A stretch of DNA of 63,992 bases, the filler included, from an uncultured bacterium (lineage in GTDB: Bacteria; CAZSTA01), in assembly GCA_964609495.1 (NCBI GenBank). It is 4 parts of 4 records of this genome, joined end to end, with 100 filler letters (N's around TTAATTAATTAA, not from the genome) between each part and the next. Parts side by side here need not be neighbours in the genome. Positions count along the whole stretch, not along the records: positions 36,265 to 53,750 come from CAZSTA010000063.1; 3 more parts are not named here. One strand, given 5' to 3'. The position numbers were made by a program, and so were the translations under genes. Of this stretch, positions 1 to 63,992 are shown one piece after another; positions within the stretch are counted from its first letter, which is position 1, and each line of letters opens with the position of its first letter. The notes below the pieces were generated by a model. That model had not been told where the DNA came from and ran no database searches. It worked only from the letters and a program-made list of their open reading frames with translations.

Positions 1-83
1 TTTATATCTTGAACTCCCTAGCGAAAAGCTACTTAAAATCTGCTAGCACAAGCTTCTACACGCTTAGGTTTGAAATTCTTAAC

Positions 84-112
84 TTGACATATCATCTTAA
101 CTATGCTAAAAT
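84..112 (+). promoter_or_regulatory. sigma70-type promoter for the sugar ABC operon
   Basis: TTGACA-N17-TAAAAT with TG extended -10. Confidence 0.7.
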
Positions 113-146
113 AATATCATAGAAATTGTTGAAAAAGGGGAAATTA

Positions 147-1061
147 ATGAAGAAGACATCATTATGGGGACAAATATATAAAAATAAGCGCTGTTATATC
201 TCCCTGCTTCCCACCTTTATCCTTCTGGCGATCTTCGCTTATTATCCCCCTATATCGGCTATCTATCATTCTTTCTTCCAATGGGATGGGGCAAGGGCGG
301 TCTTCATTGGTCTTGGAAACTTCAAAGAGATGATTAATGACGAAGTTCTAATAAGTTCTATTGGGAATATGCTTAAACTGATCATATTCGCCTTAATTGC
401 GGGATCCTTATTAGCTCCTCTCTCCGTAGCCGAGCTACTATATAATATGAAGAATCAGGATCTAAGCAGGTATTATCGGTTAGCTTTCATAATTCCGGTA
501 GTAGTTCCCGGCGTAGTAATGATGCTTATCTGGCAATTTATATATGAACCCTATAGTGGTTTTCTCAATGCTTTTCTGAGAATTATAGGACTGGGTAAAC
601 TGGAGCAAGTTTGGTTAGGGGATCCTAAGCTCGCTCTCTATTGTCTTATGTTCATGGGTTTTCCTTGGGTGAGTGGCGTCGCGGTCCTAATTTATTTGGC
701 TGGCTTGCAGAATATACCTGATTCGACGATAGAAGCGGCAACATTGGATGGGGCTCTGGGACTAACTCGCATCCTTAGAATCGATATCCCTCTGATTATG
801 GGACAGATAAAGTTGATGTTGATTCTAGGGATAATAGGTGGATTGCAAGGCTTTGCAGTGCAATTAGTTCTGACTCGGGGTGGTCCTGGAACATCTACTA
901 TGGTCCCTGGAATGCATATGTATCAGATGGCATTCCACTTCGGTAGAATGGGCTATGCCAGTGCGATAGGATTCGCGATGTTTATTGTGATCTTAGCTAT
1001 TACCTACCTGAATATGAAGTATATAAGAAGTAGTGTGGAGTATGAGCCGGGAAGGAATTGA
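147..1061 (+). CDS. Carbohydrate ABC transporter permease (MalF/UgpA type)
   Basis: Multiple TM helices; EAA loop IEAATLDGA; GRMGYASAIG; ATG 147 follows an AAGGGG SD (ORF track starts at 126). Confidence 0.9.
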   Translation: MKKTSLWGQIYKNKRCYISLLPTFILLAIFAYYPPISAIYHSFFQWDGARAVFIGLGNFKEMINDEVLISSIGNMLKLIIFALIAGSLLAPLSVAELLYNMKNQDLSRYYRLAFIIPVVVPGVVMMLIWQFIYEPYSGFLNAFLRIIGLGKLEQVWLGDPKLALYCLMFMGFPWVSGVAVLIYLAGLQNIPDSTIEAATLDGALGLTRILRIDIPLIMGQIKLMLILGIIGGLQGFAVQLVLTRGGPGTSTMVPGMHMYQMAFHFGRMGYASAIGFAMFIVILAITYLNMKYIRSSVEYEPGRN

Positions 1062-1072
1062 GGAGGATGAAT

Positions 1073-1933
1073 ATGACTACTGCCGAGAGAACCCTTAGAA
1101 CATCTAAAATATGGCTCAATATGAGAAGGAAGGATATACCGAGGAATATAGTTGTTATGATACTGCTCCTTTTAACTTTTTATCCCTTCGTCCTGTTGTT
1201 AATTATAAGCGTTAAGAGCTATACTCAGTTCGAGCATCATCCCTGGACTATAACTACCCCCTTCTTCTGGGAGAACTTTACTACTGCTTGGAGCGTAATT
1301 AAGATCTACGTCCTTAACAGTTTGATAGTAAGCTCAGTATCCTGTGCTGGAGTAGTTCTAATATCAGCGGTCTCCGCCTATACCTTTGCCAGATATAGTT
1401 TCCCGGGGAGAGAACTACTCTTCTACCTGATCATCTCCCTGATGATGATCCCTGGGATATTAATATTAGTTCCTCGTTTCATACTGATCAAAACATTAGG
1501 CTTATTAGATACCCGTTGGTCATTGATCTTACCTTATATCGCAGGAGGGCAGGTCTTTGGTATCTTTCTGTTGAGGACCTTCTTTGGCTCTATACCTGAA
1601 GAGTTATTCGAGGCGGCAAGGATAGACGGAGCTTCGGAGTGGCAGGTTTTCTTTAAGATCGCTGTTCCCCTCTCCAAATCTATCTTAGGGACTTTAGCTA
1701 TAATGAACGTTCTATCCACTTGGAACGATTTAATCTGGCCTATGGCGGTGTTGAGCAGCGATCGGGTATATACGATAACCATCGGATTGGTATATTTCAG
1801 AAATGAATTCTTCACTAACTGGGGACCCCTATTTGCTGGTTATGTGATCGCAAGTGTTCCGCTTCTAGTCCTCTTTACATTCGCAAGTAAACTATTCGTA
1901 AAAGGACTATCTAGTGGGGCATTGAAGATTTGA
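1073..1933 (+). CDS. Carbohydrate ABC transporter permease (MalG type)
   Basis: ELFEAARIDGA, WNDLIWP, C-terminal GALK; ATG 1073 follows AGGAGG (ORF track starts at 1058). Confidence 0.9.
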   Translation: MTTAERTLRTSKIWLNMRRKDIPRNIVVMILLLLTFYPFVLLLIISVKSYTQFEHHPWTITTPFFWENFTTAWSVIKIYVLNSLIVSSVSCAGVVLISAVSAYTFARYSFPGRELLFYLIISLMMIPGILILVPRFILIKTLGLLDTRWSLILPYIAGGQVFGIFLLRTFFGSIPEELFEAARIDGASEWQVFFKIAVPLSKSILGTLAIMNVLSTWNDLIWPMAVLSSDRVYTITIGLVYFRNEFFTNWGPLFAGYVIASVPLLVLFTFASKLFVKGLSSGALKI

Positions 1934-2032
1934 TCTCTGTTAAGGAGGAGGTGAGGTAATAGGCGCAATCTAGGTTACAGGTAGTTGTCATTAACTCTCT
2001 AGTATAAAAATTTAAGAAAGGAGTGGAGGATT

Positions 2033-3499
2033 TTGTCAAATAAAGTTATATCTAAACTATTAATTGTCGGGATCATCTTAGCTTTCATCGTAGGAATGGA
2101 AACTATAGGGCTAGCAGCTGAGCTCGACTTCAAGGGTGAAATATTAATGGACCCTGGAGCGGTTCAGCCCTATCTTCCCACCCGCAGTATGGTCAAATCG
2201 CCGACTAATCCATATCCATCTAAGATCTTGAGAGATCTAGCTGATGAGTGGGAAGCGATGCATCCAGATATAAAGATCGAATTCCCTACGGTGAGTAAAA
2301 GCAGTGATAGAACCTGGATGGTTACCCAGTTCACGGGAGACAAGGCTCCTGATATAATCTATCAGAATATGGGGACTTATCGCGATCAAGATTGGGCTAA
2401 AGACTGGGTCATTGCCATGGATCCCTATTTAGAGAAGCCTAATCCTTATGCGGAGGGGAATGAGAAGTGGCTGGACCTCTTCTATCCGGTATGGATGGAC
2501 GCGATGAGATCTTCGGATGGTAACGTCTATTGGGTCGCCCCAGACCTAGTCCCCATCGGGATTATTTACAACAAGGATATATTCGCTGAAGTGGGGGTTG
2601 AGGTGCCCGATACCTTTGGTCAGTTGATCCAGATATGTGATAAGATCCAGGATGCTGGCTATATCGCTTACTCCTCGATCCTCATCGAGCCTACTTCTTG
2701 GTATGCTATTCCGATGGAGTGTGCTATGTGGGCGGATAAGATCCCCGAGATGGATGTTATCGGAAGACCAAACCTGGTGGTGAATACCGAGGAGTTGGTA
2801 AGAGGTATCAAGAAGGGCATCTTCAGCGCCTACGATCCTCGCTTCTCCGAGCACTTGAGGCTAAACGAGAAGCTGACTAGCTATTATCCTAAAGGCTGGG
2901 CGGCGAGAGTTCAAGATGCTCCCTGGAGAAACTTCATCAGCGGAAAGTCAGCTATGATGGAGGGGGTTGGAATTCATATCAGAAGATTAATCGACGATCC
3001 CGAGATCAAGTTCGAGCTCAGCGTCTTCGCCTATCCCGATCTGACTAAGGAGGATTCGGAGTTTGGGGGGACTACGATGGCTGGGAAAGGAACTGCTGGC
3101 TACACTGCCACTTGGCAGATCACAAATACCGCTGTCGATAAGGGAAGTGTGGAGGCTTGCGTTGACTGGCTGATGTATCTAACTGCTCCTCAGAATGCTG
3201 AGAGAATCTGCGGAGAGAACGGCGTTACTATCCCTGGAGTTAAGGGAGCTAAGGCTCCTCATGTTATGCAGCCGTTCCTATTCGGAGTAGAGAAGAGTAA
3301 AAATGCTCTCGACTGGCATGCCCTCAACTCCTTCCACATTTTGGATACCCAGTATCAAGTTGAGTGTGGAAGGTGGAGAGAGGAGTATTTCCTCGGCACT
3401 ATCACTTTGGAGGAGACGTTGGATAAGGCTGATAAGTCGCTCAATGATTCCGCGGAGCGTTTGATCAATCTGAATCAGTGGGATACCAGCAAGTGGTAG
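2033..3499 (+). CDS. Carbohydrate ABC transporter solute-binding protein
   Basis: Signal peptide without lipobox Cys; APDII and IIYNKDIF motifs of sugar-binding proteins; follows two permeases. Confidence 0.85.
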   Translation: MSNKVISKLLIVGIILAFIVGMETIGLAAELDFKGEILMDPGAVQPYLPTRSMVKSPTNPYPSKILRDLADEWEAMHPDIKIEFPTVSKSSDRTWMVTQFTGDKAPDIIYQNMGTYRDQDWAKDWVIAMDPYLEKPNPYAEGNEKWLDLFYPVWMDAMRSSDGNVYWVAPDLVPIGIIYNKDIFAEVGVEVPDTFGQLIQICDKIQDAGYIAYSSILIEPTSWYAIPMECAMWADKIPEMDVIGRPNLVVNTEELVRGIKKGIFSAYDPRFSEHLRLNEKLTSYYPKGWAARVQDAPWRNFISGKSAMMEGVGIHIRRLIDDPEIKFELSVFAYPDLTKEDSEFGGTTMAGKGTAGYTATWQITNTAVDKGSVEACVDWLMYLTAPQNAERICGENGVTIPGVKGAKAPHVMQPFLFGVEKSKNALDWHALNSFHILDTQYQVECGRWREEYFLGTITLEETLDKADKSLNDSAERLINLNQWDTSKW

Positions 3500-3516
3500 A
3501 ATAATAGATTTTGAGT

Positions 3517-3549
3517 GGCAGTCGGACAAAGCTATCCGACTGCCTTTTT
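3517..3549 (+). terminator. Rho-independent terminator or stabilising hairpin
   Basis: GGCAGTCGGA-8 nt-TCCGACTGCC followed by TTTTT. Confidence 0.8.
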
Positions 3550-3572
3550 AATATATCTTATTTATAAAGGAG

Positions 3573-6500
3573 ATGCTTAATTTGGGAGAACTATCCTTCG
3601 TTTCATTCTTAAAACCGAATTTATCCTATAAACCTATAGTATTCTGGTTTCTCAATCACGATCTAGAAGAACAGGAACTTACTTGGCAGATGGAGCAGAT
3701 GGTGGAGAAGGGGATTCAGGGCTTCTTTCTCCATCCCCGCAGTGGGCTTCTTACTCCCTACTTCTCTAGGGATTGGTTTGATAAGATCGGATATATAATC
3801 GAGGAAGCGGAAAGGTTGGGGCTTTCTCCTTGGCTCTACGATGATGACCCCTATCCCAGCGGTCTAGCGGGAGGAAAGGTCATCGCCGATCATCCAGAGT
3901 ATAAGGGTAGAAGGCTGATAGTTATCAAGAGGGAGAGCCAGGGGAACGAGGATATTCAAATAGATCTGCCTTGGGGACGATTAGTCAAGATCATCGCCGT
4001 TAATAAAGGAGGGGATAGGATCGATCTCACCGATAGAGCTGGCTATATTCGAGATGAATGGCAATCGCGTCGTCAATACTCAACCTACTTCCCCACGATG
4101 GAGGATGATTATTATCCTCACTTTCGGGCTGATACTCATAATCCACACTATCGCCTATATTGGCATACTCCTAAAGGGGAATGGACGATCTTAGCTTTCG
4201 CTGATGTGGAGGTGGGATACTATTGGATATTTCCATCTTATACCGACCTGCTCAATTCCGAGGCGGTCGATTACTTCATAACTACTACCTATGAGGAATA
4301 CTTCAAGCGATATGGAGATAAGTTCGGGAGCCTTATTCCCGGCATATTCGCTGATGAGCCTAAAGCGACCGGTCCCCTACCTTGGACTGGAGAATTTCCC
4401 GCTGAATTTGAGAGGAGAAGAGGATATCCAATAGACGAAGTGCTTCCTGCCCTCGTTATAGATATCGAGGGGGCATCTAAATATCGAGCTGATTATTGGC
4501 GAACGGTTACGGAGCTATTCAGGGAACATTATGCTGATAAGCTCTACGAGTGGTGCGATCATCACGATCTCAAGTTCACTGGACATATAAGTCCAGAGGA
4601 AGGTCCGATATTTCAGGTATCCCTGGTGGGTGATCTAATGAACATCCTCAAATCTATGCATATTCCAGGGACGGATATAATCACCTATCGCGTTGGAGAT
4701 AAGGATAATCCTGCTTTCAACATCGGTCCCAAGCTCGTTAGCTCCGTAGCTCATCAACAGGGAAGGAGGCAGGTTTTAGCGGAGGCTTTCGCTCTATCTC
4801 GATGGCAATTCACTATAGCTGGAATGGTTTGGATAACCAACTGGCTATATGTGTTAGGAGTGAATACCCTTGTTTCTCACGGGATGTTCTACTCCATAGA
4901 TGGCTATCGCAAGAAGGAGGCTGGGCCTTCTCTATTCTATCAAGCGATCTATTGGCCCTATTACGATTACTTCTCCACTTACGCGGGGAGGTTAGGATAT
5001 ATGTTGACCGAAGGTGAGCATATATGCGAATTGGGATTGCTCTATCCGATCACCAGCCTTTGGTCAAATCTTCCCGTGGAGATGGAGAAGGCAAAGCTAA
5101 TTCGCGATCAGTTCATATTTCTGGTTGATACGCTTTTGCGGAAGCATTTTGATTATGATCTGGTGGACGAGTTAGAGCTGGATAACGCTGAGATAAGGGA
5201 TGGCAAACTTTGGATAGGGGCGAAGGGATATAGAGCTTTAGTTCTCCCTTCCCTATTCTCTCTTAGTCATAAGGCGATGCTTAAATTGAGGGAGTGGAAG
5301 GATGACGGAGGAGTTATAATCGCCTCTGACGATATGGAACTTCTTGTCCTCAACCCGATCGATGGGGAGGAGCTTCCCCAGAAGGAAGATATCATCTCTC
5401 TCGATTACAAAGCGAGAGCCCTGGCCGATCCAGAGGAGAGGAAAGTATGGGCTGAGGAGATAGAGCGGGTATTAAGCTCCAATTATGGAGTCGATATCTC
5501 TATAGCTGGGAAATCTGCAGACGAAGTCTTTGTTCAGCATCGCCACCGTGAAGACAAAGATATCTACTTCCTAGCTAACAACTCATCTCAGGAGGCGGAA
5601 CTCGATATATCTCTAGCGGGGGAAGGAAGACCTGAAGAGTGGAATCCCATCTCTGGTAAGGCGATACCACTTCCTTTTACTCTAAATGAGGGCAGGATAA
5701 ACACCGAGCTAAACTTACCGCCTCGGCAAGGCACATTTATAGCTGTCGATAACAAAAGCGATATTAAGAATCTAGAAGCGGATTTCTATTTAGAAGAGAT
5801 CAATTCTCGATCTATCAAGGGCTACACGGATAAAGATAAAGCAGAGCTAACCATTAATGGAAATAGCTATCAGCAGACCTTCAGCCCTCCTCTATCTCCT
5901 TTGAATTTAGGATCTACCTGGCGCTTCTCACGAGATAGGGGGAATGTTTTCATCTTGGATCGTTGGAAGGTAAGAGAAGTCAAGGATGATCCCGACTTCA
6001 AAGGGGAGGAGAGATATATACCCACTTACGGCTGGAAAGTTATGCCACCTCAACCGCTTAAAGAACTAGGAATAGCTTCCTATCCTACGACTATATGGTA
6101 TCGGGCTAGTTTCCAACTGAAGGGGAAGATCTCTCAAGCAAAGCTGGTTATGGAGACTTCGAGTATTAAGGGAGATTGGACGATCTTTATTAATGGAAAG
6201 AAGTTAGAAGGCTTCCACCGATGTAGAGAATACGACTATCACAATTTGGCGTGCGATATAACTGAGTTATTATCTTGGGGAGAAAGCCTCTACGAGCCTG
6301 GTATCAATGTAATAGCTATCGAGGTCAAAGCTAATTCCGAGACAGAGGGATTATTAGAACCGCTCAGAATTATGGGCGAGTTCAAAATTGAATTTGAGGA
6401 GTATGAATCCTTAGGGGTTAAGCTAGTTCCAGTAGAGAAAGAGGAGATTATATCCATAGGTAGCTGGGTAGAGCAGGGATATCCTTTCTACTCCGGAGTA

Positions 6501-6797
6501 GGGATATATGAACAGGAGTTCGATCTACCTGAAGAGTATTTGACTAAGAGACTGTTTGTAGAGCTTTCCGTAACGAATATAACCCAGGTTTTGATTAATG
6601 AAGAAGATGCGGGAACTTTGGTTTGGGAGCCATATCGCTTGGAGATAACGGATAAGGTAAAGGTTGGGAGGAATAAAATAACTCTTAAAGTGATCAACTC
6701 TCTAGTTAATCTCCTCTATGGATCTCCTGATCCTTCGGGATTATTAGGAGTGGTCAGGATCATCCCTTATGAGAGGGTGGAGATTGCGTTGGATTAG
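3573..6797 (+). CDS. Large glycoside hydrolase, GH106 (alpha-L-rhamnosidase)-like with C-terminal beta-sandwich domains
   Basis: PIVFWFLN, GFFLHPRSGL, WLYDDDPYPSG, GIFADEP, KLVSSVAHQ and C-terminal SGLLG motifs; substrate uncertain. Confidence 0.75.
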   Translation: MLNLGELSFVSFLKPNLSYKPIVFWFLNHDLEEQELTWQMEQMVEKGIQGFFLHPRSGLLTPYFSRDWFDKIGYIIEEAERLGLSPWLYDDDPYPSGLAGGKVIADHPEYKGRRLIVIKRESQGNEDIQIDLPWGRLVKIIAVNKGGDRIDLTDRAGYIRDEWQSRRQYSTYFPTMEDDYYPHFRADTHNPHYRLYWHTPKGEWTILAFADVEVGYYWIFPSYTDLLNSEAVDYFITTTYEEYFKRYGDKFGSLIPGIFADEPKATGPLPWTGEFPAEFERRRGYPIDEVLPALVIDIEGASKYRADYWRTVTELFREHYADKLYEWCDHHDLKFTGHISPEEGPIFQVSLVGDLMNILKSMHIPGTDIITYRVGDKDNPAFNIGPKLVSSVAHQQGRRQVLAEAFALSRWQFTIAGMVWITNWLYVLGVNTLVSHGMFYSIDGYRKKEAGPSLFYQAIYWPYYDYFSTYAGRLGYMLTEGEHICELGLLYPITSLWSNLPVEMEKAKLIRDQFIFLVDTLLRKHFDYDLVDELELDNAEIRDGKLWIGAKGYRALVLPSLFSLSHKAMLKLREWKDDGGVIIASDDMELLVLNPIDGEELPQKEDIISLDYKARALADPEERKVWAEEIERVLSSNYGVDISIAGKSADEVFVQHRHREDKDIYFLANNSSQEAELDISLAGEGRPEEWNPISGKAIPLPFTLNEGRINTELNLPPRQGTFIAVDNKSDIKNLEADFYLEEINSRSIKGYTDKDKAELTINGNSYQQTFSPPLSPLNLGSTWRFSRDRGNVFILDRWKVREVKDDPDFKGEERYIPTYGWKVMPPQPLKELGIASYPTTIWYRASFQLKGKISQAKLVMETSSIKGDWTIFINGKKLEGFHRCREYDYHNLACDITELLSWGESLYEPGINVIAIEVKANSETEGLLEPLRIMGEFKIEFEEYESLGVKLVPVEKEEIISIGSWVEQGYPFYSGVGIYEQEFDLPEEYLTKRLFVELSVTNITQVLINEEDAGTLVWEPYRLEITDKVKVGRNKITLKVINSLVNLLYGSPDPSGLLGVVRIIPYERVEIALD

Positions 6798-6847
6798 ACA
6801 ATTAAGTATCATTATGTATGTTGAACAGACGTTTAAGGAGGACTTAA

Positions 6848-8152
6848 GTGAGAGTATCTAAAAAGATTCTCTTCCTGATAGCAGGCTTATCTCTCCTTCT
6901 GTATATTCCGCTTACCGAAGGGATAGAGGCGAATCTAGAAAAGGTGGTAGTTAAAATCATCGTTGGAGGAGATATAATCGGCACCGGAACGATCATCAGA
7001 GTTGAGGGGAGATCTGCTTATATATTGACCGCCTTCCATGTGGTTGAGCCTAATCCTTTCGCCATAAAGGTTGTATTCCACCAGAACCGCCTTAGAGAGT
7101 TTGAAGCGAAGGTTTGGAAATATAGTGATAAGAATGATATCGCGATTCTCAAGGTGGACGATTTATCTGAAGATATATATGAGTTCCCTCTCCTTGTAAT
7201 ATACCTGGGTGATTCCTCAAAGGTGAGGAAGGAAGATAGGGTAAAAGCTATAGGACACAATATCCTGGGGATGAAGGAGTGGTTGATCACCTCCGACGAA
7301 GTTAGCCTAGCAACTATGCTAGAGATAGTCTTTCCGGCGAGTATGATAAGCATAGGTAATTCTGGGGGCCCTCTATTCAACGAAGATGGCTTGATGATCG
7401 GGATGGTAAGCAAGATTGAGGGTAATAATGGCTTTGCAGTAGGAACAGAATTGATCAAGCTCTTCCTAAAGGACTGGGGGATCAATCCTTCCTTGAGTAT
7501 GCTGGCGATGGCCTCCTTTCCTTCTTCTGCAGAGGTATATTTAGAGGATCGAAAAAGAGGGCGAACTCCCTTCTACATCTTCCTATCTCCTGACAAGAGT
7601 TACAAGGTGAGATTAAGCAAGGAAGGATATGAGGATCGAGTTATTGAGGTTGAACTCAAAGCCTACAAAAGTACAACTTTAGAGGTGAAGCTCGAGGAGA
7701 GGAAGCTCGGATCTTTGTTTGTTTCCTCGGAACCATCGGAGGCAGAGGTATATTTAAGGGGAAAATTCATAGGGATCACACCTCTATTCTTAGGGGAGGA
7801 ATTGGAGCCTGATGAATATGAGATAAGGATAAGAAAGGACGGATATGAGACCGACAGTAGGATTGTCCCGATAAGCGGTGGGGAGAGAGCCGAGCTTAAG
7901 TTTGAACTAAAGCCGTTATATGGATCCCTATCTATCACCTCTGATCCTCCCGAGGCAGATGTATATTTGAATAGACGCTATATGGGGATAACACCGCTTG
8001 AGATAGAGGAGCTAAAAGCTGGTGACTATGAGGTTCAAGTTATGAAATCTGGATATGAGGATCAGGTAAAAACAGCCTCGATTGAGGCAGGAGAACGAGG
8101 GGAATTAAATTTCAAGTTAGAGGAGGCTATCCCTGGTTTTTCTGAGAAATAA
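6848..8152 (+). CDS. Exported trypsin-like (S1) serine protease with three PEGA domains
   Basis: Signal peptide; triad motifs TAFHV, DIAIL, GNSGGP; three S.P..AEVYL...G.TP...K.GYE repeats. Confidence 0.85.
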   Translation: MRVSKKILFLIAGLSLLLYIPLTEGIEANLEKVVVKIIVGGDIIGTGTIIRVEGRSAYILTAFHVVEPNPFAIKVVFHQNRLREFEAKVWKYSDKNDIAILKVDDLSEDIYEFPLLVIYLGDSSKVRKEDRVKAIGHNILGMKEWLITSDEVSLATMLEIVFPASMISIGNSGGPLFNEDGLMIGMVSKIEGNNGFAVGTELIKLFLKDWGINPSLSMLAMASFPSSAEVYLEDRKRGRTPFYIFLSPDKSYKVRLSKEGYEDRVIEVELKAYKSTTLEVKLEERKLGSLFVSSEPSEAEVYLRGKFIGITPLFLGEELEPDEYEIRIRKDGYETDSRIVPISGGERAELKFELKPLYGSLSITSDPPEADVYLNRRYMGITPLEIEELKAGDYEVQVMKSGYEDQVKTASIEAGERGELNFKLEEAIPGFSEK

Positions 8153-8221
8153 TCAAGTGGCTTCAAGATCAAACTTCATCCCCTCTCTAACCGCTAATTC
8201 GATTCCTCAAAATTCGTGATG

Positions 8222-8250
8222 TTGACAAGCTTTTTATTTTGTGCTATACT
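8222..8250 (+). promoter_or_regulatory. sigma70-type promoter
   Basis: TTGACA-N17-TATACT with extended TG. Confidence 0.7.
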
Positions 8251-8291
8251 GAATTAGAGCATTCCTTGAATATATGTGATAGGAGGGAACT

Positions 8292-8798
8292 ATGTCTAGT
8301 AATTACCCTAAAGCTAGAGCTATCATATTGAGCTTTTCTCCAGCCATATTGATTTTGATAATAGCTCTAATTGATATCTCCTCGAGATACGATCCTTCCC
8401 TAAGCTCAGGAGCCAGATTAGGTTTGATCGGAGGTTGGACGGGGGGAGTAATAGGAGGGCTGGGAGGTTCGATAGGGATATTCTTCGGCGTCCGAAGTGA
8501 GTTGTTGAATACCGCTGGAAATAGAGTCCCTATTATATCACCTAAGTGGGGAAACAAAGAATGGATCGCCGCTATCCTCGCCATAAATGGGATTATTATG
8601 CTTCTCGTTATCCCTATGCTTATATCCTTTGGTCCCTCTTCGTATCAAAGGAATTTCATCTTGGAGAGGCTGAACTGGATGGCGTGGATGGCTACTTGGT
8701 TTGGAGGCTGGGTTGTTCTTGGTAACTATCGCAAACGGACAGAGGAAAAGATCAAGGAGTTGGAAGCCAAGATATCTGAGTTTAGGAGAGAGGAATAG
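8292..8798 (+). CDS. Hypothetical membrane protein (about 4 TM helices, Gly-rich helix)
   Basis: Own promoter and AGGAGG SD; hydrophobic segments. Confidence 0.65.
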   Translation: MSSNYPKARAIILSFSPAILILIIALIDISSRYDPSLSSGARLGLIGGWTGGVIGGLGGSIGIFFGVRSELLNTAGNRVPIISPKWGNKEWIAAILAINGIIMLLVIPMLISFGPSSYQRNFILERLNWMAWMATWFGGWVVLGNYRKRTEEKIKELEAKISEFRREE

Positions 8799-8899
8799 GT
8801 ATTTCGACAAACTCTAAATGACTGGATAAAATGAGAGATTATCTTCCATCTAAAGATAACTTATCTGTAGCTGTATCAAATAGAGGAGGGAGTTAAATT

Positions 8900-10063
8900 A
8901 TGGTGAGAGAGGATATTAGGAGGCTGATAGATGAAGTCCGAGAGATAGCCGAAAGCGATCGCAATAAAGAGTTGCAAAGAAAATGGGCTCCGCAAGGAGA
9001 TTTTGCCCGAGATCACTGGAGGGGTGAACCTCGAAAGGATGGCTCTCCTGCCTTCACCATTGCCCCGGAGAACGCTATGTGGTCAGAGATACTAGACTTC
9101 GATCTGAGGGATTATTACACGAAGCCAGAGGTATATCTCGAACAGCAATTGCAATTGAGGATCTACCAATTCAAGGAGTTTGATGATGATACTTGCGTGA
9201 GCAAGGTTATCCCGATCTGGCTGGGAGTGGTGCTTGAACCGAGCCTCTTCGGAGTGGAGTCAGTCTATTTCCCACACACTGACCCTTGGATCGCTAAGAA
9301 GCCTGTGATCAAGGAGAAATCCGATCTGGATAAGATGGATTATCCTGATTTCTACAGAAGTGGGATTATGCCCACTGCTCATCGGATGTATGAGGGGATT
9401 CGGGAATTATTGCCAGATGACTTCGCGGTAACCTTCCCTGAATGGGGTCGTAGCCCCTTTGCAGTAGCGATGCATATAAGGGCAATGGATAACATCCTAG
9501 CAGATATGCTCGAAGACCCTCCTTTCGCAAAGAGGCTGATCGGCTTCGTTACCGAGGCGCGGAGGAGATGGACGGGGGAGAGAGCGTCATTTTTAGATCA
9601 AAGGGTTGAGCAGGGTAATCTCTACAACGATGAGGTGAACTGTCCTACCCTCTCTCCTAGACTCTATGAGGAGTTCGTCCTTCCCTTCGAGCAGGAGCTA
9701 TCCTCTTTCCATAGCGGGATCGCCTATTGGCATAGCTGTGGAGATACAACTAAGTTAGTAGGATTGATAAATCAGATACCGAATCTGGGGATGTTCCACG
9801 TAGGCCCTTGGACCGATATCGAGCAGGCGGTCGAGACCTTCGCACCGAATACCTCGCTTGAGATATGTTTAGATCCAGTAATGGATGTTCAGATGGCTGA
9901 TGAAAAGCGTATGGAGGAGAAGCTAAGAACGATAAAGGAGACTTGCCAAGATCGAATAGCCTACACTGTGCGAGCAGATGGCTTACAGTTGTTATACACT
10001 TTAGAAGAGGATATTGCTAAGATCAAGGACTGGTCACAGATTGCTCGTAAACTATTCGGATAA
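8900..10063 (+). CDS. Uroporphyrinogen decarboxylase / MtaA-CmuA methyltransferase superfamily protein
   Basis: RSPFAVAMHIR..DNIL.DMLEDP, LSPRLYEEFVLPF, and H-x-C metal motif WHSCG. Confidence 0.75.
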   Translation: MVREDIRRLIDEVREIAESDRNKELQRKWAPQGDFARDHWRGEPRKDGSPAFTIAPENAMWSEILDFDLRDYYTKPEVYLEQQLQLRIYQFKEFDDDTCVSKVIPIWLGVVLEPSLFGVESVYFPHTDPWIAKKPVIKEKSDLDKMDYPDFYRSGIMPTAHRMYEGIRELLPDDFAVTFPEWGRSPFAVAMHIRAMDNILADMLEDPPFAKRLIGFVTEARRRWTGERASFLDQRVEQGNLYNDEVNCPTLSPRLYEEFVLPFEQELSSFHSGIAYWHSCGDTTKLVGLINQIPNLGMFHVGPWTDIEQAVETFAPNTSLEICLDPVMDVQMADEKRMEEKLRTIKETCQDRIAYTVRADGLQLLYTLEEDIAKIKDWSQIARKLFG

Positions 10064-10122
10064 AAGGTAGAAGATGGAAAGCAAAAATCGGATTTTCATT
10101 TTCCAATTCAGAGGAGAGGGAA

Positions 10123-11163
10123 ATGTCGCTACCAGAAGTTTATATAAGACTAGCGGAACGATATGATGATGTTACTAAATTTCGCACTCTGCCTTATATC
10201 CTTCAGATGATGGTAACGGAGGAGAGAGCGGGGATTCTACTGGAGTTACCTGGCACTATCGAGGAGATAGCTCAGAAGTTGGATAAAGATCGCTCCGAGG
10301 TCAGGGAAGTGTTAGAGACAAGCTTCAAGCGAGGTTTATTGATTCGCACTAAGCTAGCAGGAGAAGGGTATGAATATGCGCTTGTGGATAGTTATATAGA
10401 CGCGATTATGTGTGATAAAAGGAACAACGAGTTGGGTGAGGAATTTCTTGAGCTATGGAGAAGATTCTCTGAAGAGGATAGATCAAGAGCCCCTACTCCT
10501 TCAGAACAGCCTATAAGCAGAATAATCCCTATCCAAAAGACAGTCCATATCGGAGATCAGATACTCCCCTATGAGAGGGTTTCAGAGATAATTGAGAAGA
10601 GCGAATATCGGGTAGCTATGCAGTGTGCTTGTCGCACTCGATCGGGGTTATGTGATTATCCTCGCGAGGATATCTGTCTCATCTTTAATAAGGCGGCGAA
10701 GATGTTTATCGATCGGGGTGCGGGAAGGGAGATATCAAAAGAGGAAGCCCTTGAGATATTGAATAAAGCCGAGGAATTAGGACTGATTCATACTACCGGA
10801 GGAGACAGGCTATCCGACTCGCCTACGGGGGTGGAATTTATCTGCAACTGTTGCACCTGTTGCTGTGGTTTACTAGAGCCTTACTTCAGATCGGGGAAGA
10901 AGTTGAAGGTGGGAAGAAGCTATCGGGCTAGAATAGATCAGGAGCTTTGTATAGGTTGTGGTGAGTGTCAAGATAGATGCCACTTTGGAGCGATTAAAGC
11001 GGATGGTGATCGCTTCGAGATCGATGAGGCTGAATGTATGGGATGTGGGCTATGTGCCTATAGCTGTCCTCAAGAAGCGATAACTCTCTTCCGCCTGGAA
11101 GATCCCTATATTCCTCCCAAAGTTGATCGTCAGCTCTTCAGTCCGAGAGGCAAAGCCCAATAA
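10123..11163 (+). CDS. 4Fe-4S dicluster protein with N-terminal HTH-like region
   Basis: CACR, ICNCCTCCC, and two CxxCxxCxxxC ferredoxin motifs. Confidence 0.8.
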   Translation: MSLPEVYIRLAERYDDVTKFRTLPYILQMMVTEERAGILLELPGTIEEIAQKLDKDRSEVREVLETSFKRGLLIRTKLAGEGYEYALVDSYIDAIMCDKRNNELGEEFLELWRRFSEEDRSRAPTPSEQPISRIIPIQKTVHIGDQILPYERVSEIIEKSEYRVAMQCACRTRSGLCDYPREDICLIFNKAAKMFIDRGAGREISKEEALEILNKAEELGLIHTTGGDRLSDSPTGVEFICNCCTCCCGLLEPYFRSGKKLKVGRSYRARIDQELCIGCGECQDRCHFGAIKADGDRFEIDEAECMGCGLCAYSCPQEAITLFRLEDPYIPPKVDRQLFSPRGKAQ

Positions 11164-11178
11164 ATCACTTTCGGGGGC

Positions 11179-11207
11179 TTGACATTTTAGGGGAAAAAGG
11201 GTAATAT
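11179..11207 (+). promoter_or_regulatory. sigma70-type promoter
   Basis: TTGACA-N17-TAATAT. Confidence 0.55.
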
Positions 11208-11277
11208 ATTAGACGATAATAAATCATCGAGATGAAGCGGTTATCAAGGGAAAATTAAAATAGGAGGTTCGATAAAA

Positions 11278-12435
11278 TTGGTAAAGAGAATCGCGGTGTT
11301 GACCGGAGGAGGTCACATTAGTTCCTTCCACGCTGGAATGGCTGGTATCGTGGAGCGGGCGAATGAACTCGGTTATGAGGTTATAGGTATAGCAGATGGA
11401 TATAAGGGATTGGAAACTCAAAAACATATCCCTATGATCTCTGGAAATATTGAGCCTAAGAAGGCTGGTTCATTTCTAGGCTCTACCAGAAGCAAGGTTG
11501 ATCCAGAGAAAGCAAAGAAAACCTTCAAGGATCTCAAGATCGATGCCTTAATAATTATGGGTGGAAACGACCATATGAGCGAAGGCTCTATGCTCTTTCA
11601 AGAGGGATTAAACGTTGTTGGTTGGCCTAAGACGATGGATAATGATCTCTCGGTTACCTATTTCACTCTTGGATATGTCACCGCGGCGGAGAATGCCGCG
11701 AGGATGGTGCGAGAAGGTCATTATGATGCGATCACCAATAAGAGGGTTCATCTCATCACCCTATTCGGTAGAGATACGGACTGGGTTGTAGCGACTGCTG
11801 GCGCTTGGGGATTAGCGGATGTCGTTGTCCCTGGAGAGAAATATGTCCCTGGTGAAGATGAGGAGAGGTATAATGTCGAGACCATCTTTAACAAAGTGGA
11901 TACCGCTTTTAAAGAGAACAAGAAGAGGTTCGGAAGAGGGTTCGCGGTTGTTGCGGTGGCTGAGGGCGCGGATATCGATGGGCTGGAAAGCCATGTAAGA
12001 AGCGATGAATATGATGCTCACGGGAATATCAAGATCGAGCCTATAAAGTTGGCTTTGGTATTGAAGGATGCCTTTAGACAAGAGAATCTAGGGGGGAAGA
12101 AGTATCCCATAGCGATAAATGCCGCTTCTTATGAGTTGAGGAACTGCGCTCCCGTTGAACTGGATGAGAAATTCGCTATATTAGCTGGACGCAGGTGTGT
12201 TGATCTCATCGAGCAGGGAGATTTTGGTAACTCTGTAGTTATCACCGAGAAAGAGGGAGTGATAGACTTAGATTCTGCTCCTCTAAATGAGGTATCCGTC
12301 CAGAGATTCCTAAGGCCTATGGGCTTCATCGACTATGAGAATTTGAAGATTAGCGAGAGATTTATCAAGCACTACCAGCCAGTCTTCGGTGAGCCTCCGA
12401 AGAAGGAAGATATAGTCTATAAGAGTATGATTTAG
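11278..12435 (+). CDS. Phosphofructokinase (PfkA) family protein, atypical
   Basis: IAVLTGGG, GSFLGSTR, MGGNDH, PKTMDND, VAEG. Confidence 0.85.
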   Translation: MVKRIAVLTGGGHISSFHAGMAGIVERANELGYEVIGIADGYKGLETQKHIPMISGNIEPKKAGSFLGSTRSKVDPEKAKKTFKDLKIDALIIMGGNDHMSEGSMLFQEGLNVVGWPKTMDNDLSVTYFTLGYVTAAENAARMVREGHYDAITNKRVHLITLFGRDTDWVVATAGAWGLADVVVPGEKYVPGEDEERYNVETIFNKVDTAFKENKKRFGRGFAVVAVAEGADIDGLESHVRSDEYDAHGNIKIEPIKLALVLKDAFRQENLGGKKYPIAINAASYELRNCAPVELDEKFAILAGRRCVDLIEQGDFGNSVVITEKEGVIDLDSAPLNEVSVQRFLRPMGFIDYENLKISERFIKHYQPVFGEPPKKEDIVYKSMI

Positions 12436-12578
12436 ATGGCATCTCTTAAGTGGCGCATAAAAGTAGGAAAGTGATCTGTCATGACAGATGAAGAATTGAT
12501 CGCCTATGTGTTAGGAGACAAACAAGCCACTATATTGGGTGATTTGAAGCGCGGGGAAGAACGGCTTCTTCTAAGGAG

Positions 12579-12798
12579 GCGCTTCGTTATCTCCTAGTGG
12601 GGATAGCTTTCCTCTTGCTCAATATCTGGGTGTTCCTCAAGTTTACTCGAGTGAGTAAAAGGAGAAGGGGTGGTAGATTAGTCTTCTCAGCCCTTTTCCC
12701 TTTCGCTTTGATGTTATCCTTTATCTCTCAGAGAGTTGCTTCTTATTTCGGCCTTATCACCTCTATTTCTATCCCTTATTCTTCTTTGTGATCTACTG
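12579..12798 (+). pseudogene. C-terminal remnant of an ISH3-like (IS4 superfamily) transposase with right end
   Basis: ALRYLLVGIAFLLLNIWVFL...RRGGRLVF...F..ML resembles ISH3 C-termini; ends in CTACTG (CAGTAG on the minus strand). Confidence 0.55.
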
Positions 12799-12857
12799 AC
12801 ACTAAGTAGGGAGACTACTATCTTTGAAAAGACTAAAATAATAGAGGAGGTGAAAAT

Positions 12858-13046
12858 ATATCTTTACTTACAAGATTTATTATCATAGTCACTATTGTCG
12901 TCTCCATCACAGACGTGATCGTCTTTCTTAAAGTAAAGAAAAATCCAGAGATACTGACAGTGCCATTTGTCATCGAAGTAATTATCATCACAGTAATACC
13001 GATAGCGATTAATCTTTGGTACTGGCTTCATAAGGTTAAAAAATAG
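12858..13046 (+). CDS. Possible 62-aa two-TM membrane protein with ATA start (may be a pseudogene)
   Basis: GGAGGTGA SD, then open frame ISLLTRFIIIVTIVVSITDVIVFLKVKKNPEILTVPFVIEVIIITVIPIAINLWYWLHKVKK*. Confidence 0.4.
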   Translation: MSLLTRFIIIVTIVVSITDVIVFLKVKKNPEILTVPFVIEVIIITVIPIAINLWYWLHKVKK

Positions 13047-13299
13047 TTTAGGCTCAGAAAATATCCAAATTGATTTTTAAGGAAGTGAAAATATGCATAC
13101 AGATATGGTAGCTTATAAATTGATAGTGTTGGAAAGAATGATAAGAAAGTGGCGATAATTCCTGAGATAGAGTAAAATAGATTATAACATTTTACTTTCT
13201 TCTCGGGAAGGAATGATCGCTACTGTTAAAGCTAAAACAGCTCTTTGACACCTTGAAAGAAATTACTGAGGAAATCTTGTCGGAAAAAAGAGGACGCCC

Positions 13300-13491
13300 T
13301 TCTTCCCTTCCCCTGGTCGCTCCCTATCCGAGGAGACGGTGGCTCTATCTGCTCTCATGCTACTTCTCGCTACTATCAAAGGTTTTGGTCTATCAATCTC
13401 CTTTACCAGAAGCTTACTGCTTATCATGACCCTACTTATCGACAACTGCTCGGAGTTAGACTATCTCAGATACCCTCTCGGAGAACACTCA
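13300..13491 (+). pseudogene. Frameshifted N-terminal transposase fragment, interrupted by the downstream IS
   Basis: Reading across frameshifts gives ..PGR..ALMLLLATIKGF/WSINLLYQKL../..RQLLGVRLSQIPSRRTL, echoing the neighbour's GRP...LYRFL...CGLRKLPDRRTF. Confidence 0.45.
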
Positions 13492-14600
13492 ATAATCGAA
13501 GGTGGGGCATAAATAAGATATACCTGAGTTAGACTCTTCTGATATAATGTAGAATCATAGGGGACTCTATATCAGAGGAGGCAAAACTCTTGGTAATCTC
13601 ATCCCACCCTATAATCAAGATACTTCAACTCATTGATCTTGTCTATGTTGATAGCTCCCCAAAGAAGAGAACTAGGGGGAGACCTAAACTCTACTCTGAT
13701 TTCGTGATGTTAAAATGCTTTGTAGTTAGAACTCTAAAGAGGATAACTACTATGCGGGGTCTATACCGCTTCCTTGAAGCTAATCCCACTATCAGAGCCT
13801 CCTGTGGCTTGAGAAAACTACCTGACCGAAGAACCTTTTGATCGTCGCTATAAGCAATTTGCTTCTTCAACTGAAGTTCAATTGAGAAACCTAGGCTTAA
13901 CACTCATCCTCGAGGGAGTAGCTGATCCCCAGATAGTCGCAACTGATAGCTCCCTCATCGAAGCTGATGGTCCCGTCTGGCATCAGAAGCAGAAGAAAGA
14001 GGGGATAATCCCGGCTGGTTTACGAAACCTAGATAAAGAAGCCGAATGGGGAATACTCCCACTATCACAAATGGGTATATGGTTACAAAGCTCATGGTTC
14101 TTGCACCGCGTCCGGTAGTGTCCGCATCTTCACTGATGCTGCGGTGACTAAAGGTAATGCCGCAGATAATATAGTCTATGCTCAAAGGATAGAATTCATC
14201 CCTTCTCTTACTGAAGATGTGTTAGCTGATACCGGTTTTGATGATGGCAAGTTATTTCGAAGCTGTGAAGAGAGAGGTAAGCGCCTATATGTGCCCATAG
14301 AAGCTTCTGCTAGCACTTCTGCAGAGCGACTACGCTGGGTAGCTCGTTGTCAATCGGAAGATGGTAAGCGAAAGTATAAGCTGAGAGAAATAAGCATTGA
14401 ACCTCTTTTTGGTTATATCAAGGAGCTATTTGACTTAAAGAAGTTGCATGTGAAAGGCTTAGGGAATGGATCAACAGAGATCCTTTTAGCTTTTTACACC
14501 TATAATTTGATTGTCTTATACAATTATCTCGAAGGATTCTCTCTGGGGGCCGTTAAAAACATCCTTGATATCATCTGATTTTTGCCCCACCTTCAATTAT
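13492..14600 (+). mobile_element. Insertion sequence (IS982/IS5-like DDE), 1109 bp
   Basis: 23-bp TIRs ATAAT(C/T)GAAGGTGGGGCA(T/A)AAAT at 13492-13514 and 14578-14600 enclosing a transposase. Confidence 0.85.
13590..14578 (+). pseudogene. DDE transposase with two +1 frameshifts
   Basis: GRPKLYSD; ATDSS; EWG/YSHYHKWVYGYKAH; LADTGFD; YKLREISIEPLFG. Extra T near 13839 and extra A near 14052 break the frame. Confidence 0.85.
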
Positions 14601-14834
14601 ATGTCTATTGTTTCCAAGACTACAGATCTATGGAAGGCGATAAGTAAAGAAGAAGATCGGAATTGGTTGTGGTGTAATGATCGGGCTGAGCACCAAATTC
14701 CAGAACTTATAAAGCAATACTTGAGAAGGATGGATAGACCCATCTTATGATAATCATTTTATGCGCCACTTGAGAATATCACCTTAACAAAATAGCTCTT
14801 CTAACTTTGGGTAGAAGGGCTACTTCTTTTAAAT

Positions 14835-16043
14835 ATGAGAAAAATTAGTTCACTATCTAACAAATCGAACAATATCACTAAGATAGCTATTATTTATTTT
14901 TTCTCCGCTCTTTATTTCTATACCCCAATAGTTACCCTTTACTGCCGACATAGGGGCCTAAACTTTCTCCAAATCAATTCTCTTTGGGCTATTATCGTCG
15001 GAACTATGTTTTTTACTGAGGTTCCTACTGGGATTATTGCTGATAAAATAGGTAGGAAAAAATCGATTAATATATCTTTGGCATTGCAGTTACTAGGAGA
15101 GGTAATGTTCATATTTGCTAACGCTTATTGGATTTTTGTCCTTATTTCGATAATTGCAGGACTAGGATTTACCTTCGCCTCTGGTTGTGTGGAGGCTTTA
15201 ATATATGATTCTCTAAAGGAAGAAAAGAAAGAGAGGGAAATGAAAAAAGCAATGGGAATAAAAGGGGCTTCTTCTCAACTTGCATTTATTATAGCTCCTA
15301 TAGCTGGTGGATTTATTGCTTCTAATCTGGAAATTAGCGAATTTATACTAGCTATTATTCTAACCGCTATTTCGGTTGCTATGGCTCTCTTCGTAAGCTT
15401 CTCTCTTAAAGAACCAAGTATCACGTATAGACATACTGAGGGAAACCCTTTGGTCTTGCTTACTGACGGAATTAAACTGATCAAAGAAAATAAATCTCTT
15501 CAAAGAATCATGTTATTATCTTTAATTACCACTCCTTTTGTTAATTATCTTATAAATCTATATCAACCATATTTTCTGATGGCGAATGTATCAGGAGTTT
15601 GGTTGGGAATAGCTTTTTCCATAGGATCTGCAATAGCCCTCTTAGGAGAAAGATATGCTTACTTAATTGAAAAATATTTAGGCGTAAAGAAAAGTGTCTT
15701 ACTTGCCACTGGACTACCTGGCATTTTATATTTATTAATGGCTTTAGTGTTTCACCCTATATTTTCTGTTGTTATCTTCTGTTTGTTATATGGATCTACG
15801 GGTATGAAAAGACCACTCTTCTCAGATTATCAGAATATACATATTACGAGCAAGAACAGAGCAACTATCTTGTCCTTAATAAGTATGTTTTCAGGGATGT
15901 ATGTTTCCTTAATGGGCCTGATAATAGGGCGGATAGGTGATTATTCAATACCTTATGCCTTCGTGTTTATGGGAAGCATAGTTCTAATAGGTTCAGTTTT
16001 CCTAAGAATCGACGAAAGTTTTATTAAAAGTAGGATTGATTAG
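14835..16043 (+). CDS. MFS transporter
   Basis: About 12 TM helices; EVPTGIIADKIGRK (motif A); EALIYDSL; visibly AT-richer than flanks. Confidence 0.9.
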   Translation: MRKISSLSNKSNNITKIAIIYFFSALYFYTPIVTLYCRHRGLNFLQINSLWAIIVGTMFFTEVPTGIIADKIGRKKSINISLALQLLGEVMFIFANAYWIFVLISIIAGLGFTFASGCVEALIYDSLKEEKKEREMKKAMGIKGASSQLAFIIAPIAGGFIASNLEISEFILAIILTAISVAMALFVSFSLKEPSITYRHTEGNPLVLLTDGIKLIKENKSLQRIMLLSLITTPFVNYLINLYQPYFLMANVSGVWLGIAFSIGSAIALLGERYAYLIEKYLGVKKSVLLATGLPGILYLLMALVFHPIFSVVIFCLLYGSTGMKRPLFSDYQNIHITSKNRATILSLISMFSGMYVSLMGLIIGRIGDYSIPYAFVFMGSIVLIGSVFLRIDESFIKSRID

Positions 16044-16110
16044 TTTCAGATTCCTCGGAGAGTACCGAAGGACATCGTGATGAGGTGATTTGCAATCCTA
16101 ATTTTAACTC

Positions 16111-16139
16111 TTGACTAAAAATGTTTTTTGTGATACTAT
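16111..16139 (+). promoter_or_regulatory. sigma70-type promoter
   Basis: TTGACT-N17-TACTAT with extended TG. Confidence 0.6.
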
Positions 16140-16176
16140 GAGATACAAAGCATCTAAAAGTATCAAGGAAGAGAAA

Positions 16177-17916
16177 ATGCTCAGAAGTCAGCGATTAAGG
16201 AGAATAAACCGACAAGGTGATGCCCTGCGTTTAGGCACTCGCTGGTCGGTTGAGGACCTAGATAAACCCCAGGTGTTAGTCGAGAGCGTCTATGGAGATA
16301 GCCATCCGGGAAGTGTGCATCTCGATCGTTTAGTGGAAGCCGCAGTATATGGAGTATATGAGAGAGGAGCAAAGCCAGCGGTCTTCACTACAACTGATAT
16401 GTGCGATGGGATAGCTCAAGCCCATGATGGGATGAACTATTCCCTTGCCTCTCGCGATATAATCGCCTCTATGGTCGAGATCCATGCGATGTCTCATCCT
16501 CACGATGCGCTTATTTTGATCTCCAGTTGCGATAAGTCTATCCCCGCCCATCTGATGGCCGCCGCCCGAGTCGATCTTCCCGCGATTCACATCCCCGGAG
16601 GAGCTATGAAGAATGGTCCCGACTATCTCTCCTCGGAGATGTTATATGCCGAGGGGGTAAGATTTGATCGAGGAGAGGTATCTGCCCAGGAGCTGTTACG
16701 GGAACAACGTAATGCTTGTCCCTCCTGTGGCGCCTGCCAATTTATGGGAACTGCTAGCACCGATCAGATCATTTCCGAAGCATTAGGAATGGCACTGCCG
16801 GGTAGCGCTTTGATCCCCACCTCCCTAAATCAGCTCCGTTGGTCTGCTAATAATGCGGGAAAGCAGATTGTTACTCTGCTTGAGAAAGGGATAACTCCCC
16901 GTATGATCTTGATCAAGGAAGCCTTTGAGAATGCGATCGTAGTTCACGCGGCGGTAGCAGGATCGACTAACGCACTCCTTCACCTTCCCGCGATCGCTCA
17001 CGAAGTCGGAATCGACTTAGAGCCAGGGCTTTTCGATAGGATACATCGTTCGATCCCAGTGTTAGCTGATGTGAAGACTAGTGGCAAATATCCTGCCGAA
17101 TATCTCTGGTATGCTGGAGGAGTACCAGCTATTATGGAGAAACTCAAGGATCAACTCCATCTGGATGTGCTGACGGTGACAGGACAAACCCTGGGAGAGA
17201 ATCTAAAGAGGATTAAAGAAGAGGGATTCTATGAGGAGACAAGAGCTTATCTGGTCAATTACAATCTGAGGGAAGAGGATATCATAAGGACTAGGGATAA
17301 TCCTTTCAAGCCGAAGGGAGGGATCGCGGTTCTGAAGGGCAATCTGGCTCCAGAAGGAGCGGTTGTCAAGCACTCGGCGATCGTTCCTGAAATGCACATT
17401 CATACAGGTAGAGCAAGACCCTTCGATAGCGAGGAGTCAGCGATAGAGGCTCTGATCAAAGGCGAGATCAATCCGGGGGAGGTAGTGATAATCCGCTATG
17501 AGGGACCGAAGGGATCGGGGATGCCTGAGATGTTATTCGCTACGGAGATAATAGCTTCCGATCCCAAGTTGGCGACTACCACCGCGCTCATCACCGATGG
17601 AAGGTTCTCAGGGGCGACGCGAGGTCCAGCAGTGGGTCATATCTCCCCCGAGGCGGCAGATGGAGGGCCACTGGCTTTGGTGGAGGAAAACGATCTCATC
17701 AAGATAGATATTCCCAATAGATGCTTAGATATTATAGGGATAGAGGGCGAGGAGAGGCGTAAAGAGGAGATAGAGGAAATTTTAAGGAAGAGACGAAAGA
17801 GTTGGACAAGACCATCCCCTCGCTTCACCAAAGGGGTGCTTAAGCTATACAGCCAATTAGCCGCTTCCCCGATGAAGGGTGGTTATATGCGATTAGGGCA
17901 GGGAGTGAGAGATTGA
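16177..17916 (+). CDS. ilvD: Dihydroxy-acid dehydratase (IlvD/Edd family; possibly a sugar-acid dehydratase)
   Basis: CDGIAQ.HDGMNYSLASR, SCDK, CGACQFMGTAS, GSTN, GSGMPEM, TDGRFSGATRG; ATG 16177 lies downstream of the promoter and SD. Confidence 0.9.
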   Translation: MLRSQRLRRINRQGDALRLGTRWSVEDLDKPQVLVESVYGDSHPGSVHLDRLVEAAVYGVYERGAKPAVFTTTDMCDGIAQAHDGMNYSLASRDIIASMVEIHAMSHPHDALILISSCDKSIPAHLMAAARVDLPAIHIPGGAMKNGPDYLSSEMLYAEGVRFDRGEVSAQELLREQRNACPSCGACQFMGTASTDQIISEALGMALPGSALIPTSLNQLRWSANNAGKQIVTLLEKGITPRMILIKEAFENAIVVHAAVAGSTNALLHLPAIAHEVGIDLEPGLFDRIHRSIPVLADVKTSGKYPAEYLWYAGGVPAIMEKLKDQLHLDVLTVTGQTLGENLKRIKEEGFYEETRAYLVNYNLREEDIIRTRDNPFKPKGGIAVLKGNLAPEGAVVKHSAIVPEMHIHTGRARPFDSEESAIEALIKGEINPGEVVIIRYEGPKGSGMPEMLFATEIIASDPKLATTTALITDGRFSGATRGPAVGHISPEAADGGPLALVEENDLIKIDIPNRCLDIIGIEGEERRKEEIEEILRKRRKSWTRPSPRFTKGVLKLYSQLAASPMKGGYMRLGQGVRD

Positions 17917-17930
17917 ACTCATCTTAAATA

Positions 17931-18029
17931 AAGGAAACTTTTGCCGGTAACAAAACTCAAGTGTTCTGGTAACTTTCGCAGACAAAAATATATAAGGTTA
18001 GAAAGTTACCAGAATTAAAAAGTTTCCTT
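17931..18029. repeat. MITE-like element with a second copy nested inside
   Basis: Outer AAGGAAACTTTT...AAAAGTTTCCTT; inner TTCTGGTAACTTTC...GAAAGTTACCAGAA; similar to 53921-53965 and 59523-59567. Confidence 0.65.
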
Positions 18030-18031
18030 TA

Positions 18032-18141
18032 CACCCTTTCCTAATCCCTCCCGTCAAGGGAGGGGAAACTAACTCCTTTCGTGGGAGAGGTTTAGGGTGA
18101 GGGGGAAATTATATCTTGAACTCCCTAGCGAAAAAACTAAG
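18032..18141. repeat. REP-like cruciform intergenic repeat
   Basis: CCCTCCCGTCAAGGGAGGG...GTGGGAGAGGTTTAGGGTGAGGGGG, plus tail TTATATCTTGAACTCCCTAGCGAAAA also found at 2-27. Confidence 0.8.
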
Positions 18142-18241
18142 NNNNNNNNNNNNNNNNNNNNNNNNNNNNNNNNNNNNNNNNNNNNTTAATTAATTAANNN
18201 NNNNNNNNNNNNNNNNNNNNNNNNNNNNNNNNNNNNNNNNN
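18142..18241. other. Artificial contig linker
   Basis: N44-TTAATTAATTAA-N44 (stops in all six frames). Confidence 0.98.
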
Positions 18242-18466
18242 CATATATCTAAAAATTTAACACACTCTTTATATATACCAGGGTTTAGCGAAAGATCGAC
18301 GAACTTTTTGGGGCTTGACGTGCTTATTGACGAGCTTAAAAAGTATAATTTTAAGTTTGATGTGACAGTCCACTGGGAAGATAATTTTGGAAAGCCTTAT
18401 GAAAATCTATGTCAGATAGATCTACATGAATATCTCCGAATTTTAAAGTATAAAGAGAGGAGGTAA
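18242..18466 (+). CDS. Partial hypothetical protein (3' end; 5' cut by contig edge)
   Basis: Frame open from contig start: HISKNL...VHWEDNFGKPYENL...KERR*. Confidence 0.45.
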   Translation, partial: HISKNLTHSLYIPGFSERSTNFLGLDVLIDELKKYNFKFDVTVHWEDNFGKPYENLCQIDLHEYLRILKYKERR

Positions 18467-18471
18467 AACTA

Positions 18472-18558
18472 ATGAATCAGAAGATAGAAGAGCTACAAAA
18501 GGAGAACGAGGTTTTAAAGGAGATAATTGATAATTATCGCACAACAGAAGAAAAATAA
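18472..18558 (+). CDS. Possible 28-aa coiled-coil peptide
   Basis: AGGAGGT SD, then MNQKIEELQKENEVLKEIIDNYRTTEEK*. Confidence 0.3.
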   Translation: MNQKIEELQKENEVLKEIIDNYRTTEEK

Positions 18559-18701
18559 CATTAATTATTTGTATAAGCCTATTGACTTTCTATCTCATAT
18601 CTGTAATAATTTCTATTGATGGAGGGACAAGAGCCGATTATTTGTTATCACAGAATCGCTGATATGGATAACTATGGTTATCTCTCAAAGGGGATGAATA
18701 T

Positions 18702-19622
18702 ATGGGAAGGTCAGGATCAAGATTAGCCCTTAAGGTTGGATATATCTCCAGACCAAAGCCGGGGAAGGAAATTAATGAGGATAAGTGTTCATTTTTGGCT
18801 TCCAGATCCTCTGGGGATGGCTTATTTATAGTCGCTGATGGGATAGGAGGACATCGGGCGGGAGAGATCGCCAGCCAAATAGCGGTAGATGTTATAAGAA
18901 ATTATATCGTTAGTAAGCTCTTTCCTGAAGCTATAAAGAAGACCACTCCAATTATTAAGGTCAATAAATCCGTAGAGATGCTTAATGTCGAGACAGAACC
19001 ATTGGCTGAGGAAGAGAAGAAAGAAATCTCATCCGGTCGGGGGGATATATTTGAGACCGTAAAGCTAAGCCCCTCAGAGTTGGAGAGAAAAGAATTAAGG
19101 GTAGTTGTTAAAGCTATAGAAAAAGCTAATACCGCAATTTATAATTATGCTCAGAAAAACCTTGAAACTAAGGGAATGGGAAGTACAGCCACCGTTGTTC
19201 TCATTAAAGATAGGATAGCTTATATCGGCAATGTAGGAGATAGCAGAACCTACTTTATAAGCAACAATAATCAAATGCTGAGATTAACTAAAGATCATTC
19301 TTTAGTAGAAAGGCTGGTAGATATTGGGCAGTTGAGTCCTCAAGATGCTTTGGATTTTCCCCAGCGAAACGTCATATATCGTTCTCTCGGACATAATCCA
19401 GATACTCAAATCGATAATTTTATCCAACTTTTTCGTCCGGGTGACAAGTTTCTCCTCTGTTCCGACGGACTCCCCGCCACCTTGAGCGATGAGCAGATAT
19501 TAAAGATAGTATCCACTACTCCAGATCCTAGGAAGGCTTGCCAGAAGTTGTTATATATAGCTAATAAATCGGGTAGAGATGATGATTTCACGGTTATAAT
19601 AGTTGACATAACTACCAGATAA
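18702..19622 (+). CDS. PP2C-family Ser/Thr protein phosphatase (Stp1/PrpC-like)
   Basis: NED, VADGIGGH, GMGSTAT, NVGDSR, DHSLV, LCSDGL, DDFTVI. Confidence 0.92.
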   Translation: MGRSGSRLALKVGYISRPKPGKEINEDKCSFLASRSSGDGLFIVADGIGGHRAGEIASQIAVDVIRNYIVSKLFPEAIKKTTPIIKVNKSVEMLNVETEPLAEEEKKEISSGRGDIFETVKLSPSELERKELRVVVKAIEKANTAIYNYAQKNLETKGMGSTATVVLIKDRIAYIGNVGDSRTYFISNNNQMLRLTKDHSLVERLVDIGQLSPQDALDFPQRNVIYRSLGHNPDTQIDNFIQLFRPGDKFLLCSDGLPATLSDEQILKIVSTTPDPRKACQKLLYIANKSGRDDDFTVIIVDITTR

Positions 19623-19632
19623 TAAGGCTCTT

Positions 19633-20538
19633 CTATTCTCCATAATTTGATAGCGCCTGCTTAATATCGTCTCTTTTCAATTCCTTGCCCATAATTACCA
19701 ACATATACCTTTTCCCAGCATAGGGCTTAAAGTCTATCTCTCCCATAGTATAATCGACTTGGAATTTACCTTCATCAGTTCTAACGAAGCCCTTAGCTCT
19801 GATTATCCTTCCGAATTCGCCAGAATCGAATCTCTTCAGTACCTCTTTAAGATAAGCTAGAGGAAGTTCATGGAGATCCACCGATAGCGATTCCACACCC
19901 ATCTCCGTATCAGTATCTCGAACAGATTTGGGAATAGCTTTCTTCGCTGGAGGTTGGATATTTCCCAAGAGAAGCTCTGGTGTTATCTGACAGAAAGTAG
20001 TAGTATAAATAGCCGCGATGGGATTTAGTTGGCGCACCTCCTCTACCACCTTCCGAATATCATTCTCCTCAACTAGATCAGCTTTATTGACGATCACCGG
20101 ATCAGCTTTTGCTATCTGCTCAACAAGAAGCGGTTCAAAGTCCTCCTTTATCACCTCGAAGCGACTCGCATCCACAATAGTTATGATAGTATCGATATAG
20201 GCAAAGGAGGAGGTAGAGGTATAGGTGAAGACTTCCTCTATACGCTCTGGGATAGCGACCCCTGTCGGTTCTATTATTAATCTTTCTGGTTGCCACTTCT
20301 GATAAATCTCCTCCATAACCTTGATGAAATCCCCTCTTACAGAACAGCAGATACAACCCGAGGTTAACTCCTCAACGAACAGATTATCACTAGCTAAGAT
20401 CTCTCCATCGACCCCTATCTCTCCCAACTCGTTAACCAAGATAGCCACTTTTTGCTCAGGAGCTATCAAAGGGACGAGATAACGAATAAAGGTAGTCTTA
20501 CCCGAGCCAAGAAAACCATATACAATTGTAACCTTCAT
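19633..20538 (-). CDS. COG0523 (CobW/YjiA) metallochaperone GTPase
   Basis: GFLGSGKTT, NELGEIGVDG, GCICC, IEPTG, NKAD, RAKGFV; start at 20538 or TTG 20550. Confidence 0.9.
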   Translation of the reverse strand: MKVTIVYGFLGSGKTTFIRYLVPLIAPEQKVAILVNELGEIGVDGEILASDNLFVEELTSGCICCSVRGDFIKVMEEIYQKWQPERLIIEPTGVAIPERIEEVFTYTSTSSFAYIDTIITIVDASRFEVIKEDFEPLLVEQIAKADPVIVNKADLVEENDIRKVVEEVRQLNPIAAIYTTTFCQITPELLLGNIQPPAKKAIPKSVRDTDTEMGVESLSVDLHELPLAYLKEVLKRFDSGEFGRIIRAKGFVRTDEGKFQVDYTMGEIDFKPYAGKRYMLVIMGKELKRDDIKQALSNYGE

Positions 20539-20551
20539 CTTACCTTTCAAC

Positions 20552-21532
20552 TCAATTACTCTCCTTTTTCGCAACGAAAGCCCCGCTCAATTTACGAACC
20601 CTGAATTTCCCCCTCTCATCTATTATCCCCTGCACGATATCCACCACGCAATCATATAGACTATCGAGCTTCGCAGGATCTCTCAGAGCATCTCTATAGA
20701 CTCTAGAAGTTGTATAGTAATCCATAAAAGGCTTAGGATCTCCGAATTCCAGAGCATCAGGGAAAGGAAAGGTCTCCACTTGAGAGAAATATCTTTCGAT
20801 ATATTCCCTTCCGTTCTCCAAATTGAAACGATAGAAACCAAATGGTATTGAGATCGGTGTAAGTTGGCTATCTGAGAAGTTAGCCAGAGCCTCTTTATGA
20901 ACCTGACGTATTTCCTCATAACTAGTCTCACTCCCAGTTGTAGCCAGAAAGGTTCCTCCCTTCCTCAACACTCTGGACATCTCTCCGATAGCTTTAGGGA
21001 TATCGGGAACATGATAGAGCATAAAATTAGCCATAACAACATCGAAACTTTCATCTCTAAAGGGGATGCTTTCCGCATCTCCTCTGGTGAATTTCACTTT
21101 CCCCTTCGCAGATTCGAGTTGCTGGATCGCTTTATTCATAACCCCTATTGAGATATCCATCCCGATGGCTAATCCCTTACTGTTCAGTTGAGCGATAACT
21201 GGAGTGAGAAAGTTACCCGTGCCACAGCCAACATCTAGGAGATATTCATCGCCTTCTAATTCGAGTAGGTTGACAGTCCAAGAGACAAAATCGTCCTTTC
21301 GGACGCTATATCTCTTATGGGTCAATATCCTGGTGCTTAATTCCTTATCCCTTCCATAAAGCGTCTCTTGAACAAATCTCTTATCCCAATAGCGCTTATC
21401 AGATGAATTTTCTACTTCAGAAGATCTAGCAACATCTGAGCGTTCTTGGCGGCTTTTCCCTGATAGTGATTGTTGGCGAACACGAATGTCTTCTTGGTTT
21501 CTTTCTCGAGGGCCTCTATCTTCGGTATCCAC
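20552..21532 (-). CDS. Class I SAM-dependent methyltransferase
   Basis: LDVGCGTG, GDAESIPF.DESFDVV.ANFMLYHVPD; start uncertain (GTG inside the upstream gene). Confidence 0.85.
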   Translation of the reverse strand: MDTEDRGPRERNQEDIRVRQQSLSGKSRQERSDVARSSEVENSSDKRYWDKRFVQETLYGRDKELSTRILTHKRYSVRKDDFVSWTVNLLELEGDEYLLDVGCGTGNFLTPVIAQLNSKGLAIGMDISIGVMNKAIQQLESAKGKVKFTRGDAESIPFRDESFDVVMANFMLYHVPDIPKAIGEMSRVLRKGGTFLATTGSETSYEEIRQVHKEALANFSDSQLTPISIPFGFYRFNLENGREYIERYFSQVETFPFPDALEFGDPKPFMDYYTTSRVYRDALRDPAKLDSLYDCVVDIVQGIIDERGKFRVRKLSGAFVAKKESN

Positions 21533-22179
21533 TCCTTTAGCTCCTCCTCGCTATATAGATAGTCGTAACGTTCCCAAGCCTCCTTATGATGCCACCACTT
21601 AGCGGCGTTTCTTCCGTGAAAGCGCACATAACCGATATCGGAGGTAGCCCTAGCTATTGGTGGTATCAACCCCTTCAAGCGCGGCTCATCAACGCAACAG
21701 AATCCCAATCCATTCTTCCCTAGGAACTCGAATACATCATCGTTGACCCACTCCGCGTTTCTGAACTCGATAACGGTTGAGATATCTCCTATTCGCTCCT
21801 TAAACTTCGATATATAATCCTGATTTTCGGGAGCATATTTGAAGGACCAAGGGAACTGAGCGAGAACACAGCCGAAAACCTGGGCCTCGAAGAGGGGTTG
21901 TAGCGACTCTTTGAAAGCCTCGAAGACATTCGCGTTATCCTCTCTCTCGTGGGTCATCTCCTTATTAGCTTTCATCACAAACTCAACTCTTCTCTCCGAT
22001 TTCTTCACCATCCGTTCCACGTTTTGGGGAGACATAACTCGATAATAGGTGGAGTTGATCTCCACAGCGGGAAAGAGTTTGGAGTAGTAACTTAGCATCT
22101 CCCCTGCTTTTATACCTTCAGGATAAACATATCCCTTCCAATCCTTATAGGAGAAGCCCGATGTCCCAATGAGAATCAT
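21412..22179 (-). CDS. DUF72 (YecE/YunF) family protein
   Basis: IGTSGFSY.DW, VEINSTYY, EFRN..W, YVRFHGRN, YDYLYS.EEL.EW, NNHYQG.A..NA. Confidence 0.92.
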   Translation of the reverse strand: MILIGTSGFSYKDWKGYVYPEGIKAGEMLSYYSKLFPAVEINSTYYRVMSPQNVERMVKKSERRVEFVMKANKEMTHEREDNANVFEAFKESLQPLFEAQVFGCVLAQFPWSFKYAPENQDYISKFKERIGDISTVIEFRNAEWVNDDVFEFLGKNGLGFCCVDEPRLKGLIPPIARATSDIGYVRFHGRNAAKWWHHKEAWERYDYLYSEEELKEWIPKIEALEKETKKTFVFANNHYQGKAAKNAQMLLDLLK

Positions 22180-22197
22180 CTATATCATCTCCCATCT

Positions 22198-23742
22198 TCA
22201 ATCTACGGTAAATGTTATCGATACCGGAGGCTGTTCTGTATTCCCCGCACTATCTCTTGCCATAACCGAGAAGGTATGAGTCCCCTTAGTCAAGCTGGAG
22301 AGAAAATATTTCTTAGTGGTATTAGTGGTGAAGGGCGACCAGCTCTGGCCATCCAATTTGTAGGAGAAGGCGATCTCCTCCGGATCGCTCAAGTTATCCT
22401 GACCATACCAGGTGAAGATCACCTCGGTGGAGGTCTTACTCATATCCAAAGTGGTCTGGGGAGGGGTTGTGTCTATGACGAACGTCCACTCCGCCGGGGT
22501 CTGCTCCTCATTTCCAGCTTGATCTATAGCCCTCACTGAGAACTTATGTTGCCCCTCACTCACCTCGGGATAGGTTATCGCGGTCTCCTTCACATAACCG
22601 GGAGAAGTATCTACATCTAGCTTATAGAAGTATCTCAAGTCAGCCGCATCCGAGACGTTATCCCTTCCGCTCCATTCAAACCTGACTTCAGTCGCTACAT
22701 TGCTGATGGCAGGAGGGAACATAGTTAAATCAGTCTCGGGAGGAGTGGTATCAACGTAGAAGGATCGCCAAACAGAAGGAGATACGTTTCCCACTTCATC
22801 TCTAGCTGCTACTGCGAAATCATGCCTTCCATCGGATAAGCCTTCCAACTGCATAGATGTGTCGGGAAGTGGCTTGCTCCAGTCTCCACCATCAAGCTGG
22901 GTATAATAGAGTAATTTCGAAGTTGGAGTGAGGTTGTCGCTACCTGTCCAAGTGAAGGATAGGGTATTATAGGCGATAATAGCTCCCGCTTCAGGCCCAC
23001 CGATTATAGTCACTGTAGGAGGAATAGTATCAACATAGAACGTTCTTTTAGGAGGATTAGGATCGATATTTCCCTCCTTATCGATCGCGGCTACCGAGAA
23101 TTGATGACGTCCGCTTACCAGATCGGTGAACTTCCAAGAGGTTTGGGAGGTGACGACAGTCTTACTGGGATCTTGCGTATCAGGAGTTATCCTGTAGGTC
23201 AATTCTGAAGTAGGAGTGGTATCATCCTGCCCTGTCCAAGTAAAGGTGAAGGTGGTCTGTTTATATTTACCTCCATTCTCCGGACCACTGAGTATAGTAG
23301 TTGTTGGAGGTTTAGAGCCACCATTAGGCACATTAATGGTATAGATAGTAGTCTTAGCCGTATTTCCCTGGTTATCCTTAGCTTCTATATAATATTCTAA
23401 GCCAGCAGTAGTTACTTCTTCGCCAGGAATAGTAGCTGTGTACTGATCTCCGCCTACAGCGGTCATATTCTTCTCCTTAAAAGGTTCAGAGTTCGCAGAA
23501 GCACCTTCTCCTTTCTTATAGAATAGAGATGCGCTCTTAACTCCGCTCTTATCATCCGTGATTATCGCGCTGATCGTTATCGGGGTTCCTGAGGTCCCCG
23601 TAGTCACTGGAGTATGGTTTATAACCGGGGGTTTAGTATCTCCTCCAGAACTACCACCTCCTTTCTCACAACCGATGATCGTGAGAACGATTAAAGCGGA
23701 TATCGATAAAGACAAACCGACCAACTTCGCAAATTTAGACAT
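22198..23742 (-). CDS. Lipoprotein with tandem Ig/FN3-like domains
   Basis: Lipobox IIGC; repeated DTxPPxT...F.W.G.D...Y.Y.LD...G.H.F.V.A.D..GN units. Confidence 0.8.
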   Translation of the reverse strand: MSKFAKLVGLSLSISALIVLTIIGCEKGGGSSGGDTKPPVINHTPVTTGTSGTPITISAIITDDKSGVKSASLFYKKGEGASANSEPFKEKNMTAVGGDQYTATIPGEEVTTAGLEYYIEAKDNQGNTAKTTIYTINVPNGGSKPPTTTILSGPENGGKYKQTTFTFTWTGQDDTTPTSELTYRITPDTQDPSKTVVTSQTSWKFTDLVSGRHQFSVAAIDKEGNIDPNPPKRTFYVDTIPPTVTIIGGPEAGAIIAYNTLSFTWTGSDNLTPTSKLLYYTQLDGGDWSKPLPDTSMQLEGLSDGRHDFAVAARDEVGNVSPSVWRSFYVDTTPPETDLTMFPPAISNVATEVRFEWSGRDNVSDAADLRYFYKLDVDTSPGYVKETAITYPEVSEGQHKFSVRAIDQAGNEEQTPAEWTFVIDTTPPQTTLDMSKTSTEVIFTWYGQDNLSDPEEIAFSYKLDGQSWSPFTTNTTKKYFLSSLTKGTHTFSVMARDSAGNTEQPPVSITFTVD

Positions 23743-23775
23743 TTTGAACCTCCTTAGATTATATTTATCAAATCA

Positions 23776-25035
23776 TTATTCTCGTTTGAATAGATAGATA
23801 TTATCCCACCAAGCCACCCCAGGAGTAACCACTAAATTTATAGATAAAGTGGCACACTCAGGAGGAGTGATAAAGGAATGCGCATATTTAACAAAATCGG
23901 GTTGGCCGGGGTTAATAACAAAGGCTAATTCTCCCTCCTCAGCCCCTAAGATATTCCCATCTTTATCCTTGAAAACTATCGAGACTCTAGCCGAACAATC
24001 ATCGCTCGTCATAGCATATAATGTCAAGGCATGAGCAGATCTAGGGTCACAATCTAAATCCTTTACAACCCTTATCTCATCTTCCCTGGAGTTGACCACT
24101 TTAAGAGAAGGAGCTTTCAAAAAGAAGATACTCCCATCTAAAGAAAGCGTTACCCCTTCATATTCAGTCGGAGTCCAACCTCCGGGTATTCCGATAGTGC
24201 TTTTATCTATCGAGAAGCCGGGATTAGGAATCAGGTTAGAGAGCTTTGAGGGAGCCATCTGTCCTAAAGCAACGATTTGAACCGCATCCCACCATATTAT
24301 CCCTCCGGAGCTAATTAGACAAGGAGCCATGGAATAGGCGGTAGAGGGGGCAGTAAAGGTATGATAATAAAGGGTGAACTTATCGGTAACAGGAGGGATA
24401 AGCAATCCCTCTTCTTCAGGAATAGGCTCTCCATCCCTATCAAGGAATGATACGGAGAGCTTCGCCCCTGTTCCTTGAGTTTTAGCATAAGCTGATATCA
24501 GATAGATCATCTTGGGAATGCAGGTAGTATAATCCCCCTGAAGCTTGACCTCGTTAGAGTCAACACTAATCAATCTCAGCGAATGCAATCCCTGAGCACC
24601 TCCCAGCTCCAATTCGGCTTGGACCTCGTCTTTGTCATCAGCGACTATAGTCCAATGATCGGGCATCCCATTGTGATCTATATCCATCTCGAAGCCGGAA
24701 TTCATAACCAAGTCTCCCCTCATCAATTCTATATCACCAAGCTTTTTAAGATGGGCATCGACTATCTCCGTTGTGGAGGGAGTGATATTTACTATCCCTA
24801 ACCAGGGTTCATAACCCTCTTTATATATCTTTATAATATATCTCCCAGCAGAAAGGATATACTCCGAGGGAAGAACTAGGAAAGGAGTCCTTCCTAGCAA
24901 TTTGTCATTTATATATACCTCTGCCCCTGGAGGAATCGAATTTATTATAGCTGAGCCATAATCCTTAGCCTCAACTAAACAGCTAACTGATACAGCTAAG
25001 ATCAACATAATTATTATGCTATGTATTCTCCGCAT
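23776..25035 (-). CDS. Exported PEGA-domain protein with two carbohydrate-binding (CBM4/9-like) domains
   Basis: AGGAGGT SD then MRRIHSII signal peptide; PEGA SIPPGAEVYIN..GRTP..KEGYE; two N.GF...P..W...WWD.(V/I) domains. Confidence 0.7.
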   Translation of the reverse strand: MRRIHSIIIMLILAVSVSCLVEAKDYGSAIINSIPPGAEVYINDKLLGRTPFLVLPSEYILSAGRYIIKIYKEGYEPWLGIVNITPSTTEIVDAHLKKLGDIELMRGDLVMNSGFEMDIDHNGMPDHWTIVADDKDEVQAELELGGAQGLHSLRLISVDSNEVKLQGDYTTCIPKMIYLISAYAKTQGTGAKLSVSFLDRDGEPIPEEEGLLIPPVTDKFTLYYHTFTAPSTAYSMAPCLISSGGIIWWDAVQIVALGQMAPSKLSNLIPNPGFSIDKSTIGIPGGWTPTEYEGVTLSLDGSIFFLKAPSLKVVNSREDEIRVVKDLDCDPRSAHALTLYAMTSDDCSARVSIVFKDKDGNILGAEEGELAFVINPGQPDFVKYAHSFITPPECATLSINLVVTPGVAWWDNIYLFKRE

Positions 25036-25104
25036 TCGGGACCTCCTTTTTCCAGTTAAATTATCATCTTCCCCTGTTTTATAAATCTTGATTATATCAT
25101 ATCT

Positions 25105-25133
25105 ATTATACCTCATTAGAGCATATCTTTCAA
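25105..25133 (-). promoter_or_regulatory. sigma70-type promoter, divergent from feo
   Basis: TTGAAA-N17-TATAAT on the minus strand. Confidence 0.6.
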
Positions 25134-25171
25134 GAGGCTTCAAAATTTTTCTAATAATACCCAAAAATATC

Positions 25172-25200
25172 TTGACAAATATCTTATTATATGGTATAAT
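25172..25200 (+). promoter_or_regulatory. Consensus sigma70 promoter of the feo operon
   Basis: TTGACA-N17-TATAAT with extended TG. Confidence 0.85.
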
Positions 25201-25204
25201 AATT

Positions 25205-25234
25205 AATATTGAAAATCATTATCATTTTCAATAT
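25205..25234. promoter_or_regulatory. Fur-like iron-repressor box overlapping the transcription start
   Basis: Palindrome ATATTGAAAAT-CATTATC-ATTTTCAATAT; AATATTGAAAATCATTATC resembles the Fur consensus GATAATGATAATCATTATC; upstream of feo. Confidence 0.8.
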
Positions 25235-25335
25235 GAGGAGTGAGTGAAGGTGATTCTCCAGCGCTGGTAGTGATAAGGATGGCTGGAGATTCAGAGGGCA
25301 ATAGTTCAACAGCTTCAAGAGGAGGTGAACGATAT

Positions 25336-25566
25336 ATGATAAAATTGCTCAGCGAGTTGAAACCTAAGGATAGGGGAGAGATAGTGAAAGTTAAGGGGGC
25401 TGGCTCGGTTCATCGTCGGATACTCGATATGGGGGTTATTACAGGAGCGGTGATCGAAGTGCAAAAAGTTGCCCCTTTAGGCGACCCTATCGAGGTTAAG
25501 ATCAAGGGTTATAATCTCTCATTACGCAAGTCAGAAGCTAAAAATATCGAAGTGAAGGTGGTTTAA
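25336..25566 (+). CDS. feoA: Ferrous iron transport protein A
   Basis: RRILDMG, APLGDPIEV.IKGYNLSLRK.EA; ATG follows GGAGGTGA. Confidence 0.92.
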   Translation: MIKLLSELKPKDRGEIVKVKGAGSVHRRILDMGVITGAVIEVQKVAPLGDPIEVKIKGYNLSLRKSEAKNIEVKVV

Positions 25567-25569
25567 ACG

Positions 25570-25818
25570 ATGAAGATGGCTATGCCCCTAAATATGGTTT
25601 CGGCTGGACAAGAGGTGAAGCTGGTAGAAATTCGAGGAGGTATGACGATTCGCCGTCGCTTAGCCGATATGGGATTAACCCCGGGAATTAAATTCCGAGT
25701 TATCCACAGTGGTTTCCCTGGACCCTTTATCGTGGCGGTGATGGATTCGAGGATCATTTTGGGACGAGGGATGACCCGAAAAATTATGGTGGAGGAAGTT
25801 AATTCAGCTAAGGATTGA
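25570..25818 (+). CDS. feoA: Ferrous iron transport protein A, second copy
   Basis: RRLADMGLTPG, GPFIV...SRIILGRGM..KIMV. Confidence 0.9.
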   Translation: MKMAMPLNMVSAGQEVKLVEIRGGMTIRRRLADMGLTPGIKFRVIHSGFPGPFIVAVMDSRIILGRGMTRKIMVEEVNSAKD

Positions 25819-25832
25819 AAAGGAGGAGTTAA

Positions 25833-28028
25833 ATGGCTGAAGTTATGACAAAAACTAGGAAGTTGACTATCGCTCTGGCTGGAAATCCCAATTCGGGGAA
25901 GACCACGATATTTAACAATATCACCGGCGCTAGGCAACATGTAGGAAACTGGCCAGGGGTTACGGTCGAGAAGAAAGAAGGTAGATTTAATTATAAAGGA
26001 CGAAATATCGAAGTAGTTGACTTGCCAGGGACCTATAGCTTAACCGCCTATTCTATGGAGGAGACCATCGCCCGGGATTTCATTATCGAGGATAAACCTG
26101 AAGTGGTGATAGATATCGTTGATGCCTCTAACTTAGAGCGAAATTTGTATCTAGCTGTCCAGATAAGAGAGCTTACTCCTAATCTGATTATCGCCCTTAA
26201 TATGAGTGATACGGTGAAGGCTAGAGGCGATAAGATCGATACGAGGAGGCTCTCCGAATTGATCGGTGCTCCAGTGGTCCCAACGGTGGGGATCAGGGAT
26301 AAAGGGACCGAGGAATTGATTGAGGAGGCCATTGATCTAGCGGAGAATGGCAATAAGTTTGAAAGAGTACTTATCGATTATGGGGAGGAGATCGAGGAGG
26401 AGATAAGAAAGATAACGCCTATAATCGAGAGGAACATCAATCTGGTAGAGAGATATTCCGCGCGTTGGTTGGCTATTAAGCTCTTGGAGAACGATGCGGA
26501 TATCGTGGAGAGGGTGCAACAAGATGCCGTCAATAGCGAAGAGATTATGAAGCAAGTTAGAGCAAGTGCCGAACATCTAAGAAGTATCTTCGGTGAAGAT
26601 ATAGAAACTATCATTGTTGATGGCAGATATGGCCATATAAATGGCATGGTTAAGGAGACTTTAAAAAGGCGGAGGGAGGATATCCTAACTACCTCAGATA
26701 GGATAGATAAAGTAGTCACCAATAGGATATTGGGGATCCCCATATTCCTAGTTATGATGTGGATAGTCTTCAAGATGATTGCCGAGGTTTCCGGCCCTTA
26801 TCTGGATTGGGTTGATGGAGTGATCGGCGGTCCTATCTCTCATTGGGCAGCAGCTATCTTGACTGCAATTAGCGCTCCTGCGTGGCTCTCCTCCTTAGTG
26901 CTCGATGGAGTGATCGCCGGAGTTGGTAGCGTTTTAGTCTTCATCCCCGTCCTCTTCTTCCTCTACTTCTTCATCGCTCTTCTGGAGGACTCCGGATATA
27001 TGGCAAGAGCGGCTTTTGTGATGGATAGGTTTATGCATTCTATAGGATTGCACGGAAAATCCTTTATACCGCTCTTGGTGGGATTCGGTTGCACTGTGCC
27101 AGCTATCTATGCCACCCGGACTTTGGAGAATGAGAAAGATCGCCTTTTAACTGCCTTTTTAACGCCGCTGATGTCCTGTGGAGCTCGTCTTCCGGTCTAT
27201 ATCATATTCGCCGCAGCCTTCTTCCCTCAAAGATCAGGACAGGTCATCTGGGCAATGTATATCACTGGGATAATATTTGCCATCCTAACAGGTTTGCTCT
27301 TCAAGAGAACGCTCTTTGCTAAAAAAGCTGAAGCCCCCTTCGTTATGGAGCTTCCCCCCTATCGATGGCCCACTCTTAAGAGTCTCTTCATCCATATGTG
27401 GGAGAGAAGCAGACTTTTCGTTCGCAAGGCTGGAACTATTATTCTGCTCTTCTCCATAATTATCTGGGTCCTGCTCAGCATACCTTGGGGAGTGGAGAAT
27501 CTAGAAGATAGCATCTTCGGGAAGATGAGCAGCGCGATCGCTCCTATTTTCAAACCTTTGGGCTTTGGAAATTGGGAGGCTAGCGGGGCGCTGGTAACTG
27601 GCCTCGTTGCTAAGGAGGTAGTGATAAGCACGATGGGGCAGATCTACGTAGGAGGTGCTGAGGAAGAGGAGGCGGAGCCGACAACCTTTCTCGGAGATAT
27701 AGGGGAGATAATCTCCACCTTCTTCGTAGCCACCTGGGATACGGTAAAGGCGGCTATAAGCATCATTCCGGGAGTCGATCTGATGGGTGGAGAAGAAGAG
27801 GAGGAGACGGAGTTGATGACCGCTCTGAAGAATACTTTCACTCCTCTCTCAGCAATAGCTTTCATCATCTTTGTCCTCCTCTACGTGCCATGTATGGTCG
27901 CAGTAGCTGCTTTCAAATCAGAGTTCGGCTGGAAATGGGCGTTATTTAACGCAGGCTACCTCTTAGTATTAGCTTGGGTAGTATCCTTCATTGTCTATCA
28001 AGGAGGAAGACTAATAGGCTTTGGCTAG
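25833..28028 (+). CDS. feoB: Ferrous iron transporter B
   Basis: GNPNSGKT, VGNWPGVTVEKK, DLPGTYSL, GFGCTVPA, MSCGARLP, LYVPC. Confidence 0.97.
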   Translation: MAEVMTKTRKLTIALAGNPNSGKTTIFNNITGARQHVGNWPGVTVEKKEGRFNYKGRNIEVVDLPGTYSLTAYSMEETIARDFIIEDKPEVVIDIVDASNLERNLYLAVQIRELTPNLIIALNMSDTVKARGDKIDTRRLSELIGAPVVPTVGIRDKGTEELIEEAIDLAENGNKFERVLIDYGEEIEEEIRKITPIIERNINLVERYSARWLAIKLLENDADIVERVQQDAVNSEEIMKQVRASAEHLRSIFGEDIETIIVDGRYGHINGMVKETLKRRREDILTTSDRIDKVVTNRILGIPIFLVMMWIVFKMIAEVSGPYLDWVDGVIGGPISHWAAAILTAISAPAWLSSLVLDGVIAGVGSVLVFIPVLFFLYFFIALLEDSGYMARAAFVMDRFMHSIGLHGKSFIPLLVGFGCTVPAIYATRTLENEKDRLLTAFLTPLMSCGARLPVYIIFAAAFFPQRSGQVIWAMYITGIIFAILTGLLFKRTLFAKKAEAPFVMELPPYRWPTLKSLFIHMWERSRLFVRKAGTIILLFSIIIWVLLSIPWGVENLEDSIFGKMSSAIAPIFKPLGFGNWEASGALVTGLVAKEVVISTMGQIYVGGAEEEEAEPTTFLGDIGEIISTFFVATWDTVKAAISIIPGVDLMGGEEEEETELMTALKNTFTPLSAIAFIIFVLLYVPCMVAVAAFKSEFGWKWALFNAGYLLVLAWVVSFIVYQGGRLIGFG

Positions 28029-28143
28029 TAGTGATTTACGATCAAGTTTTAGTAATTAATACTATTCTCTTCATAAGGGGCTGTCGGGTTTGGGCCAGGC
28101 CTGGCAGTCCCTAATAAGATCAAGACTAGGGAGGCTTTGAACT

Positions 28144-28389
28144 ATGTTACAGAATATTCTTAGGGAGTTTGGAAGAGAAGTTCCCTTAAGCATAAATCAA
28201 CTGAGTCAGAAACTTGGAGTAGAGCCAAGTGCTTTGGAAGGGATGCTTGATTTTCTGGAGAGGAAGAACAAGCTCAAAGTAGTCGCTAATGTGAATCTGG
28301 GAAAATGTGCCTCCTGTAAATGTAGTGCTACTTGTATAGTAGGAGATCTATCAGGATACGGGAAATCTTATGTTCTAGCGAGAGAGTAA
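28144..28389 (+). CDS. feoC: FeoC-like winged-helix Fe-S protein
   Basis: wHTH-like N-terminus; CxxCxCxxxC; follows feoB. Confidence 0.7.
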   Translation: MLQNILREFGREVPLSINQLSQKLGVEPSALEGMLDFLERKNKLKVVANVNLGKCASCKCSATCIVGDLSGYGKSYVLARE

Positions 28390-28466
28390 AATTATTAGTG
28401 GGGAGACTTCTCTCTTATAAGTATCTGTCCTCAATCTTTTTTATGCTTGGCAAAATTTCTATTTTG

Positions 28467-28495
28467 TTGACAAATCCTTAATCTTTAGTTATAAT
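28467..28495 (+). promoter_or_regulatory. Consensus sigma70 promoter
   Basis: TTGACA-N17-TATAAT. Confidence 0.8.
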
Positions 28496-28533
28496 ATACC
28501 AAATTAGTAATATTTTAAGAGAGGTGAACAAAA

Positions 28534-30453
28534 ATGAAAGGAATTAGATTAAACTATGTCGGTAAATTAACCCTGGTATTAGCTTGGCTATTTCTACTTC
28601 TACCTCTTTCTGGAGTTCTAGCCGCAACTGAGGAGGAAAATCTGTTGGCTCCTTCCAGAGGAGGTATTCTTTTAAGCTATACCAGTCAATATAATGATAG
28701 TGACTGGTCAGCTAAGAATCTGATAGATGGGGGATTACAGCAGTGGAGTTCTACCGATGCCTCCTTTCCGCAGGAGTTCGTCTTTGCCTTCAAGGATGAG
28801 GAAACTAAACTCATAAACAAAGTATCCCTAAATGCGGCTACCACGGATACCTCTAAGAATCGCTGGGCGAAGGACTTTGAAGTATTAGTCTCCACCGACA
28901 GTTCCAACTCTGGATTCAGATCAGTAGGCACTTTCCAATTGGAAAACATAGCTGGAGATCAAGTCTTCGAGTTCTATCCAGTAAGAGCTAAATACATTAT
29001 GCTTAGAATCACCTCAAACTATGGTGCTACAGATTATGTCGAACTAGGTGAATTCAAAGTCTTTGAAGCTGTGAGGTATATACCACCTAAGAGTGAGAAT
29101 TTAGTAGCTTCAGATAAGGGAGGCGTTCTCCTAAGTTACACCAGTCAATATAATGACAGTAGCTGGGCCGCTAAGAATCTGATAGATGGAGGATTACAGC
29201 AGTGGAGTTCTACCGATGCCTCTCTCCCTCAAGAGTTCGTCTTTGCCTTCCAGGATGAGGAAATTAAGCTCATAGATAGAGTATCCCTAGATGCGGCTAC
29301 TGTGGAGAGTAAAGATCGCTGGGCGAAGGACTTTGAGGTGTTAGTCTCCATCATCAGTCCTACATCTGGGTTCAAGTCAGTAGGAACTTTCCAATTAGAG
29401 AATATAGCTGGGGATCAAGTCTTTGAATTCTATCCCACAAGAGCTACCTATGTTATGCTTAGAATCACCTCTAATTATGGCTCTACCTCTTATGTCCAAT
29501 TAGGCGAATTCAAAGTATTTGAGGCTAGAAGTATTTGGGTATCTAAGGATGAGAATTTGGTAGCTTCACATAAGGGAGGCACTGTTCTAAGTTACACCAG
29601 TCAATATAATGATAGTAACTGGGCCGCTAAGAATCTGATAGATGGAGGTATATATCAATGGAGCTCTGCTAACGCTTCCTTCCCGCAGGAGTTCGTCTTT
29701 GCCTTCAAGGATGAGGAAACTAAACTCATAAACAAAGTATCCCTAAATGCGGCTACCACGGATACCTCTAAGAATCGCTGGGCGAAGGACTTTGAAGTAT
29801 TAGTCTCCACCGACAGTTCCAACTCTGGATTCAGATCAGTAGGCACTTTCCAATTGGAAAACATAGCTGGAGATCAAGTCTTCGAGTTCTATCCAGTAAG
29901 AGCTAAATACATTATGCTTAGAATCACCTCAAACTATGGTGCTACAGATTATGTCGAACTAGGTGAATTCAAAGTCTTTGAAGCTGTGAGGTATATACCA
30001 CCTAAGAGTGAGAATTTAGTAGCTTCAGATAAGGGAGGCGTTCTCCTAAGTTACACCAGTCAATATAATGACAGTAGCTGGGCCGCTAAGAATCTGATAG
30101 ATGGAGGATTACAGCAGTGGAGTTCTACCGATGCCTCTCTCCCTCAAGAGTTCGTCTTTGCCTTCCAGGATGAGGAAATTAAGCTCATAGATAGAGTATC
30201 CCTAGATGCGGCTACTGTGGAGAGTAAAGATCGCTGGGCGAAGGACTTTGAGGTGTTAGTCTCCATCATCAGTCCTACATCTGGGTTCAAGTCAGTAGGA
30301 ACTTTCCAATTAGAGAATATAGCTGGGGATCAAGTCTTTGAATTCTATCCCACAAGAGCTACCTATGTTATGCTTAGAATCACCTCTAATTATGGCTCTA
30401 CCTCTTATGTCCAACTAGGTGAATTCAAAGTATTTGAGGCATCATTCTTCTAA
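28534..30453 (+). CDS. Exported protein with four discoidin (F5/8 type C)-like domains
   Basis: Signal peptide; four ENL.A...GG...W.AKNLIDG...WSS....PQEFVF...KDFEV...RITSNYG...LGEF.VF units. Confidence 0.8.
   Translation: MKGIRLNYVGKLTLVLAWLFLLLPLSGVLAATEEENLLAPSRGGILLSYTSQYNDSDWSAKNLIDGGLQQWSSTDASFPQEFVFAFKDEETKLINKVSLNAATTDTSKNRWAKDFEVLVSTDSSNSGFRSVGTFQLENIAGDQVFEFYPVRAKYIMLRITSNYGATDYVELGEFKVFEAVRYIPPKSENLVASDKGGVLLSYTSQYNDSSWAAKNLIDGGLQQWSSTDASLPQEFVFAFQDEEIKLIDRVSLDAATVESKDRWAKDFEVLVSIISPTSGFKSVGTFQLENIAGDQVFEFYPTRATYVMLRITSNYGSTSYVQLGEFKVFEARSIWVSKDENLVASHKGGTVLSYTSQYNDSNWAAKNLIDGGIYQWSSANASFPQEFVFAFKDEETKLINKVSLNAATTDTSKNRWAKDFEVLVSTDSSNSGFRSVGTFQLENIAGDQVFEFYPVRAKYIMLRITSNYGATDYVELGEFKVFEAVRYIPPKSENLVASDKGGVLLSYTSQYNDSSWAAKNLIDGGLQQWSSTDASLPQEFVFAFQDEEIKLIDRVSLDAATVESKDRWAKDFEVLVSIISPTSGFKSVGTFQLENIAGDQVFEFYPTRATYVMLRITSNYGSTSYVQLGEFKVFEASFF
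28768..30414 (+). repeat. Intragenic direct repeat, 732 bp unit at 915 bp spacing
   Basis: 28768-29499 matches 29683-30414 with no mismatch seen by eye. Confidence 0.9.
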
Positions 30454-30527
30454 TGCCTTCAAAATAACAGCAAGCAATGCTGGATAATAAGAAACTACTT
30501 TTGATCTCCACTATTGATTAGATACTG

Positions 30528-30563
30528 AATAGAGGGAATCTACAAGGATAGATTTCCTCTATT
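30528..30563 (+). terminator. Probable terminator hairpin
   Basis: AATAGAGGGAATCTA-CAAGGA-TAGATTTCCTCTATT followed by T-rich sequence. Confidence 0.6.
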
Positions 30564-30624
30564 TGTTATGACCCCCAAGCACTTCTTCATAATCCATTTA
30601 TATACTTATACTTCCACAAAAAAT

Positions 30625-30653
30625 TTGATTATAAATGCTTAATATGGTATAAT
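30625..30653 (+). promoter_or_regulatory. sigma70-type promoter
   Basis: TTGATT-N17-TATAAT with extended TG. Confidence 0.65.
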
Positions 30654-30724
30654 ACTAATCGAGCAAAGATTTTCGAGGCAGATACAATTTATTATCATCC
30701 ATGTAAAGTTGGGAGGATATATTA

Positions 30725-31798
30725 ATGGACGAAACCGCAAAGATGCTGAAAGAGATTGCCGAGGCAGGAGGAATTCCCGGATACGAGGAGGAGATTCGAG
30801 CTATTATCAGAAAGTATATGGAGCCTCTATGCGAGATCAGTCAAGATAGATTGGGAAGTATCATTTGCACTAAAAGAGGAACAGATGATAGACCTAGAAT
30901 TATGCTTGCCGGTCATATGGACGAGATCGGATTCATAGTGAAGTTGATCACTAAGGAAGGCTTTATTCGCTTTACTCCTCTAGGTGGGTGGTGGGATCAA
31001 GTTGTTCTGGCTCAAAGGGTTGTGATCAAGAGCAGGAAAGGGGATATATTAGGTGTTACTGGTTCGAAGCCACCTCATCTATTAACCGAGGAGGAGCGGA
31101 AAAAGGTCTTAGAGAAGAAAGATATGTTCATTGATATCGGGGGAAGTAGCAAGGAGGAAGTTGAAGAGGAGTTCGGAGTGAGACCAGGCGATCCGATAAT
31201 CCCTATATGCCCCTTTACCGTTATGAGGAATGAGAGACTCTATATGGCAAAAGCTTGGGATGATAGAGTGGGTTGTGGCGTATTCATAAGCGTTATTCAG
31301 AAGCTTAAGGGTATTGAACATCCCAATACCGTCTTAGGTGTGGGAACTGTCCAGGAGGAGGTAGGTCTAAGAGGGGCTAGAACTAGTGCCTTTGCTGTCG
31401 AACCTGATGTAGGAATAGTTCTCGAGTCTGGAATCGCTGGAGATACACCCGGGATAAAAGAGGAGGAGGCGACTGATAAGTTGGGCAAGGGTCCCGCGCT
31501 GCTCGTCTATGATGGATCGATGATTCCTAATCTGAAGCTTCGCGACCTTTTCATAGATACTGCGAAGGAGAACGATATACCTCTTCAATTCTCCGTAATA
31601 GAAAGAGGAGGAACCGATGGAGGTAATATTCATCTGAACGCTAGAGGAGTCCCTTGCGTAGTGATCGGGGTTCCAGCTCGCTATATCCACAGCCATTGTG
31701 GAGTGATCAATCGAGACGATTATGATAATGCGGTTAAGTTAGTGGTAGAAGTGGTGAAGAAATTGGATGCCGAAAAGGCGGAAGAACTTACCCAATAA
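30725..31798 (+). CDS. M42 family (TET) aminopeptidase
   Basis: AGHMDEIG, KAWDDRVG, VQEEVGLRGA, GGTDG, RYIHS. Confidence 0.95.
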   Translation: MDETAKMLKEIAEAGGIPGYEEEIRAIIRKYMEPLCEISQDRLGSIICTKRGTDDRPRIMLAGHMDEIGFIVKLITKEGFIRFTPLGGWWDQVVLAQRVVIKSRKGDILGVTGSKPPHLLTEEERKKVLEKKDMFIDIGGSSKEEVEEEFGVRPGDPIIPICPFTVMRNERLYMAKAWDDRVGCGVFISVIQKLKGIEHPNTVLGVGTVQEEVGLRGARTSAFAVEPDVGIVLESGIAGDTPGIKEEEATDKLGKGPALLVYDGSMIPNLKLRDLFIDTAKENDIPLQFSVIERGGTDGGNIHLNARGVPCVVIGVPARYIHSHCGVINRDDYDNAVKLVVEVVKKLDAEKAEELTQ

Positions 31799-31827
31799 AG
31801 TATTGAAACCATAGGAGAGGAGAAAAT

Positions 31828-33993
31828 ATGATAAGAAAATTACGGGGAAGAATGATGAAGACTGTTATGTGGATCGTGGCGATCGGATTCACCATCTCCA
31901 TAGTAGCATACGGAGGAAGTTACTACTTTTCCAGAAGACCAACACCCACAGAAGAAAGAGAAGAATTAAGCGAAGCGGCGGCCACGGTTAATGGGGAGAA
32001 CATCTCGATGCTTGATCTGAATCAAGCTGTTGCTATGAGCTTGAGAAATTCTAATATCTCCCCGCAGGATATCGATCAAGCTACCCTCGATTTCTATAGA
32101 GAGCTATTCCTAGAGCAATTAATAGATAGAGAGTTGATCTATCAGGATGCTAAGGAGCAAAATATCCGTCCTAATAAGGATGAGGTGAATAAGATCATAA
32201 AGCAGACTGAACAGGCATTCCCTTCCAAAGCAGATTTATTGACTGTTCTGAATGCCTATGGTTGGGCTGACTTAAATGATTATCGCAGATCTATAGAGAG
32301 AGATATCATTATCCAAGAGAGAATAAAGCAAGTAAGGGATGAAGTCGGAGAGGTTAGCGAGGAGGAAGCGAAAATTTTTTATGAGGAGAATAAATATCGC
32401 TATCCAAAATCGGCTGAGGTGAAGTTAGAGCAGATCCTGGTCAAAGATGAAGAAGAGGCTAAGAAAGCTCAAGAGAAACTCGTTAATGAGGATTTCAAAA
32501 CGGTCGCAGAAGAGATCTCTCGAACTAATTTTCAGCCCGACTATATGCAACAAGAGGATCTATTTGGAGATTTCAAAAGCTCCGCTTTTGGCCTAGGGGT
32601 AGGAGATGCGAGTAATGTGATAACCACTATGTTGGGATATCACGTTATTAAATTGATAGAGAGACGAGCCGAACATTATCCCGAACTTGGCGAAGTCAAA
32701 GAACAAGTGATAGACTCGATTCTAGGGGAGAAAAGAAAGGAATTTATAAATAATAAAGTCGCCGAACTTCAAAAGGAACATGATAAATTATTGGAACAGC
32801 GTCGAGAGGAAGCTAAGAAGGAGTTCCCGGATGTTACCGAAGAGGAGCTTCTGGAATACTACGAAGCTAGCAAACCTATGTATCATGAACCAGAACAAGT
32901 TCACGCCCATCATATTCTAGTAGCGACCGAGGAAGAGGCCGAAGACATATTAAAGGAGCTAAGAGCAGGAGTTGACTTTGAGCAATTAGCCATGGAGAAA
33001 TCGATGGAGCCGGCGGCGAAGCAAACAGGGGGAGATCTGGGATACTTCTCCCGAGGGATGATGATCCCTGAATTCGAGGAGGCTGCCTTCAGCTTAGAGG
33101 TCGGAAAGATATCGGAACCTGTCAAGACTTCATTCGGCTATCATATAATCAGAGTTGATGATAAGAAACCAGAAAGAGATCCCCCCTTAGAGGAGATAAG
33201 GGATAGGGTCGAGCAAGACATCTTACTCGCCCTGCGAGATACTTTTGTAAACCCGCTTAGGAATAAGCTTAATGAGGAGAAGGAAGAGAAGAGGGTTGAG
33301 TATCAAGAACAGGCAAAGACCGAGATAACTCCGGATAGTATAACCGAGGAGGAGATACAAGATTACTTCCAGGAGAATTTGGAGAAGTATAGGATCCCCG
33401 AAAAGAGAAATATACTTAATATTATCTTCTCTACGGAGGAGCAAGCTGAAGATTTAGTGAAGAAAATAGGAGAAGATCCTAAGGTTTTTGATGATATGTT
33501 CACCAAGGTCTCGAAAGGAGAGGTTGAGGGAGCTATAGCTCAAGATCTAGGATTTATTACCAGAAGCGAAATAGGAAACTCCTTAGAGCAGATAGCTTTC
33601 AGCTTGGAGGCTGGGGATATAAGCCAGATAATGGAGAGCATCTTTGGTTATCACCTCATCAAGATAGAGGATAAGAAAGCCGCTTCAACTCGTGCTTTCG
33701 AGGAGGTGAAAGAGCAGATTTACCAAGATGCCCTCGAAGATAAGCAATCTACAGCACTTCGCAATTTCATTAATAGCTTAAAGAGGAGCGCAGAGATAGT
33801 AAATCATTTTAAGGAAAGGAAGGAGAAAGAAGAGGCAGAAAGGGAAGCGGCTGAAGAGCAAAAGTCAAGTGAGGCAGAGGTTGAAATAGGGACCCCCGAG
33901 GAGGAAGGAGCAAAGGAGACCACCGAGGAATCTGGGGCTGAGCCGATAGAGGAAGAGCAACCCCTGATTGAGACCGAGGAGACGAATAAATAG
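31828..33993 (+). CDS. SurA/PpiD-like membrane-anchored chaperone with three parvulin-like PPIase domains
   Basis: N-terminal TM and SurA_N-like region; HILV...GGDLGYF...EFEEAAF...FGYHII, plus two degenerate copies ending GYHVIKL and GYHLIKI; acidic tail. Confidence 0.85.
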   Translation: MIRKLRGRMMKTVMWIVAIGFTISIVAYGGSYYFSRRPTPTEEREELSEAAATVNGENISMLDLNQAVAMSLRNSNISPQDIDQATLDFYRELFLEQLIDRELIYQDAKEQNIRPNKDEVNKIIKQTEQAFPSKADLLTVLNAYGWADLNDYRRSIERDIIIQERIKQVRDEVGEVSEEEAKIFYEENKYRYPKSAEVKLEQILVKDEEEAKKAQEKLVNEDFKTVAEEISRTNFQPDYMQQEDLFGDFKSSAFGLGVGDASNVITTMLGYHVIKLIERRAEHYPELGEVKEQVIDSILGEKRKEFINNKVAELQKEHDKLLEQRREEAKKEFPDVTEEELLEYYEASKPMYHEPEQVHAHHILVATEEEAEDILKELRAGVDFEQLAMEKSMEPAAKQTGGDLGYFSRGMMIPEFEEAAFSLEVGKISEPVKTSFGYHIIRVDDKKPERDPPLEEIRDRVEQDILLALRDTFVNPLRNKLNEEKEEKRVEYQEQAKTEITPDSITEEEIQDYFQENLEKYRIPEKRNILNIIFSTEEQAEDLVKKIGEDPKVFDDMFTKVSKGEVEGAIAQDLGFITRSEIGNSLEQIAFSLEAGDISQIMESIFGYHLIKIEDKKAASTRAFEEVKEQIYQDALEDKQSTALRNFINSLKRSAEIVNHFKERKEKEEAEREAAEEQKSSEAEVEIGTPEEEGAKETTEESGAEPIEEEQPLIETEETNK

Positions 33994-34006
33994 GATATTT
34001 TCATAC

Positions 34007-34047
34007 AAAATGAAGCACGGTCGAATATACCGGTGCTTCATTTTTTT
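34007..34047. terminator. Bidirectional terminator between convergent genes
   Basis: AAAATGAAGCAC...GTGCTTCATTTTTTT. Confidence 0.75.
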
Positions 34048-34063
34048 GTAAAATGTAAAAACT

Positions 34064-34723
34064 TTAAGTTAGAGCTTCAGAACTGATGAACTCTGCTAAT
34101 GAGTGGAAATTACCATCCGCTCCCAATTTGGCTGGAGTGCAATTTCCCTTCCTTATCTCTCTCATAAAGTCATCTAAGTTCTTGATCTCGCTCTCGAATA
34201 TAGTAGCATATCGGCCAACTCGTTCTACTCGATGAGCATCTCCCCCTCCAACACAGGGAAGTTGCATCTTCAAAGCGGCTCTCTGAGCAAGTATGTTCTC
34301 GGTGTAGGAGCTGTTTCCATTCCAGGTTTCTACGGCATCTAAGACGTCCTTAAAATCATAAATCTTATTCCTTAAACTGGGGGCGCCTACTCGGAAAGGA
34401 TGGGCAGGGATAACTATCCCGCCAGTGCTATGAACCTCTCTGATTATCTCTTCTGCCGGTAATATATCCTCTATATCAAACTTTCCCTTCCAGCCGAAGA
34501 CGAGAAGATCCCCCTCAGCGGTCCGAACCTCCATCCCCTCCAAAACTAGGAAGTTATACTCGGAAGCTATTTCAGCGGCGACTTTAGCTCCATAAGTGGT
34601 GTCATGTTCAGTTACGCAAAGTGCATCGAGCCCTATCTTCTTAGCCCTTTCGATCATCTCCTCCACCCCTAGGATGCTACAAGGGGAGGAAATACGGGTG
34701 TGGATATGTAGATCTATAATCAT
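34064..34723 (-). CDS. PHP-domain phosphoesterase
   Basis: DLHIHT, TEHD, GMEV, AHPFR, GGDAH. Confidence 0.9.
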   Translation of the reverse strand: MIIDLHIHTRISSPCSILGVEEMIERAKKIGLDALCVTEHDTTYGAKVAAEIASEYNFLVLEGMEVRTAEGDLLVFGWKGKFDIEDILPAEEIIREVHSTGGIVIPAHPFRVGAPSLRNKIYDFKDVLDAVETWNGNSSYTENILAQRAALKMQLPCVGGGDAHRVERVGRYATIFESEIKNLDDFMREIRKGNCTPAKLGADGNFHSLAEFISSEALT

Positions 34724-34753
34724 CTATTTATAACTTCACCTCATTTATATTTC

Positions 34754-35053
34754 TCAATAATACGAAGTCCCTAGAATACTGAATCTATTGAATTTGCCTT
34801 GACACTCCCCCCATTTCACCTCAACTTTATCTACTCGGGCAGAATGAGGACCCTTTCTGAGATAGCGTATCAGCTTCTTTATCCTGTCCTCCTCCCCCTC
34901 GGCCACAACCTCCACCTCTCCACTATAGAGATTTCTGACATATCCCTTCAACCGCAAAGAGTTAGCATGTCGCGAGGTGAAGAATCTATATCCAACCATC
35001 TGGACAAAGCCATCTACCAATATTTCGGCTCTCTTTAACTCGCTCATCCTCAC
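34754..35053 (-). CDS. acyP: Acylphosphatase
   Basis: G.VQ.VGYRFF, GYVRNL..G.VEVVAEG, GP..ARV. Confidence 0.92.
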   Translation of the reverse strand: MRMSELKRAEILVDGFVQMVGYRFFTSRHANSLRLKGYVRNLYSGEVEVVAEGEEDRIKKLIRYLRKGPHSARVDKVEVKWGECQGKFNRFSILGTSYY

Positions 35054-35075
35054 TCACCCGATTAATTCTCCTCCC

Positions 35076-35888
35076 TCATTTACCCAGTTCCTTAGATCGA
35101 TAGGTAGCCGCAGTTACAGCATCAAAAATCGCAGTTCGTAGCCCTCCCCTCTCGATCGCTTCCAAACCAGCTATCGTCGTTCCTCCGGGGGAAGCTACTT
35201 TATCCTTCAAGATCATAGGATGTTCCTTCGTCTCCTCTAACATCCTCGCTGTTCCTAAAACCGTTTGAAGAGCTAGTGTTCTCGCGGTATCCCGAGGAAG
35301 TCCGACCCTTACTCCTGCATCGGCTAAAGCCTCGATAAATACTGCGACATAAGCCGGGCCACTTCCACTTAGTCCAGTAACCGCATCCATCAATCGTTCC
35401 TCAACTAAGACCACCTTGCCCGAAGTGGAAAGTATAGTCGTAGCAAGTTTCTCATCCTCTTCATCCGCATATTTCCCTCGGCACAAAGCGATCGCCGCCT
35501 CCCCAATTAGACAGCATATATTGGGCATAACCCTTATGACTGGCACTTCCTTCGCTATTTCATCCTCTATGAAATCGGTAGTAATACCAGCCGCAATGGA
35601 TATGAGCAACTGGGAAGGCTCTACCACATCTTTGATATCCTCTAAAACTCTCTTCATCGCTTGAGGGGTAACTGCTAGGATTATAACATCTCCTCTCCGA
35701 ACCGCCTCTCGATTATGGGATGCTTTCGAGATCCCGAACTCCTGGGCTATATAATTCAACCTATCAGGACGAAGATCGAAAGCGGTTATATCCTCAGCCG
35801 AAGCTTCGCCAGCGGACAGAATCCCCCGGACTAAAGCCTCGCCCATCTTTCCTACTCCGATAAAGCTTATCTTTTTGGATATGGACAT
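35076..35888 (-). CDS. proC: Pyrroline-5-carboxylate reductase
   Basis: FIGVGKMG, SIAAG, RVMPN, GLSGSGPAY, VASPGGTTI. Confidence 0.97.
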   Translation of the reverse strand: MSISKKISFIGVGKMGEALVRGILSAGEASAEDITAFDLRPDRLNYIAQEFGISKASHNREAVRRGDVIILAVTPQAMKRVLEDIKDVVEPSQLLISIAAGITTDFIEDEIAKEVPVIRVMPNICCLIGEAAIALCRGKYADEEDEKLATTILSTSGKVVLVEERLMDAVTGLSGSGPAYVAVFIEALADAGVRVGLPRDTARTLALQTVLGTARMLEETKEHPMILKDKVASPGGTTIAGLEAIERGGLRTAIFDAVTAATYRSKELGK

Positions 35889-36005
35889 ATAAATCCCCCG
35901 CTCTATAATATAATCAACCGTAAGATATTATAACATAAAACTTATGATAAATGCAAGATTTTATGATGCCTCTTAGTCATCCTAGCCCTTGAACTCCCCT
36001 TAAAT

Positions 36006-36125
36006 CACCCTCCCCTAACCCCTCCCGTCGAGGGAGGGGAAAATAAAAGGAATCGCAGTTCACAGGAATCCCCTCTCCCCTCGTGGGAGAGGGATAGAGT
36101 GAGGGGGAAATTTATATCTTGAACC
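36006..36125. repeat. REP-like cruciform intergenic repeat (most complete copy)
   Basis: CACCCTCCCCTAACCCCTCCCGTCGAGGGAGGGG...CCCCTCTCCCCTCGTGGGAGAGGGATAGAGTGAGGGGG, then TTTATATCTTGAAC. Confidence 0.8.
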
Positions 36126-36164
36126 TATTAGTAAAAAGTAAGGATAGGATACTCCGCTTATCTG

Positions 36165-36264
36165 NNNNNNNNNNNNNNNNNNNNNNNNNNNNNNNNNNNN
36201 NNNNNNNNTTAATTAATTAANNNNNNNNNNNNNNNNNNNNNNNNNNNNNNNNNNNNNNNNNNNN
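36165..36264. other. Artificial contig linker
   Basis: N44-TTAATTAATTAA-N44. Confidence 0.98.
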
Positions 36265-36474
36265 GTATCCGGTGAGATAGTCGAGGTGAACGAGGAGTTG
36301 GATACCGATGCCACCCTGATCAACCAAGATCCTTATGGAGAGGGTTGGATTCTAACTATCGAGCCATCCAATTTAGAGGAAGATCTGGAGAATCTACTCC
36401 ACGATCCCGAGGAGATAAAGGAATGGATAGCCGAAGAGATGAAGAAAGCCGAGGAGGAACAGGCGAAAGAGTAA
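36265..36474 (+). CDS. gcvH: Glycine cleavage H / lipoate-binding protein, 5'-truncated
   Basis: [12 protein letters not shown]....[12 protein letters not shown] is the GcvH C-terminal signature; the lipoyl Lys lies beyond the contig edge. Confidence 0.88.
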
Positions 36475-36772
36475 AAATCTACAAAGCCCCTTAGCCTGAA
36501 ATCTAAGGGAGGGGTCTGGCACAATAGAGGATCGAAGCCATAGAAAGCAGAGACAAAACAGCTTTGGGGTATCACCTGCCTATCCCTTTCAAGAGATTGA
36601 GAATAGCTCACAAGCAGTGCAAGTCAGTGATGAAGCTGGCTTGCATTGTTAATAAAAATTTAAGCAGTTTAGAAGAGGACTCGTTGAGGCTGTAGAAAGA
36701 TGATTTTTGAGAAGAGGTGGATTCTTAGTATTATGACGATTAAGGATCCTTAGTCTAATAGGAGGTGTTAAG

Positions 36773-39277
36773 ATGACTAAAACAAGATTTATATTATTAT
36801 TGGCTTTTTTGCTCTGCTTTATATTGACAATATCAGGACAAGCTCGAGGAAGTAAAAAAGAGGCTGATGAGCTAAAAGAGAAGGGACTGGAAGCTTACTA
36901 TAGGGGTGATTTTAGAGAGGCTTTAGGATATTATCAGCAAGCATTAGCGATAAGTAGTCTTTTATGGTTTTGTTCCGGTTTCTATTATACTCTTACCAAT
37001 ATAGGATTGGTATATCATAATTTAGGGGAATATGAGAAGGCTTTAGGATATTATCAGCAAGCCTTAGCGATAGCTCGAGAGATAGGTAATAAGGGAGGGG
37101 AGGGAACGTCTTTAGACAATATAGGAGTGGTATATGAGAATTTAGGGGAATATGAGAAGGCTTTAGGATATTATCAGCAAGCCTTAGCGATAAGGAGAGA
37201 GATAGAGGATAGGAGTGGAGAGGATAATACTCTTAACCATATAGGAGTGGTATATAGTAATTTAGGGGAATATGAGAAGGCTTTAGGATATCATCAGCAA
37301 GCCTTAGCGATAGCTCGAGAGATAGGTAATAGAAGAGGAGAGGGAATGGATCTTAACAGTATAGGAGTGGTATATAAGAATTTAGGGGAATACGAGAAGG
37401 CTTTGCAGTATTATCAGCAATCGCTGGAGATAGCTCAAGAGATAGGGGTTAGGAGAGGAGAGGGTAATACTTTTACTAGTATAGGAGTGGTATATAGGAA
37501 TTTAGGGGAATACGAGAAGGCTTTGCAGTATTATCAGCAAGCCTTAGAAGTCCTAGCAAAAGTTGAGATCGGTGCTCCCGAACCCCTCTGGCGAGCTCAA
37601 TATGGTAAAGGCACTTCCCTGGAAGGGTTAGGCCGGGAAAAGGAAGCCAGGGAAAGTTATATCCAAGCTATAGAGACTATCGAGACTATGCGGGGAAAGT
37701 TGAAAGTAGAGGAACATAAAACTATCTTCCTGGAAGATAAGCTCTTCGTCTATGAAGCTCTCATCAACTTACTCCTAAAGATGAAACAAGAGGAAGAAGA
37801 TAAAGATCATGGTATCGAAGCTTTCCACTATGTAGAGAGGAAGAGAGCTAGAGCGCTTCTTGATCTTCTAACGGAAGCTAAAGCTGATATCAGGGAGGGG
37901 ATAGCAGATGAACTGCGGGAGAGAGAGAAGGAATTGCTAGCTAGAGTATCTTGGATACAGACGAGAGCCAGGACTGAGGAGATATCTGAGGAGGAGAGGA
38001 ACAAGCTAAGTCAGGAGTTAAGGGAGATAGATGAGAAATTCGAGGAGTTGCAAGATGAGATAAGAGCTAGCAATCCTAGATATGCTGAGTTGGAGTATCC
38101 CGAACCTTATACCCTCTCTCAGGTGCAAGGGATGTTAGATGAGGACACTATCCTCCTCGAATATCATCTGGGAAGAGAAAAATCTGCTGTCTGGGTGATA
38201 ACTAAAGATGAGAGCGAAGTCTATAGTGATCTACCAGCTAGTAGGGAGTTGACAGAGCAAGTGATGAGATATCGCAGACTTCTTTTCCTGGAGAAGATGA
38301 AAGAGGATGAGAAGCAAGAGTGCTTCCACTTAGGCTCTCTTCTCTATCAGAAGCTCATCCTTCCCCTTAAAGATAAGTTAGCTCCCGATAAGAGGTTGCT
38401 TATCATTCCTGATGGCATTCTTTACTACCTGCCTTTCGAGACCCTCCTTGCTTATGAAGGGGATATAGAGGAAGCAGAAGTTCCCGAGAGATCGGAGGAT
38501 TTCCCTTACTTGCTAAAGGATTATTCGATCTTCTATTCCTCTTCTGCTTCGGTGCTAGGGACGATTAGAGAGGAAGAGATCGGGAGAGCTGAGGAAAGGG
38601 TGGGGAAGACTCAAGGGCAATTTCTTGGCTTCGGAGATCCTGTCTATCCTGAGGTAAAGAAGGGAGAGAGAGGAGTCTGGGAGGAGGTATATCTAAGGAG
38701 TGGGGGTGAACTGGGACGCTTAATCTATTCGGGAAAGGAAGTAATGGATGTAGAAGAGATATACAAATCTCAAGCTAGGGCATACCTGAGAGGAGAAGCG
38801 ACCGAGGAGAGAGTTAAGAGTGAGGAGTTAGATAACTATCGAATAGTGCATTTTGCCACACATGGTTTTGTGGATGAAGAGAAGCCAGAGTTATCCTGTG
38901 TGGTCTTAGCTATAGATGAAGATCCCGCTGAGGATGGCTTCTTACAGCTCAGAGAGGTCTTCAATCTCAAATTAGATGCGGATTTAGTGACTTTATCAGC
39001 TTGTCAAAGCGGATTAGGGAAGATGGTAAGGGGAGAGGGATTAGTAGGCTTGACGAGGGGATTTATGTATGCGGGAACATCATCTTTGTTAGTGAGTCTA
39101 TGGAGTGTGTATGATAAGTCAACCGCGGAGTTGATGAGGAAGTTCTACACCTATTATAGAGAAGGGATGACAAAGATAGAGGCACTGCGATCCGCAAAGC
39201 TAGATATGGTTAGAGAGGGTATATACTCAAGTCCAGCAAAGTGGGCCCCCTTTGTGCTTATGGGCGAATGGAAATAA
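36773..39277 (+). CDS. Exported TPR-repeat and CHAT (caspase-like) domain protein
   Basis: Signal peptide; 40-aa TPR units; IIPDGILYYLPFE, VHFATHG (His), LSACQSG (Cys), SLWSV.D, WAPFVLMG. Confidence 0.92.
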   Translation: MTKTRFILLLAFLLCFILTISGQARGSKKEADELKEKGLEAYYRGDFREALGYYQQALAISSLLWFCSGFYYTLTNIGLVYHNLGEYEKALGYYQQALAIAREIGNKGGEGTSLDNIGVVYENLGEYEKALGYYQQALAIRREIEDRSGEDNTLNHIGVVYSNLGEYEKALGYHQQALAIAREIGNRRGEGMDLNSIGVVYKNLGEYEKALQYYQQSLEIAQEIGVRRGEGNTFTSIGVVYRNLGEYEKALQYYQQALEVLAKVEIGAPEPLWRAQYGKGTSLEGLGREKEARESYIQAIETIETMRGKLKVEEHKTIFLEDKLFVYEALINLLLKMKQEEEDKDHGIEAFHYVERKRARALLDLLTEAKADIREGIADELREREKELLARVSWIQTRARTEEISEEERNKLSQELREIDEKFEELQDEIRASNPRYAELEYPEPYTLSQVQGMLDEDTILLEYHLGREKSAVWVITKDESEVYSDLPASRELTEQVMRYRRLLFLEKMKEDEKQECFHLGSLLYQKLILPLKDKLAPDKRLLIIPDGILYYLPFETLLAYEGDIEEAEVPERSEDFPYLLKDYSIFYSSSASVLGTIREEEIGRAEERVGKTQGQFLGFGDPVYPEVKKGERGVWEEVYLRSGGELGRLIYSGKEVMDVEEIYKSQARAYLRGEATEERVKSEELDNYRIVHFATHGFVDEEKPELSCVVLAIDEDPAEDGFLQLREVFNLKLDADLVTLSACQSGLGKMVRGEGLVGLTRGFMYAGTSSLLVSLWSVYDKSTAELMRKFYTYYREGMTKIEALRSAKLDMVREGIYSSPAKWAPFVLMGEWK
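36919..37546 (+). repeat. 120-bp tandem repeats encoding TPRs
   Basis: GGCTTTAGGATATTATCAGCAA-like anchors at 36919, 37039, 37159, 37279, 37399 and 37519. Confidence 0.85.
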
Positions 39278-39289
39278 GGAGTGATTTTT

Positions 39290-40657
39290 ATGGATATCGA
39301 GAAACTTAAAGCGATAGTGGGAGAGGATAATATCCTGACCTCTATCGAGGAGCGGATCTGTTATGCTTATGATGCCACGCGTCATAGACACCTGCCTGAT
39401 GCTGTGATTCGACCGGGAAGCACTGAAGAAGTAGCGCAGATCCTCACTTATGCGAATGAGAATGGGATCCCGATAACTCCTCGTGGCGCTGGTACAGGTT
39501 TAAGCGGCGGAACAGTGCCCTTGAAAGGAGGGATCTCACTTGTTATGATTCGGATGAATAAGATATTGGAGATCAACCCTCAGGATCTATATGCCGTTGT
39601 TGAACCAGGAGTGGTCACCTTTGCTCTCGCAACCGAGGTTGATAAACTTGGATTGCTCTATCCTCCTGATCCAGCTAGTCAGAATGTTTCAACGATAGGA
39701 GGGAATGTGGCGGAGAACGCTGGAGGATTGAGGGGATTAAAATATGGAGTAACGAGCGATTATATAATGGGGTTGGAGGTGGTATCTCCTCAAGGTGAGA
39801 TATTCCACACTGGAGCTAAGACGGTAAAGAGCGTTGCTGGTTATGATCTCACCAGCCTATTTGTAGGATCTGAGGGAACGTTGGGAGTGGTCACTAAGAT
39901 TACGGCAAAGCTCATCCCTAAGCCCGAGTATCATAGATCGATGTTGGCGATCTTCGATGATCTTACCGAAGCGGCACGAGCGGTCGCAGAGACGATCGAA
40001 GCGGGAGTCTTTCCCGCAACCATGGAGATAATGGATAAGATCACGATCAACGCGATCGAGGACTTCAAGCAGATCGGACTACCACGACAAGCGGAGGCGA
40101 TCCTTCTAATCGAGACGGATGGTATTAGAGAGGCGGCAGAGAAGGAGGCGGAGAAGATCGCTGCGATCTGCAAACGAAGAGGAGCGATGTCCGTCGAAGT
40201 GGCTAAGGACGATGAGGAGCGCGACCGACTCTGGGAGGGAAGAAGAACTGCCTTATCAGCGTTAGCTAGAGTTAAACCAACTACTATCCTAGAGGATGCT
40301 ACAGTCCCACGCAGTAAATTTCCCGATCTCGTGGATAAAGTTACGGAGATTGCCAAGAAATATAACTTGACTATCGGAACATTCGGTCACGCGGGTGATG
40401 GTAATCTGCACCCCACGATCCTGACGGATGCTAGGGATAAAGAGGAGAGCGAAAGGGTGGAGGACACCATCAGGGAGATATTCGACACCGCCCTATCCCT
40501 AGGAGGAACTTTGAGCGGAGAGCATGGCATTGGCTTCACCAAAGCCAAATTCCTCGAATTAGAGGTGGGTCGAGAGGGATTGGAGATGATGAGGAGGATC
40601 AAGAAGGCTATGGATCCAAATAACATCCTAAATCCGGGCAAGATCTTTTTAGAGTGA
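39290..40657 (+). CDS. glcD: FAD-linked 2-hydroxyacid dehydrogenase (GlcD / D-lactate dehydrogenase type)
   Basis: PRGAGTGLSGG, YPPDPAS, ENAGG...KYGVT, GSEGTLG, HAGDGNLHP, SGEHGIG, NPGKIF. Confidence 0.9.
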   Translation: MDIEKLKAIVGEDNILTSIEERICYAYDATRHRHLPDAVIRPGSTEEVAQILTYANENGIPITPRGAGTGLSGGTVPLKGGISLVMIRMNKILEINPQDLYAVVEPGVVTFALATEVDKLGLLYPPDPASQNVSTIGGNVAENAGGLRGLKYGVTSDYIMGLEVVSPQGEIFHTGAKTVKSVAGYDLTSLFVGSEGTLGVVTKITAKLIPKPEYHRSMLAIFDDLTEAARAVAETIEAGVFPATMEIMDKITINAIEDFKQIGLPRQAEAILLIETDGIREAAEKEAEKIAAICKRRGAMSVEVAKDDEERDRLWEGRRTALSALARVKPTTILEDATVPRSKFPDLVDKVTEIAKKYNLTIGTFGHAGDGNLHPTILTDARDKEESERVEDTIREIFDTALSLGGTLSGEHGIGFTKAKFLELEVGREGLEMMRRIKKAMDPNNILNPGKIFLE

Positions 40658-40693
40658 GCAGTTGACTTCGAATAATCAGTGAGGATAAAAACG

Positions 40694-41845
40694 ATGGAAA
40701 AACAATTATTTAAGGATTTAGAGACTGATATTATAAGATGTATGAAGTGCGGCAACTGCCGAGAGGTCTGTCCGGTTTTTATCGAGCTTCAGGGAGAATC
40801 CGCAGTTGCCAGAGGTAAGATAAGCCTAATTGAAGCGGTTGCGGAAGGATTGATAGAGCCTTCGCCGACCTTCATCGATCTGATATTCCAGTGCCTAAAT
40901 TGTGGGGGATGCGCTATCAACTGCCCTAGCGGGGTGGAGCCAGATAAGATGATCCTAGCTGCTAGAGCGGAATTGATCGATAGAGGGATGTCTCCTCCAG
41001 AGCTTCAGGAAAATTTAAGGGAGAACCTATTAAAGGAGAGCAATCCCTTTGGTCTCGCTAGAGGGGAGAGAGCCGATTGGCTCCCAGAGAAGTACCGAAA
41101 ACCAAGACCTAGCGAATATCTATATCATCTAGGATGTATGGTCTCCTACTCCTCCAACCGTATTGCCCGCTCCATCATCAGGATCCTCGATAATATAGAT
41201 TTTGACTTCACCATTATGGGTGATGATGAGACCTGCTGTGGAGATCCTATGTTCCGGGTGGGGGATGTCAAGGGGGGCAAGAGGATGATCGAGGAGAATA
41301 TAAGGAAGTTCGATAAGTATGGAGTAAAAACGATCTTCTCCTCATGCGCTGGATGTATAAATACCTTCCGCGCTCGATATCCAGATAGGTTTAGCTTTAT
41401 ACATATCACTCAACTCTTCGATCAATTGCTCCAAGAGGGTTCGCTCAAATTCAATAAGGGATTGAAGAAGAAGATCATCTACTTCGATGGATGCGATCTA
41501 GGGAGGCATTCGGGAATATTCGAGGAACCGCGTAATGTCCTCAAAGCTATCCCAGGGGTGGAATTGCTCGAATATGATGCTAATCGAGATAATGCCTTCT
41601 GTTGTGGTGGACCCTTTATGGCTGGTTATCCCGATCTCGCTAAGCGCATCGCGGCAAGGAGAATAAGAGAGGCTAAGGAGAAGGGAGCGGAGATGATCGC
41701 TACCAGTTGCCCCACTTGCATGGTCAACTTGAAGGAGGGGGCGAAGGTCGCAGGAATAGAGATGGAGATTATGGACATCCCGATGCTACTTCCCAAACTA
41801 TTAATGAAAGACAGTAAGAAGAGAAGAAAGGGGAATGAGAAATGA
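40694..41845 (+). CDS. HdrD/GlcF-like Fe-S protein (two 4Fe-4S motifs and two CCG domains)
   Basis: CMKCGNCREVCP, CLNCGGCAINCP; GC...TCCG...CAGC; GCDLGR...CCGG...CPTC. Confidence 0.88.
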   Translation: MEKQLFKDLETDIIRCMKCGNCREVCPVFIELQGESAVARGKISLIEAVAEGLIEPSPTFIDLIFQCLNCGGCAINCPSGVEPDKMILAARAELIDRGMSPPELQENLRENLLKESNPFGLARGERADWLPEKYRKPRPSEYLYHLGCMVSYSSNRIARSIIRILDNIDFDFTIMGDDETCCGDPMFRVGDVKGGKRMIEENIRKFDKYGVKTIFSSCAGCINTFRARYPDRFSFIHITQLFDQLLQEGSLKFNKGLKKKIIYFDGCDLGRHSGIFEEPRNVLKAIPGVELLEYDANRDNAFCCGGPFMAGYPDLAKRIAARRIREAKEKGAEMIATSCPTCMVNLKEGAKVAGIEMEIMDIPMLLPKLLMKDSKKRRKGNEK

Positions 41846-42894
41846 AGTTACTCAATCCAGCGGACGATCTGCCCGGCCAAGATTCTATGCTGATATTTCA
41901 TGCTATGGCTTATCTTGGTAGAGAGGCATTAATACTAGTTTCCCCCGCTTCCCCGATAGCGAGTATCGGTTACTTCCAAGATACCAACAAGGTGTTGGAT
42001 CTAGACTACTGTCGGGCTCATAACATTCCCGTTATGCGCCGAGAGATTGGAGGAGGAACTACTTATCTCGACTCTGACCAGATCTTCTATCAGGTAGTTT
42101 TGAAGAAGGATAATCCCCTGGTCCCAAGGAGGATAGCCGATATCTATAGTAAGTTCTCCCATCCTTCAATTGAAACCTATAAAGCATTTGGGATCGAGGC
42201 TTCTTTAAGACCGATCAATGATATCGTAACTGCTGGGGGGAAGAAGATCGCTGGAGAGGGTGGAGCGGATATCGGTGATTATATAGCCTTTGTGGGAGGT
42301 ATCTTGCTCGATTTCAATTACCAGGCTATGAGCAAGATACTGAAGGTCCCTAGCGAGAAGTTCAGGGATAAGGTATATAAGAGTATGGAAGAGAACTTGA
42401 CCACGATGAAGAGGGAGTTAGGATATAAGCCCTCTAAAGATGAGGTTAAGAAGGTCCTTATCTCTAAATTCGAGGAGATTCTAGGTCCACTCGAACCAAT
42501 GGAGATCGACGATGAGTTATCCGCTAAGATGAGAGAGTTGGAGAGACGATTTACCTCCGAGGAGTTTCTCTTCCGTAAAGGTAAAGCAACACCCGATCAG
42601 GTGAGGATAGCCGAGGGAGTAAATATCCAGCAGAGGAATTACAAAGCTCAGGGAGGGCTGATCACAACCGTAGTTGAGAGCAAAAACGAAACGATCAATG
42701 ATATCTCACTCTCCGGAGATTTAACCTTCTACCCTAAGGAGAAGCTAGCCGATTTAGAGGAAGCTCTCTTGGGGATCAAGCTAAATCGGGATGATATCAT
42801 AAGGAGAGTTGAGAGTTTCTATGAGGAAGAGCAAGCTCAGTCTCCAGGAGTGTCGGCAGAGGATATAGCTGAGGCTATAGTAGGGGAGCAGTAG
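41842..42894 (+). CDS. lplA: Lipoate-protein ligase (catalytic domain plus C-terminal accessory domain)
   Basis: SIGYFQ, RREIGGGTTYLD, NDI...KKIAG, C-terminal YKAQGGLI...SGDLTFYP; ATGA-coupled to the upstream gene. Confidence 0.88.
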   Translation: MKLLNPADDLPGQDSMLIFHAMAYLGREALILVSPASPIASIGYFQDTNKVLDLDYCRAHNIPVMRREIGGGTTYLDSDQIFYQVVLKKDNPLVPRRIADIYSKFSHPSIETYKAFGIEASLRPINDIVTAGGKKIAGEGGADIGDYIAFVGGILLDFNYQAMSKILKVPSEKFRDKVYKSMEENLTTMKRELGYKPSKDEVKKVLISKFEEILGPLEPMEIDDELSAKMRELERRFTSEEFLFRKGKATPDQVRIAEGVNIQQRNYKAQGGLITTVVESKNETINDISLSGDLTFYPKEKLADLEEALLGIKLNRDDIIRRVESFYEEEQAQSPGVSAEDIAEAIVGEQ

Positions 42895-43011
42895 ATCACT
42901 GCTCTCTATTTTTTGAAATCCCGAATATGAAACAAATTATAGATGATTTGAGGAACGATATAGTATTGCAATATGCTCAAGTTAACTATGTTAAGAATTC
43001 CACAAAATTGA

Positions 43012-43040
43012 TTGACAAAATTGCTGTAGTTGGTTATAAT
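43012..43040 (+). promoter_or_regulatory. Consensus sigma70 promoter of hdrC
   Basis: TTGACA-N17-TATAAT. Confidence 0.8.
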
Positions 43041-43100
43041 GGATAGGGTTGAGAAATTAGAGCTGAAATGTTTAAATAAAGTTTCTAGGAGGCGATGAGG

Positions 43101-43613
43101 TTGGCGGAAGAAACCAAAGATGATTATACTCTGGTGAGCGAGTTAGACCCGAACTTCAAATATGAGATCGCCGAAGAGCCAGGAGGAGAGAACATAAAGT
43201 TCTGTTTCCAATGTGGCACTTGCACCGCAAGCTGTCCCGTGAGGGAGATCGATGAGAAATTCAATCCTCGCAAGATAATCAGAATGGCTCTCTTAGGGAT
43301 GAGAGATAGAGTCCTATCAAGCGAATTCGTCTGGCTGTGTTCGACGTGCTATAGCTGTCAGGAGCGCTGTCCTCAGAATATAAAGATTACGGATCTAATG
43401 AGTGTTTTAAAGAACATGGCGGTTAAAGCTGGATATACTTTACCCGCTTTCAAATTTCAGGTAGATCTTTTAGAGGAGCATGGGCGCCTTTACGAGATAG
43501 ATGAATTTGATAATAAGAAGAGGAATAGAGCTGGACTTCCCCCGATAAATCTGAAGTGCGATGAGGTAGGGGAGATAATCAGGATGACCGGTTTAAGCGA
43601 TGATGTAAAATAA
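43101..43613 (+). CDS. hdrC: Heterodisulfide reductase subunit C
   Basis: CFQCGTCTASCP, PRKIIR...G, WLCSTCYSCQERCP; TTG 43101 is best spaced from AGGAGG (ORF track starts at 43095). Confidence 0.93.
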   Translation: MAEETKDDYTLVSELDPNFKYEIAEEPGGENIKFCFQCGTCTASCPVREIDEKFNPRKIIRMALLGMRDRVLSSEFVWLCSTCYSCQERCPQNIKITDLMSVLKNMAVKAGYTLPAFKFQVDLLEEHGRLYEIDEFDNKKRNRAGLPPINLKCDEVGEIIRMTGLSDDVK

Positions 43614-43629
43614 TCACACAATCCTAGAG

Positions 43630-43669
43630 GTCAACAACCCCTACTACAAGAGTAGGGGTTTCTGCCGAC
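43630..43669. repeat. Short hairpin resembling an IS200/IS605-type end
   Basis: GTCAAC-AACCCCTACT-ACAAG-AGTAGGGGTT-TCTGCCGAC. Confidence 0.4.
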
Positions 43670-43692
43670 TAGTTTCTTATGAAGGGGAGAGA

Positions 43693-44568
43693 ATGATGAA
43701 ATACGCTTTATTCTTAGGCTGCACAGTTCCCGCTAGAGCGAGAAATTATGAGATGTCCTCGAGGAAGGTAGCTGAGGCTCTAGGCGTGGAGTTAGTCGAT
43801 ATTCCGGAGTTTGGTTGTTGTGGATTTCCTTTAAGAGGATTGAATCAAGAGACCACGATGCTTCTTGCCGCTAGGAATCTAGCCTTAGCTGAAGAGCAAG
43901 GATTAAATATAACTACTCTCTGTAGCGGTTGCGCCTCTATCCTCTCGGAATATAATAAAGAGCTAAAGGAAGATGAAGAGCTAAGGGAGGAGGTAAATAA
44001 GAAGCTGGCAAAGATGAATAAGCGTTACGATGGAGGAATTGAGGTCAAGCATTTTGCTCGAGTTCTATATGAAGATGTGGGGTTAGAGAAGATAAGGGCA
44101 GAGGTAAAGCGAGATCTTTCCGCCTGGAAGCTGGCTTCCTATTATGGTTGTCATTATCTAAAGCCCTCCGAGGCTCACGATGGATTCGATGATCCTGAGA
44201 ATCCGAAATCCTTAGAAAGATTAGTGGAGGCGGCTGGGGCTATCCCCGTTTATTACGCGGAGCGAAGACATTGCTGTGGTGGGGCTATATTCGCTATAAA
44301 TGGCGATCTCGCCTACTCTATGTCTAAGCAGACTTTGGACAGCGTGAAGGAATCTGGCGCTGATGCTATGAACTTGATTTGCCAATTCTGTAGCAATATG
44401 TATGATGATAACCAAAGGCAGATCGAGGCTAAGTTCGAGGTAAGCTATAAAATACCAGTCCTCTTTTATCCTCAGGTATTGGGATTAGCTTTGGGGATGG
44501 ATCCAAAAGAGCTGGGATTAAATATGAATAAGGTGAAGACCAAGGATCTTCTAGCGAAGTTGGATTAA
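43693..44568 (+). CDS. hdrB: Heterodisulfide reductase subunit B
   Basis: FLGC, GCCG, AARNLALAE, CSGC, YYGCHYLKP, DDPENP, CCGG, CQFC, PQVLGLALG. Confidence 0.95.
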   Translation: MMKYALFLGCTVPARARNYEMSSRKVAEALGVELVDIPEFGCCGFPLRGLNQETTMLLAARNLALAEEQGLNITTLCSGCASILSEYNKELKEDEELREEVNKKLAKMNKRYDGGIEVKHFARVLYEDVGLEKIRAEVKRDLSAWKLASYYGCHYLKPSEAHDGFDDPENPKSLERLVEAAGAIPVYYAERRHCCGGAIFAINGDLAYSMSKQTLDSVKESGADAMNLICQFCSNMYDDNQRQIEAKFEVSYKIPVLFYPQVLGLALGMDPKELGLNMNKVKTKDLLAKLD

Positions 44569-44644
44569 GGGCGAGCCAGCTTATCCAAAAGCGATAAAGA
44601 GCATAGAAAGAGGTTAATCATTTCGTGGAAAGGAGGGATTGAGG

Positions 44645-45100
44645 ATGCTAAGAGAATTTAAAGAGTTTGCTATGCGGGGCAACGTAGTTGACATGGCCGT
44701 CGGAATCATTATTGGTGCGGCCTTCGGCACGATCGTCAGCTCACTGGTCTCCGATATCATCATGCCACCTATTGGCTTGCTATTGGGCAACGTTGATTTC
44801 TCCAATCTTTTCATAGTGCTAAAAGCAGGCACGCCCACAGGACCTTACACCTCCCTTGCCGACGCTCAGGCAGCCAGTGCGGTTACCCTCAACTACGGTG
44901 CATTCGTGAATACGATCATTAGCTTCCTAATAGTCGCCTTTGCGGTATTTCTTCTCATCCGTGGTATCAACAGGCTTAAGCGACAAGAGGAAGCTCCGCC
45001 AGCCGAACCCACAACCAAGGAGTGCCCATATTGCCTGACTACTATTCCACTCAAAGCCACACGTTGCCCAAACTGCACTTCTAAGTTAGAGGCGGCGTAA
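44645..45100 (+). CDS. mscL: Large-conductance mechanosensitive channel with C-terminal zinc ribbon
   Basis: [30 protein letters not shown]-terminal KECPYC...ATRCPNCTS. Confidence 0.95.
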
Positions 45101-45140
45101 AGCTATCGGTGCTCACGGAGCCAGAGAATACGTCCACATT

Positions 45141-45265
45141 GGCTAACACGCCGTTGGTGGCTTCGCCAAAACCCGCCGCTTGGGGTTCGACAAAGGCCAT
45201 TTACCATTGAGGCGTCGCAGTGGGCGAGAGGTGACTCACCAGCGAAAGCACAGCAGGCTTTGGCA
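45141..45265 (+). other. Degenerate integron attC-like imperfect hairpin
   Basis: GGCTAAC-ACGCCGTTGGTGGCTTCGC ... GCGAAAGCACAGCAGGC-TTTGGCA; the right box lacks the G of GTT. Confidence 0.4.
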
Positions 45266-45298
45266 GGCATAACTTCATTACTTTAGAAAGGATTTATA

Positions 45299-46123
45299 AT
45301 GAAGGCTAATGCAAGCTCTAGCTATGGCTATGAAAATTGCCCCGAAGAACTTAAGCTCATATTGGATAAAATGGTAGAAGGTTTCAGAAATATTCTGCAA
45401 GATGATTTAGTAGGGATTTACCTACACGGCTCATTAGCTATGGGATGCTTTAACCCTAAATCTAGTGATATCGATTTTCTCGTCATTGTAAAAGATAAGT
45501 TGGAGGTCGAAACCAAGAGAAAAATTATTGACGTTATTCTACAACTTTCACGATCAAAATATATGCCTGAGAAAGATTTTGAATTTAGCGTTATCTTGCA
45601 GAAATATTTGGAGCCCTTCATCTATCCAACTCCCTTTGAACTCCATTACTCAAAAATGTGGAAAAGAGATTATGAACTGGACAAGGTGGATTATACAAAG
45701 CAAGATGATGATCCTGATTTAGCGGCCCATATTACCATTACCTTGAATAGAGGTATTTCCTTATATGGCAAGCTAATAGAGGAAGTATTTCATCCGGTTC
45801 CTGAGGAGTATTATATTAGTTCACTGATCTATGATGTAGAGGATATCCCAGACAATATAACCAAAGATCCTGTTTATGGTATCCTTAATATGTGTAGAGT
45901 CCTTTACTATTTGAGAGAAAAAGTCATCTTTTCTAAAGATGAAGCCGCCGTCTGGGCTCTTGAGAATCTACCAGAGAAATTCAAGGATCCAGTTAAGCAA
46001 GCTATTTTACTATATAGAGGAGTAATTGACGAGGTAGAATGGGATAAAAAAGAACTTGTGGAATTTTCTGATTACATGATGGAGAAGATAAATAGAGTCC
46101 GAGCCGCTCTCTCTAAATCATAA
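45299..46123 (+). CDS. Aminoglycoside adenylyltransferase-like nucleotidyltransferase (AadA/ANT, DUF4111)
   Basis: GIYLHGSLAMG.F.P..SDIDFLV, DPDLAAH, YGILNMCR.LYY, SKDEAA.WAL. Confidence 0.85.
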   Translation: MKANASSSYGYENCPEELKLILDKMVEGFRNILQDDLVGIYLHGSLAMGCFNPKSSDIDFLVIVKDKLEVETKRKIIDVILQLSRSKYMPEKDFEFSVILQKYLEPFIYPTPFELHYSKMWKRDYELDKVDYTKQDDDPDLAAHITITLNRGISLYGKLIEEVFHPVPEEYYISSLIYDVEDIPDNITKDPVYGILNMCRVLYYLREKVIFSKDEAAVWALENLPEKFKDPVKQAILLYRGVIDEVEWDKKELVEFSDYMMEKINRVRAALSKS

Positions 46124-46154
46124 CAAAATCGAAAAAAGGAGAGGAAAAAGATAA

Positions 46155-49100
46155 ATGGGCGATAATAATAACAATAAGAAAATAGGATCTGTTTTAGTTG
46201 TTGGTGGTGGTATCGCTGGCATCCAATCCTCCTTGGATTTGGCAGATTCGGGGTTTAAGGTCTATCTAGTGGATAAATCTCCAGCTATCGGGGGAACTAT
46301 GGCTCAATTGGATAAAACCTTCCCTACTAACGACTGCTCGATGTGTATCCTGGCTCCTAAGCTGGTGGAGGCGGGAAGACATCCCAATATTGAACTCATA
46401 ACTATGGCGGAGCTCGAGAGCATAGAGGGAGAAGCAGGGAACTTCAAAGTGAATGTTAAAAAGCACCCTCGCTATATAGATGAAGATGCCTGCACTGGCT
46501 GTGGTGATTGTGCTTTAGCTTGCCCTGTTGAATTGCCCTCGGAGTTCAATGAGGGTTTGGGTATGCGTAACGCGGCTTATCGCCCCTATCCTCAAGCGAT
46601 CCCCAATCTCTTCGCCATTGATAAGCGGGGTATCCCTCCCTGCCGAGCCGCTTGCCCAATAGGGGTCAACGCTCAAGGCTATGTGGCTTTGGTTAGTAAG
46701 GGGGAATTTCAGAAAGCCCTTGATCTAGTTCGCGAGACCAATCCCCTGCCTGCTATCTGTGGGAGAGTATGTCATCATCCGTGTGAAGAGAAGTGTAGCC
46801 GGGGCGATGTTGATGAGCCGATAGCAATCGATGCGATAAAGCGATTCGTATGGGATTGGGAGAAAGCTAACAATAGGAACGCGAGAGAGGAGAGCCTTCT
46901 GAAACAGCGAGCTGAGATTCAGAAGAAGGGGGAAAAGGTAGCGATCATCGGATCTGGACCAGCAGGATTGACCGCTGCCCACGATCTGATCAAAGCTGGC
47001 TATGATGTTACCATATTCGAGGCTCTGCCGGTAGCTGGTGGTATGCTGGCGGTCGGCATCCCCGATTATCGATTGCCTCGCGAGGTCCTACAAGATGAAA
47101 TAGATGATATATTAAAGCTCGGAGTCGAGCTCAAACTTAATACCGCTTTAGGCGAAGATATAACGATAGAAGGGCTTTGGGAACGAGGATATAAGGCGAT
47201 CCTCCTCGCGGTAGGAGCCCATATAAGCCGTAAGCTGAGGATCCCTGGCGAGGATATGGAGGGAGTAGTTCATGGGGTTGACTTCTTGAAAAAGGTTAAC
47301 CTTGGCGATGAATCTGCCAAATCCCTCGTGAAAGGCAAGCGAGTTGCTATCATCGGTGGTGGTAATGTGGCTATCGATGCCTCTAGGACTGCGATCCGCC
47401 TCGAGGCGGAGGAAGTTACTATCCTCTATCGAAGATCGAGGAAGGAGATGCCAGCCAACGAGTGGGAGGTCGAGGAGGCTGAACATGAAGGGGTAAAGAT
47501 CCAATTCCTCACTGCTCCTACGAGAGTGATCGGGGAGGACGGAAAGGTAACGGGAATAGAATGCTCGCGGATGAAGTTAGGAGAGCCTGATGAGAGCGGA
47601 AGGCGTCGTCCTATCCCCATCGAGGGAGCGGAGTTCGTCGTAGATTGCGAGGTGATCATCCCAGCTATCAGCCAATCAGCCGATCTCTCCTTCAGCGATG
47701 ATCTGGCTATAACTCGATGGGGAACTGCTGAGGTGGATCCCGAAACGCTTGCCACTAATATCAAGGGAATATTTGCCGCGGGAGATGCGGTGAATGGTCC
47801 GGGAACGGTCGTAGAGTCTATGGCTGATGGTCGAAGGGCCGCTCAAGCGATGATGAACTTCCTCTCCAATGATGGTCAGATCGAGATCAAAGTTAAAGCA
47901 GAGCCAACCAAGGAAATGCCACTTCTTGAGGAGTGCAGTTGGCTCACCGAAGAGGAAATAGAGAAGATCGAGCCCAAACCCCGTCAAGTGATGCCTTCTC
48001 TAGCGGCTGAGGAAAGGAGAGGTTCCTTCTCCGAGGTGGAGTTGGGTTTCACCGAAGAACAAGCGATAGCCGAGGCAAAGCGTTGTCTGGAATGTGGTGT
48101 ATGCTCTGAGTGTATGGAGTGTGTGAGGGCTTGTGAGGCGGAGGCAGTTCGCCATGAGATGATAGAACAAATAATCGATCTTACAGTTGGAGCATTGATT
48201 TTGGCGCCTGGCTTCGATGAGTTCGACCCGCGAATCAAAACTGAATATGGTTATGATCGATATAAGAATGTATTAACTAGCATCGAATTCGAGAGGATGT
48301 TGAGCGCTTCAGGACCCTTCGGAGGACATCTGATGCGTCCCTCCGATGGTCAAACCCCTAGAAAGATCGCCTTTATCCAATGCGTTGGCTCCAGAGATGC
48401 GGAATGTGGAAATGAATATTGTTCCTCCGTATGCTGTATGTATGCTACTAAAGAGGCGGTTATCGCTAAGGAACACCAGCGAGATCTAGAGGCGACCATC
48501 TTCTTTATGGATATGAGAGCGTATGGTAAGGACTTCGATAAATACTACGAACGAGCTAAGGATGAATATGGAGTTCGATATGTGAGATCGAGAGTTGCCG
48601 CCACAGATGAGGATCCAAAAACCGGCAACTTACTGATAAATACCGAACTGGAGGATGGGACGCTCGTCAAAGAGGAGTTCGATCTGGTGATCCTCTCGGT
48701 AGGGCTAGAGCCATCCCACAGTATCTGGGAATTGGGGAAAAAATTAGGTATAAAGTTGAATCGTTATGGATTCTGCGAAACTACTACCTTTATGCCGCTT
48801 GCTACCTCTAGGGAGGGGATCTTCGTCTGTGGAGCGATGCAAGGACCGAAGGATGTTCCCGAAACTGTTATGCAGGCCAGCGGTGCAGCCGCTCAGGTCA
48901 GCGCATTATTAGCGGCTGAGAGGGGGACGTTGGTTACGAAGAAGGAATATCCTCCTGAGAGGGATGTCAGTGGTGAGCCTCCAAGAATCGGGGTATTCGT
49001 CTGTCATTGTGGAATCAACATCGGAGGAGTGGTGAACGTTCCCGAGGTTGTGGAATATGCTCGCCACCTTCCCGGGGTGGTATATGCGGAGGAGAACCTC

Positions 49101-50711
49101 TATACCTGCTCTCAGGATACCCAGGAAAAGATGCAGAAGGTAATAAAGGAGCATAATCTCAACCGGGTGGTCGTGGCTTCCTGCACGCCGAGGACTCACG
49201 AGCCGCTATTTAGAGAGACGCTTCGTCAGAGCGGTTTGAATAAATACCTCTTCGAGATGGCGAATATCCGCGATCAATGTTCCTGGGTACATATGTTCGA
49301 GCCAGATAAAGCTACGGAGAAAGCTAAGGATCTGGTGCGAATGTCAGTAGCTAAAGCTGGGCGCTTGGAGCCTCTAGTGGAGAGAACTCTGCCGCTCACC
49401 AAGAAGGGATTGGTCATCGGTGGGGGGATATCAGGTATAGCCGCCGCCTTAGCCTTCGCTGATCAGGGATATGAGTCCTACTTGATCGAGAAGGAGGACG
49501 AGCTGGGAGGCAATCTGAGGAAGATATATTATACCGTGGAGGGAGATGATACCCAGGCTTATCTCGCCTCGATGATCGAGAAGGTCGAGAATAACGAGCT
49601 GATCCATATCCATACTGGCACCGAAGTCCAAGATGTAGCTGGATTTGTGGGGAACTTTACAACTACTATCAACAGGAACGGTGAATGCCAAACAATAGAT
49701 CACGGGGTCATAATAGTTGCTACTGGTGCTGAGGAGTATAAACCCAAGGAGTATATGTATGGGCAGGATGAGAGGATCATAACTCAACGGGAATTCGAGC
49801 AGAAGCTCGTCGATCCCTCCGACAAATTGGTCGATGAATTGAAATCGGTCGTTATGATCCAATGCGTCGGCTCTCGTAACGATGAACATCCTTACTGTAG
49901 TCGTATCTGTTGCACTGAGGCAGTCAAGAACGCCCTGAAGCTCAAGGAGAGAAATCCCCAAGCCGAGGTCTATGTTCTCTATCGAGATATGAGGACCTAT
50001 GGCTTCAAGGAGGAGTTCTACAAGGAAGCGAGGGGAGAGGGAGTCCTCTTCATACGCTTCGAGGAGGGAGATGAGCCTCAGGTTGTTAAAGATAATGGCA
50101 AGATACGGGTGATAACGAGCGATCCTGTTCTGAAGGAGAAATTAGCCTTCGATCCTGATCTACTTGTCCTCTCCGCGGCGACTGTAGCCCCAGAGAGCAA
50201 CAAAGAGCTAGCTCAGATGTTGAAGGTGTCCGTCAACGAAGATGGCTTCTTCCTGGAGGCTCATATGAAGCTTCGCCCAGTCGATTTCGCTACAGATGGT
50301 ATCTTTCTCGCGGGATTAGCCCATAGTCCCAAGCTAATAGAGGAGAGCATAACCCAAGCCCAAGCAGCTGTATCGAGAGCTTGCACAGTCTTATCTCAGG
50401 ATTTCATTCGAACGGAGGGTATAGTTTCCTCCGTAAATGAGATGCTATGCTCTGGTTGTGGAGACTGCGAAGCACTATGTCCCTTCGAGGCGATCGAGAT
50501 GGAGGTCAAGAAAGTTCCCTTCAAGGGAGAGAAGCTGGTTGCAGTCGTCAATGAAGCTCTCTGCAAAGGATGTGGAGCCTGTGCAGCTACCTGTCGCTCA
50601 GGAGCGATAAGCCTGAAGGGCTTCACCGATGCTCAACTTTGGTCTTCAATCCAATCCCTGCTCGACGAGAAGGAAGAAGAGAAGAAGCTCGTTACTGTAG
50701 GTAGGCTATGA
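46155..50711 (+). CDS. hdrA: Large HdrA-like flavoprotein (HdrL type): HdrA, GltD-like NAD(P)H module, second HdrA
   Basis: GGGIAG, LDKTFPTNDCSMC; PPCRAACP, CGRVCHHPCE, GSGPAG, GGGNVA, YRR; CVGSR/CSSVCC; CHCG, SCTP, ANIRDQCSWVH; CSRICC; C-terminal ferredoxin. Confidence 0.93.
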   Translation: MGDNNNNKKIGSVLVVGGGIAGIQSSLDLADSGFKVYLVDKSPAIGGTMAQLDKTFPTNDCSMCILAPKLVEAGRHPNIELITMAELESIEGEAGNFKVNVKKHPRYIDEDACTGCGDCALACPVELPSEFNEGLGMRNAAYRPYPQAIPNLFAIDKRGIPPCRAACPIGVNAQGYVALVSKGEFQKALDLVRETNPLPAICGRVCHHPCEEKCSRGDVDEPIAIDAIKRFVWDWEKANNRNAREESLLKQRAEIQKKGEKVAIIGSGPAGLTAAHDLIKAGYDVTIFEALPVAGGMLAVGIPDYRLPREVLQDEIDDILKLGVELKLNTALGEDITIEGLWERGYKAILLAVGAHISRKLRIPGEDMEGVVHGVDFLKKVNLGDESAKSLVKGKRVAIIGGGNVAIDASRTAIRLEAEEVTILYRRSRKEMPANEWEVEEAEHEGVKIQFLTAPTRVIGEDGKVTGIECSRMKLGEPDESGRRRPIPIEGAEFVVDCEVIIPAISQSADLSFSDDLAITRWGTAEVDPETLATNIKGIFAAGDAVNGPGTVVESMADGRRAAQAMMNFLSNDGQIEIKVKAEPTKEMPLLEECSWLTEEEIEKIEPKPRQVMPSLAAEERRGSFSEVELGFTEEQAIAEAKRCLECGVCSECMECVRACEAEAVRHEMIEQIIDLTVGALILAPGFDEFDPRIKTEYGYDRYKNVLTSIEFERMLSASGPFGGHLMRPSDGQTPRKIAFIQCVGSRDAECGNEYCSSVCCMYATKEAVIAKEHQRDLEATIFFMDMRAYGKDFDKYYERAKDEYGVRYVRSRVAATDEDPKTGNLLINTELEDGTLVKEEFDLVILSVGLEPSHSIWELGKKLGIKLNRYGFCETTTFMPLATSREGIFVCGAMQGPKDVPETVMQASGAAAQVSALLAAERGTLVTKKEYPPERDVSGEPPRIGVFVCHCGINIGGVVNVPEVVEYARHLPGVVYAEENLYTCSQDTQEKMQKVIKEHNLNRVVVASCTPRTHEPLFRETLRQSGLNKYLFEMANIRDQCSWVHMFEPDKATEKAKDLVRMSVAKAGRLEPLVERTLPLTKKGLVIGGGISGIAAALAFADQGYESYLIEKEDELGGNLRKIYYTVEGDDTQAYLASMIEKVENNELIHIHTGTEVQDVAGFVGNFTTTINRNGECQTIDHGVIIVATGAEEYKPKEYMYGQDERIITQREFEQKLVDPSDKLVDELKSVVMIQCVGSRNDEHPYCSRICCTEAVKNALKLKERNPQAEVYVLYRDMRTYGFKEEFYKEARGEGVLFIRFEEGDEPQVVKDNGKIRVITSDPVLKEKLAFDPDLLVLSAATVAPESNKELAQMLKVSVNEDGFFLEAHMKLRPVDFATDGIFLAGLAHSPKLIEESITQAQAAVSRACTVLSQDFIRTEGIVSSVNEMLCSGCGDCEALCPFEAIEMEVKKVPFKGEKLVAVVNEALCKGCGACAATCRSGAISLKGFTDAQLWSSIQSLLDEKEEEKKLVTVGRL

Positions 50712-50752
50712 AGAATAAAAGCGATCATATTAAGAAATCCTCTCTCCACAAG

Positions 50753-50791
50753 TCCCCTCTCCCCTCGTGGGAGAGGGATAGGGTGGGGGAG
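50753..50791. repeat. REP-like repeat (half unit) between hdrA and mvhD
   Basis: TCCCCTCTCCCCTCGTGGGAGAGGGATAGGGTGGGGGAG. Confidence 0.75.
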
Positions 50792-50858
50792 GTATTGAAA
50801 TCACCAGCTAATATTTGAACTTACTTGATTACTAGGCTAAGGGGGTAAATTCGCAATT

Positions 50859-51326
50859 ATGTCCGATAACGGAAGCGAGAAGCAAGGCACCGCTGAGGAG
50901 GATTGGGAGCCGACGATATTGGCTTTTTTATGTAACTGGTGTAGCTATGCTGGCGCTGATCTTGCGGGAACTAGCAGAATCCAATATCCTCCTAACATAA
51001 GGGTAATCCGAGTTCCCTGCTCAGCGCGAGTTAATCCAATGCTCATCATCAAAAGTTTGCAATATGGTGTGGATGGGGTATTAGTATCGGGATGTCATCC
51101 GGGAGATTGTCATTATATTAGCGGTAATTATCTGGCTAGAAGAAAATTTACTTTGCTTAAGAGTCTCCTGGAATATTTTGGAATCGAATCGGATAGGGTT
51201 CAATTCTCATGGGTATCCGCGGCTGAAGGGGGGAAATTCTCGGAGGTAGTTAAAAAGGTGGCGGATAGCGTCCGAGCTCTTGGCCCAGCGAAAAAGATGG
51301 TTAAAACTATGGGTGAGGTTGATTAA
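50859..51326 (+). CDS. mvhD: MvhD/FlxD-type [2Fe-2S] subunit
   Basis: FLCNWCSYAGADLAG, RVPCSARV, GCHPGDCHY.SGN, WVSAAEG. Confidence 0.95.
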   Translation: MSDNGSEKQGTAEEDWEPTILAFLCNWCSYAGADLAGTSRIQYPPNIRVIRVPCSARVNPMLIIKSLQYGVDGVLVSGCHPGDCHYISGNYLARRKFTLLKSLLEYFGIESDRVQFSWVSAAEGGKFSEVVKKVADSVRALGPAKKMVKTMGEVD

Positions 51327-51374
51327 CTCACTTAAAGTGCGAAGTCCGATGGCTTCGCTTGGAGTCTGTCAGTA

Positions 51375-51743
51375 ATGATAGCAGAAATAGTATGGGTCTC
51401 GATTCTAGCTCTTGGTGGATGGACGATCTATCTCTATATACGAGACCAGAAGGAAAGACACTGTTGTGTCGATCATTGTGTGCGAGATGGGATTCCTTCA
51501 AAACCTTGTTCGATCTGTGGAAAGCGTTCGGCTTATTGCCGTGAACATAGAGACTTTATGAGTAAGGATATGGCCTACTGCGAATTTTGTGGAGCTATCT
51601 TTTGCACAACTCACATCGATAGTAGCTTTCTAAATCCAGTAGAAGGACGTTATATAGGCTACTGGGAGATAGATGAGGATACTGCCGATGTCGCTTGTCC
51701 CCGTTGTGGGAGAGGCCCTGTGAGGGAATATAAAGGGGATTAA
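51375..51743 (+). CDS. Hypothetical membrane-anchored Cys/His-rich (zinc-finger-like) protein
   Basis: N-terminal TM helix; CSICG...YCREH, CEFCG..FCTTH, CPRCG. Confidence 0.6.
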   Translation: MIAEIVWVSILALGGWTIYLYIRDQKERHCCVDHCVRDGIPSKPCSICGKRSAYCREHRDFMSKDMAYCEFCGAIFCTTHIDSSFLNPVEGRYIGYWEIDEDTADVACPRCGRGPVREYKGD

Positions 51744-51785
51744 TTTCATCCCTTTTCCTGATAATCTAATTCAATTAAGAGGCTA

Positions 51786-52328
51786 ATGATGAAAAAGATA
51801 ATTGTAATATCGCTATTGGTAGCAGTGCTGTCTATGATCGGGGGATATTCAGCCTCGGCAGAACAGGGGAGATGGGGGCTTAAAGGCTCTATCGGGCTGG
51901 CTGTAGGGGCAACAAGTTTAGAAGGAAGTAGCCTTCCTTCCGCTGGAGAGGTATTAAGACTCGGATTAGAGTATGGTTTAACCCCTGCCCTTTCGATCGG
52001 AGGGGAGTTAAACTTCTATCTAGGTGGTTACTTCTTGTGGGCTGATGCTCAGGGAGGAACCACCTTATTTGCTAAATATAGCCTTGCTCCCGGATGGCGC
52101 TTTTCTCCCTATGTAGGAGCAGGATTGGAGTTCTTCAGCACCAAAGTGGAAACTAAGGGAGTCGAGAGGAAGGAGACTGGGACTGGAGTAGCTTTCTTCG
52201 GAGGGGCAGAGATATATCTTAATCCTGATATAGCGATAAATGGAGATATAAGATTATCCGTTGGAAGTGCTGACGATATTGATGCGGCTTGGCTATCCGT
52301 CTCCGCAGGCTCTACTATATACTTTTAA
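51786..52328 (+). CDS. Outer-membrane beta-barrel protein (OmpA/OmpW-like)
   Basis: Signal peptide ASA-EQ; alternating strands; SPYVGAGL; C-terminal Y-F. Confidence 0.75.
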   Translation: MMKKIIVISLLVAVLSMIGGYSASAEQGRWGLKGSIGLAVGATSLEGSSLPSAGEVLRLGLEYGLTPALSIGGELNFYLGGYFLWADAQGGTTLFAKYSLAPGWRFSPYVGAGLEFFSTKVETKGVERKETGTGVAFFGGAEIYLNPDIAINGDIRLSVGSADDIDAAWLSVSAGSTIYF

Positions 52329-52350
52329 GATGCATTATGTCTGATGTGGG

Positions 52351-52485
52351 GAAGAGGTTGAGCCGATTCGCATCAGTGGAGCGGGAATTCTAATGACGAT
52401 GGTTTGAGCTGATGGCTTTATCATCGTTCCTAAGAGCGGAGAGGGCTCCGAGCAAGGCGAGGAGGTAGAGGTATACTTGTTCTAA
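52351..52485 (+). pseudogene. moeA: MoeA C-terminal domain remnant
   Basis: EEVEPIRISGAGILMTMV*ADGFIIVPKSGEGSEQGEEVEVYLF*; internal TGA at 52405; no start or N-terminal part. Confidence 0.7.
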
Positions 52486-52557
52486 CTTCAGCTAACAGAG
52501 TGAGCTATGGGTAGCATAAACGAAAAGTAGTTTGGTTATTTCAAGCGAGATAAATAT

Positions 52558-53307
52558 ATGGCACCAAAGAAGGAACTATTACAGAAAAAAGCTGTTGAAT
52601 TAATAAAAGGCAATCCAAAAGGATTAAGGTATACCGAACTTCAGCGCGAATTGCAAAACTATTTTCCGAATACTCCACCAAATACTATTAAGGGATCAAT
52701 TTGGAATTTGGATGTTACTAGTAAAGAGGTGTATAAACCTACCAGAGGCCTTTTCAAATATAGATTTGCCAATGAAGAAGAAATAGAAGAATCTATAGAA
52801 ATAACAATCCCACGTATAAAAGAAGAGGATTTTTATGAACCGTTTTCCGATTGGATTAAAAATGATCTGGGTGAATGTACAGAAGCAGTTGCTTTTGGAA
52901 GAAATTATTTGGGGAAAAAATGGGGTACGCCAGATGTCATCGGAATATACAAACCATCACTAAGAGATGTCGTAAAATTTCAACCAGAGATAATCTCTGC
53001 GGAGATTAAAATAAATCCATCGGATCCAATAACTGCATTTGGTCAGGCGATAGCATATAGATTATTTAGTTCAAAGGTATATTTGGTAGAACCTAATACT
53101 ATGCTTCCTGAAGATCAAGATAGAATAGAAGCATTGTGCATCTTATTTGGAGTTGGTTTAATTTTATTTGATTTAGATGTTAAAAATCCTAATTTTGTAA
53201 TACGAGTGAGAGCTCAAAGATACACTCCAGATATGTTCTATGTAAACGAATTTGCAGATAAATTATACAACACGAAGAGAGATGTTTTTAGGAAACTATT
53301 TGGGTAG
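52558..53307 (+). CDS. Putative HTH plus PD-(D/E)XK nuclease-fold protein
   Basis: N-terminal wHTH-like segment; EEDFYEPF..W, TPDVIG, SAEIK, AFGQAIAYRLFS.KVYLV; AT-rich. Confidence 0.65.
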   Translation: MAPKKELLQKKAVELIKGNPKGLRYTELQRELQNYFPNTPPNTIKGSIWNLDVTSKEVYKPTRGLFKYRFANEEEIEESIEITIPRIKEEDFYEPFSDWIKNDLGECTEAVAFGRNYLGKKWGTPDVIGIYKPSLRDVVKFQPEIISAEIKINPSDPITAFGQAIAYRLFSSKVYLVEPNTMLPEDQDRIEALCILFGVGLILFDLDVKNPNFVIRVRAQRYTPDMFYVNEFADKLYNTKRDVFRKLFG

Positions 53308-53425
53308 AAAAATGTAGAGATTTTACATATAGAAGAGTTTGTCAAAAAACCTCCTGAAATAGGCAAAAGATACTCATTGCATTTTATGATCAATGGGATA
53401 AAAATAAAAGGTAAAATAAAGAAGA

Positions 53426-53750
53426 TTGAAGATTATGAACATTATTGGGAATCAAGGAGTAAATTTAGATATCATCGAAGAACTATCAAAGAAGCCAGAG
53501 ATATTCACTCGTAGTGAAGAACTGTTTTGGGATGATCCGCATATTTCCAAGCAAATGCTCAAAGCCCATTTAGACCCAGAGCGGGATGCGGCAAGCAGGA
53601 ATCATAAAACAATACGTAAATCAGTAAATTGGATCATATCAACGCTTAACCTTCCAGAAGGTAGTCATATACTAGATTTAGGTTGCGGTCCAGGATTATA
53701 CAGTTCTCTGCTTTGCGAGCGCGGATATAGGGTTACAGGTATAGATTACT
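53426..53750 (+). CDS. Class I SAM-dependent methyltransferase, 3'-truncated by contig edge
   Basis: FWDDPHISKQMLKAHL, ILDLGCGPGLY, VTGIDY. Confidence 0.85.
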
Positions 53751-53850
53751 NNNNNNNNNNNNNNNNNNNNNNNNNNNNNNNNNNNNNNNNNNNNTTAATT
53801 AATTAANNNNNNNNNNNNNNNNNNNNNNNNNNNNNNNNNNNNNNNNNNNN
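53751..53850. other. Artificial contig linker
   Basis: N44-TTAATTAATTAA-N44. Confidence 0.98.
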
Positions 53851-54000
53851 CCTCCCCTAGCCCCTCCCGTCAAGGGAGGGGGAACTAAAGAGATCGAGCT
53901 TATCTCGATGTTCCCTAAAAGGTAACTTTTTTGCAGTCAATAGAACTCATGGTTAAAAAGTTACCTTTTCCCCTTGTGGGAGAGGGATAGGGTGAGGGGG
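53851..54000. repeat. REP-like cruciform repeat carrying a 45-bp MITE-like insert (53921-53965)
   Basis: CCCCTCCCGTCAAGGGAGGGG...[GGTAACTTTTT...AAAAAGTTACC]...GTGGGAGAGGGATAGGGTGAGGGGG. Confidence 0.8.
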
Positions 54001-54055
54001 AGAATCACATTCCCCAGCACAAAGTTTTACATGCTTACCTGGTTCTTAAAGGCAC

Positions 54056-54084
54056 TTGACAAAGGCTTTAAATTGTGGTAGTAT
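54056..54084 (+). promoter_or_regulatory. sigma70-type promoter
   Basis: TTGACA-N17-TAGTAT with extended TG. Confidence 0.6.
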
Positions 54085-54125
54085 TATACGGCTACTGATA
54101 GTTATTTATCGGAGGAGGTAGATCT

Positions 54126-55154
54126 GTGAAAGTAGGTGTGTTAACTGGGGGAGGAGATTGCCCTGGGTTAAATGCTGTTATTAGAGCGATAGGCTGGAAG
54201 GCTATAGACTACTACGGGTATGAAGTGATCGGGGTAATAGATGGTTGGGCAGGACTGCTCAAGGGCGAGGTCAAGCCTTTGGATAAAGAGGCAGTATCAG
54301 GAATACTCCATCTGGGAGGGACTATCTTAGGAACCTCTCGTACTAATCCTTTCAAGTCGGAGGATGGACCTAGTAAGGTTATTGATAATTTTAGGAAACT
54401 TGAATTAGAAGCTTTGATCGCAATCGGTGGGGATGATACTTTAGGCGCGGCTAATAAATTATATGATATGGGATTACCCATAGTAGGGGTCCCCAAGACT
54501 ATAGATAATGATCTTTCCTGCACTGATTATACTTTTGGCTTTGATACTGCGATTAATACTGCCACCGAGGCTATAGGAAGATTACACAGCACTGCGGAGG
54601 CTCATCATCGAGTAATAGTAGTAGAGGTTATGGGAAGACATGCGGGTTGGGTAGCACTGATGTCGGGATTAGCTGGGGGAGCTGATTATATCTTAATTCC
54701 AGAGTTTGAGCCTGATATAGATGATATGTGTAGGGTCATTAAAAAGAGGTTGGATAGGAATAAGCTATTCAGCATTGTAGTTGTTTCTGAAGGCACTAAG
54801 CTCGAGGGAGATAAACTTGTTCTTCAGGATGTCGAGCTTGATGATTATGGGCATGTTCGCTTAGGTGGTATCGCGAAAGTTATCGCTCAGGAAATCGAAA
54901 GGCGAACGGGGGTAGAGACTAGAACCGTGGTCCTTGGTCATGTCCAACGAGGAGGACCTCCGACCGCATTCGATAGGATATTAGCCACTAGATATGGTAT
55001 TGCGGCTATAGATCTAGTAGCCAAAGGCGAGTTTGGGAAGATGGTGAGCTTACAGGGGAATAAGATAGTTTCTGTGCCTCTGGAGGAGGCTGTAGCGGAG
55101 ACCAAAGCTGTAGATCTTGAGATGTATGAGATCGCTAGGGTGTTCTTTGGTTAA
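54126..55154 (+). CDS. pfkA: 6-phosphofructokinase, likely PPi-dependent
   Basis: TGGGDCPGLN, GGTILGTSR, GGDDT, PKTIDND, EVMGR, LGHVQRGG. Confidence 0.95.
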   Translation: MKVGVLTGGGDCPGLNAVIRAIGWKAIDYYGYEVIGVIDGWAGLLKGEVKPLDKEAVSGILHLGGTILGTSRTNPFKSEDGPSKVIDNFRKLELEALIAIGGDDTLGAANKLYDMGLPIVGVPKTIDNDLSCTDYTFGFDTAINTATEAIGRLHSTAEAHHRVIVVEVMGRHAGWVALMSGLAGGADYILIPEFEPDIDDMCRVIKKRLDRNKLFSIVVVSEGTKLEGDKLVLQDVELDDYGHVRLGGIAKVIAQEIERRTGVETRTVVLGHVQRGGPPTAFDRILATRYGIAAIDLVAKGEFGKMVSLQGNKIVSVPLEEAVAETKAVDLEMYEIARVFFG

Positions 55155-55341
55155 GATTCCTCCATTTGTTAAAAGGTTGAGGTTAAGCTTTTTCCGAAAA
55201 GCTTACTAGAGCTTATCTCTGTGGGTATTTGTAATCGAGCGGATTAGGGGATTCCGTCTTCATTATCTTTGTTAAATCACCGGGAATTTTAAAATTTCTT
55301 AAGGAAAGGAAGGAGGAGATCGGCTTAAAGCCGAAATACTT

Positions 55342-56199
55342 ATGTCACTAGTAACAAGTAAAGAACTTTTGGAGAGAGCTAAAGAGGAAGGTTATGCGAT
55401 AGGAGCATTTAACGCTAATAACCTGGAGAATGTTCAAGCTGTGGTGGATGCTGCGGAGGAGGAAAAAGCCCCTGTTATCCTCCAGATCAGCCAAGGCGCT
55501 ATCAGATATGCTGGATTGGAACAGGCGGCCTCGATGGTGAAGATCGCGGCGGAGTTGGCTAGTGTTCCAGTGGTCTTACATCTGGATCATGGGACCGACT
55601 TCAATCAGAATGTTAGATGCTTAAGAGCTGGTTTTACCTCTCTGATGTATGATGGCTCAAAGACGCCCCTCGAGGATAACATAGCGGTTACCTCCAGGAT
55701 AGTGGAGATCGCTCACGCCTGTGATATCCCTGTAGAAGCAGAATTAGGTAGAGTCGCTGGCACCGAGGATAAATTTACTCCTGAGGAGATAGAAGATCTC
55801 AAAACCAAGCCTGACCAAGCCGCTGCTTTCGTGGAGAGAACTCAATGCGATTCCTTAGCTGTTGCGGTAGGGAGCGTCCACCGTATGAAGACTCGGGAGG
55901 CGGTTTTGGATATCGATCGGATCAAGGGAATTAAGAAGGAGGTTAATGTCCCTTTAGTCCTTCATGGATCTTCGGGGGTTTCTCTCGACAGCATCAAGGA
56001 GGGAGTAGCCGCTGGGATCTGCAAGGTGAACGTTGCTACTAGGATCAGCATGGCTTTCCTCGAAGGCATCAAGACCGCTTGGGATAAGAACCCCGATGAC
56101 TTCGATTTTAGAAAATTCTTCCGGGTAGGGAAGGCTAACGCCACCAAAGTAATAAGGAGTTATATTCAAATTCTCGGCTCTAGTGGTAAGGCTTTCTAG
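55342..56199 (+). CDS. fba: Class II fructose-bisphosphate aldolase
   Basis: GAFN, LHLDHG, MYDGS, VEAELG, LVLHGSSG, KVNVAT. Confidence 0.93.
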   Translation: MSLVTSKELLERAKEEGYAIGAFNANNLENVQAVVDAAEEEKAPVILQISQGAIRYAGLEQAASMVKIAAELASVPVVLHLDHGTDFNQNVRCLRAGFTSLMYDGSKTPLEDNIAVTSRIVEIAHACDIPVEAELGRVAGTEDKFTPEEIEDLKTKPDQAAAFVERTQCDSLAVAVGSVHRMKTREAVLDIDRIKGIKKEVNVPLVLHGSSGVSLDSIKEGVAAGICKVNVATRISMAFLEGIKTAWDKNPDDFDFRKFFRVGKANATKVIRSYIQILGSSGKAF

Positions 56200-56209
56200 T
56201 TTTCGGTTG

Positions 56210-56248
56210 CTCTTGACTGTCTGAGGTAACTCAGCAGTCAAGAGTTTA
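56210..56248 (+). terminator. Probable terminator hairpin after fba
   Basis: CTCTTGACTG-T-CTGAG-GTAA-CTCAG-CAGTCAAGAG-TTT. Confidence 0.6.
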
Positions 56249-56265
56249 TCCACAATAAATTAAAA

Positions 56266-56709
56266 GTGAAAGAAGTTAACAATTACGATGATTACAAGTT
56301 ATTAAGACCTTGGGATATAAGAGCTGAGGAACAACATCTGGTTCTGATCGATGAGAAAGATGAGGAAGAACACATATCTTGGAGCGAGATAAAACGGGCG
56401 TTGACTATTGGGGGAGAAGAAGAGAATAAAACCTTCATTTTCGTTGAGCGTGAGGGAGAGAAATTTTCTATCGAGCTTAACTACTACTATTATGAGAATT
56501 ATGAGATTTTAAGAGAGGAGATAAGGAAGCACATCGGTCATATCGAATGGGAATGGTTTTGGTTTCCCAAGGTCAGAGAGGAAGAAGATGATGTTCTAGG
56601 TAAATACATAAAGAGGTATCTAATTCCTATCATCATCTTCTTAGGAGTGATGATGTTGGGGCTGTGGATGTTAATAAATGTGATGAAAGGACTTTCCGAT
56701 CTGCGTTGA
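56266..56709 (+). CDS. Hypothetical protein with C-terminal TM helix
   Basis: 147-aa ORF, acidic N-terminal domain, one hydrophobic helix. Confidence 0.55.
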   Translation: MKEVNNYDDYKLLRPWDIRAEEQHLVLIDEKDEEEHISWSEIKRALTIGGEEENKTFIFVEREGEKFSIELNYYYYENYEILREEIRKHIGHIEWEWFWFPKVREEEDDVLGKYIKRYLIPIIIFLGVMMLGLWMLINVMKGLSDLR

Positions 56710-56746
56710 GGGGAAGATTCGCTCCGTCGCTTAAGGCTGGATGATA

Positions 56747-56778
56747 AAAGGCGAAGCGATGCGATATCACTTCGCCTT
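56747..56778 (-). terminator. Terminator downstream of tRNA-Leu
   Basis: Minus strand AAGGCGAAGTGAT...ATCGCTTCGCCTTTT. Confidence 0.65.
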
Positions 56779-56790
56779 CGAATTCAATTT

Positions 56791-56879
56791 TGGTGCCGAG
56801 AGTCGGAGTCGAACCGACATGGGCTGTAAGGCCCGGTGGATTTTGAGTCCACTGCGTCTACCAATTCCGCCATCCCGGC
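56791..56879 (-). tRNA. tRNA-Leu (anticodon CAA), CCA encoded
   Basis: GCCGGGA acceptor, TGGCGGAATTGGTAGACGC D-arm, GTGGA-CTCAAAA-TCCAC anticodon arm, long variable arm, GTTCGACTC T-loop, ACCA end. Confidence 0.97.
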
Positions 56880-56888
56880 TTTGATCAT

Positions 56889-56917
56889 ATTATATCGTAA
56901 CTTTCTGGTTTTGTCAA
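56889..56917 (-). promoter_or_regulatory. Consensus sigma70 promoter of tRNA-Leu
   Basis: TTGACA-N17-TATAAT on the minus strand, 9 nt upstream of the tRNA. Confidence 0.85.
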
Positions 56918-56956
56918 GAGGTTTTTTATCTTAAATTTCAGTGGAATATATGAGTC

Positions 56957-57340
56957 GTGAACAGAGAGGCAGATTGGATAAGTGAAGCTCTAAGTGAGTA
57001 TAAAGCGGCTGAAGTCCTCTTTAAGGCAGGTTATTATTCTTGGTGCTGTTTCACTTGTCAGCAGAGTGCTGAGAAGGAGCTAAAGGCGATACTGGAGCAT
57101 TTTCACAATCCAAGAATTGGGCGCAATTTAGTATCCTTAGTCGAAGAGGTAGAAAAATATAACTCTGTTCCAGCTTCCCTATCTCAGGCTTGTTATGTCT
57201 TAAACAGATATTATGTAGCTACTCGCTATCCAGATGCCTTCACAAGTGGTGCTCCAAAGGATATGTTCTCTGAACTAGATGCGGAAGCAGCTTTAAGATA
57301 TGCGAAGGAGATAATCGAATTCGCCAAGAATATCTTATGA
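56957..57340 (+). CDS. HEPN domain protein
   Basis: W...A...AA..L...G.YSW.CF.CQQSAEK.LKA, LNRYY..TRYPDA. Confidence 0.88.
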   Translation: MNREADWISEALSEYKAAEVLFKAGYYSWCCFTCQQSAEKELKAILEHFHNPRIGRNLVSLVEEVEKYNSVPASLSQACYVLNRYYVATRYPDAFTSGAPKDMFSELDAEAALRYAKEIIEFAKNIL

Positions 57341-57789
57341 TAAGCGATATTACTTGCCTCCAACAGTTGAAGGACAGACCTCATATCTCCTCTCTGAGAA
57401 CCTATCTTTCCTCTCTGGAAGAGTTGAAAGGAGAGTTAGTGGCTTGCGTGATTCTATTTGGTTCGATGGCTAGAGATAATTATTCTTACGATAGCGATTA
57501 TGACTTGCTCATTATCTTAAAAGATAAGACTGACCAGCGTTTTATCGATAGAATTTATGATTACTCGCTCCTCTCCGAAGATGGTTGGGTGGAGCCTTTA
57601 GTATATACTAAAGAGGAGATCGAAAAAATGTTCAGGGATTTCAATCCTCTTATACTTGATGGACTGAAAGATGGGAAAGTTCTGAAAGATGATGACAACT
57701 TTTGGAGGGGATTGAAGGACAGATTTTCAAAGCTAATGGGGGATAAGATCATCGAACCCGAACATCAGGGATGGAAGATAAATATTTAA
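57337..57789 (+). CDS. Minimal nucleotidyltransferase (MNT), partner of HEPN
   Basis: ILFGSMAR.....SDYDLLII, EPLVYT.EE; ATGA overlap with HEPN. Confidence 0.88.
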   Translation: MISDITCLQQLKDRPHISSLRTYLSSLEELKGELVACVILFGSMARDNYSYDSDYDLLIILKDKTDQRFIDRIYDYSLLSEDGWVEPLVYTKEEIEKMFRDFNPLILDGLKDGKVLKDDDNFWRGLKDRFSKLMGDKIIEPEHQGWKINI

Positions 57790-57886
57790 ATTTTTAAAGG
57801 AGGTGATTATTGGGAAAGCAAAGGTGATTCGTATAGAAGAAGATTAGAGGAATTTCAACAATTAAATTGACAAGGGGGTATCTTAA

Positions 57887-59458
57887 TTGAAGAAAGTATT
57901 ATTTATCCTAACTCTAGTAGTAGGTCTTAGCCTTCTGCTATCGTCGGCTTTTGCCGAAGAACCAAAGTATGGCGGGACCTTGGTCTTCGCTCGAGGCGGA
58001 GACTCGGTGAGATTAGATCCTGCCGATATAACCGATGGAGAATCAGTCAAAGCCTGTAACAATATCTATGACACTTTAGTCAAGTATAAAGAGGAAAGTA
58101 CTGAGGTAGAACCCTCTTTGGCTACTTCCTGGGAGACCTCTGAGGATGGCACAACCTGGATTTTCCATCTCCGGGAGGGAGTCAAATTCCACGACGGGAC
58201 TCCCTTTAACGCTGAGGCTGTGGTGATCTCCTTAGAGAGACAGCTTAAGGAGGATCATCCCTATCATTTCGAGGGTTCTGATTTCGCTTATTGGGGCTAT
58301 ATGTACCCCGATGTGGAGAGCGTTTCTGCTGTGGACGATATGACGGTCAAAATTACTTTGAAGGGTCCAAATGCTTCCTTCCTATCCAATATGGCCATGT
58401 TCCCGGTGTCGATCGTCAGTCCGGCCGCTTTGGAGAAGTATGGAATAGATATAGGGACTCACCCAGTTGGAACTGGTGCCTTCAAGTTCGTGGAGTGGAT
58501 CAGGGATGATCGTATTGTCCTAGAAGCCAATGAGGATTATTGGGCTGGACGTCCTTATCTCGATAAGCTTATCATCAAGTCGATCCCTGACAATACGGTG
58601 CGTTGGCTGGAGCTGAGAACTGGCTCTGTCGATTGTATAGATGGGATCAACCCCGATGATATCGCCTATATCCAGAGGGATGCCAACCTAGAATTACTCC
58701 AGCAACCAGGGATGAACGTTGGCTACTTAGCGATGAACTTCGATATGCCTCCCTTCGAGAACAAGTTGGTTCGCAAGGCTGTTAACCACGCGGTCAATAA
58801 AAAAGCTTTGATCGATGCTCTCTATCAGGGATTCGCTATCCCTGCTAAGAATCCTATGCCTCCTGTCCTATGGGGCTACAACGATAATATTCAAGACTAT
58901 GAGTATGATCCTGATAAGGCTAGGGAATTATTAGCCGAGGCTGGTTTCCCCGATGGGTTCGATACGACTCTCTGGGCGATGCCCGTTCCTCGTCCCTATA
59001 TGCCCCAGCCGATGAAGATCGCCGAGGTTATTCAAGCTGATCTGAAGAAGGTCGGCATCAATGCTAGGATAGTTACCTATGAATGGGGAACTTATCTGGA
59101 GAAGACTGAGAATGGAGAGCATGATATGTGCTTGTTAGGATGGATCGGTGATAATGGCGATCCCGATAACTTCATCTATGTTCTTCTCGATAAGGATAAC
59201 GCTGTTAAGGGGACCGCTGGTAACGTATCTTTCTACCGTAGTGATGAGTTGCATGATGTTCTAATTAAGGCTATCCGAACTTTCGATCAAGCGGAGAGAG
59301 CTAAACTTTATATGAAAGCTCAGGAGATAGTCCATGAAGACGCTCCTTGGGTTCCTTTAGCTCATGCTACGAACGTCGCCGCGGTTAAGAAGACTGTTCG
59401 CAACCTCCATCTCCATCCAACCGGCAACTGGTGGTTCAATGAGGTTTGGATCAAGTAA
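57887..59458 (+). CDS. dppA: Dipeptide ABC transporter substrate-binding protein (family 5)
   Basis: PSLATSW, LREGVKFHDG, PVGTG.FKF, AMPVPRPYMP, GWIGDNGDPDNF. Confidence 0.9.
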   Translation: MKKVLFILTLVVGLSLLLSSAFAEEPKYGGTLVFARGGDSVRLDPADITDGESVKACNNIYDTLVKYKEESTEVEPSLATSWETSEDGTTWIFHLREGVKFHDGTPFNAEAVVISLERQLKEDHPYHFEGSDFAYWGYMYPDVESVSAVDDMTVKITLKGPNASFLSNMAMFPVSIVSPAALEKYGIDIGTHPVGTGAFKFVEWIRDDRIVLEANEDYWAGRPYLDKLIIKSIPDNTVRWLELRTGSVDCIDGINPDDIAYIQRDANLELLQQPGMNVGYLAMNFDMPPFENKLVRKAVNHAVNKKALIDALYQGFAIPAKNPMPPVLWGYNDNIQDYEYDPDKARELLAEAGFPDGFDTTLWAMPVPRPYMPQPMKIAEVIQADLKKVGINARIVTYEWGTYLEKTENGEHDMCLLGWIGDNGDPDNFIYVLLDKDNAVKGTAGNVSFYRSDELHDVLIKAIRTFDQAERAKLYMKAQEIVHEDAPWVPLAHATNVAAVKKTVRNLHLHPTGNWWFNEVWIK

Positions 59459-59483
59459 GTGATAACTTATCTTCACTGAGAAT

Positions 59484-59591
59484 TTATCTCACCCAGCCCC
59501 TCTCCGGGCTTGAGAGGGAGAAGGTAACTTTTTTAATCTTGAGTTCTATTTGAAGCAAAAAGTTGCCTTTTAGAGGGGTTGGGTGAGGTAA
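59484..59591. repeat. REP-like repeat carrying a 45-bp MITE-like insert (59523-59567)
   Basis: TTATCTCACCCAGCCCCTCT...AGAGGGGTTGGGTGAGGTAA enclosing GGTAACTTTTTT...AAAAAGTTGCC. Confidence 0.75.
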
Positions 59592-59625
59592 CCTTCCGAA
59601 TCTCCTATTAGGAGGAAATCCGAAT

Positions 59626-60630
59626 TTGACGCAATATGTATTGAGAAGATTTATGATGGTTCCCATAGTATTGGTAGGGGTATCTATACTAGTTTTCCTG
59701 ATGATTCACCTAACTCCAGGGGATCCAGCCAGAGTTATCCTGGGGGAAAGAGCCACCCCCGAGGCGATGGCTAGATTAAGGGAACGATTAGGGCTGAACG
59801 ATCCTTGGTATATCCAGTATTGGCGATTCGCCTCGAATATACTAAGAGGGAATCTCGGACGATCTATAAAGACGAACGAGTCGGTCTCTGTTGAGATAAA
59901 AGCTAGATTCCCCGCTACGATAGAGTTGGCTATAGCCAGCATAATCTTCGCCAGCTTAGTGGGGGTTACCGCAGGAATATTATCGGCTACCAAGCAGTAC
60001 TCATTATTTGATTATATAAGTATGTTAGTGGCCTTGATCGGAGTATCGATGCCCATCTTCTGGTTAGGACTTATGCTCATTCTTAACTTCTCGGTGAAGA
60101 GAATGTGGTTCCCCATATCGGGGCGAATAGGCATAAGCATAGATCTTAACATTATTACCAACTTTTATATCCTAGATAGCCTACTTACGAGAAACTTCGC
60201 GGCGCTAAAGGATGTTCTGCATCATCTAGTTCTTCCTGCCGTTGCTCTGGGAACTATCCCTATGGCGATCATCGCTCGTATGACCAGATCGAGCCTCCTT
60301 GAAGTTTTAAGACAGGATTATATAAAGACCGCTCGAGCTAAGGGATTGCGGGAGAGAGTAGTTATCAATAAGCACGCTCTTAAAAACGCCTTGATCCCCG
60401 TGGTGACGATAATCGGGCTCCAGTTCGGGTATCTTTTGGGGGGAGCGATCTTGACCGAGACGATCTTTGCTTGGCCGGGGATAGGTTATTGGTTATATCA
60501 ATCGGTGAGCTTCCGAGACTTCCCAGCGGTGCAGGGGGGAGTCTTATTGGTGGCTTTCAGCTTTGTCCTGATAAATATTATAGTTGATATATCTTATGCA
60601 TTCTTAGACCCGAGGATCAGATATGATTAA
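59626..60630 (+). CDS. dppB: Dipeptide ABC transporter permease B
   Basis: PGDPA, RFPATIELA, SMPIFWLG, DYIKTARAKGL, ETIFAWPG. Confidence 0.92.
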   Translation: MTQYVLRRFMMVPIVLVGVSILVFLMIHLTPGDPARVILGERATPEAMARLRERLGLNDPWYIQYWRFASNILRGNLGRSIKTNESVSVEIKARFPATIELAIASIIFASLVGVTAGILSATKQYSLFDYISMLVALIGVSMPIFWLGLMLILNFSVKRMWFPISGRIGISIDLNIITNFYILDSLLTRNFAALKDVLHHLVLPAVALGTIPMAIIARMTRSSLLEVLRQDYIKTARAKGLRERVVINKHALKNALIPVVTIIGLQFGYLLGGAILTETIFAWPGIGYWLYQSVSFRDFPAVQGGVLLVAFSFVLINIIVDISYAFLDPRIRYD

Positions 60631-61513
60631 AGAGGAAACCATCACCGCAGAAAAAGAGGTCATTGGGAGAACGAGTTTATATCGAGATGCTTGGCGGAGA
60701 TTAAGGAGAAATAAGTTGGCTATGTTAGGAGGGATTATAATTCTTGCCTTTATTTTATGTGCAATATCTGCTCCCCTCCTAGCCCCTTATGATCCTTATG
60801 AACAAGATTTATATAAACGCCTTAAGCCACCTGGCTCAGAGAATCTCCTTGGGACCGATGATTTCGGACGCGATCTATTGAGCAGGATCATCTATGGCTC
60901 TCGTCTCTCGCTGATGATCGGTGTTATCTCGGTGAGCATAGCTCTGACCGTCGGCGTTACTCTAGGACTTATCTCAGGATACTATGGGGGAGCAATAGAT
61001 TCCTTGATTATGAGAATTATGGATATAATGCTCGCCTTTCCAGCGATACTATTGGCGATCGCGATCGTAGCTACTTGGGGGCGTCCAGGATTAGCCAAAG
61101 CAATGGTCGCGGTGGGAATCGTGGCTATTCCTCCTTATGCTCGTTTAGTTCGTAGCTCTGTTCTCTCCGTTAAGGAGAAGGAATACATAGAGGCGGTTAG
61201 ATCTTTAGGGGCTAAGGATCTGCGAATCATCCTCCTCTCCGTTCTTCCCAACTGCTTTGCGCCTATAATCGTCCAAGCTACTTTAGGGATCGCTAGTGCC
61301 ATTCTAGATGCGGCTGGTCTAAGCTTTTTAGGTCTTGGGGCTCAACCTCCGATACCAGAGTGGGGAGCTATGTTAAATGGAGGAAGAACTTTAATTATAA
61401 AAGCAGGCTGGGTAGTTACTTATCCAGGAATAGCTATAGTTCTTGCTGTGCTTGGCTTCAATCTATTCGGAGATGGCCTTCGCGATGCCCTAGATCCAAG
61501 GTTGAAATATTAG
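60623..61513 (+). CDS. dppC: Dipeptide ABC transporter permease C
   Basis: LGTDDFGRDLLSRIIYG, EYIEAVRSLGA, LSFLGLG.QPP.PEWG, GDGLRDALDP. Confidence 0.92.
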   Translation: MIKEETITAEKEVIGRTSLYRDAWRRLRRNKLAMLGGIIILAFILCAISAPLLAPYDPYEQDLYKRLKPPGSENLLGTDDFGRDLLSRIIYGSRLSLMIGVISVSIALTVGVTLGLISGYYGGAIDSLIMRIMDIMLAFPAILLAIAIVATWGRPGLAKAMVAVGIVAIPPYARLVRSSVLSVKEKEYIEAVRSLGAKDLRIILLSVLPNCFAPIIVQATLGIASAILDAAGLSFLGLGAQPPIPEWGAMLNGGRTLIIKAGWVVTYPGIAIVLAVLGFNLFGDGLRDALDPRLKY

Positions 61514-61534
61514 CTGTTAATGGGAGCGTCGTAA

Positions 61535-62773
61535 ATGTTACAGACAAATATTATCTATTGCGGTGATAATATCAAAAAGCTGAAAGAGATACCAGATGAG
61601 AGTATAGACTTTATTTATATAGATCCCCCTTTTAACTCTAATCGCAACTATGAGATTTTTTGGGGAGATACAAAGGAAAAGCGAGCTTTCGAGGATAGAT
61701 TCGGTGATGCTATTCATTACATTAATTGGATGAGACCAAGAGTTATGGAGCTTTATCGCGTGCTAAAAAAATCGGGAAGTTTCTACTATCACTGCGATTG
61801 GCATGCTAGTCATTACGTTAAGATATTATTAGATGAGATATTTGGATATAATAATTTTCAAAATGAGATTATTTGGTGCTATAAAACAGGAGGGGCTACC
61901 AAAAGGCGTTTTGGTAGAAAACACGATACGATATTCTTCTACACAGAAACCTCAGGGTATATCTTTAATCCTCAGAAAGAAAAATCTTATATGATGCACG
62001 AATATGGATTTAAAAAGAGTGATTTTCAAAAGGATGAACACGGACAGTATTCTTGGGTTATAGCAAAAGATTGGTGGGAGATACCAGCTATAGGCTCGGC
62101 AACTAAAGAACGATTAGGCTACCCGACCCAAAAACCGGAAAAGTTATTAACCAAAATTATAAAAGCAAGTAGTAACGAAGGAGATGTAGTATTAGACGCT
62201 TTTTGTGGTTGTGGGACCACTATCGCAGTAGCTCATAGATTAAAAAGAAGATGGATAGGGATTGACATATCTCCAACCGCTTGTCGTGTTATAGCAAAAC
62301 GCCTTAGAGATAGTTTGGGATTAAAAGAAGGGGAAGCTTTCTGGATAAGAGATTTACCAAAGACTGAGGAGGAGTTAAGAAAATATCCACCCTTCGAGTT
62401 CCAAAATTGGGCTGTTAATGCTTTAGGTGGTATTCCAAGTAGGAGAAGGGTTGGAGATATGGGTATAGACGGTAGGATTTATCCAGTTGAGGATGTCCAA
62501 AGAGAGAAGAGGGAAGAGAGGGATTTATTTGGTGAGATAGATAGATATTTCCCAGTTCAAGTAAAACAACAAGACAAGGTTGGACGACCAGCTATAGACA
62601 GTTTTGAAACAGCGATGAGACGTGATAAACGTAATAAGGGATTTTTCGTAGTCTTTAGCTTTACAAAGGGGGCACTTAGAGAAATAAAGAGAGTAATGAG
62701 GAAAGAGGGATTAGAAATAATACCTATTACAGTGAGAGAGATTCTAGATGAGGAACTAAATAATAAGATATAA
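61535..62773 (+). CDS. Beta-class N6A/N4C DNA methyltransferase fused to an Mrr-like endonuclease domain
   Basis: DPPF before FCGCGTT; GYPTQKP; C-terminal FEFQNW...GDMGIDG...VQVKQ. Confidence 0.88.
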   Translation: MLQTNIIYCGDNIKKLKEIPDESIDFIYIDPPFNSNRNYEIFWGDTKEKRAFEDRFGDAIHYINWMRPRVMELYRVLKKSGSFYYHCDWHASHYVKILLDEIFGYNNFQNEIIWCYKTGGATKRRFGRKHDTIFFYTETSGYIFNPQKEKSYMMHEYGFKKSDFQKDEHGQYSWVIAKDWWEIPAIGSATKERLGYPTQKPEKLLTKIIKASSNEGDVVLDAFCGCGTTIAVAHRLKRRWIGIDISPTACRVIAKRLRDSLGLKEGEAFWIRDLPKTEEELRKYPPFEFQNWAVNALGGIPSRRRVGDMGIDGRIYPVEDVQREKREERDLFGEIDRYFPVQVKQQDKVGRPAIDSFETAMRRDKRNKGFFVVFSFTKGALREIKRVMRKEGLEIIPITVREILDEELNNKI

Positions 62774-62862
62774 TAAATATAAACTGCTTATCTTCCCTTT
62801 AAGGGGAATGATTTTTCATCTTCGACTTTCAAATTTCCAAACCACAAATGGAGGTATGAAAA

Positions 62863-63420
62863 TTGGCAGTTTCAACGTCTGACTTCAGAACAGGTATGGT
62901 TATACGAGTGGATGGAGAGTGGCATTCCATCGTTGAATATCAACACGTTAAGCCGGGGAAGGGCTCGGCTTTCATGCGCACCAAATTGAGGAATATAAAT
63001 ACTTCTGCGACGATCGATAAAACCTTTCGCACTGATGAGAAATTCGAGCGAGCTATAGTCGAACGTAAGCCAATGCATTATCTATATTCGGATGATTTCT
63101 ACCATTTTATGGATACAGAGACTTATGAGAATATCGCTCTAAACGATCTGCAATTAGGGGATGCTCGCCTTTACATAAAGGAGAATATGACAATAGATGT
63201 CGTTTTCTGTGATGGCTTGCCGATAGGGGTGGAATTACCTGCCGCGGTTGAATTGAAGGTGATACGGACTGAGCCAGGGGTTAGAGGAGATACGGTTTCT
63301 GGCGGATCTAAGCCGGCCACTCTGGAGACGAATACAGTGGTGCAAGTGCCTCTCTTTATAGGAGAGGGAGATATTGTAAAGATCGATACGCGGACAGGTG
63401 AATATCTAGGAAGAGCCTAA
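62863..63420 (+). CDS. efp: Translation elongation factor P
   Basis: HVKPGKGSAF, PGVRGDT, KPATLET, VPLFI, DTRTGEY. Confidence 0.97.
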   Translation: MAVSTSDFRTGMVIRVDGEWHSIVEYQHVKPGKGSAFMRTKLRNINTSATIDKTFRTDEKFERAIVERKPMHYLYSDDFYHFMDTETYENIALNDLQLGDARLYIKENMTIDVVFCDGLPIGVELPAAVELKVIRTEPGVRGDTVSGGSKPATLETNTVVQVPLFIGEGDIVKIDTRTGEYLGRA

Positions 63421-63430
63421 GAGGATTGTT

Positions 63431-63901
63431 ATGAATTTAGAGGAGATAAAGGAATTAATTAGAATATTTGAACAGGCGGCGATCACAGAACTCGAGATCG
63501 AGGAGAGGAACTTCAGGGTAAAGTTGAGTAAGCAATATTCCCTTGTCCCTTCTTCTCAACCTTTTCCGTCTCAGGCAGGAGAAGTCCCCATTACTCAGAT
63601 AAGTAGAGAGCAGATCGCAGTTGAGACTGATAAAGAGATAAGCGCTGTCCCGGAGGAAAATTATATTACTATCACCGCTCCGATGGTTGGCACTTGTTAT
63701 CTATCTCCAGCCCCCGGAGAACCTCCCTTCGTTGAGGAGGGAGATGTGCTGGAGGTGGAGCAGACCGCCTGTATCATCGAGGCGATGAAGTTGATGAACG
63801 AGAGCGAAACTGAGGTGGCAGGTCGAGTGGTCAAGGTTCTCGTCGAGGATGCCACCCCGGTGGAATATGGTCAAGCTCTATTCTGGATCGAGCCTATTTA
63901 A
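63431..63901 (+). CDS. accB: Biotin carboxyl carrier protein of acetyl-CoA carboxylase
   Basis: APMVGT.Y.SPAP, IIEAMKLMNE, PVEYGQ.LF; follows efp. Confidence 0.93.
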   Translation: MNLEEIKELIRIFEQAAITELEIEERNFRVKLSKQYSLVPSSQPFPSQAGEVPITQISREQIAVETDKEISAVPEENYITITAPMVGTCYLSPAPGEPPFVEEGDVLEVEQTACIIEAMKLMNESETEVAGRVVKVLVEDATPVEYGQALFWIEPI

Positions 63902-63992
63902 GTAGTTTCAAAAAAGTTTCCTTTACACCCTCCCATCGGGCACTGTAAAAAATAGGATGAAAAAACTCAAAAATTTGCTGAACTGGTGCGAT

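Follow-up and report, generated by a model that had tools for sequence, protein, structure and literature searches.

A candidate lipoyl-protein shuttle between a GlcD-type dehydrogenase and a bifurcating-type Hdr complex in an uncultured salt-marsh bacterium

Introduction

Enzymes that pair a substrate flavoprotein with a thiol- or disulfide-handling CCG subunit include TfrAB, the thiol:fumarate reductase of methanogens, which uses CoM-SH and CoB-SH, and, in sulfate reducers, lactate dehydrogenases made of GlcD and an HdrD-like protein. Ldh-EtfAB is an electron-confurcating lactate dehydrogenase, in which lactate together with reduced ferredoxin serves to reduce 2 NAD+. In the HdrABC-MvhAGD complex of methanogens (structures 5odc and 8rvu) the disulfide is CoM-S-S-CoB.

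Protein-bound lipoate enters this field through the sulfur oxidisers, in which a GcvH-like lipoyl protein (LbpA, defined by two conserved cysteines; PMC6067878) and its own LplA-like ligase, sLpl(AB), are encoded with the Hdr-like sHdr genes (Cao et al. 2018, PMC6067878; Tanabe et al. 2023, PMC10332631). The HdrL type is named in a study of Desulfobacterium autotrophicum HRM2 (Strittmatter et al. 2009, PMC2702500), where mvhD follows the gene for a large fusion of the HdrA/glutamate-synthase type that can bind NADH; HdrL-MvhD is proposed there to be linked to sulfite reduction, and neither a lipoyl carrier nor a ligase is mentioned in the text examined. In the Ehe cluster of Culexarchaeia, which is centred on a membrane NiFe hydrogenase, the genes for HdrB, HdrA2B2C2 and SdhA are joined by one for GcvH, and it was suggested that GcvH may coordinate the disulfide moiety for HdrB; ligase and GlcD are not discussed in the available text, which contains neither a survey nor a classification of carriers (Kohtz et al. 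2022, PMC9723716).

In the current study we analysed a stretch of 63,992 nucleotides (the window) from an uncultured salt-marsh bacterium, for which an earlier note had proposed that lipoyl-GcvH shuttles electrons between a GlcD-HdrD pair and an Hdr complex, without being able to confirm that the idea was new. The idea is not wholly undescribed; the only printed precedent found is the passing suggestion for the HdrB-hydrogenase cluster cited above (PMC9723716).

Results

The window consists of four contigs joined by spacers (N44-TTAATTAATTAA-N44), and the contig at 36265-53750 bears the cluster, whose genes all lie on the + strand (Table 1). The location and strand previously given for gcvH, glcD, the CCG gene, lplA, hdrC, hdrB, hdrL and mvhD were reproduced, as was the overlap of the lplA ATG with the TGA of the CCG gene; three further genes, encoding a CHAT-TPR protein, MscL and an AadA-like nucleotidyltransferase, had been omitted from that list. 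Family searches of the contig found no gcvP/T, E2, dsrC or methanogenesis genes, in line with the earlier note.

Table 1. Features of the cluster-bearing contig, in window coordinates
Feature	Position	Strand	Evidence
GcvH-like lipoyl carrier, C-terminal 69 aa	36265..36474	+	PF01597 E 2e-14, profile positions 67-120 only
CHAT-TPR protein, 834 aa, signal-peptide-like N-terminus	36773..39277	+	PF12770 CHAT 4e-66 and TPR families
GlcD-type FAD-dependent 2-hydroxyacid dehydrogenase	39281..40657	+	PF01565 and PF02913; TIGR00387 564.3 bits (cut-off 567.9)
HdrD/TfrB-like CCG iron-sulfur protein	40679..41845	+	PF02754 in two stretches, 2.7e-36; Fer4_8
LplA, two-domain lipoate ligase	41842..42894	+	PF21948 and PF10437; no NCBIfam cut-off reached
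Terminator-like hairpin, then sigma-70 consensus	42883..43040	+	Pattern scan only
HdrC, two 4Fe-4S clusters	43095..43613	+	TIGR03290 122.6 bits
HdrB, both CCG motifs intact	43693..44568	+	TIGR03288 281.7 bits (cut-off 345)
MscL	44639..45100	+	PF01741 3.1e-45
AadA-like nucleotidyltransferase	45299..46123	+	PF13427 and PF01909
HdrL, 1518 aa	46155..50711	+	5odc_A HdrA 707 bits in 4 stretches; Pfam, NCBIfam
MvhD, 2Fe-2S electron-transfer subunit accompanying HdrA/HdrL	50859..51326	+	PF02662 7.9e-54

The CHAT-TPR gene separates the gcvH stub from glcD, which begins 2.8 kb downstream of it; no such gene was seen beside the cluster in any related locus, and it is probably an intervening gene outside the lipoyl/Hdr system. 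The mscL and nucleotidyltransferase genes sit between hdrB and hdrL and are absent from all related clusters, in which hdrL follows directly after hdrB (or lplA). Pattern matching revealed a terminator-like hairpin with a 10-bp stem between lplA and hdrC (42883-42907) and a sigma-70 consensus (12/12 match) ahead of hdrC (43012-43040), so that glcD-CCG-lplA and hdrCB look like two adjacent transcription units. That three unrelated genes, together with a terminator/promoter pair, interrupt the arrangement counts against the shuttle reading.

Concerning the redox enzymes, the window GlcD is 37-48% identical to its counterparts in related clusters (55% over one 69-aa fragment), and D-lactate or glycolate types of substrate are candidates. 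The CCG protein contains two 4Fe-4S motifs and two CCG domains; among NCBIfam models TfrB matched best (169.9 bits, cut-off 385), while GlcF gave only 88.8 bits (cut-off 333), and the protein is presumed to be the thiol/disulfide site of the dehydrogenase. Eight cysteines of HdrC are invariant in 17/17 aligned sequences and all 10 CCG cysteines of HdrB in 19/19, the window's included. HdrL is an HdrA flavoprotein into which an NfnB/GltD-like NAD(P)H module has been inserted at about residues 160-656, and it has a second half that is also HdrA-like; residues 161-572 match the NfnI large subunit (5jca_L) at 352 bits. MvhD is 67% identical to the protein that follows HdrL in a related locus (L048).

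The ligase falls in a close-knit family, with identities of about 55-60%, that extends across bacteria and archaea (1537 proteins at E<=1e-20), and its conserved Lys135 is aligned to the GKK motif seen in ligases of solved structure. In the ligase tree, E. coli LplA falls far outside this family, which groups (SH-aLRT 99) with a single ligase-like gene from two lbpA/radical-SAM clusters of the sHdr type, a sister grouping that the tool flagged as a possible long-branch join. Having an Hdr neighbour required 10 changes on this tree; shuffled labels needed 19.9 on average, and none of 500 shuffles gave so low a number. The rows nearest to the window ligase are L007, L010 and L012, and two of these loci are without partner genes.

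The survey of gene neighbourhoods advocated by the earlier note covered 83 loci encoding a family member, 39 of which had at least 4 kb of flank visible inside a 5-kb range around the ligase. In 24 of these 39 a gene for a CCG-domain protein (HdrB or HdrD-like) was present in that range, without exception on the strand of the ligase. CCG-domain densities in three host genomes (45 in 3.8 Mb, 11 in 2.0 Mb and 12 in 1.8 Mb) put the chance expectation for a 7.2-kb flank at about 9% at most, and the co-location, enriched about seven-fold or more, is therefore more than chance. Within the same distance HdrB/C was found in 16 loci, HdrA/L in 14, HdrD-like proteins in 15, and GlcD and GcvH-like proteins in 9 each; any partner was present in 28/39 and none in 11/39. 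Nine strong family loci came from 401 sampled genomes of one phylum, and five of them were without partner genes in the fetched stretch (up to about 8 kb per side).

Gene orders recurred across the loci. The order MvhD-GlcD-CCG-LplA-HdrC-HdrB-HdrL, which has the core of the window's arrangement, is found in L030, L048 and L079, and in L061, which is cut at HdrC; the available stretches of these four loci show no gene for a GcvH-like protein. The others are GlcD-LplA-HdrCB-HdrA (L002, L049, L050), HdrCB-LplA-HdrL (L006, L017, L034, L035, L059), GcvH-LplA-HdrCBA (L054, L064, L081), LplA-HdrCB-HdrL-GcvH (L060, L069) and GlcD-CCG-GcvH-CCG-membrane protein-LplA (L126). The ligase gene lies inside hdr operons at gaps of a few bases or with overlaps, as HdrB-LplA-HdrL in five loci and as LplA-HdrC in at least 10. 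Gene order on many unrelated contigs thus supports a predicted functional tie of the ligase and the GcvH-like carrier to CCG enzymes (HdrB, HdrD/TfrB-like) and GlcD. Malic enzyme and fumarase are added in L054, L064 and L081, and the L064 flavoprotein best matched the thiol:fumarate reductase subunit TfrA (339.9 bits, under the cut-off). When the other neighbours were tallied (90 proteins from 29 loci, 85 matched families), the 25 most frequent families included fumarase, malic enzyme, NiFe hydrogenase and SdhA/TfrA-like proteins and did not include TusA, DsrE or rhodanese. MvhA/G and HycI are present beside the cluster in some relatives, GntR/FCD regulators precede glcD in two, and some hosts of the family are Thermodesulfobacteriota.

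The gcvH 5' context is indeed lost at the contig edge, as had been noted: the stub begins three residues beyond the lipoyl-lysine position, so the lysine itself is not visible. The comparison with LbpA and canonical GcvH proposed at that time favoured neither, since the stub scored best on the profile of the Hdr-associated class (76.5 bits, versus 50.3 for sHdr-LbpA and 43.5 for canonical GcvH); its top 11 identities are all to that class, and it contains the W-x-x-E C-terminal helix of the class and no Cys. Among GcvH-like proteins adjacent to these clusters the lipoyl Lys is kept in 15/15, and it is followed by Trp in 14/15, compared with 3/5 LbpAs of two sHdr-type loci and 0/6 canonical GcvH. 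The two LbpA cysteines occur in all three Lys-Trp LbpAs of the sHdr-type loci and in 0/15 cluster-adjacent carriers, which motif comparison supports as a non-canonical GcvH class. Membership of the stub in an ordinary gcvT-H-P operon, the case named beforehand as damaging to the shuttle idea, is unlikely because the stub favours the Hdr-associated profile over the canonical one and is not followed by gcvP, which follows gcvH in 5/5 canonical genes examined.

Four relatives' genomes (G001, G002, G221 and G251) contain a lipB/M-like gene close to lipA. In G001 alone these share a contig with gcvH and gcvP, and this genome has extra GcvH-like genes, located next to HdrCB and next to a CCG gene. 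G003 encodes the ligase and a GcvH-like protein and gave no GcvT, GcvP or E2 match. DsrC was matched in one (G001) of the three anaerobe genomes searched (G001-G003).

Discussion

Employing comparative evidence throughout, namely gene context and motifs, we consider it about an even bet (probability roughly 0.5) that a dedicated lipoyl carrier shuttles dithiol and disulfide between the GlcD-CCG dehydrogenase and HdrCB-HdrL-MvhD, so that the two enzyme modules on the contig would share one small protein-bound cofactor. The ligase would load lipoate (or octanoate) onto the Hdr-associated carrier only, a specificity suggested by the adjacency of canonical GcvH to gcvP in relatives and by their separate lipB/M-like-lipA pair. 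The lipoyl arm would then replace CoM-S-S-CoB at the CCG sites: the lipoyl disulfide would receive electrons that GlcD-CCG takes from a 2-hydroxyacid of the D-lactate or glycolate type, HdrB would re-oxidise the dihydrolipoyl group, and these electrons would be combined at the HdrL flavin with those of reduced ferredoxin, so that NAD(P)+ is reduced at the NfnB-like module. As a whole this reaction would be reversible, resembling that of Ldh-EtfAB. If the shuttle exists, the oxidative direction is somewhat the likelier one, as a membrane version (GlcD-CCG-GcvH-CCG-cytochrome b-LplA) fits only transfer from hydroxyacid to quinone and GntR/FCD regulators precede glcD in relatives. Standard potentials are about -290 mV for lipoamide, -190 mV for pyruvate/lactate and -90 mV for glyoxylate/glycolate, and reduction of lipoate by lactate or glycolate is therefore uphill by about 100-200 mV; such transfer requires that the carrier pool be strongly oxidised or that the potential be tuned. 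The shuttle originally proposed is supported in part: it gains from the non-canonical carrier and from the link of carrier and ligase to CCG enzymes and GlcD, and loses from the uphill step, the interrupted cluster, the ligase loci that lack partner genes and the missing carrier gene in the four closest architectures.

Each of the described systems shares part of this design. HdrB with both CCG motifs, HdrC, the HdrA fold and MvhD are shared with the methanogen complex, and some relatives also carry MvhA/G and HycI; the difference is that here methanogenesis genes are absent from the contig, HdrA is doubled with an NfnB-like NAD(P)H module and the proposed substrate would be protein-bound lipoyl. 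The D. autotrophicum HdrL-MvhD arrangement (PMC2702500) is alike in its large fusion followed by mvhD, whereas in the window hdrCB, lplA and glcD lie ahead of hdrL. TfrB is the best match of the window CCG protein, and the TfrA-like flavoprotein of L054, L064 and L081 occurs with fumarase and malic enzyme, although all scores lie below the family cut-offs and the proposed thiol partner would be a dihydrolipoyl-protein. Ldh-EtfAB, with the same overall reaction as is proposed here, is built from unrelated Etf flavoproteins and has no thiol carrier.

The genes may instead be independent neighbours, GlcD-CCG being an ordinary D-lactate/glycolate dehydrogenase that delivers electrons to a quinone or another acceptor, HdrCB-HdrL-MvhD serving another disulfide (a DsrC-like protein or small thiol) and the ligase and GcvH acting in general lipoylation. 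Sulfate reducers do have lactate dehydrogenases in which GlcD is joined by an HdrD-like subunit, and the terminator/promoter pair, the unrelated genes inside the window cluster, the ligase loci lacking partners and the DsrC match in G001 all speak for such independence. It nevertheless appears unlikely in view of the ligase genes embedded in hdr operons at many loci, the enrichment of CCG genes, the lipB/M-like-lipA pair that four relatives' genomes keep apart from the ligase (in G001 on the contig of gcvH-gcvP) and the match to DsrC in only one of the three genomes searched. Still less probable is a role in sulfur handling, in which the carrier would bind sulfane sulfur and hand it to the Hdr-like complex, whether for sulfur oxidation, disproportionation or reduction, instead of simply shuttling electrons. 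The Lys-Trp signature, the grouping of the ligase with that of sHdr-type loci, far from E. coli LplA, and the Thermodesulfobacteriota among the hosts do recall sHdr-LbpA. However, the carriers lack the LbpA cysteines; the double set of sHdr (hdrC1B1A-hyp-hdrC2B2) is replaced by a single hdrCB with a bifurcating-type HdrL, its NAD(P)H module and MvhD; radical-SAM LipS1/S2 genes are absent from the cluster, as are recurrent sulfurtransferases among the listed neighbour families; and the partners are carbon and hydrogen enzymes of anaerobic hosts.

Very improbable, in our estimation, is that the reduced carrier is an end user instead of a shuttle, being kept reduced by Hdr so as to supply lipoyl-dependent peroxidases (OsmC/Ohr type) or some other kind of thiol-dependent repair. 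Ohr/OsmC peroxidases that depend on lipoyl groups do exist, OsmC-like genes recur (3/90 neighbour proteins) and an opposite-strand gene lies just past hdrL (144 aa in L017 and L059, 169 aa in L034); yet OsmC is confined to three loci, on the opposite strand, is absent from the window contig, and would leave the GlcD, TfrA-like, fumarase and hydrogenase partners unexplained.

Returning to the lipoyl shuttle, the genes concerned stand side by side in many anaerobes, and protein-bound lipoate is thereby a testable candidate for the disulfide of Hdr outside the methanogens.

Results

Gene content of the cluster

The gene cluster on the contig spanning positions 36265-53750 is real. Open reading frames and profile matches confirmed each gene that the earlier note had named, and added three that it had left out, which encode a CHAT-TPR protein, MscL and an AadA-like nucleotidyltransferase. 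The cluster is interrupted and the gene for its GcvH-like lipoyl carrier is truncated at the contig edge, leaving a C-terminal stub. A pattern scan revealed a terminator-like hairpin with a 10-bp stem at the end of lplA and a 12/12 match to the sigma-70 consensus 55 bp ahead of hdrC, from which it follows that the glcD-CCG-lplA half and the hdr half may be separate transcripts in this organism. Sequence upstream of 36265 was sought in four DNA runs; among the 32 longest of 568 pieces (up to approximately 1.4 kb), none begins upstream of 36316 and none spans the intervening genes.

The four contigs of the 63,992-base window are joined by N44-TTAATTAATTAA-N44 spacers, and three of them carry a G/C-rich palindromic REP-like element with a CCTCTCCCCTCGTGGGAGAGGG core (three matches against zero expected). 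In four salt-marsh or marsh runs, depth was 44-238 over 50257-50839, compared to approximately 1-10 in most other bins, and many loose ends occurred at 50755 and 50789, which suggests that the element is multi-copy or common to many genomes.

Features of the contig carrying the cluster, and positions of the REP-like element in the window
Feature	Position	Strand	Remarks
GcvH-family gene, last 69 codons	36265-36474	+	PF01597, E 2e-14, profile positions 67-120
CHAT-TPR protein, 834 aa	36773-39277	+	
GlcD-type FAD dehydrogenase	39281-40657	+	TIGR00387, 564.3 bits (cut-off 567.9)
CCG protein, 388 aa	40679-41845	+	two 4Fe-4S motifs and two CCG domains
Lipoate-protein ligase (LplA), two-domain	41842-42894	+	PF21948 and PF10437; ATG overlaps stop codon of CCG gene
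HdrC	43095-43613	+	
HdrB	43693-44568	+	
MscL	44639-45100	+	
AadA-like nucleotidyltransferase	45299-46123	+	
HdrL, 1518 aa	46155-50711	+	
MvhD	50859-51326	+	148 bp downstream of HdrL
Cysteine-rich protein, 122 aa	51375-51743		directly after mvhD; N-terminal hydrophobic stretch; zinc-ribbon matches weak only
REP-like element	36072-36093; 50756-50777; 53965-53986		

The ligase and its relatives

The window ligase aligns over its full length with the solved ligase 1vqz_A, retains the GKK motif and carries Lys135, which is invariant in 20/20 family members. It is predicted to be of the LplA type, having the conserved lysine of the active site along with a catalytic and a C-terminal accessory domain, and it reaches no NCBIfam cut-off (TIGR00545, 132.3 bits against 280). 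Of 6300 candidates, 1537 proved to be relatives at E<=1e-20; identity to the window ligase is 53-62% across the best 120, with one more at 93%, and the named sources among the best include WOR-3, Thermodesulfobacteriota, Oleimicrobiaceae and a Thermoplasmatales archaeon.

In a quick maximum-likelihood tree built from 90 ligases, E. coli LplA fell far outside this family, which grouped with a single ligase-like gene from two sHdr-type lbpA/radical-SAM clusters (SH-aLRT 99, possibly a long-branch join). Within the family, Hdr neighbours abound in one clade and neighbouring CCG and membrane proteins in the other, the window ligase forming a deep, unresolved branch whose nearest rows include loci without partners.

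Conservation of the gene neighbourhood

The earlier note, which had proposed lipoyl-GcvH as a redox shuttle between GlcD-CCG and HdrCB-HdrL-MvhD, called for a survey of gene neighbourhoods. Scanning a genome collection for ligase relatives yielded five loci. In metagenomes, searched with an alignment of 20 sequences, 535 of 598 candidate stretches were confirmed, the best 80 of which were combined with L001-L003 to give 83 loci. To label the open reading frames, profiles were made from the proteins of the window and from their matches, and partners within 5 kb of the ligase were counted in the 39 loci with at least 4 kb of visible flank. Since three host genomes hold 45 CCG domains in 3.8 Mb, 11 in 2.0 Mb and 12 in 1.8 Mb, a 7.2-kb flank would contain one by chance in at most approximately 9% of cases, compared to the 24/39 loci observed; this, together with the recurrence of gene orders, bears out the expected synteny.

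Partners of the ligase within 5 kb (39 loci) and recurrent gene orders among related loci
Partner or order	Loci
CCG-domain gene	24/39 (24/24 on the ligase's strand)
HdrB/C	16/39
HdrA/L	14/39
HdrD-like	15/39
GlcD	9/39
GcvH-like	9/39
Any of these	28/39
None of these	11/39
MvhD-GlcD-CCG-LplA-HdrC-HdrB-HdrL(-MvhD), core order as in the window	L030, L048, L079; L061 up to HdrC
GlcD-LplA-HdrCB-HdrA	L002, L049, L050
HdrCB-LplA-HdrL	L006, L017, L034, L035, L059
GcvH-LplA-HdrCBA	L054, L064, L081
LplA-HdrCB-HdrL-GcvH	L060, L069
CCG-membrane protein-LplA, with or without GcvH	L001, L015, L016, L018, L043

A sample of 401 genomes from the phylum of G001, a genome reached through such a locus, gave 18 genomes with a match at E<=1e-70 and strong family members in eight genomes (nine loci); with up to approximately 8 kb viewed on each side, four of these nine loci have partners and five have none. 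One of the four, L126, holds the complete row GlcD-CCG-GcvH-CCG-membrane protein-LplA.

Other neighbours were sought among 90 proteins from 29 CCG-bearing loci, which matched 85 families. Fumarase, malic enzyme, HycI and the large and small subunits of NiFe hydrogenase recurred four times each, an SdhA/TfrA-like flavoprotein, a class V aminotransferase and OsmC three times each, and GntR/FCD regulators twice; no sulfurtransferase (TusA, DsrE or rhodanese) stands among the 25 most frequent families. The OsmC matches are probably three genes of 144-169 aa (L017:15817-16248, L034:15808-16314 and L059:8662-9093), which lie on the minus strand, converge on the hdrL end and form one BLAST cluster. 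Lipoyl-dependent peroxidases of the OsmC fold are known.

Two loci, L048 (21 kb) and L030, present a large redox island with two different Hdr sets on one strand, in the order HdrL-HdrC-HdrB, NiFe hydrogenase small and large subunits, HycI, MvhD, GlcD, CCG, LplA, HdrC, HdrB, HdrL, MvhD, two CCG proteins and an HdrA-like protein. In L054, L064 and L081 the row comprises malic enzyme, fumarase alpha/beta, the GcvH-like carrier, the ligase, HdrCBA, a 233-aa CCG protein, a TfrA-like flavoprotein and HdrL. The flavoprotein of L064, which lies alongside fumarase, malic enzyme, carrier, ligase and HdrCBA, has TfrA as its best match (339.9 bits, cut-off 718). This locus appears to be a variant of the scheme that is linked to fumarate, and the row shared by the three loci is a candidate dihydrolipoyl:fumarate reductase analogous to the Tfr of methanogens.

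A distinct class of carrier

Fifteen GcvH-like proteins neighbouring Hdr or CCG clusters were compared with six canonical GcvH sequences (that of E. coli and five encoded directly before gcvP in genomes G001, G002, G004 and G005) and five LbpA-type sequences from two sHdr-type loci. All retain the lipoyl lysine (15/15, 6/6 and 5/5, respectively). The residue that follows is Trp in 14 of the 15 carriers (Phe in one), Trp in three and Met in two of the LbpA proteins, and Ala or Thr in all six canonical sequences. Two conserved cysteines, near the N-terminus and near the C-terminus, are described by Cao et al. (PMC6067878) as typical of LbpA and lacking in GcvH; they are present in 3/3 Lys-Trp LbpA proteins (loci L004/L005) and in 0/15 carriers. 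The placement of GcvH and LplA that the earlier note had called for sets the carriers apart as proteins devoid of the LbpA cysteines, all but one with Lys-Trp, with a ligase remote from that of E. coli.

The window stub begins three residues past the position of the lipoyl lysine. Its 69 aa contain no cysteine and include the C-terminal W-x-x-E helix of the Hdr-associated class, and its 11 best identities are all to Hdr-associated carriers. It scored 76.5 bits with the Hdr-associated profile, 43.5 with the canonical and 50.3 with the sHdr LbpA profile, a margin that is indicative only as the profiles derive from 15, 6 and 5 sequences. A canonical glycine-cleavage H protein is an unlikely identity for the stub on these scores and on gene order, gcvP being found directly after 5/5 canonical gcvH genes in the four genomes and not after the stub, whose upstream side lies beyond the contig edge.

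The carrier of L126 (11333-11752, minus strand) passes the GcvH subfamily model NF002270 (131.5 bits against 117) and falls below the cut-off of TIGR00527; given the former, annotation pipelines are likely to name such a carrier 'glycine cleavage system protein GcvH'. A complex prediction for HdrB, HdrC and the L069 carrier, supplied as alignments and run without controls (score 0.08, mark 0.32), bears neither way.

Lipoylation genes in the genomes of relatives

Genes for dsrC, gcvPT, lpdA and lipA were sought in five genomes reached through related loci. G001 carries gcvH, gcvP, a LipB/M-like gene and lipA on one contig, and a LipB/M-like gene lies beside lipA also in G002, G221 and G251, indicating that the ligase under study comes in addition to these. 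G001 also has additional GcvH-like genes, which adjoin HdrC-HdrB and a CCG gene. G003, an archaeal MAG of 1.8 Mb that is possibly incomplete, has the ligase and a GcvH-like gene and gave no match to GcvT, GcvP or E2; E2 was likewise without a match in G001 and G002, and DsrC was found, among G001-G003, in G001 only.

Two further features of these genomes were observed. Of the lipA (TIGR00510) matches in four genomes, two are broken by a single in-frame TGA (G221:C89:36956-37825 and G002:C220:174-1034), for which selenocysteine, a frameshift or an assembly error are candidate causes, and a third protein with a lipoate-ligase catalytic domain, of approximately 520 aa and possibly a ligase fusion, gave the best PF21948 score in G001:C310, G221:C17 and G251:C54.

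The Hdr half, GlcD and the CCG protein

The ten cysteines of the two CCG motifs of HdrB are invariant in 19/19 sequences from related clusters, and the eight cysteines of the two 4Fe-4S motifs of HdrC in 17/17, the window included in both. The window proteins all score below the equivalog cut-offs (HdrB 281.7 bits against 345, HdrC 122.6 against 160 and HdrA2 1067.5 against 1100). HdrL matches the solved HdrA 5odc_A with 707 bits in four stretches; its residues ~160-656 match NAD(P)H modules of the NfnB/GltD type (5jca_L, 352 bits), the flanks and C-terminal half being HdrA-like.

Among curated families, the CCG protein matches TfrB best (169.9 bits, cut-off 385), a subunit of thiol:fumarate reductase. 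At two loci a single polypeptide of 853-877 aa combines GlcD and CCG regions (L047:5383-8013 and L132:3406-5964) and adjoins GcvH-like-LplA genes, a fusion that supports the notion that GlcD and the CCG protein form one enzyme.

Discussion

Organisms that make neither coenzyme M nor coenzyme B, among them sulfate reducers, syntrophs, fermenters, and Asgard and other archaea, widely carry HdrABC, HdrL and HdrD-like genes, and the question of which disulfide such enzymes act upon has been open for years. This disulfide is termed unknown or unidentified in PMC9723716 and in the preprint 10.1101/2023.11.21.568159. The former suggests in passing that the GcvH of an HdrB cluster might hold the disulfide; apart from this, a search confined largely to the main texts of open-access papers found no description of lipoate ligase or GcvH-like genes in anaerobes' GlcD/HdrL clusters.

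Of the systems described, sHdr-LbpA-sLpl(AB) comes closest; in it, Hdr-like enzymes are likewise accompanied by a lipoyl carrier and a ligase of their own. The ligase there lies in or beside the hdr-lbpA cluster, and the window shares this trait, its lplA standing between the CCG gene and hdrC, an arrangement recurring in related loci. Membership of that system was rejected on three points: the two LbpA cysteines are missing from all 15 related carriers, and the window stub (C-terminal 69 aa) has no cysteine; its set of hdrC1-hdrB1-hdrA-hyp-hdrC2-hdrB2 contrasts with one hdrC and one hdrB followed by HdrL and MvhD; and no sulfurtransferase of the TusA, DsrE or rhodanese type is encoded on the contig. 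The HdrABC-MvhD complex of methanogens shares the HdrB and HdrC cysteine motifs with the window, whose scores fall short of the equivalog level. The Hdr half belongs to the known HdrL-MvhD type, in which HdrA bears a glutamate-synthase-type NAD(P)H module and mvhD is the next gene; Strittmatter et al. (PMC2702500) describe such a heterodisulfide reductase/glutamate synthase fusion followed by mvhD. Glycolate oxidase GlcDEF was also rejected for the other half, for although GlcD scores just under its cut-off, the contig has no GlcE and the CCG protein scores far too low as GlcF (88.8 bits, cut-off 333).

By gene context, a functional link of ligase and carrier to the CCG enzymes is well supported. 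A specific lipoyl redox shuttle, as the earlier note proposed, is a reasonable candidate mechanism, drawn from sequence and subject to a thermodynamic caveat. The ligase would load the carrier, whose lipoyl arm would serve as the dithiol/disulfide pair on which the CCG sites act, in the GlcD partner as well as in HdrB; HdrL would couple this pair to NAD(P)(H) and ferredoxin by flavin-based confurcation or bifurcation, with MvhD as the electron-transfer adaptor.

Hydroxyacid oxidation is the favoured direction of electron flow, because the membrane version of the cluster (L126) makes sense only towards quinone and because FCD-type regulators precede glcD in two loci. Flow in the opposite direction, with a 2-oxoacid taking up the electrons, is a less probable alternative. 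Standard potentials are approximately -290 mV for lipoamide, -190 mV for pyruvate/lactate, -90 mV for glyoxylate/glycolate, -320 mV for NAD and approximately -450 mV for ferredoxin. On these values the step from hydroxyacid to lipoyl group is uphill, and could proceed only with a tuned potential or with the carrier pool kept strongly oxidised. The formation of 2 NAD(P)H from dihydrolipoyl and reduced ferredoxin is downhill.

More broadly, carrier-bound lipoate may be the 'heterodisulfide' that Hdr and HdrD-type enzymes use in general outside methanogens, a modular dithiol/disulfide currency loaded by its own ligase. It would link flavin-based bifurcating HdrA/HdrL with substrate dehydrogenases (GlcD-type or TfrA-like), with Mvh hydrogenase and with membrane cytochrome b modules in many bacterial and archaeal phyla; we hold this reading tentatively, at a probability of roughly 0.4. 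The naming of the carrier as GcvH can yield false glycine-cleavage calls in metabolic reconstructions. If the reading is true, a small, expressible carrier with its own ligase would turn the question of the Hdr disulfide into a bench assay, and lipoate's non-canonical role, which has been demonstrated to date in sulfur oxidisers alone, would extend to anaerobic carbon and hydrogen metabolism.
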